This document shows positions 1 to 63,697 of a DNA stretch of 63,697 nucleotides, piece after piece; the first letter of the stretch is position 1; each line of letters opens with the position of its first letter. Made by a program: the position numbers and the translations under genes. The notes under the pieces were generated by a model that saw only the letters and a list, made by a program, of their open reading frames with translations, was not told the DNA's origin and did not search any database. Location: contig JAUZTB010000057.1 of NCBI GenBank assembly GCA_034780895.1, forward strand, positions 22,382,419 to 22,446,115, written 5' to 3'. This DNA comes from Rhynchobatus australiae. Its lineage: Eukaryota.

Positions 1-2080
1 CCCTGGGAACTTGGAAGGTTAAGAGAAATGGTTTAGTAGAGACTCCATCAATCTGTCCTCCCCTAATAAATATCCCAGCAACAAAGGCGGAGCTTGTAAT
101 TGTTAATTGTTTAAATTCCCATCTTACCAGTGACTGAGAGGGGCTTCCACAGATGGGAGTGCTGAATACAAAGGCTTGCCACTGGTGCTACTTATAGAGA
201 ATGTTAGCTGCTTCAGGCATGAATACAACATTCCTATCTAAAGGAAGCTGAATGTTCATGCGAGACCGGGACTTGAAGGGAAAATATAACAAGAATTTAA
301 GTGTTTTTGTTTGCTTTCTTAGCTGAAAATATGAAGCATGATAAATGGAGTTTTGTATCAAATCATCCAAATTTCAGGTCAGCTATAGATTAATTAGTAA
401 TGCCAATAAGGCCTTAAGAAAAAGGTAACACTTGCAAGTTGTTCAACAGTGGAAAACCTAACAATGAACAACTCTCATGCGATGCTGTAGGTGGAATAAA
501 TCGTAAATCACTGAATGTAGAACCCAATGAAATCATAAGATGGAATAAAATAATTCTCTCACATCTGTGATATTCACCGGAATATTCAATTACGTGCAGT
601 GGAGGCAACTACAAATACCTTCCACATAATTTATGACACATTGGGATGTATTAAAATAGATCAAAACTGCAGAAGTTTGTTAGAAATAACCTTTTTATCT
701 ACTTTCCAGATTAAGGAACCTCAAGAGCATTTACAGATTTTTATTTATATTCCCATCTGTTTTAAATCCTTCCATTCCTGCACCCCAACTATTATGTCTC
801 CTCCTTCGGACTGGAGTGCTCATACAGCCNNNNNNNNNNNNNTCCATGATCATTGGCCAGAAAATGTAGGTCATGAAAGAAAGCACTTGCCAGGTATGGA
901 GATGTGGCCGATTCCAAGTTCAGTTCTGTACTGAATAACTGAGCAGTCAAATCGAAAAATACTTCCACGATAGAATTAAATTGATACAACTTCTGCTGAA
1001 AAAAAATCACTGAGCTCTAATGAGGAACGCACTGAGAACTCCATCTTTGGTGACTTCTTTGCATTGAAGGGATATCTATTTCAATTATTCATGTGCAGTT
1101 GTGATGTTAGTGTAAAACTGCTCTTTGCTCCATTAGCAACATTAATCACAACAAAACCTTTGGCAGCTTATTTTTGGCTAGAAACTATCTTTAACTCGAG
1201 TTAAAAGATATCCACTAATCAATACATTTTGGGATTCTCTACATGCGCACAGGCAAAAGGTTTCTGGTCAAAATCAAAACGTGTTCAAGTTGGAATAAAC
1301 AGCAGCAGTACCTTGCAGATATTACTGCCATTGCGAGCAAAATCCAGCTGAACCCACAACCCTTCCACAGTAAATCCTGGAGACAGCTCTCCAGCTGACC
1401 TACATTGTGGAACATCTTAGCTGCAGGTCATCAAATAAAAGCAAGAAAGAACAGGGTGCAAGGACATAAAGCTAGATAATATTTTTGGAAAGAAGGAATG
1501 TAGGTTATTGTTATTTTTTGATTAAGTATGTACATTTTCCAGTGCACAAGTACAGCTCCTGCTTTTGCTCTCTGCCCTTTATCTTGAACTTGCCAATCAT
1601 AGACACAACATGATTACGATGTGCTGTATCAGCTGAGGGACATTTAGGTTGATAGTTTCATACTGGGAATGCATCTTTTTGTTTCACTTCTGCTTTGACG
1701 AATCATGGGGAAATTGTTACGACATTGTTTTTTTCACCAGCAAACAACCACGTCGCCAAGTAATTCACCATAGATCAAGAACTTGGACGCTTTTCTGAGA
1801 AATACAACAAGGCACATCATAAATTAAAGTTTTTCTTGCTTTATGGTTTATCTTTATCTTTCAGATTGCTTCATTAAGAACTTTGTGTTTATTATTTTAA
1901 CCCAAATATTAGGCTTCCTCAGTCTATATTTCATATTCTTTTCTCCTTTTCCGGGTTCATCAAAGCAAGGGATGTTAGGTCAAGGTAATGGGATATTTCC
2001 CCATTTCAGACAATGTCCCAGGATCAGCAGTGAACAATTCCAGAAAACTTGGTTGTATGTACTTGAGCCAGTACCAGCTA

Positions 2081-2527
2081 CAGAAAAAAATCTAATAATC
2101 TGGTATCCAATTGTTTGGAAATCCCTATAGCTGGGCATCGGATTTACTTTAGTATCAGTAACTAAACAAGCTTATTCCAGTCCAGTCCATCCTTTACTGT
2201 GCTGAATAGTTATGAATATGAAGTGAATAGCTGAATATTGTTCATTTCACATCATTTTTTTCCAGTCACCTCCAATTCATAAACAATTCTAATGCAAGTT
2301 GTATTATTTTATTGCTTTATTATTGAAAATCAGTAATACAACTTTAATATAGACCACATTAGCTTACATAATGTATATCTATTTACTCTATTACTGAATT
2401 TGTAAATATATTGCTGTGTAAAATAGAAAAGCTTTTGGATATTAATAGGAGTAACAACCAATAGTCCAGAAAATCTGCTAGTCCAGCATGAAAATCCTGA
2501 CGGTGCTGATTTATTGGAGTTTTACTG
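2081..2527. mobile_element. Tc1/mariner (pogo/Tigger-like) MITE, decayed
   Basis: Imperfect TIRs: CAGAAAAAAATCTAATAATC versus the reverse complement of the right end, CAGTAAAACTCCAATAAATC. Flanked by TA on both sides. Subterminal sequence is shared with 30624-31012. Confidence 0.65.
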
Positions 2528-3747
2528 TACAAACTGCTGCAGAATAAAGCTCCCCCTACTGTGCATCAACATTGTACTTGAATCCTGGTCAAACAAACAC
2601 TCTGTGCTGAAGCAGCAGGAATTTTCATTACTCTCCCTGTTCCGCCACTGAAGACCAATTGAGAAATTAGTTCCATAAACCTTGTGTTTAAGATGAAAGA
2701 ATGTACATTTCCCTTTGCAGCAAACAATCTTTTCAATAAGTTACAGGAATATATTACTTTGGAACGAACTAGGTCTTTAACAGCTGTTAATTTCTGCCAT
2801 TTCCAGCACAACAGTCAAAATCTCATTTCCTTTGGAAATTATTTAATTTTATTATGCATGAGTAAACATGCTAGAGAGCTATCCCAGAAGTACAAACATC
2901 AGTGTCTTAAAGAAACTTTCACAACGTTAATTTTCGGTTGTGCAAGATGAAAAATAGCAATTGTAAGCACAGTGCTTACCCAATGGTTGTCCCTCATGGG
3001 ATAATGGAATCTGTCACAGTTTTATAATTATTTGCAGATGCAATTTCGGCCAAAGGTTCCCAACTGTTCACCAAAGTAATTTTGAAAATGATGAAAAGTA
3101 TTTTACCAACTAGGATGCCCTGTGAACCTTCTTTCTAATTGTTTTGGGTCTCTTACTGAACTTAGCTAAATGAATTATTTCATTCACATACACTTACGCC
3201 ACTAACACTCACAACATAATCGAATCCCACTGCAGCATAATTGGGGGGGGTGGGGGGGGTGTGGGGAAGAGGCAAAACCAGAGAACTGAATTTTTAACCA
3301 TGTACACTGCAAGAAAAATCAGGTGTCCAGTCACATTAGACTTCTTTTATATTCTTGCTACTCTTGATGGGAATGGGGAAAGCAGGGTTTTGTTTGCTGT
3401 TCAACTCTAAAATCGGTGGTGTGAATTGGTGAAGCTATTATAGAATCACCATACGTCTCGGGGAAGCAACTTGAGACAGGAAACAGATCTTCACTATAGG
3501 GCATGAGAAAGGTTTCTTGCCAAATGATAGCCAATTCTGCTCCACAATCAATTTACTTTCTCCTTGACTTCAGTGAAAAAGATTTGGCCACTGCAATATT
3601 AACTGGCAATTAATTGGCAAAGACCGTTTTCTATCACTGGAGGTTCCTAGTGGACATCTGGCCAATGTGGCTCAAGTCAAAGCTTTGTGGGAATAATGGT
3701 GAAATTCACATCTTGTCCTTCCAATCTTTCTGAGAAATAGTTATTTT

Positions 3748-4135
3748 AAAGAAAGAAGGCATTGCATTTATAAAGCAGATCTCTCTTCAGTGTTTCCCAG
3801 CCCATTTCTCAGCCAGTGAGATGCCTTAGGAATGTAGTCACCATTGCAATGTAGCAAAAATAGCAGCCAATTTGTGCACAGCAAGATCCCACAAAAAGCC
3901 AAGTAAAATCCATTCTCCATTCTAAATGTTGATTTAAGGATACCAGAGAAAACCCTTGCTTTTCTTTGAATTAGTACCATGGGATATTTGAGAGAGCAGT
4001 CTGTTTAACATTTAAAAGAGTTTCACCTCTCCATGTGACATGAAGTGCCAGCCTAAATTGTGTTCTCAAGTCATTGGGCTGGAACTTGAACTCAGAATCT
4101 TCTGGCCCAGAAATGAGAATGCTGCTCAGCAAGGT
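3748..4135 (-). mobile_element. DeuSINE (SacSINE1/AmnSINE1-like)
   Basis: Minus strand reads the Deu-domain hallmark TTTGTGGGATCTTGCTGTGCACAAATTGGCTGC, a tRNA-like head with B-box-like GAGTTCAAGTTCC, and a tail ...ATAAATGCAATGCCTTCTTTCTTT. Confidence 0.75.
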
Positions 4136-5044
4136 ACAATTCAGCTTATAGATCACAAAACACCCTTCAAGACTGACAAAACAGTTCTGTACCACTGAAT
4201 GAACTTGGACATAGGAATACTAGCAAACTTGTCTGAATCTGGTACAACAGCCTCTTTGCTGCCAACATTTAATTTATGGAATCCAAATTAGATTCTGGAG
4301 AATCTCAACTGCAAATCAGTGGCTTCAATGAGGCAACATTTCAAGCCCTCTTCTATGTTTCCAGGTTTATAACAGAATTACAGGAAAATTAGATCTCAAG
4401 AGAAAAGGGCATGGTACACTGAACAAAACTAGCCTTTTAGTAATTTTTCATCTTCTTTGAAACAATGAGTAATAGAAGCATCTGCAAATATTTCATCTCA
4501 TTTAATGTCCATAAAGGAGCTTGCCAGAGTCTATCAAGAGCTGCACTGATGTAAACCTGTGTTGTCCAACTGTGGTGCGCATTCCCTTAGCAGGCCTTGA
4601 CAATTTCGGGTGGTCCATGAAGCTTTGATTGAGGTAATTCAGTTCCCTGGGAATCCCTGGGACAGTCCCAGTTCCTTAAAAGAAGCAGCTTGTGACTTCA
4701 GGCATTTATGTGTTCCACCAAGACTCAAAAAGTGAGACTTTCTTCAAAAAGATTGAGATAATTCATTTTATGATTTGTCACTTGCACAGAATGGACTTTT
4801 GTGAAATTTCTTTAATGGATGTTTGCTAAATGTTCACTGCCAACCTTTCCTTGATTTCCACCCTTGGGTGGATTGTGAAGGATGTGGATTGGGTAGTCTT
4901 TGAATTTTAGCTACCCTGAAATATTTACACTGTCTGGGAGGAGGGAGGGGGCTTCACCTGCCTGATCAAGTTGCTCCAAGGCCATTTTTTAAAAAAGCAG
5001 GCTGATTCTTTTCACATTGGTAACCGACTGCTTGAGGGTGAAAG

Positions 5045-5690
5045 CAACAAACAAGATGCTGGAGGAACTCAGTGGGTCAGACAGCATACGTGGAGGGAAA
5101 TGGAAAGTAGATGTTTTAGGTCAAGAGCCTTCATCTGGACTGAAAGATAGAGGAGAGACGGTCAGTCTGCGGTAGTGAGCCTGGGTGAGAATATGGTCGA
5201 AGAGCAGGAGTGCAACAAACATGATGCTGGAAGAACTCAGCAGACCTGGCAGCATCTGTGGAGGGAAATGGGCAGTCCACATTTCACTGCGAAGTCTCTT
5301 CAAGGTACGCACAGTTTGAAGAAGTTTTCCTCCTCTCTGACGGGAGTTCTCTGAGACTCTCTCTCATAGCTGCCCCTCTGATTTCTCCTAGTCTTCAACC
5401 ACATTTTCTCCCAGACTCGCTACCACAGACTGCTCATCTCCCTTCTATTACTCGGTCCAGATGAAAAGCCACAGCCCAAGATGTCCTGAAGATGGGTCCT
5501 GACCGGAAATGTTGACTGCCTGTTTTTCTCCGTGGATGCTGCCTGGCCTGCTGAGTTCCTCCAGCATCATCACGTTTTTCACCAAAATGTCGACTGTCCG
5601 ATTCCCTCCAGAGCTCTGCCTGACCCACTGAGTTCCTCCAGCATCTTGTGCGTTGCTCCAGATTCCTCCATCTGCAGCCTCGTGTCTTCA
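5045..5690. mobile_element. Cluster of four Penelope-like terminal-repeat fragments in nested inverted arrangement
   Basis: GATGCTGGAGGAACTCAG...GGCAGCATC...GGAGGGAAATGG occurs at ~5055 and ~5223, and as reverse complement at ~5535-5570 and ~5620-5648. Each copy adjoins a hammerhead-like core. Confidence 0.8.
5483..5516 (+). ncRNA. Minimal type I hammerhead ribozyme motif (Penelope-associated), best-preserved copy in the window
   Basis: GTC-CTGAAGA-tgGGTCctGACCg-GAAA-t-GTT-GAC: helix I gtc/gac, CUGANGA core, helix II ggtc/gacc, GAAA, vestigial helix III, NUH triplet GUU. Activity unknown. Confidence 0.6.
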
Positions 5691-7804
5691 CTTTTCTTTT
5701 GGATAAAGATTTATACCAACACCACAAACACCCTGCTGGAAGAGGTGGTGGAGGCAGGGATTCCCAAAACATTCAAGAATTATTAAGATGAGTGCTCGAA
5801 TTTCCAAGGCAAAGAAAGCTACAGACCAAGTGCTGGTAAATGGGAAAAATGTTTGTCTTAAGTAGTAGGTTAAGTGATTTGGAAAAGACCATAGAGCTAA
5901 GGACTTAGCTCCATTCCCGAACCCCTTTACCAGGCTGTCAGTATCTTCTCTCCACCAAGAGACTCCACAGTTTCCTCTCACACAAGGCAGCAGCTCAGTA
6001 AAACTTTCACAGTGTCAACATGTCACTAGATTTGGCTTGGCCAAAGTATGTCTGTTTACAGAATGTTTCTGGCATGAGGCAGAAACAGAAAAACATTTTG
6101 TCAAATAACCGGAAAGGAGCTCTGCAAATGACCAGATTTTGGATGGACCAAGGGGGACTTCTGAGTGCATTGCAAAAACAAGCTATTCGTAGACCTTCAG
6201 GAACCTTCAATTGCATCAGCTGTCTCACTGGAAAATGTATTTAAAATAAGACAAACAACATGATCGTACAAAAATGATTAATGATTTGAGGCTTGTTTCC
6301 TGTTCTGCCAGCACATTCAGAAAAATCTTACACAACTCAGTAAACTGATGAGCCCTGAAATAGGATCTGATCATCAAAATGTGGGGGGAATACCAGTAAT
6401 GTGAAGAACAGTTCAACAGTCTGCTGATGAGACATGTCTCAGCACCTTTAACTAGCCACCATATCAAATTTCTCTGAACTCATCATTTGCAGTCTTGTTC
6501 TGAGCCCTGGCCCAAACTTTTCAAGTTTAGACTGGGACTTTTAGCATCTCTGCTAATGCAGTTCAAACATCTTTTCCCCAAGCCTTTTTTCTCGCACTCC
6601 ATTTTGGGGTTAGGTCATAATGCGGTTGAAGGAAAAATGTCATCTGGTAAACAAATTTATTTTGAAAGAGTAAAGGAATAAAACAAACTTAATGACAACC
6701 ATTCCTATCCTCTCATCATTATAGGGAAAAGATTCCAGTCATGCACAACTTATCCAGTGTTACTGGGGAGAGAATGCTGTTCTGCAGAAAGATTAATCAT
6801 TCAAAGATACCTTGTCCACAATGCTCTGTGCTGAACTTTACTGCCACTTTTAATTCCCATTGGGGGACAGTGTGGTCAACGATATATCTAAACATTGCAT
6901 GTATTTTGCATTTGACATACCATCATTGTGAGTGGCATGTCTTTTTGAGTTACTGAAGACATTGGGTCAGAATATCGCTCACCATCAAATGAGGAATAGA
7001 TCATGGAGGAAGTCAATAGTCACATATGACGTAAAGGATGCTCGCCGGGAAATGGAATTTACAATCACTGAGTTCCCCTTATTCGTTTCCATGTGCGGCC
7101 TTTTCCACAGAGGCAGCACTGGAAAAGATTGCAGCACCTCTTGGCCCTTGAAGGTGCTTATGTTAGTTGTGGTGGCATTGGCTCAATCACAGCCTGTGGA
7201 CTGTCCACACTGTGTGGCACTCCATCAGGATTCTACTGCACTTTCCGAAGAACAAAGCCCTGATTTCCCCCTTACCCTCCCCTCCACAGAAACCTTGATG
7301 CTCCCGGTGTGGCTGATGTGGAGAGTGAATTCTGATGGAGGTGACCCAGTGCGTGTGTGTGCGTGACACAGTACTGGAAGCTCTACAGTGTTTCCAAATG
7401 GGAAAGAACCACAACAGCCATTTCTTAACACAAGGATGTCACAATTTTGTTATTTTTTTAAAAAAAGCCCTCCAATTTAACATTAGGGTTAAAACAGAAA
7501 TGCACCAAAAATGAATGAAATCTAAATCTTATGCTCTAATCTCTTTTTTTTAAAAAAGCACTGAAGAAAATGTCTGTAAATCTCATTCTCTATTAAATGC
7601 ATATTTTTCCTATTATCCTCTTCACACTTAGCTAAAATTCATGAATAAGACTATGTAACTGTTCCATCACTGCTCTCTGAAGCTTCACTTGTGGCTTTTT
7701 CCTTCCAAAATGAGGCTAAACAGTGTGCCCGCAAGGTACTCAGCGAGGGGAGGGTTGTAATCCAAGCCTGATCCGACTCATAAACACCGACCATTGGGAA
7801 ATAC

Positions 7805-8180
7805 TCAAGAAGTGGGAGACCCAAGTGATCATTGAAACTCACGACACAGGAGGCCATTCAGTCCATTGTACATGTGCATGTCAAAAAAAAAGAGCTACCA
7901 AGCCTAATAACACTTTCCAGCACGAGGTCTCTAGCCCTCAGGGCCACGGTTCTTCAATACACATCCACGTGCTGTTAAATGTGATGGAGGTTTCTGTCTT
8001 GATTGTCCTTTCAGGAAAACCATTCCAGGCTCCTAGCACTCTCCTTTTCCTTATTTCCTTTCTACCAAATCACTTTTAATCCCCTAGTTTTTGACACCAC
8101 ATGTGGTGAAAATAGATCCTTCCTATTTTCTGCATCTAGGCCTCTCGTAATTCAGTTCAATTAACTCTCCATTCTCCTCC
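7805..8180 (-). mobile_element. CR1-clade LINE 3' fragment, decayed
   Basis: Typical 3' tail (..ACACAGGAGGCCATTCAGTCCAT..) followed by pyrimidine-rich antisense ORF2 C-terminal remnants shared with the other CR1 copies in the window. Confidence 0.6.
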
Positions 8181-8744
8181 CTGGCTTACGGCTATTCAAA
8201 GCTCATTACAATTCCAGCACCACCACTTCCCCCCAGCTGCGATCAGCTAGTTTTGCAACAAAGCAGCAATCAGACCCCATACTTTCGTCAATACCAGAAA
8301 CAGATGGGGCATTTTCTTTTTAAGCTGCTAGGCAAATAAAGATTTCCATTCAATTTGTTGCTTTGGCATACACCTCTGCCACACACCTCTGCCACCAATA
8401 AATAGGGAAGGAAAAGGACAGTAAAACACAGGAAATGAAGGAGCAAACAAACTTCTCCTGGCCCCCCTCCCGAGCACTGTGATCTGTCCCACCCTCCCGA
8501 CCCCACCCCACCCCACCACCACTCTTGTCAATTATCTGCTGATTTGTCAAATGAAAGCCAAATGTGTTGGCAGGCACACACGTGGGCCCCACTGAAAATA
8601 AAAATAATACTGCCAGTTTTTGCTGCACCTCCTGCTCGGAATTTTCTTTGATCTGAACTCTGACTACGTAGTGCACAGTGCGGAGAAACAGACGAGGACC
8701 CACACTGTTTGTTGTGCATACTAATGACTTGGATACAAATGTAC

Positions 8745-10600
8745 AAGAGCACAAGAAAATACAAGCAGACATAGGCCACTAGGTCCATTAAGCTTGCCCT
8801 GCCATTCAATGTGATCATGGCTCATCTATGCTGTCCTCAACTCCTATCCTGTATCAGCTCCCCATAACCCTCAATTCCTCGATCTTTCAAATATTTATCT
8901 GTCTCCACCTTAAATATATCTAATGATCAAACTTTCACCATAGTCAAGGATGAGAATTCCAGACAGAATAATTTCCATGCACCTCCGTTTTAAAAGATTG
9001 GCCCCTTATTTTGTAGCTATGTCCCCTTGTTTATGACTCTCCCACTAGTGAGAGCATCTTAACATCTACCCTGTCAAGCTCTCGCATGATCTTAAAACAG
9101 AACACTGGAAGTCAGCAGATCAAGCACACCTGCAGAGGCAAAAACTGTATGTTGACATTTCAGGTCAAGACCCTCCATCAGGACTGAGAGAGAAGAGGAA
9201 AGATGACTGGTAATATAGCAGAAAACAGGGGTGGGACCGAGGCAGATGAAGGTGCCTTTAGATGAAGGTGAAGGAAGATGAAGAGGCAGACGTGATAGGT
9301 GGAACCAGATGAAGAGGAGATGCTGGGCAGATGGAACCAGGTTGGGGAGGTGAGGAAGGGATGGGAAAGGTGAACAAAGGGAAAAGAAGGTTAGGTGAAG
9401 AGGAGCATGTGTGGGAGGGTGGCACTGGGGATGTGGGCGACTTGAAACAGTTACAAGCTATCCAAGCAGAATACGAGATGTTGTTCTTCCAATTTGTGAT
9501 TGGCCTCTCCGTAGCAATGGTCAAAGTCAAGGACAGACAGATCAATGTGGGAGTGGGAAGGAGAGTCAAAATGACATGCAACCCTACAGTCTCTAGTCTT
9601 CATCCCCCTAGGATCTTGTATGTTTGAATAATGTCACCCTTCATTCTTCTAAACTCAAAGACCCAAACTATCTTGCCTCTTTTGATAGGGTAATCCTCTC
9701 AGCCCAGGAATTAGCCCGGTGAATCTCCTTTGGACTGCCTCCAATGCTACCATGTCCTTCTTTAGGTAATGGACCAAAACTGTGCATAGTGTTCCAGGTG
9801 TGGCCTCACCAACACCCTGTACAACTGTAATAAAACCTCCATATTCTTAAGCTCTACTTCCTTGACAATAAAGGCCAATATGCCATTTGTCTTCTAATCT
9901 ACTTGTCAGACCTGCCTGCTAACTAGAAAACCTAGATTCCTCCAAACTTTACTCATTTTCAGTCTCTCTCCATTTAGATAATAATCCCTTTTGATTCCTC
10001 TTACCAAAGTGTATGACCTCACTCTTCCCCACATTAAACTTCATTTGCCAGGTTTTCGCCCCATCACTCAATCTATATCCCATTAAAAAATTATAATATG
10101 ACTTCCACCTACATTACGTTCTCTCCTCAGGTCATTAATGTAAACAGGAAACAATTAAGGGTCAAGAACTGTTACGTCTCTCCAGCCTGAAAAGAATCCA
10201 TTAATTCCAACTCTTTATTTTCCATGTGACAGCCAGTTTCCAATCCACATTAACACGCTTCCTCCATTACCTTGGGCTTTTTATTTATGTACCAACCTCT
10301 TAGGTGGCACCTTGTCAAATGCCATTTGGGAATCTAAATACACTACATCTACAAAGGTCCCCTCTATCAATTCTCCCTTTCACATCTTCAAAGAAGTCGA
10401 ACAAACTTGTCAAACACAATTTACCTTTCATAAAACTGTCGACTAGGTTTGAGCATGTTCAGCTTTCCCAAACGATTAGTTATTTTGTCTTAGATTATTG
10501 ACTCTAGCACCCTTCTAACAATGTATGTTCAGCTAACTGCCCTACTGTTCCCTGCCTTCCATTTTCCTCCCTTTTTGAAGAAAGGAGCCACATTGCATGT
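8745..10600 (-). mobile_element. CR1-clade LINE, 5'-truncated, interrupted by a Penelope-like insertion at ~9095-9590
   Basis: 3' tail at 8745-8830. Antisense RT remnants include ACCAAAACTGTGCATAGTGTTCCAGGTGTGGCCT (RPHLEYCVQFW-like) and ACCTTGTCAAATGCC...AATCTAAATACAC (VYLDF.KAFDKV-like). Confidence 0.8.
9095..9590 (-). mobile_element. Penelope-like element 3' fragment: GIY-YIG endonuclease C-terminus, pyrimidine-rich tract, terminal repeat with hammerhead remnant
   Basis: Minus 9582-9451 translates VACHFDSPSHSHIDLSVLDFDHCYGEANHKLEEQHLVFCLDSL*, resembling the PLE endonuclease tail (VA.HFN...H......R...E..LI..L.TL.P). Downstream lies CAGTC-CTGATGG-AGGGTCTTGACCT-GAAA-T-GTC at ~9150-9186. Confidence 0.8.
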
Positions 10601-12024
10601 TTTGCAATTTTCTGTTGCCTTCTGTGAATTTTTCAAGGTGTGCAACAGAATATCACTCTAGTGAATAGTCATGTGCTGCATTGGTGAAGTGAGTCACATG
10701 ATTGACAGTTGACAGGACTGGGATAGTCTCTCTCTGCATTTGTGCGTAAGTTTTCATGGCCACCCCAAATCACTGTACAAAGAATGGGCTACTTTGAAAG
10801 CAGTTACTGTTGTTTTATAGGCATTGTTAACTGGCGTCATTACTACAACTTCATCAATAAATTGCAACCAAGAAAATGCCACATTCAGTGTTGGGTGTTG
10901 AAGAGTTTGGGCTAATCTGCATTTGATTAAATTTATTTTGTGGATTCTTTGTGAGAATTTCCATACAACTGGTGTCATTTAGCACTAAGATGTTCCATTT
11001 GTTGTTCTGTGGGAAAACCGCTTTTGTTGACAGCAAAACCTCAAAATATAATTACATCAGGAGAAAATAACTGAACAGCAACAATATGCTCTGAATAATA
11101 AAGACAATTAAAATTCTTCTGCTATTTCCAGCAACTATATATTGCAATTGATTAACGCAGAAAATGAGGTAAAACATAATGCAGGCACATGGTGCAGAGA
11201 GGTTGTTACTGGACCAAAACCTGGAAGCCTCTTACATACTGCAAAGAGCAACCTTGAAGTTCCATTAAAAGATAAGAATTTGCCTTCTGAATCACAGAAG
11301 ATGTTCAGTTTGTGAATGTGTAAGTTAATTTTAGTGCAACATTTCAAGAGCATTTTGGATGAAATTTCCTGACTGCCCCATTCTCTCTAGGTCAGGAGGA
11401 ATACCGATACAAGGGATGTGCCTTCAACATGGTAACTCCAAGGTATAACAAACACAATGTCACACTTGTGACACAGTAATGTATTTAATGCAATTGACAT
11501 AATTCTAATTTTGCTGTTCTGAGGCTGTTTTGCTATCTGGTTCTTAATGAAGTCAGCCTGAGGTGCATTGGCATTACTCATTGAGAATTCCACCTGCAAA
11601 ATATGTGGTACTGAAGAGATAGTCTTCGTTTTCCTCTCCAACAAAGTCAGTGATCCAGTGACTGCTGGCCTTGGCAAGATTCTGAACCATACCTGGAGCA
11701 TCCTCCAGCAGTGGGCTGATCAAAATGTGTTGCAACATCCATCCCTCAGAGCACTCGGACACTGGCATTTCACCATGTTGACTCCTGCTTGGATACAGAG
11801 ACTTTGTGGTGCCTTCCAAGAGGTTCACTTCTCTGCCTTTGCAAAATGCTGCCCGAATCTTCCTAACTCTTCAACAAGAAGAATCCAAATCATAGCCCTG
11901 GGAGTCTTTTCAATGGCTGATCCTTGGTTACTGTTCACCAAGCCTACAACAGTGGAAGGGCCCTTTGGTTCTTGCCATGGGCCAATGCCACTTTCAACAC
12001 ATACAGTCATGAAACTATGCTAGA

Positions 12025-12275
12025 GGCAGGCATGGTAGTGTAGCGGTTAGCATAACACTTTACGGTGCCAGTGACCCGTGTTCAATTCCGGCCGCTGTCT
12101 GTAGGAGTTTGTACGTTCTCCCCGTGTCTGTGTGGGTTTCCTCTGGGTGCTCCGGTTTCCTCCCACATTCCAAAGACATATAGGTAGGTTAATTTGGGGT
12201 TTAAAATGGGCGGCACGGACTCGTTGGGCCGGAAGGGCCTGTTACCGTGCTGTAAATAAAACTAAAAAAAACTTT
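12025..12275 (+). mobile_element. Near full-length tRNA-derived V-SINE (HE1-related, short subfamily)
   Basis: A-box-like TGGTAGTGTAGCGG, B-box GTTCAATTCC, V-domain TGGGTTTCCTCTGGGTGCTCCGGTTTCCTCCCACA, CR1-type tail GGGCCGGAAGGGCCTGTTACCGTGCTGTA, A-rich end. Confidence 0.9.
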
Positions 12276-12689
12276 AAAATGTTGCCCAATCTAAACGACC
12301 ACAGCACCAAATCTGGTAAGTTCACCATAGCCCCGAAACCTACCCATCCTGCAGCCAATGACATTCCTTGTCCATCTACCTACCTACTCACCAAATTACT
12401 CTGTATCCTATCATTGTGTGAATTAAGCCTGAGCAGTGAGCACCAAGCCCTCAGCCACCCAGCTCATCGTCTCATTATATCTTTACCCACCCAGCTACTC
12501 ACATCATTCTGCCTAACCTAGCAGTTAATCTCTCAATTCTTTTCAAACCTTCGATCTGATTTATCCATCTGTCCACAGTCCTTAAAACTCAGCCTTCGTC
12601 ATGATCTACATCACGTCCTTACCACAGCCATCTGCCACCACCTCACCATATCCCTAAACACCACCTCCCATTTCTCTCAATCTTTCCCA

Positions 12690-12990
12690 CGTTCATATCC
12701 AAATTGTTAATGTATATGACAAACAGTAGGGCTCCAGCAGTGGTCCCTGTGGTACGCCACTGGCCATGGTCTTCCAATCACAGAAGCAACCCTCCACCTT
12801 CACCCTCTGCCTCCTATTAACACTCCAATTTTGGATCCGATTTCCCGACTCACTTTGAATCCTATGGCCTCTAACCTTTTGGATCAGTTACCATGTGGGA
12901 TCTTACTGAGGTCCATGTAAACTACATCATCTGCACTTACCCTCTTCAATACATGTAGTTACCTTTTCATAATATTCAATCCAAATCAAT
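12690..12990 (-). mobile_element. CR1 reverse transcriptase fragment
   Basis: Minus strand encodes GVPQGPLLEPLLFVIYINNLD, a decayed GVPQGSVLGPLLF.IYINDLD. Confidence 0.75.
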
Positions 12991-13224
12991 ATGTTTTGTT
13001 ACCATTTATCCGCATTCTCAATGTATCTCTCTACTCTACCTACCAACTGTTCCATCCGTCCACCTATTAACCCTTTAAAGTACCCATAATCTCATCCATC
13101 TGACACTCTCATCATATTCCACTCTCCACCATCCATCTTCTCAGAGCAACTCTCAGCCCCATTCTATGCACCTTGTCATTCAACTCACCAACCTTCTCAG
13201 CTCCCTCTCATGTCATTTATATGT

Positions 13225-13477
13225 ATTGACCCAGAGGTAAGGAGTGAGGATACTGACTGACCCACCCCACAGATCGAGAGTGAGGATACTGACTGACCCA
13301 GAGACCAGGAGTGAGGATACTGATTGACCCACAAATTGAGAGTGAGGATACTGACTGACCCAGAGACCAGGAGTGAGGATACTGACAGTCCCACAGGTTG
13401 AGAGTGAGGATATTGACTGACCCAGAGATTGGGAGTGAGGATACTGACTGACCCAGAGATTGGGAGTGAGGATACTG
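13225..13477. repeat. 31-bp minisatellite (~8 units visible, runs into a 100-N gap)
   Basis: Unit GAGTGAGGATACTGACTGACCCAGAGACCAG with variants; explains the periodic ORFs in the track. Confidence 0.95.
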
Positions 13478-13974
13478 NNNNNNNNNNNNNNNNNNNNNNN
13501 NNNNNNNNNNNNNNNNNNNNNNNNNNNNNNNNNNNNNNNNNNNNNNNNNNNNNNNNNNNNNNNNNNNNNNNNNNNNNAGTGGTGCAGCTCTTGAGTTCTG
13601 CCTATCGCAAAATGGCAATACTCCCAATCGTTCACGTACTTCAGAGCTGCTGAACAAGCTAAACAAAGTAGTTCCTCTGAGACACAAATTGAGAGATCAT
13701 TTGTCTGGAGTCTATTTTTTAATAAGTGCGTTTAGTCACGAGTTAAAATGTATAAATACTCCTTGAAGACCGATAAGGACAGCTTTCTGATTGACTTTCA
13801 GCTGTATCTGAGAGCTTCCTGCCACAGGTGACCAACAGGCTTCTATCCTGAGGGACTCCAACAATAAAAACTGCATAAAAACTAAACCCAAGCACTTTAT
13901 AAAAATAACATCCAAGCTTCAGAGATCAGATTGCAGCTTAGAACTCACTTCCTTGTAACCGCTATACAGTACAA

Positions 13975-15860
13975 ATAAGGGCATTAGAGGCAGGTGCAAG
14001 GATAGGGTACATTGCCTCTTGAGACTGCTTCACCGTTCAATAAGACCATTCGATTGTGTGAATGCCCCAAAATAGTGCCCTATTGAAACCAATCTTCTTG
14101 TACAACTCTACCAAATTTCCTCCCTGCTTTAACCAGAACCACCTCAGTTTGTCCAGTCTGACATCATAGCTGCTCAAAAATCTATTGACTTCAAATTGTG
14201 AGTACACTCATTTATCATGCACAACCCTCTGGGATGCAGAATTCTATAGATGTAAACCTACTGAGTGGAGATTTCTCCTCTTGTCTGTCCTAATTGGCTA
14301 TTGGCTATTGGCTTAACCCGAGACTGAACTTTTTTTATTCTGGTCTTTCCAGTCTAAGGAAACACAAATGGAAACACACCAAAAGCTCCTGGGATTCCTT
14401 CATTCTTTCAGGATCATCCCTGGGAAGCTACCCCCACACCACAACCCAACCCAGCCCTATTTCCACCAGTCTGGAATCAACATTTGCAGTAGATAAGTGG
14501 ATGGTGGTTCCCAAACTGGGAAAAAATAAGGGGGATCCAGGTGGGTTAACTTTTACAGCAGTGAGTCTGTAATGCTTTAATAATAGAGGTAGTTTTGATA
14601 GAATGTTCTTAATAGAGATAAATAACAACATTTGGCATTCTGACTGCAAGTGTTGATAAGTAGCTAGCACCACACAGAGTTGGCAAATATTTGTATCCAA
14701 TGATGTACCTCAGGATGGTGTCTTGCTATAGTTTTTTAAAAAAACTATCTAATCCTTAGTACATTCTTCTTTTTCTGCAGCCACGTAATTTTTTTTCTCC
14801 TGCTCTTTCTCCATTGACCTCCAAATTATTTTCACTCAAATGTGGACCCAATTCCCTTTTGAAAGCACCATTTATCTCCAGCACCTTTTCAATTAGGGAA
14901 TTAAAATCATCATTGCTGTCTGTATAAAGTTTTTTTTATACCCCCTTATACCTTTTGCCCAAAACTTTGAGTCTGTGACTCCAGTCCTTAAAATATCATC
15001 TAATGGAATAGCTTTCCTCTGTTTATCTGTTGTTATCTTATATGCCTCTGACAATTCTACCCACAAGTAGATGAATTCCAGTCTAACCTCAGAGCTAAAA
15101 TAACCTGAAGTTGAAAAATACTCAACCGCTGAACATCTGAGACTTTTGGGAAGAAAAACGGATAACTCTTTCAATAAATACCCCTCATCCAGAGACTGGT
15201 AACCCTCTGGTTCTGGTCTCTTTAACCAGAGAACAGAAGAAATCACTTCTCAGTATCAATCCCTTTCAAAACCTTATAAATTTTAATGTATTTTAGTCAT
15301 TTTTTGATAATAATTTCTGAATTTTCATTTCCATTTTAGCCGTCATTTTTTCCTCAAAATTAATTTATTTCACTTTTTCAGAATAATTTTGGCACAGCCA
15401 AGAACGAGCTCTGTGTGCTTCTAAATGATGCTAATTGAGAACACAGCCAACAGGGCAAGCAGAGCGTTGCACTACATTGTTCGATTAGAAAGGAACCATG
15501 AAGAGAAGATCAGAGCATCATACAAGCCTACAACGCAGAAGGACAGTCAGCCCAGTAAATCAGTGTCCGCCAGAAATGGACTTTGTTAATCCTACTTCCT
15601 GACACTTGATTCATACCCTTGTGACTATGACTTTTCAAGTGCTCATCCAGATTCTTTTAAAATGTGAGCTCCAGACCTCTGCTGTCATTGCAAGTAAACA
15701 TTTTTCTAAATTCCTTTCTGATCCTTCTACCAAGTAACTTAAACAACTGTCTTCTTTTTTTTTGACTTCCTTTTGAAGAGAAATAGATCATTTTGATTCA
15801 TCCTCTCATGATTAAATCCTCCTTCAATCTCCTTCATTCCAAAGAAAAATAACAGCAGCC
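13975..15860 (-). mobile_element. Patchwork of at least three highly decayed CR1 3' fragments (~13975-14400, ~14800-15280, ~15510-15860)
   Basis: Recurrent antisense CR1 motifs such as CCCTCTGGGATGCAGAATTC, CCCAATTCCCTTTTGAAAG and AAGTGCTCATCCAGATTCTTTTAAAATG. Confidence 0.5.
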
Positions 15861-16319
15861 CGAAATCTCCCACTATTGATATTTTTGCATTTCTCAAACA
15901 ATTTGCTCTTCCATCTCTCTTTGACTGCTTGGGGATAAAGTTCATTTCCAGTAACATAACTGCCCCTTTGTTGATCCCCATTTCAGTCCACATGGTATTT
16001 CATTGTTGGTTTCCTTCTCCTATTTAAACTTCCTGTCATGTTAAAACTTTCACTTGTCGAGCCAGCAGATGGTTCCCAGTTTGATCACAATGACACTAGG
16101 ATAACGTTCAAGCCTGGGAGGTAATGTGGAGAAGAATTGATCCTTTAACAGCAGAATTGTGAGGAAAGCCTGATGTTGGATTCTTCAGATTGAAATTACT
16201 TGATTGTGAGAGGATCTATGCTTATAGTAATCAAAGGAAAAGGTACATTTGAAACACTATTTCATGTGGAACTGTAATTGAAGAAAGGGTTACAGGATCA
16301 AAGTGACGTTGGAGTAACT

Positions 16320-16652
16320 TGGACCTGTTTCCATGCTGCATGTCTCGATGACTGAATCCACACCCACCATCAACCACCCATTTACACTAATCCTACATTA
16401 ATCCCATTTAAAAAAAATTATTCTCCCTACTTTCTCATCAACTCCCCTAGATTCTACCACTGACTTATGCGTTTTACAGCGGCCAAATAACCTATCGACC
16501 TGCACATCTTTGGGATGTGGGGGGAAACCAGTGCACCCAGAGAAAGCCTATGTGGTTACAGGGAGAACGTGCAAACTCCACACAGGCAGCACCCGAGGTC
16601 AGGATTGAACCCAGGTTTCTTGCGCTGTAAGGTTCTATGACCTACACCACTG
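16320..16652 (-). mobile_element. HE1-like V-SINE (long subfamily), preceded by a short plus-strand tail fragment
   Basis: GGGAGAACGTGCAAACTCCACACAGGCAGCACCCGAGGTCAGGATTGAACCCAGG is the antisense head and B-box; antisense V-domain at ~16510-16550. Confidence 0.85.
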
Positions 16653-16734
16653 AGAGGCTTAGGGCTGCTTAATTTAGGAATGCTGGCAGGGAAATGTTCG
16701 TTGGTGAAAGAATGGGTAGGATTGCAATGGGTTT

Positions 16735-16868
16735 CCAGTCCAGATGAAGGGTTTTGACCCTAAATGTTAACTGTCCATTTGCCTCCGTAAATGCTGCCTG
16801 ACCTGCTGAGTTCCTCCAGCATCTTGAACATTGTTCTGGATTCCAGCATCTTCAGTCTCTTGTGCCTC
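16735..16868 (+). mobile_element. Penelope-like terminal repeat with degenerate hammerhead
   Basis: CAGTC-CAGATGA-AGGGTTTTGACCC-TAAA-TGTT-AACTG followed by ATGCTGCCTGACCTGCTGAGTTCCTCCAGCA. Confidence 0.8.
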
Positions 16869-17169
16869 CTGTTTAGAATTGCTGTTTGCATGAGAATCAG
16901 TGGTGGCACAGACTGGGTGGGATTTGGGAGGAGGAGCCTGTTCTTCTGCTATAACTTACGTGCATTTGATTCCAAGTAGTTTCCTGGCGTCCCGTTATCC
17001 ATCCCTCTGTGAATGTCAGCTCATCCAAAACCTTGCAGCCTACATAAAGAGGGGTGTCCAGAAGTGGGCACATGGGGTCCATTAGGATAGCCACTGGCAG
17101 CTGGGCTAAGGGAACGGAGATGGTGGGAATGAACTAAAGCCCAGCTGTTGGAGGAACTGCAAACTCAGA

Positions 17170-17350
17170 GAGATTGCTGAGCTGGAGGAGGTTGCAAGGA
17201 CAGTGAAGAGTAAATTTGGAGATGATTTAAACAAAGGCATAAGGATTTTATATTATAAACTTGAAAGAACTGGCCATGAATATAGGTTAACAAGAAACTG
17301 GGTGATGGGTGATCAGAACCTAATCCAGGATCAAGTCACAGCAGCTTTTT
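17170..17350 (-). mobile_element. Decayed L2/CR1-group LINE fragment
   Basis: Purine-rich antisense pattern GCTGGAGGAGGTTGCA...GATTTAAACAAAGG...GGGTGATGGGTGA, similar to 53500-54100. Confidence 0.4.
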
Positions 17351-17758
17351 AAAATCCTCATATAATATTTCCTATTGCCTTTTTTTTAAAATAGACTAAC
17401 ATTGGATACCGTACACTTCATGCATATACAGTTGCTTTGGTTCTTTTCTCAATCATAACACTGAACAGTGCAGGGGAACAAATAGAAGGTTGTGGTATCT
17501 TTATATGAAAAGGGAGCAGCTGAAAAGCTTGGCATGGTTTCAAGGGGACTTGGACTCGGTCCCAGGACAGCAAGACTCAGCAGTGCTCAAAGGCCTTTCT
17601 TGTCAGCTTTGCAAAATATCAGATCACCCATCCAATTCATTTTTAATAAATCTGCAAGNNNNNNNNNNNNNNNNNNNNNNNNNNNNNNNNNNNNNNNNNN
17701 NNNNNNNNNNNNNNNNNNNNNNNNNNNNNNNNNNNNNNNNNNNNNNNNNNNNNNNNNN

Positions 17759-18360
17759 CCTGCACATTGTCTATCTGCCTCTATTCCTTGCCTGTTCATG
17801 TGTCTGTCTTAATGCATTTTAAACATTGCTTTCAAAAGTAATTCCACTACCTCCCCTGGCAACGTGAGCCAGGCACCCACCGCTGTTGTAATTTTTAAAA
17901 AAAAACTTGCCTCCTAAATTTCCTTAAACTTTCCCCCTTTCACATTTAGACCTAGACCCTGCAGTATTCTATCAGGTCACTACACTCAGCCTCTAACGCT
18001 CCAGAGAAAACAGTACAAATTTGTCTAACCTTGTAGCTAATGCTGTCTCTTCCATATACATTTTAAAATGTGAAAATATTCAATAAGTAACAGAGAAACT
18101 GTTTCCTTTATTGGAAAAACTCATTGTAGGAAGTCAGAGTTAGAGCTATGTTTTTCACATAGAGGGCAATGGCAAGGTAGATTTATCTTCCCTAAAAGAC
18201 TGTGGATGGAGGGATGATGAAATTTTCAGTGGATGCATTTTGAAAGATATCCAGAAGTAAGTAACAAAGATGGTTAAATGGAATTGTGCCTCAGTTCAGC
18301 ACAGTTGTAATTAGTGGTACCAGCTGGAGGAACTGATGGGCCTCTTCCTGTTCCAATGTA
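17759..18360. mobile_element. Two CR1 3' fragments in opposite orientation (~17760-18040 minus, ~18060-18360 plus)
   Basis: CCACTACCTCCCCTGGCAAC...CCAGGCACCCACC (antisense) and TTTTTCACATAGAGGG...GATGGGCCTCTTCCTGTTCC (sense). Confidence 0.6.
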
Positions 18361-20509
18361 ACTTTAGGGAACATCACAGACTTTGAAGTGTTTTGGAACA
18401 GTTGTGTGACCTAATCAAAAATTGCTATATTTGATCTTTTAAAAAATTGCACTTAATTAATCTGATTCATGATTGTACAGTCTGTCAATATCTCACTAAT
18501 TTGTCTGCCCAAATGGTCCAGGGGGAATGCATTTGTTAGCACTTTGAGGGGGTTATTATTCACCGTGACTGCTTAAGCACTCTACTTCATTTTTAATAAA
18601 TCTGCAAGAAAGGTCATCGTAGGAGCACAGAGATCATCTAGTTGGACGGGCGTAACTGTCAGCCTGAAAAGTGATATTGTACCGTTCACAAGTCAGAGGG
18701 CAATAAAGTGATCCAGTGGAAATGGAGGCATTACCTTCAGCTGGAACACACATCGGCAAGGCTCTGTGAAAGGCCGTCTCTAATTAAACAAAAGACGGGA
18801 ACATTCCCTTGAAGCCCCATCACATTCCTTCAACTTTTTACTTCTAACCCTCTTTCTAGCTTATTCGTTGATCAAGATTACTATAAGATATTGCAGAGGT
18901 TATACTAAGGATGGATGTATCAGCAGCCACTGAGGTTAGTCACTGCAGTTCTGATTCCTTCCAGATCAGATCTCACTCACACTGCTGGGTTCCAGCCTGA
19001 GCTGATGGCTTAAACACAGGTGCAAGGCTGGAATTTTGTGATGGTTCTGGCAGAGTCTAGAACAACATCTGTGGTTCTCTGAAGCCAAGCTTTTGCTATA
19101 AGAACCAAGGGATCTCTATTGATTTTGCTTATGGCAAGTTGGAATATATGTTCTTTTACAATATTGCACCATGTACATTTGTAGAACCACTGATTTATGG
19201 CAACTGAGTCTTTATCATACAATATTATGACATGTGGAATCCATCTGCATATCATCCAATTTTAAGAAGCTCTGATGAATTTATACAGTGTTTCATCATG
19301 TACCCTAAAGCACTTGACTTTGATGAGTGTTTTGATGGTAATATCACAGAAATGTTACAGGAAATGCCGAATGGTAAACTTTGGATAACTGAAATATTAG
19401 ATAAATGCTAAACATATATAAAGGATTGAATCACACCAAATGATACACATCACATACACTGATAAGCAACAAACCGCGAGGTTAGTCCTATTCCGAGGAA
19501 ATAAAGAGATCAAAGCAACTACTAGTATTTTATTTCTCCGAAGTCCAGCCAATGTGGACTGCATACATGAATGAAACTCACTCATGGTACATGGGAAAAT
19601 ATTATGAAACAAAAGACCTCATTATAAAGACTTTTCCCCCACTAAGCCCACTGCTGCAACCCAATCCCACTTCTACACACATTCTGTGTCTTGCTCAGAT
19701 TTTAATATGAAGCTATTACCCATTTTAAAATTAGTTATAAGTTTTGAGATCAAAAATAAAAAAAGCAAGCACAGCACATTTAAGATCTTACTGGCCAGTT
19801 AATCAGGATACCAGTAGATTCAATTTCAAATTTATTAGACATCAGAAACTGGTTATAGAATTTATTAGGTAATATTTTGTGCAAATTATTGTATAAGACT
19901 TGTGCAAGGAGCAATATACTTAGCCAAAAGAAGCCAAGTGCACATTACAAGTATATGAGCTGAAGTAGTTTGAAAGGTTGCTCAAGTGCAGAAAAAAAAT
20001 TGCAGAGAATTTTAAATGGATTGAAAGGCCTCTGGCGTGATTATGGAAAAATCAATACTTCTGGCTGAAAACTTCACAGAAAATGTCTTCACCATGAACC
20101 TGACAATTATTGATGTTTGTTTAAAGGAAGCCCTCCCCACCTCTACTCAAGCCACTTTGTCACTTTTGAATATTCTCATCCATGCTGATTTAAGATAATA
20201 TTGTTGCTATATGATTATGAGGTAAGAAAGCCATGGATCAAGATCAAGATCATGATCATGTGTTATTACTTCCCCTAACTACCTGGTTGTAGATGGCACT
20301 GGATTCACACAAGATTGCATGCAATTATCACGGAATGATTGGTCTCAAGTTCCACCTTAGGTGCATCCTTGGCAGCATCTGAAAACTCTTCCTTTAACCA
20401 GGAGAAATTCTAGGAACCTTCAAACCCTAGCCAGGCCTCAATGACTTGCTCTAAAGAACAAGTATTTATCCCAACTAAAATCACATCAATAAGAGTCCCA
20501 ACTCTTTAT

Positions 20510-20597
20510 TTAGAGTTATAGAGTTGTATAGCATGGAAACAGGCCCTTCAGCCCAACTTGTCCATGCCAACCAAGTTGCTAGTCCCAACTGCCTGTA
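20510..20597 (-). mobile_element. SINE/CR1 3'-tail fragment
   Basis: ATAGAGTTGTATAGCATGGAAACAGGCCCTTCAGCCCAAC is the antisense of the shared HE1/HER1-type tail. Confidence 0.75.
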
Positions 20598-21149
20598 ATA
20601 GTCATTTCTTTATAATATGGCCACTGAGTGGCTGTTAGCACCTTGGATTGGACAATAGGCATCAATTCCCTCATTAACTCTAATTTTGCAAGAAATTATA
20701 CATGATATTATCAAAGCGATACCTGAATTTACTCACTTCTGTATTTGTCTGCAGTTCCTCACAATTATCTTTTTGAATCTCAACCAATTTTGAATTGTAC
20801 TGAATTACATCCTCACAACCTTGCTTGAAAAAGATGAGTAAATATTCAGACACTGAGGGCAGCTATTGTTCTTGTACAAGCTCAAGGTTGGCAGCCACAG
20901 ACCTGAGCATACCACTTTTTGATGCTGGCAATGCGAAGCAGCTAAAGACGTCTTCATTAAAGGAACTACATGAGAGAGAGCTGCCCTTATTAGGATTTCA
21001 GTGCTGTGACTGAGCTTTGCTGCAGGTACCAGATTTCATAAAAGATGGAAAATTAAGTTTTTGATCGACTCCTTGTACTTGTCAATGATCTCAAGTCATT
21101 ACTTGCAAAAGAGAATGAATGCTGCCTGCCACATGGTCAAAACTCCTTC

Positions 21150-21230
21150 CTTAATACAACATAGTCAGAAGTAAATAATCTGTTCACCATTTGTGGGATC
21201 TTGCTGAACGCAAAACATACACCAATGACA
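21150..21230 (+). mobile_element. Isolated Deu-domain remnant
   Basis: ATTTGTGGGATCTTGCTGAACGCAAA resembles the Deu core seen at 3860-3895. Confidence 0.45.
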
Positions 21231-22385
21231 CTGTGAGGACAAGATGCAGCTCCTTTTGTGTTTCCTGCTGTTTTCTGTTACTGTTTGCCATTCTGCAGAA
21301 GTGCTTTATTGGATGGCCAACAAAGAACAAACCCCACCGAACAAGCCTTATCCACAACACAAATCTTGGCCAAGGTACTTCTGCTGTCTCTTAAGTGCAT
21401 TTTTTTTTGGGACAAGAAAAATCTCTCCTTCCTTATCAGTGAGTTGCAGAAACCATCAGGCATGGTCTCTCCCCTCAGCGTTGTTATAATTGGCTGCATG
21501 GCCATTTATTATATATGATTAGCATTTAAAACACCAGATATTGCTGGTTTATAGCTGCCTGCTGCATGTGAAAGGCCAACAAAGGTAATCTTACAGGCTA
21601 ACAGATGACATCAATTTGTGTTTGAACTGCCTTATCAGGCAAATACATTAAAGGCCTTCAAATCTTCTGACTCCATAGTAAATAGGGTTTCACGTAACCT
21701 TATAAATTGGTATTTACATAACTTCAAAAGATAATGTGACCATGCTACAATTACATTCATTAATGTCTATACAACACCCAAAAGCTAAAAAAACAGTTTA
21801 TTCCCATCTTAAAATGCCTTTGATCAAAGTGACAGTGGGCCTTCAGTAGTGTTCTAAAGTCAACATCTTCTTAAGTAGGGCATTAAACCCTTTGCCTCTT
21901 ATCAAGTTGGGCTGAAATCATCTGCAATGAAATGTTTCATGGTATTGTACTTGCTGTTTCAGTTTAACAGCACGAGTTAATGTAATGGAACAGGAGTATT
22001 TTTAATTCATATTTCTGATGGGTTCTAAACACTTTGTTGTTGGATTCTCAAGCCCAAGGGTTAATGCTAAGCCAAAGGGAGAAATTGCAAAACATAACAC
22101 AGACAAATTATTCTATCAATTGAATTAAATTAAATTGTTCAGCTTGAATAACACACTAATAATGTCTGCCCAGACAATACAAAATTCATCAGCACTTGGT
22201 ATTATCATTATTTGTGTAATATGATTTTGCATGTGTGACTTTGGGTTTATAGAAACCATTTTTCTCGACTCGTTAACAAAATCAGTCTTCATAATAAAAG
22301 TACTCAGATCTCCAAGTAGCAGTTACCTTAGTTGTTTCCAAATTAATGATGCTTATAGCTCAGACAGTACTCCCTTTGAGAAAAG

Positions 22386-22752
22386 GTGTGCATTTATAAA
22401 ATGACTTACATATCAAGACGTTCCAAAGAGCTTTAGGACTAACACAGGATGGCCAGAAACTAATTTGTAGCTGGTAAGATGCCACAAATAGCAATGAAAT
22501 AATTTTTGCTATTTTATATACTGGTTGGGAAATAAATGTTGGCATTTAGTCTTGGAGAATTCCCCTGCTCTTCTTGGACAAGTGATGTGCAATCCACCTC
22601 TGGGGGCAGATAGGCCTTTAATTTAAGCAGCTTTGACAGTATAGCACTCCCTCATCGCCACACAGAAGTGCCAGAGATTAGGTGTTCTAGTGTACAGAAT
22701 GGTGCTTGAACCACTGACTTTTACCTCAGGTGTTACCACTGAGTTGAGGCTG
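22386..22752 (-). mobile_element. DeuSINE, decayed
   Basis: Colinear with 3748-4135: TGCATTTATA tail, AAGATGCCACAAATAGCAATGA, GAATTCCCCTGCTCTTCTT, GACAGTATAGCACTCCCTC, and head CTTGAACC...ACCACTGAG. Confidence 0.7.
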
Positions 22753-25700
22753 GCTCTTCATATTTACCAATACATAGCAGTCCAGAACTTTGGTCAATAG
22801 AGTCCTTCATAAGTAATGAGATGCTATGTTGGGCTATCAAGGGGTACTGAAGCTCCCATGTCTGCTTACAGTTGAAGCTGCCAATGAAACCAACTCTACA
22901 CTGCAGCATTCATGGCCTTATTTACAGGTCGTGCCCACATTATGACACCGTTCCATTCCTGAGAACTCTTTGTAACCCAAACAGATCACAAGTCGGATAT
23001 TTAGCCACCTGGCAATATATTTGAATGAAAACACAGGCCAACCAAGGGAAATGTAGTTAAACCAGGGCATTTAACTCAACCAATCATATATTGGCCAGAA
23101 CCAAATGCCACCCTGGCAGAAGATGCATGCAGCCCTGCAGCAGCTGGCAAATCTATCCCGGTGGTCTCCTGAACACTCATTCGTATGTAGGGGCTGTACA
23201 TAAGTTGAGCATTCATAACCTCGAGAGAACCTCAGTGTCACAAAGGGGTCCTGCAATCACCATCAGCAAATTGTAAAATGAGCTGTTAATTTTAATTCTT
23301 AGACTTAAAGGCAACTTGATGCAAGTCAGCAACACTCTCTTCGGTTGTAAAAAAAAAGTAAAAGGGCTAACAGTACAACAGAAAACTCATTTAAAACTTC
23401 CATTGCTTGGAAACATGGCAAGTGGCCAAATGACCCTGTGTACAAAGTGCAATGACCTCATCCAGTATTTACAGATTTATGGTCATGGAGTGCTTTTGCA
23501 ACTTGGGCAGTTCATCAGATGAACAGATTAGAACTAATTCAGATTTCATAATTATAAATTGCTAATTAACTGTACAATATTAACTATTTAAAAAAAACTC
23601 TTCACTCTTTTAAGAGACTGATCAGAATCCCAATCTGAGCTTCCAAGGAAAGAAACAAAGCAAGAAATATAAAATTAATTACGTGGTGTGGAGTTCCAAT
23701 ATTTTCCAAGTATTTAATAAAAATTCAATGATTCCCACAACGTTTCCTACATTCTTTTTGCATAAACATTGTTTAAAATATTGAATTAAAACAAGCTTCT
23801 GCTATCTGAACCAAAAGTCCTTAGAGTGGAGCTCCTACCTAGTTAATTAATAATATCTAAAAATTAACTCAGATAATCCTTTGTAAGAATGCAGTCCTAG
23901 TACTGCTGTGAAATCAAGTTGGTAACAATGGTAATTATCTCCTTTCTGTTTCAGCAGCATCTTAAAACTGTCCAGTTAAAAAGCTCCAGGAATCAAAACT
24001 ATTCACAGCAAAATTTATAGCCTGGTAATCATATGTACACGTCTATGATAAAAATCCAGTTGCCCAAACATTTTATTGAATTCCTGGCTAACAGAGTAAG
24101 CAAGAAAGATGAAACATTCTCCACGTGGTATACCACTGAATTAAGGAGATAATTCCACAATCTAGGTCATGGTTTAGGGATATTGTAGCACCTGGGTCCT
24201 CATTTGCAGCTGCTCCAATGCATTCTGACTAATTTCCACAAAAATGCAGCATGAGGGATATGAACTAGGCTCAAAATATGCATATTTCTGGCCCTGACTG
24301 GGAGATTTTGTGTAGTTTTGACTATTCTAAAGTCTCCAAAAAGCGATCCATTTCAGAACCAAAGACATGCCCAAGGAATTTTTCCCTGTATAATTTAGTG
24401 GAATAGTCCTCAACTAAATTTTAAGTTCAATTACTTGAACTGCGATGTGAAGTCATCCATACAAATCAGTCATGAAACAGTAATGTAACAGTGAGGACCA
24501 ACATAATGGGACATGTGCAGTTTCATGTAAAATGAAGTAAATAAACTATTCATTTGGAATGCATCATTAATTAGAATGCTGCATTGTAAATTACTCTATC
24601 ATGAAAATATTATCACAAATTAATTGCATTTAATGTTATTATGTTGGAATAAAATGCTATTAATGAAATGTAATATTGCTATTATAAATGACAGCATGAA
24701 CTGAACACAAGGACAAATTAATAGGAACAATATTATCTTGGCATGGTCTCAGTATATTGATGATAAATGCCCCTCTTTTTTTTTAAGAATACATTTGGAA
24801 GAAACAACGTGACCTTTAAATTCTGATTTGCCAGCAGATATGATGTCTATTTATCTGTGCCTGTCTCCATGCTGTTTATCCTAACTTTTGACAAATTTTT
24901 TTTTGAAACATAGCCCAGGAGATAGCGATGTTGGGAGAGCAGTGAGCAGGAGCTTTTGTTCCATCTTGTATTGGTAATGTGACCAAGTTTGAACTGAACC
25001 TATTCAGCATCTCACTACAGAGCAAGACTTCTTGCAGGATCATTAATCGGGCATTATTGAGCAAGGACAAGCACATCTGGCCAATGAGCCCTTTTGTAGA
25101 TGGCCCCAGGAATAAAACTGTTCAACCTCACCACCTCTTGGCAGCATGTGTACGTGAAGCAGCCACCTGGCCCCACAGCCACTGCAGGCAACATAAGCCA
25201 ATGATTTTGTTTTAAAGACTTTTTATCCATTAGTTTTCACTTTGGCAATTTCTTTGATCTTGGGAGAAGAAAAGTTGCGAAACACCATCAAGCTATTGCA
25301 GTATAAATGTATTTCAGGCAAGCTCTGACAAACTGAAGATTTCTGTACACCTGACTGATTAGAACCACGGATCAGTTTCTGAACAGTGCCACAACAGAAT
25401 ATCGATCGTAACAATATCTCTGTCATTCACTTCAAGAATCTCTTGAGTTTAAGCAATGCATATTAAGGCAAAAGTAACTTAAAAGGATGTGCACAATAAA
25501 TTCACTGTTTCATTTTTAAATCAATTAAAATTCAACCCCATCTCTTCCGTATACTGCTAGCACAATGTCCATTTTCTATTAATTTGAGTCCATGACATCT
25601 GGCATGTGGGAGCTCATTTCAGTATTTTGGTGACAAAAATCAAGTTCCAACTTCAGTAATGACTCCACATATTAAATGCATCCTGCCCATAAAAACTATG

Positions 25701-26654
25701 ACTGTTCATAGTAAATTCATGTCTCTCTTCCCATTCTAAGACCAGAAATATCAATCTGTATTATGATTACCCATAGAACTTAGCTCCTTAAAGCCTTAAG
25801 AACATGATTACTAGCCCTGTTATTTCACTATGTTTTGACATCATGCCCAGATAATGACCCAAAAGCTTCTAAATTGATTCTGATTTAACTACTAGATTTA
25901 TCTCGTGGCTCACATAATGTTCTATGGACCTTTGTAGAACAGCAGAATAGTAATAACACTTGCCCCCATTTTAGAAACTAACTGTAGATCGTGGAATTAA
26001 GTCATTTTCAGTCCTGAGGGACTGTGGAAGGAGGAAAATTAATTTAAAGAAGAATACAAGAACAAGCAAATAGATTCATGATTTAATAGACTACGTTATC
26101 CTAACCAACTCAGAACAAGATTAAATGTTCAAATGTATATTCCAAGTTTTAAAGTGGGTTGGTTGGAGAAGTCAAGCCCCTAACCAAAACAAGCAAATAA
26201 CAAGGGCATGGCTGGGGTTTAGGTAAATTAGAAAGCACATTCAACAATGATTCCATCTGTCCATTGGATGNNNNNNNNNNNNNNNNNNNNNNNNNNNNNN
26301 NNNNNNNNNNNNNNNNNNNNNNNNNNNNNNNNNNNNNTACATGGTTGTTCTTAGTAATTACGACAGTTTATTGGCAAATGCTAATTTTCTTTAAACCTTC
26401 CAACAAACTCTCTCTCCAAATTGAACAGTTGAAGCCCATAAAATGCTCCCAGCATAGATGCTGGAGTCCATGGACTTCAATAACCATCAACAATGTTCAA
26501 TAGGAGCTATTAGTCATACATGCAAATGCAAAATTAAGAATTATTTACATTTGAATTGTACAGTTTAGCTCTGCTTTCAGATTATCCATTTGGAGATTAA
26601 GCTAACTGCTGGCCTCCAAAACACTACATTGAATTAAACTAGAACCTAGAAAAA

Positions 26655-26845
26655 GGAAAGATCAATGCTGTAGGAAGGATAAACATTGTTTGCCAGTAAC
26701 TCACCTGAGAGTCATCAGAATAATCCCATAGATTCTTTTGCATCCGTCTGGGTGGATGGCAGCATTCCATGGTACTGCCCAGCATCCCCAGAGTGGGACT
26801 TGAACCCACAGCCTTCTGCCTCAAGTGATGGAGCACAGCTGAGGT
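26655..26845 (-). mobile_element. DeuSINE 5' portion (tRNA-like head)
   Basis: GAGTGGGACTTGAACCCACAGCCTTCTGCCTCA is the antisense B-box region of the same family. Confidence 0.55.
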
Positions 26846-26861
26846 AGTAGGGCTAACAATC

Positions 26862-28990
26862 ACAGTATACAGAACAGTACAGCACAGTATGAGCCCTTTA
26901 GCCCACGATGTTGTGCCGACCTATATAAACACCTGCTCTCTGATCAATCTAACCCTTCCCTCCTATGCAGCCCACAACCCTCCAGTTTACTTACATCCAT
27001 GTGCCTAACTGAGAGTCCTTTAAATGTCCCTATTGTATCAGTTTCTACAACCACCCCTGGCAGTGCGTTCCAGGCACCCAGCACTCACTGTGCAAAAAAC
27101 CCACCTCTGACATCTCCCCTAAACTTTCCTCCTCTGACCTGAAACGGATGTCCTCTGGTATTGGCCATTGCCACCCTGGGGAAAAGGTGCTGGCCGTTTA
27201 CTCTATCCATGCCTCTCATATTCTTATACACCTCTATCAAGTCACCTCTTATCCTGCATCGCTCCAAAGAGAAAAGCCCTAGCTCGCTCAACCTTTCCTC
27301 ATAAGACATGTTCACTAATCCAGGCAGCATCCTAATGAATCTCCTCTGCATTCTCCCTAAATCTTCCACATCCTTCTTATAATGAGGAGACCAGAACTGA
27401 ACACAATACCCTTAAGTGTAGTCTAACCAGACTTCTAAAGATCCGCAGCACTACCTCATGGCTCTTGAATTGAATCACCCTCTTAAGCACCCTATCAACT
27501 TGCATGGCAACTTTGAGGGATCTATGGACTTGTACCTCAAGTTCTTTCTGTCCCTCCACACTCCTCAGAATCCTGCCATTAACCTTGTACTCCACCTTCA
27601 AGTTCAATCTTCCGAAGTGTATTGCTTCTCACTTTTCCCAATNNNNNNNNNNNNNNNNNNNNNNNNNNNNNNNNNNNNNNNNNNNNNNNNNNNNNNNNNN
27701 NNNNNNNNNNNNNNNNNNNNNNNNNNNNNNNNNNNNNNNNNNTGTTCCTGCACACTGCTAAGAATCCTGCCATTAACCTTGTACTCTGCCTTCAAGTTCA
27801 TTCTTCCAAAGTGTATCACGTCACACTTTTCCAGATTGAACGCCATCTGCCACTTCTCCGTCCAATTCTACATTCTGTCTATATCCAGTTGTAACCTATG
27901 ACAACCTTGTACACTGTCCACAACACCTCCAACCTTAGTGTCATCTGCAAACTTACTAACCCATCCCTCCACTTCCTCATCCAAGTCATTTATAAAAATC
28001 ATAAAGAGCAGGGGTCCCTGAACAGATCCCTGCGGAACACCACCAGTCACCAACCTCCAGGCAGAATACTCTCGATCTACTACCACCCTCTGTCTTCTGT
28101 GGGCAAGCCAATTCCAAATCCACACAGCCAAGTTTCCCTTGATCCCGTGCCTCATGACTTTCTGGATGAGCCTACCATGGGGAATCTTGTCAAACACCTT
28201 GCCAACATCCATATACACCACATCCACTGCTCTACCTTCAATTTGTTTTGTCACCTCCTCAAAAAACTCAATTAGGCTCATGAGGCACAACCTACCCCTC
28301 ATAAAGCCATGCTGACTATCCCTAATAAGACTATGCTTCTCCAAATGCTCATAGAATCCTCTCCAATAGCTTGCCCACCACTGCCATAAGACTTACTGGT
28401 CTCTAATCCCCAGGATTATCTCTATTACCTTTTTCGAACAAGGGAACATTTGTCATCCTCTAACCCTCTGGTACCACTTCTGTGGCCAGGGAGGATACAA
28501 ATATCATCATTAATGCCCCAGCAATCTCTTCCCTCACCTCCTGTAGTAACCTGGGATATATCTTGTCCAGCCCCACGGACTTATCTATCCTAATGTTTTC
28601 AGAAGCTCCAACACTCCCTTTTTCTTAACCTCAACATGATCCAGCACATTAGCCTGTTCTACACTGACCTCACATTTGTCAAAGTCCCTCTCCCTAGTGA
28701 GCACTGAAGCAAAGTACTCATTAAGGACCCCCACCTCCTCTGCCTCCAGGCACAGGTTTCTCCCTTTATCCGAGTAGTCCTACCCTCAATCTAGTCATCC
28801 TCCTGTTCTTTATGCATGTGTAGAATGGCTTGGGGTTTTCCTTAATTGTACTCGCCAAGGCCTTCTCATGTCCCCTTCTAGCTCTTAAGTTCCTTCTTAA
28901 GCTCTTTCCTGGCTACCTTATAATTCTCAAGAGCACTGACCGATATTTGCTTCCTTTTGCACACCTTAAGTGTGCTTCCTTCTTCCTTGC
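26862..28990 (-). mobile_element. CR1-clade (HER1-like) LINE, ~2.1 kb, 5'-truncated, disrupted ORF2
   Basis: ORF 27868-28344 has SQHGF, VDVVYMD..K.FDKIPH, GVPQGSV.GPLLF.IFINDLD and KFADDTK. ORF 27085-27369 has YEERL..LGLFSLE..R.RGDLIEVYK and TRGH. 3' tail at 26862-26925. Confidence 0.95.
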
Positions 28991-30623
28991 AGAGTACAAC
29001 AGTACTTTGCAACAGTACACTGCAAAGCCTCAGGTATGTACAAGTCTACATAAGGCTGAAATGCTTGGACTCTGATTCCAGTTTGGTTGCAAGTTTGAGG
29101 CCCCACTTTAGAAGGAATGGCAATTCTCAGTCTTTACTTTTTACTGTTCTTTTTGGACCCCATATAAATCAGGGACTGCAGTTACCTTTAATATACTCCT
29201 GACACAAGTATGCTCCTTCTGCATTTAAACTCTGGCCCAAGGGAATTCATTGACAGAACTTACTCAGTTGTTTCCCCATGTATTTCCACTGGAATCCGAA
29301 TCGGTATGGCTTTTGCAGTAGACCANNNNNNNNNNNNNNNNNNNNNNNNNNNNNNNNNNNNNNNNNNNNNNNNNNNNNNNNNNNNNNNNNNNNNNNNNNN
29401 NNNNNNNNNNNNNNNNNNNNNNNNNGACAATATATAAAACTGTAGTGGCCGACCCACTTTCATATCATGGTCAATTTCAAGCTTGGATGCTAATTGATCA
29501 TTTATGATAAACTTTATATATGTGTTTAGAACCACATTGTAAATATCCTGTGCATAGTGGCGTCGGTGCAGACGGTGCTAATGCACGTCTGCACATTACA
29601 GAATGACAAAAAAATCTTTATATTCAAGTGTTTTTATCTACTTCAATAACTTAGTACAGTAAATTGGCTATAATCGTTGTAAAGTTCATTTTATGTGAAG
29701 ATTAAATAAAGTCCTCACCAATGTGATGGAAACTGAAAGAATTTTTCTGTTGTGTATTAGTGACTGTAGCTGGAGTTGCAGTGTGGCATATGATTCATGT
29801 TGCATCCTTTACTTTGCATTGTTGTAAGGAGGTTATTCTTGTTGCATCTCTGAGATATGTGAGCTAACAAAGCAGCAGTCCATTCCCATGAAGTGGCATT
29901 ATATATTGTAGTATTTGCTTTATTTGTTTTGTTTATAAAATCAGTTTGGCATGTGTCCTGTTTTTACTTGTCCTGTTTATACTATCTTTAATTTTTTTTA
30001 TTTTGGAAGAAGAAAATGCTTGTTCTGTTTGTAATGGATGCTGCAATGATATGAATTTTGCCTGAATCTCGTGACCATCTCCACAACTCTCAGCAAGATT
30101 TAGATTGGAACACATTTCACACCGTATGTTGGACTAAGCCCTCTGGAAGAAATGTTTTTATTTGAAATAGGAGTATAATTTCAGAACAATTGTAGGACAA
30201 AGTAAATTATGGTATGAAAATTCATTTTGTGTTGTATGCTTCTCCTCATACCTGCAGCAGATCCCAGAAATGTTTGGGAAAGTGATGCCCATCCACTGAA
30301 ATAGTTTTATGTGTACATCATGATGTTAAAACAATGTGTTTGAAGTAGCCCCTTGCAGTTTCCAAAATGTGAAATCTTATCAATTTATAATCTTGCAATT
30401 GGTTGTTTAATTTGTATTTGTTAGGTTTTTGTTCCATTANNNNNNNNNNNNNNNNNNNNNNNNNNNNNNNNNNNNNNNNNNNNNNNNNNNNNNNNNNNNN
30501 NNNNNNNNNNNNNNNNNNNNNNNNNNNNNNNNNNNNNNNNNNNNNNNNNNNNNNNNNNNNNNNNNNNNNNNNNNNNNNNGAATTGTAGAGGAAATACTGG
30601 GTTTACAGGAACATCAATATTTA

Positions 30624-31012
30624 AAGTGAAACTCTGATAATCTGGCTTCCAATTATTTGGAAATACTGACGGCTGGCAGCTGGCTCACTCATTAGTCTGG
30701 AATGTGAGCCTGGGGTCCATAGTGCAAGCAGGGTGGAGCAGCCAGAGCCAGGGTTGGTGGGGGGGTGGTGGGGGGAGGGTGGTCGCTGGTAACCATCATG
30801 GGTAGGTTTGTTTGTGGCCAGAGCACAGAGTGCTTGTATATTTACTGTCCTTTCTAATTCACCAAGTTTACTGGAAAATGTATTAAACTACTGTGTAACA
30901 TGTTAAAAAAAAATGAAATAATAGTGTTTCAATATTAACAGCCAACGGTTTGGAACATCTACTCGTCTGGCCATATCAAAGTCCCAGGGCCGCTAGATTA
31001 TCAGAGATTTAG
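30624..31012. mobile_element. Tc1/mariner (pogo/Tigger-like) MITE, same family as 2081-2527
   Basis: TIR core CTCTGATAATCTGGC versus GCTAGATTATCAGAG, TA flanks, and TCCAATTATTTGGAAAT subterminal block shared with 2081-2527. Confidence 0.65.
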
Positions 31013-31429
31013 TATCTTCAGCTTCCATTATGGACTTTGAAGGACAATGCAACACGATGGGCGTGACTCTTACAGGGATAATGCACGGTTGCTGCTTAAA
31101 TAAACATTGTCTTGTAGGGCTTATTAACTGTGGTTCATTTAAGAAATTGCTTCATGGCAGAATAAGTCGCTGTCTTACCAAAGGCCATTGTCATCAAACA
31201 AGTGTGGCTTCCAAGAAAGCACATGAATAAAGACAAATCTCAAAAATAAGACCAAGTTTTGCCAGTGACTCAAAATAATAAGCTTTTAAAGACCTGCCAC
31301 TTGCACTGCTGTGACACTGGACTGATCTCTGAAGGATTGAGTAATTACAGAGAATTATCCAAAATACATGGTTGACTGCAGTACTACTTTTCAATCTGGA
31401 AGTTCAAATGAAAATGAAATGATACTATT

Positions 31430-31555
31430 ACTCAGCAGGTAAGGCAGCAACTGTGGAGAGAGAAACCGGTCGTGCATCAGGCCGATGAACTGCCGCTCTC
31501 TATGAAACTGGCTCTCCAGCTGAGTATTTCCAGCATTTTCTGCTTTTTGCTCCTT
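31430..31555. mobile_element. Decayed inverted pair of Penelope-like terminal repeats
   Basis: ACTCAGCAGGTAAGGCAGCAACTGTGGAGAGAGAAAC ... GCTGAGTATTTCCAGCATTTTCTG. Confidence 0.55.
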
Positions 31556-33789
31556 CAAAGCCAGCTATACAGACACAAGGAAGTGGCAGAAAAGTGGAAC
31601 CAGTCACCCAATAACCCCACCCTTTCAGACAAGCTATGCCTCCATTAATTGGAGCAAATATCACCTCCCCAATTAAAACTGTCACAGTTCTCTGCCTCCC
31701 CATACCATATGACACTCTGCACCCCAGGGTATACCCACCAATATAGTTCCAGTCTGTATCTCACTCCCATCTCCCACAGTTCAGACTGACAGTATTCTGT
31801 GGTCCTGTGTGTTTCCTTTATTTCATGGACCCACTGGGGGTGGGGAAAGGGGAGAACAAATAGGGCCAGTGGAATCACTGAAAAGAAATGCTTCACGTGT
31901 GATTACAAATGGCATGCAGGTATTTGCCCTGTAACGTTGTGGATATGTACACGTGGTCCCCATTGTTTCATACCGACTCCTACCTCCCCAAACCCTTCAA
32001 TGTAAACTGCTATCTTTGACTTCCTTCCCCGTACTTCATCTTCTCCCTTTCCCCTCAGATCCAGCTGGCCCTCTCCATTCTGGGCACGCTTTCTCTCCGC
32101 TTCAGTAATGCTGAGAACCTCCTCGCTTTCCCTTTGACCACCACTCCTGACTCCTGCCCATCACTGCTGCAGGGATTTGAACATGTGTCCATGTTGTGAG
32201 TGCTCATTCCCAATCACTATGCAGGGACCTGCAATGTCAGAATGCCTTCCTGATATCTTGTTTTGTTATTTCTACTGATGATACCATTGCCTTTATGCTT
32301 GAAATTGAAGTGTCCTTAACCACCTGGTTTCATGCTAGTTTACAGGAGCTGCCTGTATACGTTGGGGGTAATCAATTTTGGAAACAGCTGCATTCAACAC
32401 TTCATTTGTATTATCCATGGGGAATTCCTACCCAAAACACAAACACAAAGGTCACATGGATCTGAATATTCCTTTGTATTTTGGTCTGGGGTTTTATGCT
32501 GATAAAGCTCCTGCAATAATTCCACAAGGACTCGCATCATAATTTTTGATATCCATAGCATTGGGAAAACCAAATTATTTCAAATCCAATAGTAATCATC
32601 TAAAATTCTGACTGTTATCAAAAATGGATTTCTTACTTTACNNNNNNNNNNNNNNNNNNNNNNNNNNNNNNNNNNNNNNNNNNNNNNNNNNNNNNNNNNN
32701 NNNNNNNNNNNNNNNNNNNNNNNNNNNNNNNNNNNNNNNNNNNNNNNNNNNNNNNNNNNNNNNNNNNNNNNNNNNNNNNNNNNNNNNNNNNNNNNNNNNN
32801 NNNNNNNNNNNNNNNNNNNNNNNNNNNNNNNNNNNNNNNNNNNNNNNNNNNNNNNNNNNNNNNNNNNNNNNNNNNNNNNNNNNNNNNNNNNNNNNNNNNN
32901 NNNNNNNNNNNNNNNNNNNNNNNNNNNNNNNNNNNNNNNNNNNNNNNNNNNNNNNNNNNNNNNNNNNNNNNNNNNNNNNNNNNNNNNNNNNNNNNNNNNN
33001 NNNNNNNNNNNNNNNNNNNNNNNNNNNNNNNNNNNNNNNNNNNNNNNNNNNNNNNNNNNNNNNNNNNNNNNNNNNNNNNNNNNNNNNNNNNNNNNNNNNN
33101 NNNNNNNNNNNNNNNNNNNNNNNNNNNNNNNNNNNNNNNNNNNNNNNNNNNNNNNNNNNNNNNNNNNNNNNNNNNNNNNNNNNNNNNNNNNNNNNCCTGA
33201 TGAATATGTTATTTTACTTCATTTCTGCTGGTGATAGATGCATATTGTTGCTACACTCATCTTCACAAGCAGCCTTATGAACTTATATGAACAGCACAAT
33301 AAATTTATAACAAAGGTGCAAGCGCTGAACTAATACGAGGACACATTGTGTAAAATAGTTCTTGTAAGAGTCCATGCATTTTGACATGTGCCCCTTTGTT
33401 AGGGTCACAAGGATTCATAAGCCAGCTGAATGAGCTTTATCTTTTAAAATCTGCTGGCCAGTTAAATCTCATTAACCCCTCCTGTTTAATTTGAATCTAT
33501 GATTTTATTCTGCTGCCAACGTGGCTGATTCCAGTTATCCACTTGTCTTGCTCTTTGTTGACATTTCCTTACACGATTTGATTGATCACATCTGTGCTTT
33601 CATCGAATGTACCTGACTGCAGCTTTTTCCCTGCCCTACTTGTTTTCAAATTCAGGAAATTACACATATGTTCTGCAACACCAACCATTCATTGAAACCT
33701 GTTGTAAACAATATTTGGAAACCCAAACAGTTTGGGCTGCACTACAGCCCCAGGTCCACACCATAGCACTGACATTTTTCTAAATGAAC

Positions 33790-34232
33790 ATATTAACCCT
33801 TGGTCTGTGGTGCCTGATGGCTTACTGAGTACAAACACTGACCACTGGTCTGTGGTGTCTGATGGTTTACTGGGTGCAGACACTGACCCCTGGTCTGTGG
33901 TGTCTGATGGTTTACTGGGTNNNNNNNNNNNNNNNNNNNNNNNNNNNNNNNNNNNNNNNNNNNNNNNNNNNNNNNNNNNNNNNNNNNNNNNNNNNNNNNN
34001 NNNNNNNNNNNNNNNNNNNNCCCTGGTCTGTGGTGTCTGATGGTTTACTGAGGGCAGACACTGACCCCTAGTCTGTGGTGTCTGATGGTTTACTGGGTGC
34101 AGACACTGACCTCTGGTCTGTGGTGTCTGATGGTTTACTGGGTGCAGACACTGACCCCTGGTCTGTGGTGTCTGATGGTTTACTGAGGGCAGACACTGAC
34201 CCCTAGTCTGTGGTGTCTGATGGTTTACTGGG
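33790..34232. repeat. 45-bp minisatellite (3 units, 100-N gap, 5 units)
   Basis: Unit CTGACCCCTGGTCTGTGGTGTCTGATGGTTTACTGGGTGCAGACA; produces the 15-aa repeat in ORF 33689-34321. Confidence 0.95.
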
Positions 34233-35062
34233 AAATGCACTTTTAAACACTGGGAAGACAAAGTGTCATCTTTAGTCTCTTTCATACACTCTATTCCCTC
34301 ACCACGGAGTCCGTTCCTCACAATGCAACTGCCTGAAGCTGAACTGGAGTGTCTGGAAACTTGGCTCTGACTTCATATGCTTGTCTGATAATGCTGTTGC
34401 AAAGCACCCTGGGGTGGTGTTGTTGTTGTAGTCTCAATGGCTGTACATAAATGGAAGTCGTTGCTGGTTTCTTGTGTTGTGCTGTTGTCTTATGGATATT
34501 GTTTGTCACAGTTTTGGTTGGTGGGAGGTGTGGATTTCAGAGCCCCAGTTCGAGAGAGAAACCACATCAAAACCTCAACCCTCATCTTCTGTCACAACCA
34601 GCTGCATGTCACACACTTTATAAAAAGCAGGAGGACCTGTCGCTGCAGCTGTTTTCAAGGAAGGATAATGTCAAAACCATTGCAGAGGGTACGACATCAG
34701 CTTTTGTAAGCCAACAAGGCTTGCAGATATAAAACACAAAAATCCGCAGCAAACTACACTCAAATGGCTAATTCTGATACGCTCAGCAGGCATTACTCCA
34801 TTGCAAATTCTTGCACCAGTGATCTGCACTTACAAGGACAGCATTTTGTTGAATGGCAGTACATGTCTCCAAAGTGCTGCAAACACTCAACGTGACTGTA
34901 TTGTTAAATTCCCCTGCCAAATGCAGAGGCAGGCTGAAGTGTCTGTTTGCATTAAAAGAAAAACTCATACCAGTTTCACACTTAAAAGCAAAAGTTCTGC
35001 CCGCTATTTTCCTTCACAGCTTAACAGCAATATGTCAGGATTTCTCTTCCATTTGAACTTAC

Positions 35063-35741
35063 CCAGGAGGGATGGAAGCCCTTGTGCTGACTACTGCTGA
35101 TCTCTGGGTTCCAGGTCTGTTCAGGTTGTTCTGGCCTGGGATCGGAGTTGTTGTGGTGGTGCTCTGGCTTTGAGAGATGGGAGAAAGCTGTGTGGTGGTT
35201 GGCGAACGGGCCTGTTCGGGCTTTGGAGGGGTGGTCCCGGCTGTGCTCATAGTTGACCACAAGGCTGTGCCATTGTAGGAGTTACTTTGGCGGACAGTCA
35301 GAGTCCCGTTGGTGGCAGAATATATTTTCCGTCGTTGGGACGCCAGGATGGCATTGGAGGCTGCCCTTGTGCTGTTGACGAGGACGCACTGTTGGCAGCT
35401 GCACGGTTGCCCCGACTGTGTGCCAATGGGCCAGGATTGAGATTTAGGGATGGAGCCCATGGTCAAAGGGTAGGCCAAGTCCATGCGTCTCCGCAATCGG
35501 CGCTTACGCTGTGTCTGTCTGTTCATCTGGCACATGCTATTGAAGTCAATAATATAACAGAACCCTAGAGAAGTCAGGTCCAACCATGGATGTTGTTTCT
35601 CATATGCATTCTGGATGGTTATGCAAATATCCATGTCGTACGGAGTCCAGGAACAACTGTCATTTTCCCATTCCCAAACTATGCCTTTCCCTGGAGCTGA
35701 AGAAGGGTCATAAAAATTTCTTCTAACTGGACGCATGGTTC
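35063..35741 (-). CDS. DTX1: Internal coding exon of E3 ubiquitin ligase Deltex-1 (end of WWE1, WWE2 domain, basic RRR stretch, linker up to ...RASIPPG)
   Basis: Translation (G)TMRPVRRNFYDPSSAPGKGIVWEWEND...YDMDICITIQNAYEKQHPWLDL...SIPKSQSWP...QPCSCQQC.LVNSTRAASNAILASQRRK...PGQNNLNRPG...RASIPPG matches vertebrate DTX1 as I recall it. NFYD, GIVW, MDIC and the QPCSCQQC block favour DTX1 over DTX4. Acceptor on minus strand is tatttttcacttttcAG|GAACCATG (phase 1); donor is CCTGG|GTAAGT (phase 2). The ORF-track ATG is internal and its stop lies in the intron. Confidence 0.95.
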
Positions 35742-36639
35742 CTGAAAAGTGAAAAATACAAGAGTTTACTCAATAGCAAATGAAGGAAAGCTCAAATCCC
35801 CTGGCAACTTCACCCACTGAACTGAAGCAGTCCACAGATAGACCCACCCGCCAGCACACACCGCATTACCAGTGTTCTTGTCCAGAGCTCTGAATGGTGA
35901 CGTTTCTCTTTTTTTGGAAGCTGGGGATTAACGCAGGCCTTGGTGGGGGACTTCTGACAAACTATCCATAACACATCAAAAGGCTGTATGATACATTCAT
36001 TGTGGAACAATAAACAAGTAGTGGGTTGCAGAAAATTGCAGCTGGCAATCTAATCATCAACCCGCAGTTCAAAAATTTACCAAAAAAACGTTTTGAAAAA
36101 CTGACATGATGTTCTGCAGATCCTTTATTTAGTTACCGTGGTGTCATGGGGCTAGACATTGTTCTAACTGCTTAGCTGGTAATTTAAACAANNNNNNNNN
36201 NNNNNNNNNNNNNNNNNNNNNNNNNNNNNNNNNNNNNNNNNNNNNNNNNNNNNNNNNNNNNNNNNNNNNNNNNNNNNNNNNNNNNNNNNNNNNNNNNNNN
36301 NNNNNNNNNNNNNNNNNNNNNNNNNNNNNNNNNNNNNNNNNNNNNNNNNNNNNNNNNNNNNNNNNNNNNNNNNNNNNNNNNNNNNNNNNNNNNNNNNNNN
36401 NNNNNNNNNNNNNNNNNNNNNNNNNNNNNNNNNNNNNNNNNNNNNNNNNNNNNNNNNNNNNNNNNNNNNNNNNNNNNNNNNNNNNNNNNNNNNNNNNNNN
36501 NNNNNNNNNNNNNNNNNNNNNNNNNNNNNNNNNNNNNNNNNNNNNNNNNNNNNNNNNNNNNNNNNNNNNNNNNNNNNNNNNNNNNNNNNNNNNNNNNNNN
36601 NNNNNNNNNNNNNNNTTTTTAAAACATCCACTCACAAGA

Positions 36640-37160
36640 GATAGCAAGAGCAGCATTTATTGTCCACCCCTAATTATTCCACATTACTAGTAAGGCCCTA
36701 GTAATTATTGCCTATCCCTAATTACCGCTGCATTGCTGATAAAAAAAATTAGCATTTATGGTCTATTCCCAATAACCCCAATATTACTGGCCAGAATTTA
36801 TTGCCTTTCCCCGATGCCCAGGCATCACTAGGCAGACCCCAGCATTTATTGCCCATGCTTAGCTGCCCTGGCATTGCTGGCTAGATCAGCATTTACTGCC
36901 CCTCCCCAATTACCCCTTGAGTTGTTTGCCATTTCAGAGGGAAGTTAAGAATCAACCACATTATTGTGTACCAAGAATCACTTCAGACCAACAGGCAAGG
37001 ATGGTACTTCCCTGCCCTCAGGAGCTTTGGTGAGTGAAAGTCTGTCAGTTCATGGCCACTAATGCTGAAATTAGCTTTACATTTCAATATTAAGTATAAT
37101 TGCATTTAAATTTCCCTGTTGCTGTGATAGGAGCTAGACTTGGGCCATCAGCTCATGAGT
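36640..37160 (-). mobile_element. Retroposon whose 3' terminal ~47 bp is tandemly amplified about six times (degenerate array 36640-36920)
   Basis: Repeated CATT(A/G)CT(A/G)G...AGCATTTATTGCCCA.CCCTAATT.CC, with the last unit continuing into the element body. The same motif occurs singly at ~39320-39360 and ~46185-46250. Confidence 0.6.
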
Positions 37161-37724
37161 TCAGGCAATGGATTTATAGGCTCCAACCCAAACAGTTTTC
37201 TTCAAACTCCAAACATAAAATACCCCCATTCCCAGTCCTGCTCCACATAACCACCAATAACTTGCTACGTAGGGGCAAGTGGGATCATCTCCTGGTCAGG
37301 TTGTACAAGCTGCTTGCTGACCATGTGACCAGTAAATCACTCAGCACTCCACGTCACCCACATGTGTTTTTTAAAAAAAACTTCTTCAAGTTTAACAGGA
37401 ACTCAAATGAAAGGGTTTTTGCTGGAAAACTTCCTCGTCACTTTCGACACTGGGGTTTGGAGGAGCAGGATACATCAGCAATCTTTCAGAAAGGGACTTT
37501 CTCAGTCAGCAAATGCTGCTGAGTTATACAGCTTACTTTTCCTCCTCAACTGTAAAGAAAACATTTGGAAATTGTTTTCCAATACCTGTAAACAATTCCT
37601 TCAGAACAGAAATGGGATAAAATTGTTGCTTTTTCCAATTATAACAGCAAAATACTGATCAGCACAGAATAACCAAATGATCCACAGCTTGGGTTTCAAT
37701 GCATACCCACTGCATCAAAGTTTA

Positions 37725-37930
37725 AGGAAGCACAATAACAGGCCATATGGTCCATCAAGGCTGCTCTTGGATTTATCCCCAAACAAACTCCAATCCCACA
37801 TTCATGCCCTTTAACGTCCCTCCTTCCCAAGCAACAATCTAATTTCCTTGTAGAAGAATATACAGATTTCCCTCAAAACAAGATGTAGCGGGGAATTCCA
37901 AGCACCCAGGTATTTTGCTGAACTGGGGTG
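37725..37930 (-). mobile_element. CR1 3' fragment, decayed
   Basis: AACAGGCCATATGGTCCATCAAGGCTGCTC tail followed by CCCTTTAACGTCCCT...ATCTAATTTCC. Confidence 0.5.
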
Positions 37931-39099
37931 AATTGTTGGGTTGGGGTTCTGGTTCACCCTTCTCCTAGGCAAAGAGTTGATGAGTTTAATCATTACCACA
38001 GACAGAACGAGGGACTATCAAGGAGTGGTTTGGGGCCAGAGTTAGGAAGTGGGGAGCTTCCCTGGCTGCTAAACAAATGCAATGAAAGGCAATGAAAGTG
38101 CTCGTCCCTTTATGTGGTATCACTTGAACATAAGAGGAGACAAAAAGGAGAAATCTTTCAATAACAAAAAAAATCTTCCAATAGACATCATCTTATCCCT
38201 AGGTAATCTTTAAAAGGTCCCCAGTGCTGCAATCTGCCATGTATCTACACAATAACCTTGGATCATGGAGCGTTTTTAACTATCTATTCGCACCAGACTA
38301 TTCTTCGAGCTCATGACCCTCTTTATTAAAAGATTAATAGCAAATGGGATATACTCTCAGGACTCACTGCCTCAATGAAAAATAAACTTTACAAATGAAA
38401 TGGAAGCTTAATTTCCTCGTCTATCATTCTTGAAGCATGAGGTCCATTGCTATCCACCAGGCAGCATCTTCAAACTTAGATACCAAAACCTGAACATCAT
38501 TCAAATACTGCATATTGCAGCATGTCTTTTCACTTTATGTCACAAAAGCTCATAAGCTTCATTAGAGCTTAATTCTAAAGAGGGATATTCATAATGGATG
38601 AGCAACAATACTTGTGTGTTTTCAATCAAAAAGGTGAGCAAGCCAAATAGTTTGAAATTTACGATTAAGTTTTCAGTGTAATCTGGGAATAAACTGGACA
38701 AATGCCTGGCTCACACATCGTGTGGACATAACACGAGCAGCTTTTTTAATGCTGGATTTTTGTGCATCACCAACCCCTTTCTTAGAAGGGCAGGCTGATG
38801 ATCTCATAGCCTGTAGCTTGCTAATCTGACTGTAAACACTCCAGAATTCATTACCCTGAAGAACTTTCAACCTTGAGGCGATGGTTAGATTCAGCTGTGC
38901 TGGATTTCAACCCAGGGTTGCAGAAGTGAAAGTTAATGACTCTGAGGTTGCTGATTTCCAGTTTCTTTTTCTCATCTCTTCCTGTTTGTCACACTTGTCT
39001 TATTTTGGTAATGCTTCAGGGTACTGCAACTTTAATGAATTTCAAATGCATGATCCAAAATTCCCTCGCACTCATTCACCAGAAATCAGTCACAGGCAC

Positions 39100-39250
39100 A
39101 CAGTGACACAAAAAAATTCTGCAGATGCTGAATGTATCTGGAGCAATACACAAAATAATGCTGGAGGAACTCCAGCGGGTGAGGCAGCATCTATGGAGGG
39201 AAATAAACAGTCAACATTTCTGGCTGTGACCCTGTACTTCAGGTGGACTA
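39100..39250 (-). mobile_element. Penelope-like terminal repeat with degenerate hammerhead
   Basis: CTGCAGATGCTG...ATGCTGGAGGAACTCCAGCGGGTGAGGCAGCATCTATGGAGGGAAATAAACAGTCAACATTTC; minus-strand core CTGAAGT...GAAA-T-GTT-GACTG. Confidence 0.8.
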
Positions 39251-39314
39251 GCTTCTCTGGGATATTGACACTACAGAGAAAATCTTCCACCTCTAGTCTT
39301 TCTTCATTCATGGA

Positions 39315-39580
39315 TACAGGCTGGGAAGGCAGCATTTATTGCTTATCCCCAAATACCCATGAAAATGTGATGGTGAGGCACCTTCTTGAACTGCTGTAGT
39401 ATTTATAGTGATGGTACTCCTCCAGTGTTCAAGGATTTTGACCCAGCAACAGTGAAGCATGGTGAGGTGGCCATGATGGCGAGGTAGCTCAGAGGCAAGC
39501 ATGGTAGTGGTGCTTCATTACATCTGCTGCCCTTGTCCATCTCGGTGTAGAGATGACAAGTTTATGCATGGTGTGCTGTT
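39315..39580 (-). mobile_element. 3' end of a second CR1-like LINE family (also at ~46180-46460 minus and ~55790-56255 plus)
   Basis: CAGCATTTATTGCTTATCCC...GGATTTTGACCCAGCAACAGTGAAG...CATCTGCTGCCCTTGTCC is the reverse complement of motifs at 55960-56240 (AAGAAGGACTAGGGCAAGAGATGC). Confidence 0.6.
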
Positions 39581-39684
39581 GTTTACTTCCACTCCTTCAC
39601 AGAAGAAGACAGGAGTTTGGACAATGGAAGGGCAACATGCTACAAGTCAGGCTGAAACACCATCCATGCATTATGGAGCCACTT

Positions 39685-39790
39685 AGCAGGTCAGTTCTAG
39701 TCAAAGGAATTTAACCTGAAACGTTAACAGCATTTCTCTCCATAGATGCTGCCTGACCTGAGTATTTCCAGCATTTTCTCTTCTTATTCC
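39685..39790 (+). mobile_element. Penelope-like terminal repeat, decayed
   Basis: AACCTGAAACGTTAAC...TCTCTCCATAGATGCTGCCTGACCTGAGTATTTCCAGCA; retains GAAA plus palindromic AACGTT. Confidence 0.7.
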
Positions 39791-40060
39791 ACATTCTCTT
39801 GTTGCCTTTTTGCTTTACCATTAGTAAATTATCTGCATTGACTTCAGGAGATCTTCCTGTGAGTTTCCTAAGATGGTCTTGCCTCAGACCATTCTGATGG
39901 AGCTGAATAATAAAAAACAACTTGCCTTATTCACTTCAGTGCTTCTGGAATTATAATTGTGTAATAATTCATAATGCCCCTAATGCTCCAGAGTTCAGCA
40001 GTTTCTCCCATGTATTGAACAGGAGGATACTATAAAGTGAAATATTTGTTTTCCATTCAT

Positions 40061-40430
40061 TGGCTGGGTAGCACTCCAACCTGTGCACCAGAGTGCAGTG
40101 AGCTCAGTTCACTCTTGGCCTCCCCGACCTGGGATGATGTGCACCACTGACAGATGTGCCAGCTCTTGGACAAACCAGTTGCCTGTCAGGTGGATGTAAA
40201 ACATCCTAAGGCGCTATTCAAAAGGTAGGAGGGATCTCCTGCTCGGAGACCTTTCAACCAGCATTTAAAACAAGTAAACTGGTTATTTATATCATTGCTA
40301 TTTGTGAAAGATTGAAGTATGCAAGTTGGCTGCTGTGTTTCCCATTATACAAAGATTCCTTTGGGGACAAAGCATTTTGGGACAACCTGGCATATGGGAG
40401 ATGTTATATAAATGCAAGTCTTACTTCATT
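40061..40430 (+). mobile_element. DeuSINE, decayed near full length
   Basis: TCAGGTGGATGTAAAACATCC, TCATTGCTATTTGTG...AAGTTGGCTGCTGTGTTTCCCATTA, and tail AAAGCATTTTGGGAC...TATATAAATGCAAGTCTT. Confidence 0.75.
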
Positions 40431-41109
40431 ACTTTTCTTATTTATCCCTGGTTATCTGATAGGGTGGTCTGAATTGTGATACTTTTCAGGACAAAGTCAA
40501 CATTGAATGTGGAACAGCAGTCACATAGACAGCTGCGGGTTTCTTTCATAATCTGTCAGTATTCATATCACTAGATTAATTAAATCCAAATTCAAATCCT
40601 TCCACAGAGGAAATCAAACTCCAGACTGCTCGTCCTGTACCCTGATCGTTTACTGGCCCAACCAATGAAAAACCTTGTACACTGTACTTGTGCTCAAAGC
40701 CCAGCACTAACTTTCTGTCCAGGTTGTCAATAATAATTGATCATCTCTCAGTTGTGGGGCTCCCATGAGAAGAGCTTCATATCCAGTGAGACCAGAGCAA
40801 TCTGATCATAGTGGCTCAAATCAACTCACGGCTCAAGCAACATTGGTTCTTAGAGTTACCATGAAGCCTGTGGCTACATGAAACTGGCTAGAAGAGGCCG
40901 CCGCAATAGAGGGACAAGGAAACAGTTCTATAAAAGTGAGGGGAACACACAGAAAGCAAAAACATTGGAAATGCACAGCAAATCAACTGCCATTTCAAGT
41001 GAGGTTATTACCACAGGTGCATTCTTGCTTCTGGTAGGCCCTGGAAGAGATTCCTCAGGTAGATCCTACAAATTCTCTTTCTTGTATAGGTGGTAAGCAT
41101 GAAGTATGC

Positions 41110-41465
41110 CACAAATCACAGAATTACAGAAAGGCTGCGGCACAGAATGAGGTCATTTGGCCCATCATGTCTGCTGCGTTTCTCCATAGCAGAGCAAGGT
41201 TCATCTCCCAGTTCCTTCTCCATAGCCTTGCAAATATTTCCTCACCATATATTTATCCCATTTCCTCTTGAAAGCCACAGTGGAACTACCTCCACCACAT
41301 CTGCAGGCAGGGCATTCCAGATTCCAACCACAGAGTAAAAAAAAACTTTTCCTCATGCCACTTTTAAATCTCATACGCTTTATTTTGTACTCTGACCTCT
41401 AGTCCTTGCCCCCTCCACCAATGGGAGCAGCCTCCTAGTATATGCACTCTGCCCCAATCCTTCAA
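41110..41465 (-). mobile_element. CR1 3' fragment; ~42100-42570 is probably a further piece
   Basis: CACAGAATGAGGTCATTTGGCCCATC tail and GGCAGGGCATTCCAGATTCCAACCAC. Confidence 0.65.
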
Positions 41466-41479
41466 TTTATTAACATAGA

Positions 41480-42025
41480 TAATAGAGTTGTACATCACGG
41501 AAACTGGCCCTTCAGCCCACTGCTATCAAGTGCCATTTACACTAACTCTATTTTATTCTCTCCACATTTCCCTCAACTCTTGCCAGATTCTACCACTCAC
41601 CTACACACTCGAGATAATTTACAGTGGCCAATTAAAACTTTACTTTTAAAAATTTATTTACAGCACTGTAACAGGCCCTTCTGGCTCAACAAGTCCGTGC
41701 CACCCATTTAAATCCACGTTAATCTACCCATGTTAACCTCCAGAAACCGGAGCACCTGGAGGAAACCCACGCAGACACGGGGAGAATGTACAAACTCCTT
41801 TCAGGCAGCAACGGGAATTGAACCCCGATTGGCGCTGTAATAGCATCACACTAACCACTACGCCACCACTTTGGGATGTGTGAGAAAACCAGAGCACTGG
41901 GGGGGGATAACAACGTTATCCACAGGGAGAATGGTAATCTCCACACAGACAGCACCGAAGGTCAGGATTGAACCCAGGTTGCTGGAGCTGGTGAGGCAGT
42001 GACTCTCCCAGCTATTCCACTGGGT
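41480..42025 (-). mobile_element. Nested SINEs: long HE1-like SINE (41480-41635 plus 41869-42025) split by a short-subfamily SINE (~41636-41868)
   Basis: The inner element is the reverse complement of the 12025 family (TTTACAGCACTGTAACAGGCCC...GGGAATTGAACCC...CTAACCACTACGCCACCA). The outer element resumes at CTTTGGGATGTG and has its own B-box GGATTGAACCC. Confidence 0.85.
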
Positions 42026-43257
42026 TGGGCTCATCTGGTCCCAGTAACTTACCTACTTTAAGTTCAGCCAACCTTCTAATACCTTTTTGCTATCATTTTT
42101 TAAAAACATATATCCAGTGTCTCAATTATTTCCTTCTTCACTATTGCTTTGGGAGCACTCTTTTCCCCGGTGAAGGTAGATGCAAAATAGTCATTTAGTA
42201 CCTTAACTCTACACTCAGCATCCTTGTGCAAGTTCCCATTTTGTCCTTAACAGATCACTCCTCCACGTACCATCCTTTTACCAGTTATATGCCTAAAGGA
42301 CACATTTAGATTCCCATTTACATTGGCAGCTAATTTTGTCTAATATGTTCCTTTTGCCTCCCTTATTTTAGTCTTCACTTCTCCTTTGACTCTTTTGCAA
42401 TTAGTCTGGTTCTTCCTGGTATTTGCAATCTAACCTGTGTCATAATCAACCTTTTTTGTTCCATTTTCCTGTGTTATTTCTTTCAGCATTAAGTATGGTC
42501 TGGATTTGTTTGTTCTTCTTTTGCTCTTCATGGGAACGTGCCTCATCCTTACCCGAGAATGGACTGCACTCCAAAGGTGGCAATACTGTGCATTCCTAAA
42601 CACTTCCTGCTTTACTTCATTTCTGTTATTCGATTTTAAAAAAAGGGAAATGGACAGATTCCTGTCAGAAAACAGGATTTTGGATTCATAAAAACGCAGC
42701 ATGGGAATTTTCTGGATGGGTGGATTTTACAAACCAATGTTCTTCCCCTGTCTGAAGCTGATATTGATGATCCTTAAAGCAGGTCTGTTTGATCTGTTTC
42801 TTATCCTTCTCACAAACAACATACAGCTGCAAAACAAAGATCTCAATGCAAATTTAAAAAAAGTTGTACGGAACCCAAGCCTTTTTATGGTTTGTATCAG
42901 CACATCTTTCTCTTCCTCTTAAGTTCAGGAACTATGAGTAATATTTCCAGAGGAAACAGAATTGAGCTTGAAAGTGAAATTTGGATTTAAATATCTACAA
43001 AAAGCAAGTTGGTGAAGTATTGCTTAGGATGTCAGTGAAAACAGGGAGCAAAGAACCAAATAGCTTTTTTTAAAATGGGGGAAAAAAAAAATCAGGTTTT
43101 GAGACATAAAAGAAATCTCGAGGTAAATTCTGTTCAACTGCAAAATGATTATCCATTTCATATCTCTCCAAAGCAAATGATAGTCATTGAAGTTATAAGG
43201 CAACCTTTTAAATTCACTAGTCCATCTTTTATATACAATGTGAAGTTCCACCACAAT

Positions 43258-43340
43258 ATAAAACATAGAACAGTTCAGCGCGGGAACAGGACTTTGGCCC
43301 ATTGTGTCCGCACCAAGCATGATGCCAAATTAAACTGTTC
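43258..43340 (-). mobile_element. CR1/SINE 3'-tail fragment
   Basis: AACATAGAACAGTTCAGCGCGGGAACAGGACTTTGGCCCA, similar to the tail at 26865-26910. Confidence 0.65.
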
Positions 43341-44044
43341 TGCCTGCATGTGATCCATATCCAGCAATACATAGCAGGATCTTTTTCAACGAAGCACACT
43401 GTTGGACAGATGCACCTGTTATGGACACTTTTATCGATGTGCATTATTTTTTAAGTTTATACAGAGGAAAATATACTTCTTGGTTTGTGATACAAGATAT
43501 GTGCTCTGGTATTCAAGTCCTAATCACTACTTTCCTTCTTTACATATTCTCTCTCCCTCCTTCCTTCTGCCAGGCTCTCTCTTTCTCTTGTCTGCTTCAT
43601 CTCAATGATGCAACAACCAACAATTACACACATACTGTCATGGATTCACAGTCTGTCTTTAAACTGTCAAAACAGGATCCTTGGGTTAGTTTCCCAGTGA
43701 TTCTCAAACACGGAAAGACACATCCTGTTGCCTTCAAACTGTCGCTAGGAACATTGCACTTCACAGCTGTACAGAACATTCCCCTGCATGACAGGGCCAA
43801 GAAAAACAAGGAGGATGATGGCAGAAATGGAAAGTGTTCAACTGTGTGCACCGGACACAGTGAGATGAGTTGGCTCCTCATGGATGGAGTGTTTGTTATT
43901 CATGGCAAGTAGCAGCCAATAAAATCAGAGCCTTAAGGAGTTAGATCATCAGGTAGGGAAGGAATTGCACTGATGTCCTAGGAGACAGCAGGAGATGAAG
44001 ATTGAGGGGCAACCAGTCCTTCCAATGGTCCGAACCAGGGTGGG

Positions 44045-44115
44045 TCTTATGCAGGGATCAGACCCGACTTCGCAACCTTCTGACCCAGAACTAAGAGTGC
44101 TACCGACTGAGCCAT
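44045..44115 (-). mobile_element. tRNA-like SINE head remnant (DeuSINE type)
   Basis: CAACCTTCTGACCCAGA...AGAGTGCTACCGACTGAGCCA is the antisense of TGGCTCAGTCGGTAGCACTCT (A-box). Confidence 0.55.
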
Positions 44116-46649
44116 GACTGACATTAATTGCAGAGACAGAATAGGTTATATCTGCTCATCCTTCAAACTGACAGCCAGCTCATGTGGGCCATGCCTGGCA
44201 GGGGATCAAACATTCCCACAACTTATTCACAGCCTCGTGATGGCACAGCATGTGAATTCACTAACCCACTGTGCCAGAGGTCTGGGTTATTTTAACAAGT
44301 CCATTGAGCTTCTATTCAGATCTCTTTATCGCACTCCAGCAGTTCTCACTCTGCCTTCATACAAGTTAATAACTGGTTGTATTCCCATCATCTAATCACA
44401 TCAGGCTAATCACTTTTATACTGTTAGCAGATACAAGCACTTTTAATTAAGTACTAGTTTTACATCATAGCCAGAGTCAGTGGATAATGACTTGACAATG
44501 ATTAAGAAAACTTCTGTATGCAGACCAGCAAGCACTGGGGTGAGTGGGAAACAGGACAAGGGGAGCAGGGATCTGGAAGACCTCAAGTTAGAGGATAGAA
44601 GGCAAGAGTCATACATTGGATAAACCAAGTTAAGAGGGTTTCTGTAGCAGACGAACTGAGCCATGCTGAAGGTGGACAATGTTATATCCCAGTGAGAGCA
44701 CTGAGAGATAGTTGGAAGTTTGCCTTAAGATCAAGTACTGGACCAAGCTGGTGAACAGTCAAGTCAAGCCACAGACAAGAAGCTGGATGATGTCTGTGGC
44801 CAAGGAATGCAGTCTACAAAGTGGATTAAAATCAAGGGGGGGGGGAGAGGGCAGGAGGGGAAGAGGGATGAGGGCAGGGCTTCAGACTTCTCATTATTTT
44901 GTTGGAGGAAATTTGTACTCATCTAGTGCAAGATGTCTGACAATTGAGGCAGCAGAGAGGAGATGAAGCAGGGGGCCAGCAATACATGTGTGGAAACTGG
45001 CACTGTGTTTCTTTGAGCATTCTCACTGAGAGGCAATGTGCAGATGGATTACAGGAGGGGCTGAAGATGAATCTCAAAGGACTCCAACATAATGATGTAG
45101 GAGTGAGGAAAGAGGAATTTACAGGCATTTCTTTGGCTCAGGCTGGGTAAATAAGGAGAGAACCATCCTTCCACATCACAGTATCCTTTGATCCATTACC
45201 ATCAAAAATTTACCATGGAGTTTTGAAAGCTCCAAATGACGCTTCCCTTTATTTCAATATGTACAAGATAAAATATGGTATGTTCTTACATCAGCTTCAT
45301 TATTGTGGAGTCAACACTCTGAGATCATACATCTGATACCACCGGTGGGTCTGATTTAGCTCTCTGTAAATTAGTCCTGGAGCTAAGCAGTCTGGCAGCT
45401 GACTAAAATGCATAAATGTAAGCAAAATACTCACTCTTCCAACTGAGTATACTTCCACTGATACACCAATTTACTTCAGAACATGAATATCTATTATTCC
45501 AAGGAGTTAGTGATAAAGGAACAAAATATTATTTTTCTGCATCCTCAATGAGCTTTCTTTATAAAAGTGCGTGTTTGTGTTGAGCACACACTCCAGGCAC
45601 AAATGTACAGAGTGAAAGAGGCAGTGCTGTGCATCTGCAGTTTTATCAGCCAGAAAGGATTGTCAAAACAAACTTCACGTTGAGCATTAGCTGGAAAACT
45701 GTTTAAGACTNNNNNNNNNNNNNNNNNNNNNNNNNNNNNNNNNNNNNNNNNNNNNNNNNNNNNNNNNNNNNNNNNNNNNNNNNNNNNNNNNNNNNNNNNN
45801 NNNNNNNNNNNNNNNNNNNNNNNNNNNNNNNNNNNNNNNNNNNNNNNNNNNNNNNNNNNNNNNNNNNNNNNNNNNNNNNNNNNNNNNNNNNNNNNNNNNN
45901 NNNNNNNNNNNNNNNNNNNNNNNNNNNNNNNNNNNNNNNNNNNNNNNNNNNNNNNNNNNNNNNNNNNNNNNNNNNNNNNNNNNNNNNNNNNNNNNNNNNN
46001 NNNNNNNNNNNNNNNNTTAATAAAATGTTTTGTCACTAAAAAGTGGAGATTATAGGCAACTTAACGTCTTGCAAGTGGAAGGTGCATTATTGTCTGAAAC
46101 TTGCATTAAATCTTCAGTGGTCTTCAATGTTACTGCCTTAACTGCTGCACAGAGAAACTGTTTTTATTCATTTCTGGAGATAGAGGCATTCCTGGCAAGC
46201 CCAGAAATGCCTGTATCATTGCTCAGCTGTTCATTGCCCATCCCTATAAGTCTCCTTCTTAAACTACAGTTCTCTGGTGAACATATTCTCACAATACTAT
46301 TGGGTAAGAGGTGCCAAGATTTAAACCGATCGATAGCAAAGTAATGGTGCTGTTATTGCTAAGCAGGATAGAGTCCAACGGGAAGGTGGTGTTCCCATGC
46401 ACCCGCTGCTTTTGTCCTTGGCAGTAGGGGTTCTGGATTTAGGAGATGCTGCCAGGATCTTGCCAAGGCTTTTCCAAAGTGTATTTTGTAAATGATACAG
46501 ACTACAAGCCTATTAATGCTGAGGATAATTTTGAGCATTTAAATAACCGCAAAACACTTCGGTCCACCGGTTCCGGCTCAGGGCAGGGGTGGTTTCACAC
46601 TGCAGATGCTCCAGCAGCCCTGGAAGTGAGGAGAAGGGGAACAGAGTTG

Positions 46650-47690
46650 ACCAATTATGGCTCAGTGTTCAACACCATCGTCCCCCTCAGTATTAATCAC
46701 CAAGCTTCAAAAGCTGGGCCTCTGTAACTGGATCCTCAGCTTCCTTATCGGGAGACCACAGTCAGTGCAGATCAGTAATAACATCTCCCCATTCAGCAGA
46801 GGTGCACCTCAAGCAAGTGTGCTTATCCCACTGCTCTACTCTCTCTACACTCAAACTATGTGGCTAAGTACAGCTTAAACACCACCTATAAATTTGCCGA
46901 TGACATGACTGTTGTTGGTAAAATCTCAGATGGCAATGAGGAGGCATACAGGAGTGATAGTTTGGCTGATATCGCCTCACACTCAACATCAGCAAGACCA
47001 AAGAACTGATTGTGGACTTCAGGAAGGGGAAGTCAGGAGAACATACACCAGTCCTCACTGAGGGGTCAACAGTGGAAAGGGTGAGCAGTTTCAAGTTCAT
47101 GGGCGTCAGTGACTCCGACAAACTATCCTGGGCCCAACACATTGATGCAATCAAGGAGGAGGCATGCCAACAGCTCTACTTCATTAGGAGCTTGAGGATA
47201 TTTCATATGCCACCAAAGACTCTTACAAATTTCCATAGATGTACAGTGGAGAACATTCTAATTGGTTGCATTACCAGCTGGTATGGAGACTCCAGCATTA
47301 CAAGTGACTGCAGAGGGACATAGGCTCAGCCAGCTCCATCGCAGGCACAACCCTCCGCACTGTTGAGGACATCTTCAAGAGGCAATGGCTCAAGAAGGCG
47401 GCATCCATCATTATGGACCCTCACCATTCAGGACGTGCCCTCTTCTCGTTACTACCTTCAGGGAGGAGGTACAGGAGCCTGAAGACCCCGACACAATAAT
47501 TTAGGAGCAGCTTCTTCTCCTTCGCCATCAGATTTCTGAACAGTCCATGAACCTATGAACATTGCTTTGTTATTCCATTTTTTGCACTTTTTATTTTGTA
47601 ATTTATAGTAATTTTTATGTCTTTGCACTGTATTGCTGCCTTAAAACAACAAATTTCATATAAGTCAGTGATTGAACTTGATTCTGAATG
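46650..47690 (+). mobile_element. Rex1/Babar-clade LINE, 5'-truncated, frameshifted
   Basis: [42 protein letters not shown]...HTP...GS.VERVSSFKF; tail ends in GATTCTGA. Confidence 0.85.
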
Positions 47691-47714
47691 GGGATGATCC
47701 ATCCAGTAGTATAC

Positions 47715-47952
47715 TGCCTCTGTCTGCAAGGAGTTTGTACACTCTGTGTCTGCGTGGGTTTCCTCCGGGTGCTCCGGTTTCCTCCCACATTCCAAAGACA
47801 TAAGGGTTAGAAAGTTTTGGTCGTGCTATGTTGACACTGGAAGTGTGGCGACACTTGCGGGCTGCCCCAGATCATTCTACGCAAAGGTGCATTTCACTCT
47901 GTGTTTCGATGTACATGTGACTAATAAAGAAATCTTATCTCATCTTATCTTA
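47715..47952 (+). mobile_element. 5'-truncated V-SINE with a distinct 3' tail ending in (ATCTT)n
   Basis: V-domain GCGTGGGTTTCCTCCGGGTGCTCCGGTTTCCTCCCACATTCCAAAGAC, then GCATTTCACTCTGTGTTTCGATGTACATGTGACTAATAAAG-AAATCTTATCTCATCTTATCTTA. Confidence 0.8.
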
Positions 47953-48513
47953 CAAACCCTCCCACCAAGACAACTGGGGACTTCAAATTTGATTAAGATT
48001 CTGGAAGTTAAATGGAGAATAGATTTAGCAGCTGAATGGCCTACAGCCTTCTACTATGTTTTACAATAAGCAGCATTCATTCAAAGAAAAATACACAACA
48101 AGCAAGTTAAATTAGAAGAGTAAAAAAAAACTCATTTCCCAGTTNNNNNNNNNNNNNNNNNNNNNNNNNNNNNNNNNNNNNNNNNNNNNNNNNNNNNNNN
48201 NNNNNNNNNNNNNNNNNNNNNNNNNNNNNNNNNNNNNNNNNNNNNNNNNNNNNNNNNNNNNNNNNNNNNNNNNNNNNNNNNNNNNNNNNNNNNNNNNNNN
48301 NNNNNNNNNNNNNNNNNNNNNNNNNNNNNNNNNNNNNNNNNNNNNNNNNNNNNNNNNNNNNNNNNNNNNNNNNNNNNNNNNNNNNNNNNNNNNNNNNNNN
48401 NNNTGCAAACAGTTCATAAGGGGGCTGACCCGTAAATTGAAACTGGCACCTGCACTGTAGTACGAGGGAATTTAGTTCCTGCACCTCCTCATTTCACCAT
48501 CTTACCTCCCAAC

Positions 48514-48538
48514 CACACACACACACACACACACACAC
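48514..48538. repeat. (CA)12 microsatellite
   Basis: Read directly from the sequence. Confidence 0.95.
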
Positions 48539-50479
48539 TCCCCTCCCAAATCTAAATTAGCTTAAATTTGCCTTCATTAAGTAAAACTTTATGATGAAAG
48601 TGAGTATTCACTCTGTCTTCAGCCTATGGAACTGACAACAACCACCAAAAGAAAAATCAGTATAGTTGTATTTTAACAATGCTAGTGCCGTCTTCAGATG
48701 GGAGAAGGTACAAAATAGTGCGACTTGGTCAAATTTAGCTGCCTGTTTATCTTATTTTCTAACAAGCCTTACAAGTTTTTACACGTGATGAGATGGTTCC
48801 AGCACCACTTGCAGCCCTGTGCCACACCCTGCAGTACCGACAACATTATGTCCCAGGATCTTGTGTACCTGGCTATAATTCAATTCCCACAGAGCACACA
48901 GAACTTCAGATGCCAAGTTCAGTGGTCTCACTGCCCTTTGGTTCATTTGTTGTCGAGTTTCCACAGTCTTACCACGTACACTTTTATCCATCACTTTCAT
49001 GTTCACCTTTTGCTTACTGCTTATTCATGCAAAGCACTGGAACCTCCCTGTGTCAAGCCACGTGTGTCTTCTCATTTAAACCACTGTAGTAAACAGGATT
49101 TCACACTATATTCCAAAAATTAACTTGTTTCACACTTGCTTTGAGTTTCACTATATGTCATGAAATCAGAGTTGTTACAGCCCAGATAGAGGCCCAGCAA
49201 GTCTGTGTGTGATAATGTCCAATCTTTTGAAAGTTGCACATCACTGGTATTGCTAATAATGTATTTTATAATTGCAGGGATACAGTGTGCTTTGTTAGTA
49301 ACAGTGTAAAAGTCTCTATCATTTGATTGTGATTCAGAGGGCAAAGATGAAACACCATATTTGTATAAATACACGATGCAAGGTCTTGTTGTGCAAGAGA
49401 TAGCTCTGAATGCACCTCAGGCAAGTAATTCAATACTGCCTGACTAAGGAATTGAATTGGGCCAGTCATTGCCATTCACCCCAGGAGGCATTACTCAGCT
49501 CCTGTCATCCAGGGTTGAACTCCATATGATCTCCATGAGTTGAGAGAGCACTGCTACAAATGGAACACCACGGATCTGTTCAGTGATCTTAATGCTGCTT
49601 AGGTGACCCAGTGCTGCACTCATTCAATATTAAAGCCCCGTTTCAGATTTAAACTGTCATCAGGCCAAACTATATGGTTATTCATGGCCAGGTGCTTCAT
49701 CCCCTGAAAAGAAATGACAGATTTGAAATCAACTGAGATTGATTGTTTTACAAGCTTGTCGAGCTTAATTTAAAGTGCTGTCATCTCTGTGCATTGAGTG
49801 GGGGCAGGGAGGAGCTCACAGGAAATTAAAATTAACTGCAGCTCTTAAACTTTTGCTTCCTTCAACACATGAAAGGAAAAGCGCACAAAAATTATTGAGA
49901 GAAATGAATCGGAGGGTTGAATTCAAATACTTCCTTTAAGGAAAATACAGATTATTTTTCCTGGATAAACTGGAGTGTTTGCATAGAATTTTTTTTGCCC
50001 TTTTTGTGCACCTGACGACTAACCAGGGTCAGAAATTATGGCGTCTCCTATGTGAAGCCTGAAGTCTGTGATGAACAAAGGCTTACAGCATCATTGGGAT
50101 AGAGAAGGAGGAATAACACAGCACAGCTCGAGTACAGGACTTTCTCCAGTCCTTAAGTACCACAAGCACAGAGCAAATTCTTCTAGGCATCACTGCGTCC
50201 GAAGATACTGCAAATCAATGGGTTTGTGACACCTAACAACCCAGAGGAAACCTTCCCTTGATGTGAGGGAGCAGAAGATCCAGTCATCCCGGCTTCTTGT
50301 TCCCACCATGGAGGTTTATTCAGCTTCCCACGATCAGAGCTAACCCTCCTCAACCACTTCCTTTCTTCTGCTTGTTAGCATTCACTGCTTAAGCAAACAC
50401 ACTTGCATCCATACAGGGGTGGGGTGTCCACAGGAATTTAAATGTGGCCACTTCTGAAGGGACAGAGTAAATACATGCT

Positions 50480-51650
50480 AATATCAGAATCATACAGCGC
50501 AGAATCAGACCCTTCAGCCCTCAACATCCATGCCAGCCATCAATTAGCCATCTACACTCATCCCATTTACCAGCATTTAGCTGATAACCTTCCATGCCTT
50601 GGTGATTCGTCTAGATACTGTTTGCATGCTGCTTCGAGCACCCACTCTGGCAGTGCATTCCAGATTCCAAACACTCTCTGGTTGAAGAGATTCTTCCTCA
50701 GATTTCTTCTAAACCTCTTCCTCCTTTTCTTAAAACTATGTCCATTAGTTTTTGACACCTCCATTATGAACCATCTCCACTGCTATCTATACTTTCTATG
50801 CCCTTCGTAATTTTGTATACCTCAATCAGGCACCTCCTCAGTCTCCTCCATTACAATGCCGTGCTCCTTAGTGAATACAGATGAGAATTGTTCATTTAAG
50901 ACCCATGTCCTCTGGTTCCACATGCAGATTGCCATGTTGGTCCCTAATGGACTCAACTCTCTCTCTCTAGTTACCTTCTTGCTCTTAAAATACTTGTAAA
51001 AAGCTTTGGGATTTTCCTTCATCCTGCCCAGTGATATTTCATACCCCCTTTGCCTTCCTGATCTTTTTAAGTACCCCCTGTACACTTCCCATACTCTATA
51101 TTTGCCATAAGCTTCTTTTCTTTTCCTTTTATCCAGCATTCAATACCCCTTGATATCCATGATTCCAAGGACTTGCTAAAATTTTTTTTACAGGAAATGC
51201 ATTGTCCCTGAATTTAAATCTTCCCACTTGTCAGCTATAGACCTACAGGCAAATAGCTGCTCACAGTCTACTTTTACCACATCCTGCCTTATGATATTGA
51301 AATTGTATTTTCCCCCAGTCGACGATCTTAAATTCTGGACAATCTTTATCCTTTTCCATAACTACCTTGAAACTTAGAGTTATGGTCACTATCTCCAAAA
51401 TGCTCTCCTACTGACACCCCAATTACTTGCCTAGTTACATTCCTTAAGATTTGAACTAGTATTGCCACTTCTCCAGTTGGTCTATTTATGTACTAGCTGA
51501 GAAAGATGTCCCAGACACATTTCAAAAAAATTCCACCCCCTGTGATCCTTCCACATTAAAGTGACTTGTTAATATTGGGGAAGTTGAAATCCCCTACTAC
51601 TGCGACCCGATTACTGCTATAATATATCCGTATGTCTTCATGCATTCCTC
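50480..51650 (-). mobile_element. CR1 LINE, internally deleted and decayed
   Basis: ORFs show T.GHSFK...F..NLRKNLFNQRV..IWNALPE and KENPKAFYKY.KSK...RE; 3' tail at 50485-50530. Confidence 0.85.
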
Positions 51651-51834
51651 CTAATTGTGGTCAATGATTTGGGAGGAAAAGAGAGTGAACGAAGGGTGCT
51701 CCTGCTAGTTAATGCCTCTCATTGTGCATGTTCCTGTATTTGCATAAAAAATAGATTCAAATAAAAATTGAGATTCTTCCTATTTGCTCAATTTCTATGA
51801 GAAACATTGACATTTGATGAGAATTCATACCCAT

Positions 51835-52797
51835 ACTCATAATACCTCAGTACTAATCACCAAGCTTAAAAACCACGGCCTCTGTAGCTCCCTCTGCACT
51901 GGATCCTTGACTTTCTTGTCAGGAGACCACAGTCAGTGTGGATCAGTGGTAACATCTCCTCCTCACTGACAATCAACACAGGTTCACCTCAAGGATGTGT
52001 ACTTAGCCCACTCCTCTACTTTCGCTACACTCATAACTGTGCGGCTAAGCACAGCTCAAATACCATCTACAAATTCGCCAATGACACCACTGTTGTCAGT
52101 AGAATCTCAGATGATCACGAGGCGGTGTACAGGAGTGAGACAGATCGGCTGGTTAAGTGGTGTCACAACAACAACCTTGCACTCCACGTCAACAAGACCA
52201 AGGAATTGATTCTGGACTTCAGGAAGGGGAAGTCAGGAGACACACACCAGTCCTCATTGAGGGGTCAGTGATAGAAAAGGTGAGCAGCTTCAAGTTCCTG
52301 GGTGTCAACATCTCGGATGATCTATCCTGGGCCCAACACATTGATGCAATCATGAAGGCATGCCACCAACTCAACTTCGTTAGGAGGTTAAGAAGATTTG
52401 GGAGGTCACCAAAGACTCTTTACAAATTTCTATAGATGTACAGTGCAGAACATTCTAACTGGTTGCATCACAGCCTGGTATGGAGGCTCCAATGCACAGG
52501 ATCACAAGAGGCTGCAAAGTTGTAGACTCAGTCAGCTCCATCATGGGCACAACCCTCCCCACCATCGAGAACATCCTCAAGAGGTGGTGTCTCAAGATGG
52601 GAGCACCTCCAGAAGGTGGCATCCATCACTAAGGACACTCACTGTCGGGACATGCCCTCTTCTCATTACTACCAGAGGGGAGGAGGTACATGAGCCCGAA
52701 CTTCTCATAATATTTAGTAATCTTGTCTTTGCGTTGTACTGCTGCCGCAAAACAACAAATTTCACATCATGTAAATGATAATAAATCTGATTCTTAT
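51835..52797 (+). mobile_element. Rex1/Babar-clade LINE, 5'-truncated
   Basis: [27 protein letters not shown]...[11 protein letters not shown]...[19 protein letters not shown]; tail AATAAATCTGATTCT. Confidence 0.9.
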
Positions 52798-53504
52798 TTC
52801 CCTCTAAAAGGACTACTAATAGGAAAATGGGCTGTTTGAACAGAGTGGTTCTCTGATTTAACTTGTTCAGTGACTCTGCTCTCTGTCTATGCTGGTTTAT
52901 TGCTGAGAAGGAGATTAACGATAGGCCAAATTGCTATTAGCCCATCACTTCTCCACTTCATGGTTCATATTTAATGTGAACGTTGCCAGTTCCATTTCCC
53001 AAGTGCTGAAAGTTTAGCCAGTTGTAGTTAACACATTGCACAAGCAGAAACACATCTCACATTGAAGTGTGCAGGTTGGTGTCGGGACTATAGATGCTGA
53101 AACATAAAGAAATGTCACACTGAAAAATGTGTGCAGATTAATCAGCAATGAACTTCTAGGACCTGGAAGTGTACCTTTCCTACTTCCTTCTTCCACTTGG
53201 TCAGGAACACATTCACAGAAACCCAGTAAAAGTGCAGGTGTGAACTGCATTTGAGATTATGGTTTAGTGAAATCTGAAAACTCTTGGTGCAATAAAGAAG
53301 GAACTACTCTCATTAAGCAATACTGCAAAACATTTCAATGTCTGTAATATTGCATTAGAACATCATTTAATTGCTCATGTATTCAGTAGAAAAAGCAAAG
53401 AGAAGTTAATAATAAACAAAATTGCACAGATATTATTTACAAATGTTGGAAATGAGTACAGAGACAGAGGAAAGATTAAGGGGGTGGCAATGGGGAAATG
53501 GAGC

Positions 53505-54100
53505 ACTAAACGTTGAGCTTTGTTTGAGGGGATTTTAAAGGACAAAGAGAGCTGGAGAAGTATAAGGAGACAGAGAATGGAGTTTCAGCAGCTAAAAGCA
53601 GAGCTGTAAGGTGGGACCAAAGGGATGATGCACAGGATGTCAAAACCCAGGAAAACAGCAGGTTGACATGTTCAAGGGGAAACTGGGAGGGAATGAACAA
53701 AACCGAGATTGTAAGTTTTTAATTTGAGGCACTTTAGCCAGGAAACTAATGTGAGGACAGTGTGTGGGTATGTGAGACCACCAACAGCTGAGTACAGGCA
53801 GCAGAACTGTGGACAGACCAAGATTAATGGAAATTCAAAGATGAAAGATTGGCTCAAGAAATATTAGGAATATTAAAGTCTTCAACTGCAGATTAGTTTA
53901 AGAGCTGGGTGAAGATCACTGGTGCAGCTGAGATTGAAGACAGTCCTTGTGATGGCGAGGATTTACAGGTGACAATAATTAGTGTATCAAGGAAGCAAAC
54001 AGTCTGACCCAGCCGAGCCTAAAGCAGTAGAGGGATGAGGAGTATGCAGGGCTGTGAAGTGGCAAGGGTTGGTGACAATCAACCTTCCCAATAATTTACT
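53505..54100 (-). mobile_element. Decayed L2/CR1-group LINE fragment
   Basis: Purine-rich antisense tract with TTTAAAGGA.AAAGAGAG, TTTTTAATTTGAGGC and GGCAGCAGAACTGTGGA, similar to 17170-17350. Confidence 0.4.
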
Positions 54101-54674
54101 TATTCAACTCCTTGTTGTGATGTAGAAGCAAAAATGCATGCTGCTGAAGAAATAAACACAACAGGATGTTCATTTAAAGACAGAAGTGCTTCTTCAATGT
54201 AGTTTTGAACCAACCCCATGCAAATAGTGTCTCTTGCTTTTTATGACTGATGGTGAAGTTAAGCCCTCATCAACAGAGTACAGCAGGTTGAAGCAGAGAG
54301 TGGATGAATCCTCCCACAGCATTCCACTACCCCCATTCTCAGCTGTGCAGCTCCAAAGGGAACAAATCTTTGAGAAAGCCCTTGTTGGGTCACGAATACA
54401 TATCCATCAAAAAGGGAGGAATGCCACAGATCGGGCTCACAGGAGGTCAGATAGCTCATTAAAAAAAGCAAGTCCAAGAGCACAAACCTGTCTCATTTCT
54501 GTTTAATTATTTTAGCTATGAAGAAAAGCTCGAGAAGGCTGCGGTTTGTTTCTATGGGACAGAGGAGGTTGAAGGGAACTTTAACTGTGGTGCATAATAT
54601 TATATAGTCTTGGACAAAATAGGGAAGATCAATTTCCCTCAACTTTGGGGTCAATAAGCAGTGAACGTGATTAT

Positions 54675-54925
54675 TGAGTCATAGAGAGATGCAGCATGGA
54701 AACAGGGCCTTCTACCTACTGTGTCCACGCCAAACATCAACCACCCACTTACACTAATCCTACAGTAATCCCATTTTTATTCTCCCGACATCCTCATCAA
54801 TTATATTGACGAATTAACCTTCCAACCCAAGTCTTTTGGAATGTGGAAGGAAAGCAGAGCACCCAGGGGAAAGCCTCACTGTTACAGACAACATCCGAGG
54901 TCAGAATTGAACCCGGGTCTCTGGA
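54675..54925 (-). mobile_element. HE1-like V-SINE (long subfamily, internally deleted)
   Basis: GAGTCATAGAGAGATGCAGCATGGAAACAGG tail through CCGAGGTCAGAATTGAACCCGGGTCTCTGG head. Confidence 0.85.
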
Positions 54926-55036
54926 AGAGATTTTTCCTCACCCGGAGTATGATGGTGCTCTGGAACTCACTGCCTTAAAATGCATGGCAAAGGCACCTAT
55001 ATTCAGCATTTAAAAGACACTTGGATGCGCACTCAA

Positions 55037-55385
55037 AGGCACGGTGGCACACTAGTAGAGCCATTGCCAAACAGTGCCAGAGACCCAGGTTCAATCCCGA
55101 CCTCAGGTGTTGATTGTGTGGAGTTTGCAGGTTCTCTGTGACCGCAGGTGCTCCAGTTTTTTTCCTACATCCCAAACGCCTGTAGAGCAGCAAGTTGATT
55201 GGCTACTGTAAATTGCCCCTAGTGTATAGGTGCATGGTAGAATCTGGGGGGGGGAGGAGTTGCTCAGAATGTGGGGAGAATGGGATTGGTGTAGGAGTGG
55301 TGTACATGAGTGGTTGAAGGTGGGCATGAATTCAATGGGCAGAAGGGCCTGTTTCCATGCTGCATCTGTCTCTCTGACTCTACAA
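55037..55385 (+). mobile_element. HE1-like V-SINE (long subfamily), near full length
   Basis: GGCACGGTGGCAC head, B-box GGTTCAATCCC, TGTAAATTGCCCCTAGTGT body, tail GAAGGGCCTGTTTCCATGCTG...CTCTGACTCTA. Confidence 0.9.
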
Positions 55386-55789
55386 CTCAAAGTATGGTAA
55401 CCGACACGACTATGGAACAAACCCTGGAAAACTGGATAGCTCTTTTTTTTAACCTTGACGTGGACAAGACAGTCAAATGGCTACTTTCAGTGCTGCAAAC
55501 CTCCAGGACATGACAAAATACAAAGCTGTCCTGCACACTGAATCCAGATCAGCTGCAGGAAGACACCACAGGGACATCCATCTGGCAACACACAGTATCC
55601 AATTACAAACTGCAAGCAGTCAGGAACATGAAGCCTGTACCTCCTGTTCGGAGTGGAGGGTGCCATGGGGTTTTATATATTAATACATCATTCGGAAACA
55701 TGTACTTTTGTTTGCATGATCTTAGAACTAAAAAAGTGATGCAGCATCTGAAGCAGGAAATTAAATTAAGGTTTCAAACACGGCTGGTC

Positions 55790-56255
55790 ATCTCGACAAA
55801 AATGATGAGATACTCTCCATCTGCTTGGAAAAGAGCAATCCAACAGTCTTCAAACACTCGTCATCATCCATGATAATGCAAGTCCAATTGACTGGCATCC
55901 AGCCCTCCACAGTCAGCATACTGCAGCTACAGTGTTTATCACCTAAAAGGGACACTGTCACCAACAGCACCTCCCAAACCCACAATCTCCACCACCAAGA
56001 AGGACTAGGGCAAGAGATGCACAGCTACTTCTGTGCAACCCCCCCCCCCCCCAAGAAAGACATCATCCTGACCTGGAAACATATCATCACATCTTCATTA
56101 TTGTTGGGTCTTAATCCTTTAGCTTCTGATCCTCAGAGTCCTGTGGGATCTTCAGCACAAGGTCCACAGCCATTCCAAAAGCTATCTCAGTAGCACCTGC
56201 TCTGGAGCAATAGTGTTGGGGTAAATACTGGTCTTCACACTGACATCCAAACCCT
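55790..56255 (+). mobile_element. CR1-like LINE 3' end (second family), decayed
   Basis: AACAGCACCTCCCAAACCCAC...AGAAGGACTAGGGCA...ATCCTGACCTGGAAACATATC; reverse complement of 39315-39580. Confidence 0.6.
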
Positions 56256-56889
56256 CCTTTGTTATTAAGAAGTTTGCCAAAGCAACATAATAAGGACCAG
56301 AAATGACTTCAAAAGAGTTGGACCCCTATCTGGCTGGTCAGTGATCATCTCATTTGCAGGTAGGCACTGAACCAGGATCTAGGAATCAAAGACTCACAAC
56401 AGCACGTAGTGAGCAGGGTTGGGGTGGATATTCAGTCCTATGAGCAGATGCTGACTCTTGCAGGAGTGNNNNNNNNNNNNNNNNNNNNNNNNNNNNNNNN
56501 NNNNNNNNNNNNNNNNNNNNNNNNNNNNNNNNNNNNNNNNNNNNNNNNNNNNNNNNNNNNNNNNNNNNNNNNNNTTAGAGCATGAAAATACTTTTCCTCC
56601 TGGCAGTGCTGTTCCTTTGGCTAAGCATTTTAACTCCACGTCCACTGAACTTCCACCTTTCTGCATTAGGAACCCTTTCTTCTTCAATCCCTTTATGATT
56701 TTCCACTGCTCTGTCGATTCAGGAGAGGCTGGACGGGAACTCTGGAACTTTTCTTTCTCCAAATTGATCTGGTGTTTTGGCATTTTTTAATCTCAGCTAG
56801 CAGATCAGCTCATACTATGTGGGTGGAAGGTGTTATAACCTGATATACAAGGTTACAACCTTTGTGTAGGCTACAGGAAATAAACCAGG

Positions 56890-57172
56890 GGTTTATTTAA
56901 GGGGAGAGAGGGTAAAGTTCAAAGGAGATGTGCAGGGCAAGTGTTTTTTTTACATAGCGAGCAGTGGGTGCCTGGAAGACCAGGGGTGGTAGTGGAGGTA
57001 AATACGATAGAGGCATTTTAAAGGCCCTTAGATAGGCATATGAATGTGCAGAGAGTAGAGTGATTGACATTGTGTAGGCAGAAGGAATTAGTTTAGTTAG
57101 GCATTTAATTAGTAGTTTAGTTAATCCAGCAGAACTTCATGGGCCGAAGGGTCTGTTCCTGTTCTATGTTCC
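56890..57172 (+). mobile_element. CR1 3' end, same subfamily as 63035-63495
   Basis: Shared diagnostic TGTGTAGGCAGAAGG...GTTTAGTTAGGCATTTAATTA and tail GGGCCGAAGGG.CTGTTCC. Confidence 0.85.
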
Positions 57173-59074
57173 AATACAATTGATGTTTTCAGCCTGACAG
57201 GGTATCAACATGGTCACCCAGATTATTTAATTGTTGAAATAGCACATTTGGACTCACTGAACTTTGAGGAAGTTAAACAGAAGTGGATTTACATATGATG
57301 ATAGATGTCTTGATGTATTTCTATGATTGGACACAATTTGGCAAGGGGGCTTTGTCCAATTTCAAAAACGCCACATTTCCAGAAGAGTTCAGTCTAGTTG
57401 ATATCTGAATCTACAGTTGCTCTACTATCGGTACAAGGCAGACATTTTCTACAACTCCAGCTAAGGCGCTCATAATTATTTTAAGACAATTGATTCTGAT
57501 CAGTGGCTGAGGAAATGGAAGGAAAACCATTCAGGAGTACTAGAAAATAAAGCTAGACTCATCTGGGGTCAGGATCAGTATCCTGGGGCCAAGGTGAAAN
57601 NNNNNNNNNNNNNNNNNNNNNNNNNNNNNNNNNNNNNNNNNNNNNNNNNNNNNNNNNNNNNNNNNNNNNNNNNNNNNNNNNNNNNNNNNNNNNNNNNNNN
57701 NNNNNNNNNNNNNNNNNNNNNNNNNNNNNNNNNNNNNNNNNNNNNNNNNNNNNNNNNNNNNNNNNNNNNNNNNNNNNNNNNNNNNNNNNNNNNNNNNNNN
57801 NNNNNNNNNNNNNNNNNNNNNNNNNNNNNNNNNNNNNNNNNNNNNNNNNNNNNNNNNNNNNNNNNNNNNNNNNNNNNNNNNNNNNNNNNNNNNNNNNNNN
57901 NNNNNNNNNNNNNNNNNNNNNNNNNNNNNNNNNNNNNNNNNNNNNNNNNNNNNNNNNNNNNNNNNNNNNNNNNNNNNNNNNNNNNNNNNNNNNNNNNNNN
58001 NNNNNNNNNNNNNNNNNNNNNNNNNNNNNNNNNNNNNNNNNNNNNNNNNNNNNNNNNNNNNNNNNNNNNNNNNNNNNNNNNNNNNNNNNNNNNNNNNNNN
58101 NNNNNNNNNNNNNNNNNNNNNNNNNNNNNNNNAATAAGTAATTACAGTGAAGAAAAGACCACAGATGGTTTATAAAGCAATTCCCATGGGAAACTTCAGA
58201 AGATAAAGTCAACTGTATAAACCTGTCTGTGATTTTCACTCAGCTTCATCTCTGATAGGACCAACTCTTTATCAAAACTGAATAAACATAAATAGGCCTT
58301 AACTCCTTGATTCTATAAATGTTGGAACAAGCAGTCCAGCTTTCTGATGGATCCTGCAATTTTCCTTCCAATTTAGCTCTTGGTTATGTTGTTCATTTGA
58401 AATAATGCTGATGTTTCATTTATCCAATTATCAATTCCATTCCATTTATTCCATTCCATCCCTGTTCCATTCATCAATTATAAGAAATCAATCTGCTAAC
58501 AAATTGAAGGGAATGGTGACATGAACAATGCATCGATCTACAGCACACTACAACAAGGTCACTTAGTGGCAGGTTTATATGTGGGCAAGGATAAAAACAT
58601 TGAAAATATGACGTCTAGGCATTTATTCAGGTCTTGTTCTGTTAAAGCTAACCAAATTAGACACTCACATGGTCCATTAGCAGGAAAGAGAACAAAAGCT
58701 GCATGGTCACTGCATTTATAGATAATCTTCACTCAGTCCAAAAGTGTGAATCTAACTTTTGGTCACTTTAATTCTCTGCTCGATGTGAAGGGGAAATGAT
58801 GAGAGAAGAGAATGGGGGACTGGCAGTGCATGCAGAAGTGGAAGGAAAGAACTTGGACATCATTGCCAAAGAATCTAGCAAGTTAAATAAAGGGCACCTG
58901 ATTTGCCCAACCACGCTGCTGTCCATGTGGACATGCCCAAAATTTCCCCCATCGTTATTACAAGATTATACAAAAAGGCAAGAGGTAGAAAGATCAACTG
59001 CACGAGGGTTAAATTCCAATCTCTAACTAGGGCAAGGCTTTTACTAATGTGTAAAATTAGCCCCATGTCATCCT

Positions 59075-59350
59075 TTGGAAACAGGCCCTTCAGCCCACCA
59101 AGTCCGTGCCAACCCATTTATCCAAACCCATTTTATTCTCCCCACATTCCCATCAACCCTTCTACACTCACCTACACACTAGGGGCAATTTACAGTGGCT
59201 AATTAACCCACCAACCCAAATACTTTTGGGACATGGGAGCAAACCAGAGCACCTGGAGGAAACTCGCGCAGTCACAGGGAGAACATGCAAACTCCACACA
59301 GACAGCAAGAAAGCTCAGGATTGAACCTGTGTCACTGAAGCTGTGGAGAT
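59075..59350 (-). mobile_element. HE1-like V-SINE
   Basis: GGAAACAGGCCCTTCAGCCCACC...ACACTAGGGGCAATTTACAG...GGGAGAACATGCAAACTCCACACAGACAGC...GGATTGAACC. Confidence 0.9.
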
Positions 59351-59594
59351 ATGACAAGTTAATATAACAGATGCTTGTCCTCTGGCAATGGATAGGGGCT
59401 TGNNNNNNNNNNNNNNNNNNNNNNNNNNNNNNNNNNNNNNNNNNNNNNNNNNNNNNNNNNNNNNNNNNNNNNNNNNNNNNNNNNNNNNNNNNNNNNNNNN
59501 NNNNNNNNNNNNNNNNNNNNNNNNNNNNNNNNNNNNNNNNNNNNNNNNNNNNNNNNNNNNNNNNNNNNNNNNNNACTCCACAATATGGAGATAT

Positions 59595-59741
59595 CAGAGA
59601 TTCCGCTGATGCTGGAATTTGGAGCAACACAAAACACTGGAGGAACTCAGCAGGAGGACCTGAAATGTTGACTGTTTATTTCCCTCCATAGATGCTGCCT
59701 GACCTGCTGAATTCCTCCAGCATTTTCTGTGTGTTGCTCCA
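59595..59741. mobile_element. Penelope-like terminal repeats joined as a short inverted repeat
   Basis: TGGAGCAACACAAAACACTGGAGGAACTCAGCAGG (59620-59654) pairs with CCTGCTGAATTCCTCCAGCATTTTCTGTGTGTTGCTCCA (59703-59741). The loop keeps only GACCTGAAATGTTGACTG of the hammerhead. Confidence 0.8.
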
Positions 59742-60564
59742 CTCCACAATATGAAGTTCAGGACCTGGAATGTCTGTGCCTTATGGAGAATCCCAACAGG
59801 AAAATGGAGTGGAAGCAAGTGATCCTCAACCTTGAGGGACTACACAAGAATAAGGACTTTAAGAACAAGTAAATAAAAGTGGAAATTGGCAGTTCCAATG
59901 CTGTCGTTTAATGGTGGGAGATAACAGAAAGGCAATGGAATGAATTTGCCCCCCCCACCCCAACCCAAATAAAATGAGCTTCTTCAGAATTTCCTTTAGA
60001 GCCTTCTCCAAAACATCTATTTTGTTCATTGGATGAACGTCACTACAGTTTACAAAGTAACTGACTTACGTGAATAAACAGTTGTCACTTTGAACCTTTT
60101 GGATATGGCAGAGGGGGCAACCTGCTCCGAGGTTTGTACTTATTATGCTTGGTAACTAGATGCTCATGAGCTGTTTACATTGATCAATTCAATGTTCTCC
60201 TCATTTACTGAGAGGAGGCTTCTGCCTAACTCTTGGAGGGATAACTCAGGTCAGGTATAAATAATGCTACAGGTTTGTCAATGTAAGATATTTACNNNNN
60301 NNNNNNNNNNNNNNNNNNNNNNNNNNNNNNNNNNNNNNNNNNNNNNNNNNNNNNNNNNNNNNNNNNNNNNNNNNNNNNNNNNNNNNNNNNNNNNNATAAA
60401 TAATGCTACAGGTTTGTCAATGGTACATTGCCCTGCTGTATACAAATTGAAAAAAACCTCTTCTGGTTTCAATGACATTGGATTTTATTTTCTCCACCAC
60501 AATCATCAAAACATGCACAAGAATCTGCTTTAAGTGAGATTCATTCAAACAGAACAATAAAAAG

Positions 60565-60760
60565 TTAGAATACTGCAGATGCTGCATATACTCAGCAGCA
60601 GGTGCAGTGGGGAGAAAAAAAAATCAAAGTTCTCATTTCAAACTGATAACCTTTCACCAGAACTGGTAAACAGTAGAAGATGCAAAGTGCAGAGAAAGGG
60701 GGAAGGGCAAAAGAACACATCAATTGGAAAGATACATAGGTGTGATGGGAGAGGGTGGTG
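60565..60760 (-). mobile_element. Decayed Penelope-like terminal repeat plus purine-rich tract
   Basis: TACTGCAGATGCTG...ACTCAGCAG; minus-strand core GTT-CTGGTGA-AAGGTTATCAGTTT-GAAA-TGAG-AAC. Confidence 0.55.
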
Positions 60761-62464
60761 AAGACATTTGGTGGTCACTTCCTCTGTCAAATGTTTCAAT
60801 ATCTTGAAGCCTCAGTTCAACCCCGCTGTCAGTGAGAAAGGTGAATTGTTGCCAAGTCTTGCAAGATCACTGCAAGCTAGTTTCAAGGTGCTAGTGTGAG
60901 TCACACACAGCTCAAATGCTCCATTATGATTCAAAACTTCCAAAGGGATGCAGGGTGACAGAATGATTGGGTCAGCCACACTCATGCCACCACATACAAT
61001 TGGTGCAGTCAGCTGTTATATCAAGGCCCAAATTAGCAACTCCTGAACAAAATAAGCCCCCAAATCCACAATCAATGACTCTCAGGAAATTAAATATGAC
61101 TTTCAAAACAAGCTTAAATGTTCTTGTTTTACAATGCCTTAGAATCACTGTGCACACACTCGACACATGCAGAGCACCAGGTACATATGTATAACCACAC
61201 ATGGCACACAGTGCACAGATGTAATCACACATACACAGGGTTCTGTTCCCACTTGTAGCTACACCTACACAGAGAGTTGTGCACACAGATAATCCCACAT
61301 ACACTGAACTCTGCACACACCCACAACTCCACCATTTCATTTTCAGGAGGTTACTGGAAAGTATCAGGAGGTTCTGTCAGTCTCCTACCAGGTGGGCGAG
61401 GCTCAGCTGGCCACCCATGGTTCAAATCCAGTTGAAGTACATGAATCAGACCTCCTCTAGAGCTGGGTACAATTGTGTGTACCTGTGAGTGTTCACATCC
61501 TGAGTGTTAACAAGGAGGAGGAAGAAAGGCCCTTATGCTCTGAACACAAATAACCAAAGAAATCTCCAATAAGGGCAATTATTCCCTGAAGAAGCTAATT
61601 TTCTAGAGCAAGTGTGATTGATATAATGGGTTCACATACCAAGATAATGTTGAGATACTGGCATGTCCCAGTATAGCACAGGCAGCTAAGATAAAATAAG
61701 AGTAGTGCACTTTCAGCATCCAAATGGGGCAGAGCTTACATACGAAATTCGTTCTCCTTGACACTTCTGTGTTATTCTCTTTTACTGATGTCAGTTGTCT
61801 GCATTCTGTTTTTCATGCAGGAGGAGCAGATATGCACAAACCAATATGTTTTGGTAATGCTCAATGCATTGAGAACAGATCCTGGGAAAGATGTTGCATT
61901 GTTTGTGAAACTAGTTGGAATGACTCCAGGTATGTTTTACGGAACAAGCTGGATCAAAGACACAGAAGTAAGTGCATGGAAGGGAAGAGAAAAAAATCAT
62001 TCTATTTTTTAAACGGTGGCAGGAATAAAAATGAAAGCTGTCCCAGAAAGGCCTTGTTTCTCTGAAGGGGAACAGAAGGTCTATGGGTCACGTTCTGGGA
62101 TCTGCTGCCCATTACTCTCACAAGATGCTGATCATTTTTCTTACAACCATCAGCATGAACAGGCTTTTCTGATCAAAAGATGGCATAATGAGCAAAGACA
62201 CCCACCAGTGCAGCAGGCCCTTCACTGTAACAGTGACCACTTGTGGAGCTCAGCATCCAACACTATCTTCTGTCCCCTCCACCCACCACATTGATCCCAA
62301 GAGTATCAACCTGAGACAGGGAGCTGGAACAGCAGGGATATCCACAGGTAACTGTTAGGAAGTTAGTGGGCAGATGCTGTGTGTTGGGAAAGAGATACCA
62401 CTGCTGCAAAGCTCCAGCTCAGTAATATTCACCAGGCAAGCTGCAGGATATCAACCAGGCTTCC

Positions 62465-62750
62465 TGTTAGGAGGTAACTGGGCAGTCATTTAAAACTAAG
62501 GTGCATAGGAATTTTTTCCTCACAATGGGTGAGCCTCTGGATTCATTACCTCAGCAAGTTGTGGGGGCTGGAATACTGGAGGTATTTAAAGAGGCAGTAG
62601 ATAAATCTTTGAAAGATCAGGGAACTGAGTACTGTGGAGAAGTGGCACAGAAGAGGAGACCTGAGACACATCAGCCACATTTGTATTGAGAGGCAGGGCA
62701 GGCTCAAGAAGCCAACTTGCCAGTGGCTTACTCCTGCTCCTATTTTCTTG
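62465..62750 (+). mobile_element. CR1 3' end
   Basis: RNFFLT....W..LPQQVV.A..LEVFK..VD; tail TGGCTTACTCCTGCTCCTATTTTCTT. Confidence 0.75.
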
Positions 62751-63029
62751 TGATCTGATGCAGAGGGTGGGAGACTGAACTGAGCTGGCATCAATAAGGC
62801 AGCCTGCCGGTCTAGTCCACAGAGGGTGGTGGTCTTGGGATGGCAGCAAACCCAGATTACTTTATATTTGCTCTGTAGGTTCACAAAAAATGACTGGACA
62901 CTTACAGTCAGAGGTCAGTACTGTCTGTCACCCATGAACCTGACTAAAACCTGCAAAGTGTGCAGGGTCTGACCAATTCCAAGCCCAAATGGTAAGACAG
63001 CTCTTAATAAAAAAGGCAAAACATTGTAG

Positions 63030-63495
63030 AGGTTTTCCAGAAGAGGTTTACCAGGATGCTGCCTGGATTAGAGGGCATGTGCTATAAGGAGAGGTTGGAC
63101 AAACGGTTTGTTTTCTCTGGAGCGGCAGAGGCTGAAGGGAGACCCGATAGAAGTTTATAAAATGATGAGAGAGAGAGAATAGACAGCCAATATCTTTTTC
63201 CCGGGGTTGAAATGTCTAATACTGGAGGGCATCCATTTAAGATGACAGGGAGAAAGTTCAAAGAGAGTGTGGGTGCCTAGAATACACTGCCATGGGTGGT
63301 AGTGGAGGCAAATACAATAGAGGCACTTAAGAGGCTCTTTGATAGGCACATGAATAGGCAGAGAATGGAAGGATATAGTCAATGTGTAGGCAGAAGGTGT
63401 AGTTTAGTTAGGCATTTAATTACTAGTTTAATTAGTCTGGCAGAACATCGTGGGCCGAAGGGCCTGTTCCAGTGCCGTACTCTTCTATATTCTAT
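63030..63495 (+). mobile_element. CR1 3' end
   Basis: CAGAAGAGGTTTACCAGGATGCTGCCTGGATTAGAGG (QKRFTRMLPGLE), GAAGTTTATAAAAT, and tail GGGCCGAAGGGCCTGTTCC. Confidence 0.9.
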
Positions 63496-63697
63496 GTCAA
63501 CACTTGCCTCCCCCTGACAGTCGACACCCGTAATGAGCAACAGCAGGAGTATCACTGGGATATAGCAGAAAGAAAGTGATCTAGGTGCAGCATACTTTGA
63601 TTTTTGGATAGGGCCCCTTGTAGCTCAGCTCAGGTGCAAGCTCCCCATTTGCTGCCCAAAACGATTAAAAAGTGCAATGTGTTTACACTTACTAACA

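Follow-up and report, generated by a model that had tools for sequence, protein, structure and literature searches.

The window analysed here, a stretch of 63,697 nucleotides from the ray Rhynchobatus australiae, contains one coding exon of DTX1 and, around it, a dispersed family of short repeats. A sensitive search for further DTX1 exons in the window returned chance matches of 5–9 residues only. The first-pass annotation had placed the repeats throughout the DTX1 introns; the exon stands, but because it is the only DTX1 coding exon in the window, an intronic position on both sides of it is only likely. The features are as follows:

35062–35745, minus strand: DTX1 coding exon, second WWE domain, residues 86–315 of the Mobula protein
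5044–5210, minus: copy A, hammerhead motif preceded by ~70 nt of pyrimidine-rich pLTR and followed by a short tailless 3′ end; head-to-tail behind copy B at 168-nt spacing
5142–5105, minus: hammerhead motif of copy A, faults U4A and G12A
5212–5309, minus: copy B, inverted stump from near C3 that lacks a tail and faces Cp/D head-to-head; its core is heavily decayed and of uncertain register
5310–5485, plus: copy Cp, upstream pLTR and 5′ part of the hammerhead (CAGATGA variant) as far as the cleavage triplet, split by copy C; start inferred, homology to A demonstrated for 5385–5465
5486–5579, plus: copy C, likely nested into Cp/D
5580–5690, plus: copy D, the rest of Cp on its 3′ side, carrying the optional 30–40-nt tail
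9080–9603, minus: copy E, GIY-YIG C-terminal remnant (9603–9454), pyrimidine-rich spacer, hammerhead and short end
9186–9149, minus: hammerhead of copy E, fault A9G
16732–16865, plus: copy F, begins at helix I, with tail; faults U4A and G12U
31395–31555: copies G (minus) and H (plus), old head-to-head fold-back without 5′ core; outer limits approximate
39112–39250, minus: copy I, degenerate core allowing no register, with tail
39690–39790, plus: copy J, second subfamily (14-nt helix II region), begins at helix I; three core faults
59575–59753: copies K (minus, with tail) and L (plus, from helix II, tailless), a fold-back (folding z = −6.3) between 13-bp direct repeats (59575–59587 and 59741–59753), the left one abutting an assembly gap
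60570–60720, minus: copy M, second subfamily, pyrimidine tract upstream, upstream limit approximate; three core faults

The repeat family and its insertions

An nhmmer profile built from the window copies gives 13 matches at E ≤ 0.0035, that is, 13 units within 60.5 kb of called sequence, and a weak match at 62441–62491 (E = 0.57) was left out of the count. None of 20 shuffled sequences yielded a match at E ≤ 0.01. All copies named in the first-pass annotation are present, the partial copy at 5453–5485 being visible directly in the alignment. The units represent about 8–9 insertions around the DTX1 exon; seven units are sense and six antisense to the gene. The median pairwise identity of the 11 aligned copies is only 0.64 (55 pairs), from which it follows that the copies are old. 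Two subfamilies can be told apart by helix I, CAGTC and CAGTT/AAC, copies J and M belonging to the second.

Several features of the insertions concern their ends. Contig cover falls off at 16826 and resumes as a separate block over 16835–16864, which corresponds to two 3′ ends, and in the fold-backs K/L and B/D only one arm carries the tail. The 13-bp target site duplication (TSD) at K/L is equalled or exceeded in score by one in 300 random window pairs; it is the one clear case among nine boundaries, seven of which are within chance. Copy C is flanked by a 9/10 repeat (5476, 5582), a candidate TSD whose score of 7 is also common in the null. Copy E sits in a LINE, contig joints skip 9079–9604, and a decayed 14-nt duplication around it, seen by eye only, matches the LINE consensus at 9/14 and 13/14 positions. 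The shapes seen, namely single stumps, inverted head-to-head pairs, one partial tandem, a tail on some copies and the 13-bp TSD, match ordinary integration of Penelope-like elements (PLEs), as the available text of PMC8557442 describes it.

The hammerhead motif and its decay

The majority sequence of the window copies reads CAGTC-C(A/T)GATGA-AGGGTCTTGACCT-GAAA-TGTT-GACTG, and both this majority and the contig consensus contain the CUGANGA, GAAA and NUH core, with T or A at similar levels at position U4. U4A is not named in the available part of PMC3088659. A pyrimidine-CAG 3′ splice site within helix I, as described for D. virilis in the available text of PMC4209133, is compatible with the sequence. 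Contigs from four related runs (X1–X4) were mapped to the copy at 16741; their summed depths, here and at copy E, are not copy numbers and are biased toward the letters of the reference copy. In run X1, 16761 T>G accounts for 47% of depth, 16765 T>C for 34%, 16768 T>C for 51% and 16769 A>G for 50%. The loose-end consensus upstream of 16770 is a hammerhead with CTGATGA in X1 and CAGATGA in X2–X4. The consensus with an intact CpG that had been proposed earlier is a fair ancestral reconstruction supported by contigs of the four runs; the window majority itself reads TGTT. A script-made consensus of five copies gave a non-hammerhead fold; it was distorted by CpG decay and discarded.

As for the individual copies, core and helices are jointly kept in none of the eight that can be scored, a count that describes these copies and not the ancestral element. 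Seven of the eight copies placed in register have one to seven core faults each. Copy C alone retains all 12 core positions, and in it the 10.1–11.1 closing pair of helix II is broken and three of five helix I pairs form. The scorable window copies are all damaged and likely inert, and the term ribozyme motifs, if taken to mean working units, is not confirmed for them. An Rfam scan at E ≤ 5 returned four matches in the window, none of them a hammerhead. The expected helix I/II covariation was not confirmed: in the window copies RNAalifold predicts neither of the two helices, detects no pair with compensatory changes and places just a 5-pair hairpin downstream. A C-G to U-A exchange, likely a single event, is seen in two of eight copies. 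The predicted fold of copy F does form helices I and II (mean pair probability 0.86, z −2.2). The palindrome proposed in place of helix III is borne out: four Watson-Crick dimer pairs are found in one of eight copies and a wobble-decayed version in four of eight, and roughly one third to one half of the contig depth shows the CG restored.

Probable Penelope-like origin and mode of spread

In the order of parts, the GIY-YIG C-terminus comes first, followed by a pyrimidine-rich spacer, the hammerhead motif, a conserved downstream stretch of ~55 nt and the optional 30–40-nt tail; only one of 13 units carries the endonuclease (EN) part. This joined copy had been noted before at 9095–9590; its GIY-YIG tail is confirmed, and its limits shift to about 9080–9603. 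The peptide of 9454–9603 has 25 phmmer matches (best E 2.5e-9), and seven of the eight matches looked up are named elasmobranch proteins. Among six relatives, Pfam finds GIY-YIG in all (two reach the cut-off) and RVT_1 in four (P0149, P0164, P0173 and P0175; one reaches the cut-off), the reverse transcriptase (RT) being absent from the window. The 46-residue window fragment alone has no Pfam and no word-index match, and the ESM Atlas returned one uninformative match at 0.75. A CX2-5CXXC linker lies 50 residues before the YIG-like motif in seven of eight relatives and is absent from the window fragment. According to the available text of PMC8557442, such a linker between RT and EN marks Neptune/Nematis, a clade assigned here by motif and not by tree. 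In Stegostoma (zebra shark), protein P0151 runs RT–EN–spacer and ends in a peptide that matches the hammerhead read in frame, a link at the peptide level only, no full-length element having been recovered as DNA. The EN remnant is multi-copy in the four runs, other copies having 26–27 nt that the window copy lacks at 9449. Motif scans of viral and metagenome contigs gave no match, and of 88 candidates from a related-locus scan with P0175 none was confirmed. The proposal of a PLE terminus bearing a hammerhead holds in that 9454–9603 is a PLE GIY-YIG C-terminus with RT and GIY-YIG relatives. The repeats are quite probably the decayed ends of an elasmobranch Penelope-like retroelement, likely of the Neptune/Nematis type, for which we infer an ancestral minimal type I hammerhead; the copies in the window are likely inert.

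By analogy with the Anolis PLE, as described in the available text of PMC11167929, the RT/EN protein would nick DNA and prime inside its own RNA at either of two sites 3′ of the hammerhead, which would give two 3′ ends, with or without the tail. Most cDNAs would stop after 90–150 nt, a few would extend to the endonuclease, and some may flip to form head-to-head stumps. For an active parent, hammerhead cleavage would require either a dimer, in which two ACGU palindromes make helix III, or protein help, and it is probably unneeded for making these insertions. After insertion, CpG deamination would erode helix II, G12, the palindrome and helix I; CpG-type variation is seen at 16760–16769 in contigs on copy F. 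In Anolis, catalytic hammerhead mutants still insert in vitro (available text of PMC11167929). The common U4A variant, together with apparent starts at helix I instead of the cleavage site, suggests that cleavage is dispensable.

These starts also bear on the best-surviving alternative, that the ~100–135-nt unit is a non-autonomous, SINE-like derivative, a short transcript started from TCAGT at helix I and copied in trans by the PLE protein from its internal priming site, in which case each unit would represent a whole short RNA and not a random truncation. The TCAGT at the front edge of helix I is a putative initiator-like match. Five of nine core-bearing copies (B, C, F, I, J) appear to begin near that edge without an upstream pyrimidine tract (upstream pyrimidine fraction 0.33–0.53, against 0.73–0.80 in A, Cp, E and M), with boundaries set by eye on nine copies, among them a degenerate one (I) and one whose start coincides with an inversion junction (B). 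No readable copy begins at the cleavage site. The apparent pile-up at helix I (5/9) is unlike the prediction of random truncation. PLE pLTRs contain internal promoters or Inr-like sequences (PMC2377424; PMC3846280), and pLTR-derived retrozymes have been proposed for vertebrates in the available text of bioRxiv 10.64898/2026.07.22.740005. Against this, the upstream sequences of A/Cp, E and M are mutually unalignable above the null, and because upstream sequence differs between subfamilies, missing upstream homology is weak evidence. Mean cover of 27,524 over 9179–9209 (X1), with no top loose-end row at 9186–9200, suggests that many copies extend upstream, and cDNAs that run off at the 5′ end of the parent itself would look identical and need no self-propagation. 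Such an origin is rather improbable. A slightly better, still low, chance may be given to the broader conjecture that elasmobranch PLE termini gave rise to a very abundant ~100–135-nt SINE-like unit whose initiator overlaps helix I and whose RNA is copied from the internal PLE priming site without having been cut, a U4A lineage being amplified as much as the canonical one. If true, this would argue at genome scale for the PLE hammerhead as a promoter or protein-binding mark and against its being a cutter.

A classical tandem retrozyme, whose head-to-tail repeats would cut themselves as dimers to release circular RNAs, with the dispersed copies as their monomeric descendants, is very unlikely. 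Copies B and A do lie head-to-tail, a few contigs join 16824–16826 back to 16732–16739, and retrozymes averaging 363 bp are reported from one chondrichthyan in the available preprint text (bioRxiv 2026.07.22.740005). Cleavage products would, however, have the cleavage site as their start and continue round the circle, unlike the window copies; neither an array with two intact cores nor tandem units each with a complete hammerhead are found in the window, and the head-to-tail joints are supported by one or two contigs each. Partial tandems are ordinary in PLE insertions (PMC8557442), and eight of nine dimers tested in the preprint failed to cleave, as far as the available texts of both go. The retrozyme-like, non-autonomous spread suggested by the first-pass annotation is so far unsupported, and the units are likely short PLE end insertions. 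That the host kept copies for cutting or regulating DTX1 pre-mRNA, to which the seven sense units might point, has next to no probability, as all scorable sense copies (A, B, E, M) have core faults, the sole intact core (copy C) is antisense, strand bias is lacking, and the copies are ~64% alike with neutral, CpG-type decay.

Comparison with known systems

A literature search found no paper on this ray PLE-terminus family, which the supplement of the 2026 preprint could contain. With this locus, a class published in 2014 gains a PLE family from a ray. The region also illustrates how thickly PLE stumps can be sown, and it touches on the broader question of the purpose of the PLE hammerhead. Should a large U4A lineage and helix I starts be confirmed across the genome, elasmobranchs would offer a natural test of the role of cleavage in PLE mobility.

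The comparisons below follow the available text of each source. Minimal hammerheads of metazoan PLE pLTRs (Cervera and de la Peña, 2014, PMC4209133) share the type I layout with a 5-bp helix I, one additional base between 9 and 10.1 and a palindrome for helix III. Shared, too, are the thousands of copies, mostly solo and linked to truncated PLEs, and the opposite-strand pairs 100–700 bp apart. Helix II is 4–5 bp here versus 7–8 in Schistosoma, U4A is common and the window copies are all damaged, and sharks and rays are unnamed in that text. EN+ PLEs of the Neptune/Nematis type (Craig et al., 2021, PMC8557442) are likewise strongly truncated at the 5′ end, include partial tandems, a neighbouring inverted copy and a 30–40-bp tail at one end only, and have the CX2-5CXXC linker found in the relatives; in contrast, most copies here are 90–150 nt, the window sites show no microsatellite targeting, and the clade is assigned by motif. 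Anolis Poseidon PAc (Frangieh et al., 2024, PMC11167929) likewise has a hammerhead at the pLTR/ORF junction, two tail-separated 3′ ends and insertion into its own pLTR (here copy C), but belongs to a different clade, its mechanism being transferred by analogy. Non-LTR retrozymes (bioRxiv 10.64898/2026.07.22.740005) are also pLTR-derived and non-coding, have a type I hammerhead and occur in a chondrichthyan, yet they are defined by tandem units with a complete hammerhead, of which the window has none, and their chondrichthyan families may or may not equal the family described here.

A decayed repeat family around a DTX1 exon

A profile made from the window's own copies of the repeat yields 13 matches in the window at E ≤ 0.0035 and zero matches in 20 of 20 shuffled windows, and it bears out all the repeat coordinates of the first-pass annotation. 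The 13 units (with Cp/D taken as one interrupted copy) stem from about 8-9 insertion events; seven units lie in sense and six in antisense orientation relative to DTX1, and median pairwise identity is 0.64. The repeat is real and of a known kind, and its copies are damaged. A weak profile match at 62441-62491 on the minus strand (E 0.02-0.57), left out of the count, is possibly a very old copy.

Copies of the repeat and faults in their hammerhead core, scored on the eight copies in register
A, 5044-5210, minus strand: 2 faults
B, 5212-5309, minus strand: 7 faults, in an uncertain register
Cp, 5310 (probable start) to 5485, plus strand, one copy with D, interrupted by C: 3 faults
C, 5486-5579, plus strand: 0 faults
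D, 5580-5690, plus strand: without 5' core
E, 9080-9603, minus strand: 1 fault
F, 16732-16865, plus strand: 2 faults
G/H, about 31395-31555: both without 5' core
I, 39112-39250, minus strand: not alignable
J, 39690-39790, plus strand: 3 faults
K/L, 59575-59753: both without 5' core
M, 60570 to about 60720, minus strand: 3 faults

The sole coding exon found in the window is a Deltex WWE exon (35062-35745, minus strand). Its closest relatives are the DTX1 proteins of Narcine (98%) and Mobula (97%), with Rhinoraja at 92%, which makes a ray the likely host. No further DTX1 exons were found in the window, and the regions flanking this one are probably long introns; the repeat had been placed throughout the DTX1 introns, and copies do surround one DTX1 exon. 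Other repeats in the window are:

27775-28770 (minus), 51888-52268 (plus), 10128-10364 (minus), 8900-9079, 9604-9800: LINE reverse-transcriptase remnants or LINE 3' pieces
16473-16628, 41744-41990, 54829-55136, 59189-59344, 12104-12185, 47743-47796: second dispersed short repeat, SINE-like
13219-13477 and 33724-34275: minisatellites with 31-bp and 45-bp periods, each adjoining an assembly gap

The hammerhead motif

The majority sequence of the window copies is CAGTC-C(A/T)GATGA-AGGGTCTTGACCT-GAAA-TGTT-GACTG. Between 17,423 and 31,407 contigs from each of four related sequencing runs (X1-X4) were aligned to copy F. They regain the CpG letters of the hammerhead, which make up 34-51% of the depth for X1; the loose-end consensus of the downstream-anchored contigs is the hammerhead, with U4 in X1 and A4 as the majority letter in X2-X4. 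The consensus proposed earlier is therefore a fair ancestor, reconstructed with a helix I of 5 bp, a helix II of 4-5 bp, an ACGU palindrome, and a GUC triplet.

The view of the copies as working ribozymes is not borne out: seven of the eight scored copies have core faults, and in copy C, the only one whose core is whole, the 10.1-11.1 pair is gone and folding is no better than in shuffled sequences. Both helices of copy F fold, yet its core carries U4A and G12U. Judged by sequence, the window copies are not functional ribozymes. The Rfam check proposed with the consensus gave no hammerhead match in the window, and RNAalifold detected no compensatory pairs for helices I and II among the window copies; one C-G to U-A helix change, common to copies J and M, is likely a single subfamily event.

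U4A (CAGATGA) occurs in three of the eight scorable copies, at 5137 (minus), 5458 (plus), and 16741 (plus). Its frequency would fit the Anolis PLE, for which insertion in vitro is described as persisting with catalytic mutants (PMC11167929). Against reading U4A as a sign that cleavage is dispensable stands a viroid hammerhead with U4C, described as active in vivo (PMC3088659).

The link to Penelope-like elements

The tail of copy E had been held to tie the repeat to PLEs, and its reading frame (9454-9591) does match the GIY-YIG endonuclease (EN) of elasmobranch proteins: among 25 phmmer matches, seven of the eight examined are named proteins from skates, stingray, and sharks, several with the GIY-YIG motif directly upstream of the matched region. 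A second search reached proteins with reverse transcriptase (RT) and EN, in which Pfam finds GIY-YIG in 6/6 and RVT_1 in 4/6, mostly under cut-off; the tail fragment on its own has no Pfam or word-index match. The CX2-5CXXC linker, given as a hallmark of Neptune and Nematis PLEs (PMC8557442), is present in 7/8 relatives. The zebra-shark gene model P0151 comprises RT, EN, a proline/serine-rich spacer, and a C-terminal peptide that matches the in-frame reading of the hammerhead, which is independent support, at the peptide level alone, for the hammerhead-PLE join. No full-length element was recovered as DNA. Copy E is inserted in a LINE, as contigs connect 9079 to 9604-9611 and skip it, and other EN copies in the contigs have an extra 26-27 nt at 9449, missing from the window copy.

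Outside the window, two 'receptor-transporting protein 3-like' gene models, one from Heptranchias perlo (P0144) and one from Rhinoraja longicauda (P0160), couple a zf-3CxxC domain with the linker and GIY-YIG endonuclease of a PLE at an identical junction; they show 54% identity across 299 columns spanning both domains. Since the fusion is common to shark and skate, it suggests an RTP gene with a domesticated Penelope endonuclease; a literature search for such a fusion found nothing relevant. The PLE endonuclease tails ending skate models P0127 and P0161 (neuromedin-U receptor 1 and a PF15008 protein), each in one species, may be annotation read-through.

Insertion shapes, copy starts, and known systems

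K/L is a fold-back flanked by 13-bp direct repeats (a null scored as high in 1 of 300 pairs), the left one adjoining an assembly gap. The head-to-head arrangement recurs in G/H and in B against Cp/D, copies B and A form a partial tandem, and copy C appears nested within Cp/D at the cleavage triplet. There are two alternative 3' ends: cover falls at 16826, and a second block spans 16835-16864. This block forms a tail on one arm only in K/L and in B/D. The units thus resemble described PLE insertions, for which fold-backs, partial tandems, and an optional tail are given as features (PMC8557442); in Anolis, RT is described as starting at two internal sites, with the tail as the segment that separates them (PMC11167929).

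No readable core-bearing copy starts at the cleavage site and five of nine start near helix I, which argues against an origin from cleaved RNA. These five lack the upstream pyrimidine tract, as they would if the front edge of helix I were the transcript start; this is unlikely, since the sample of nine copies is small, subfamilies differ in upstream sequence, and contigs at copy E suggest that many copies reach further upstream. A pyrimidine tract runs up to the 5' strand of helix I at 5142-5138 (minus), 5453-5457 (plus), 9186-9182 (minus), and 60665-60661 (minus); it ends in CAG in copies A, E, and M, resembling a 3' splice site, and another pyrimidine-CAG lies about 20 nt beyond the cleavage site. 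In Penelope of D. virilis, an intron is reported to terminate at helix I (PMC4209133).

The anatomy of the repeat, its decay, and its link to a PLE endonuclease are matters of observation. By analogy, priming would occur within the RNA, downstream of the hammerhead, reverse transcription would then stop early, and now and then the copy would be inverted; the active parent would cleave as a dimer or with protein help (PMC4209133; PMC11167929).

The suggested retrozyme-like unit is not supported within the window, which contains no tandem units that each bear a complete hammerhead. A 2026 preprint describes PLE-derived retrozymes from one chondrichthyan (bioRxiv 10.64898/2026.07.22.740005), and the literature covered yielded no report of this PLE-terminus repeat in rays. 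By its consensus, the repeat belongs to the minimal hammerheads of metazoan PLE termini and would work like them.
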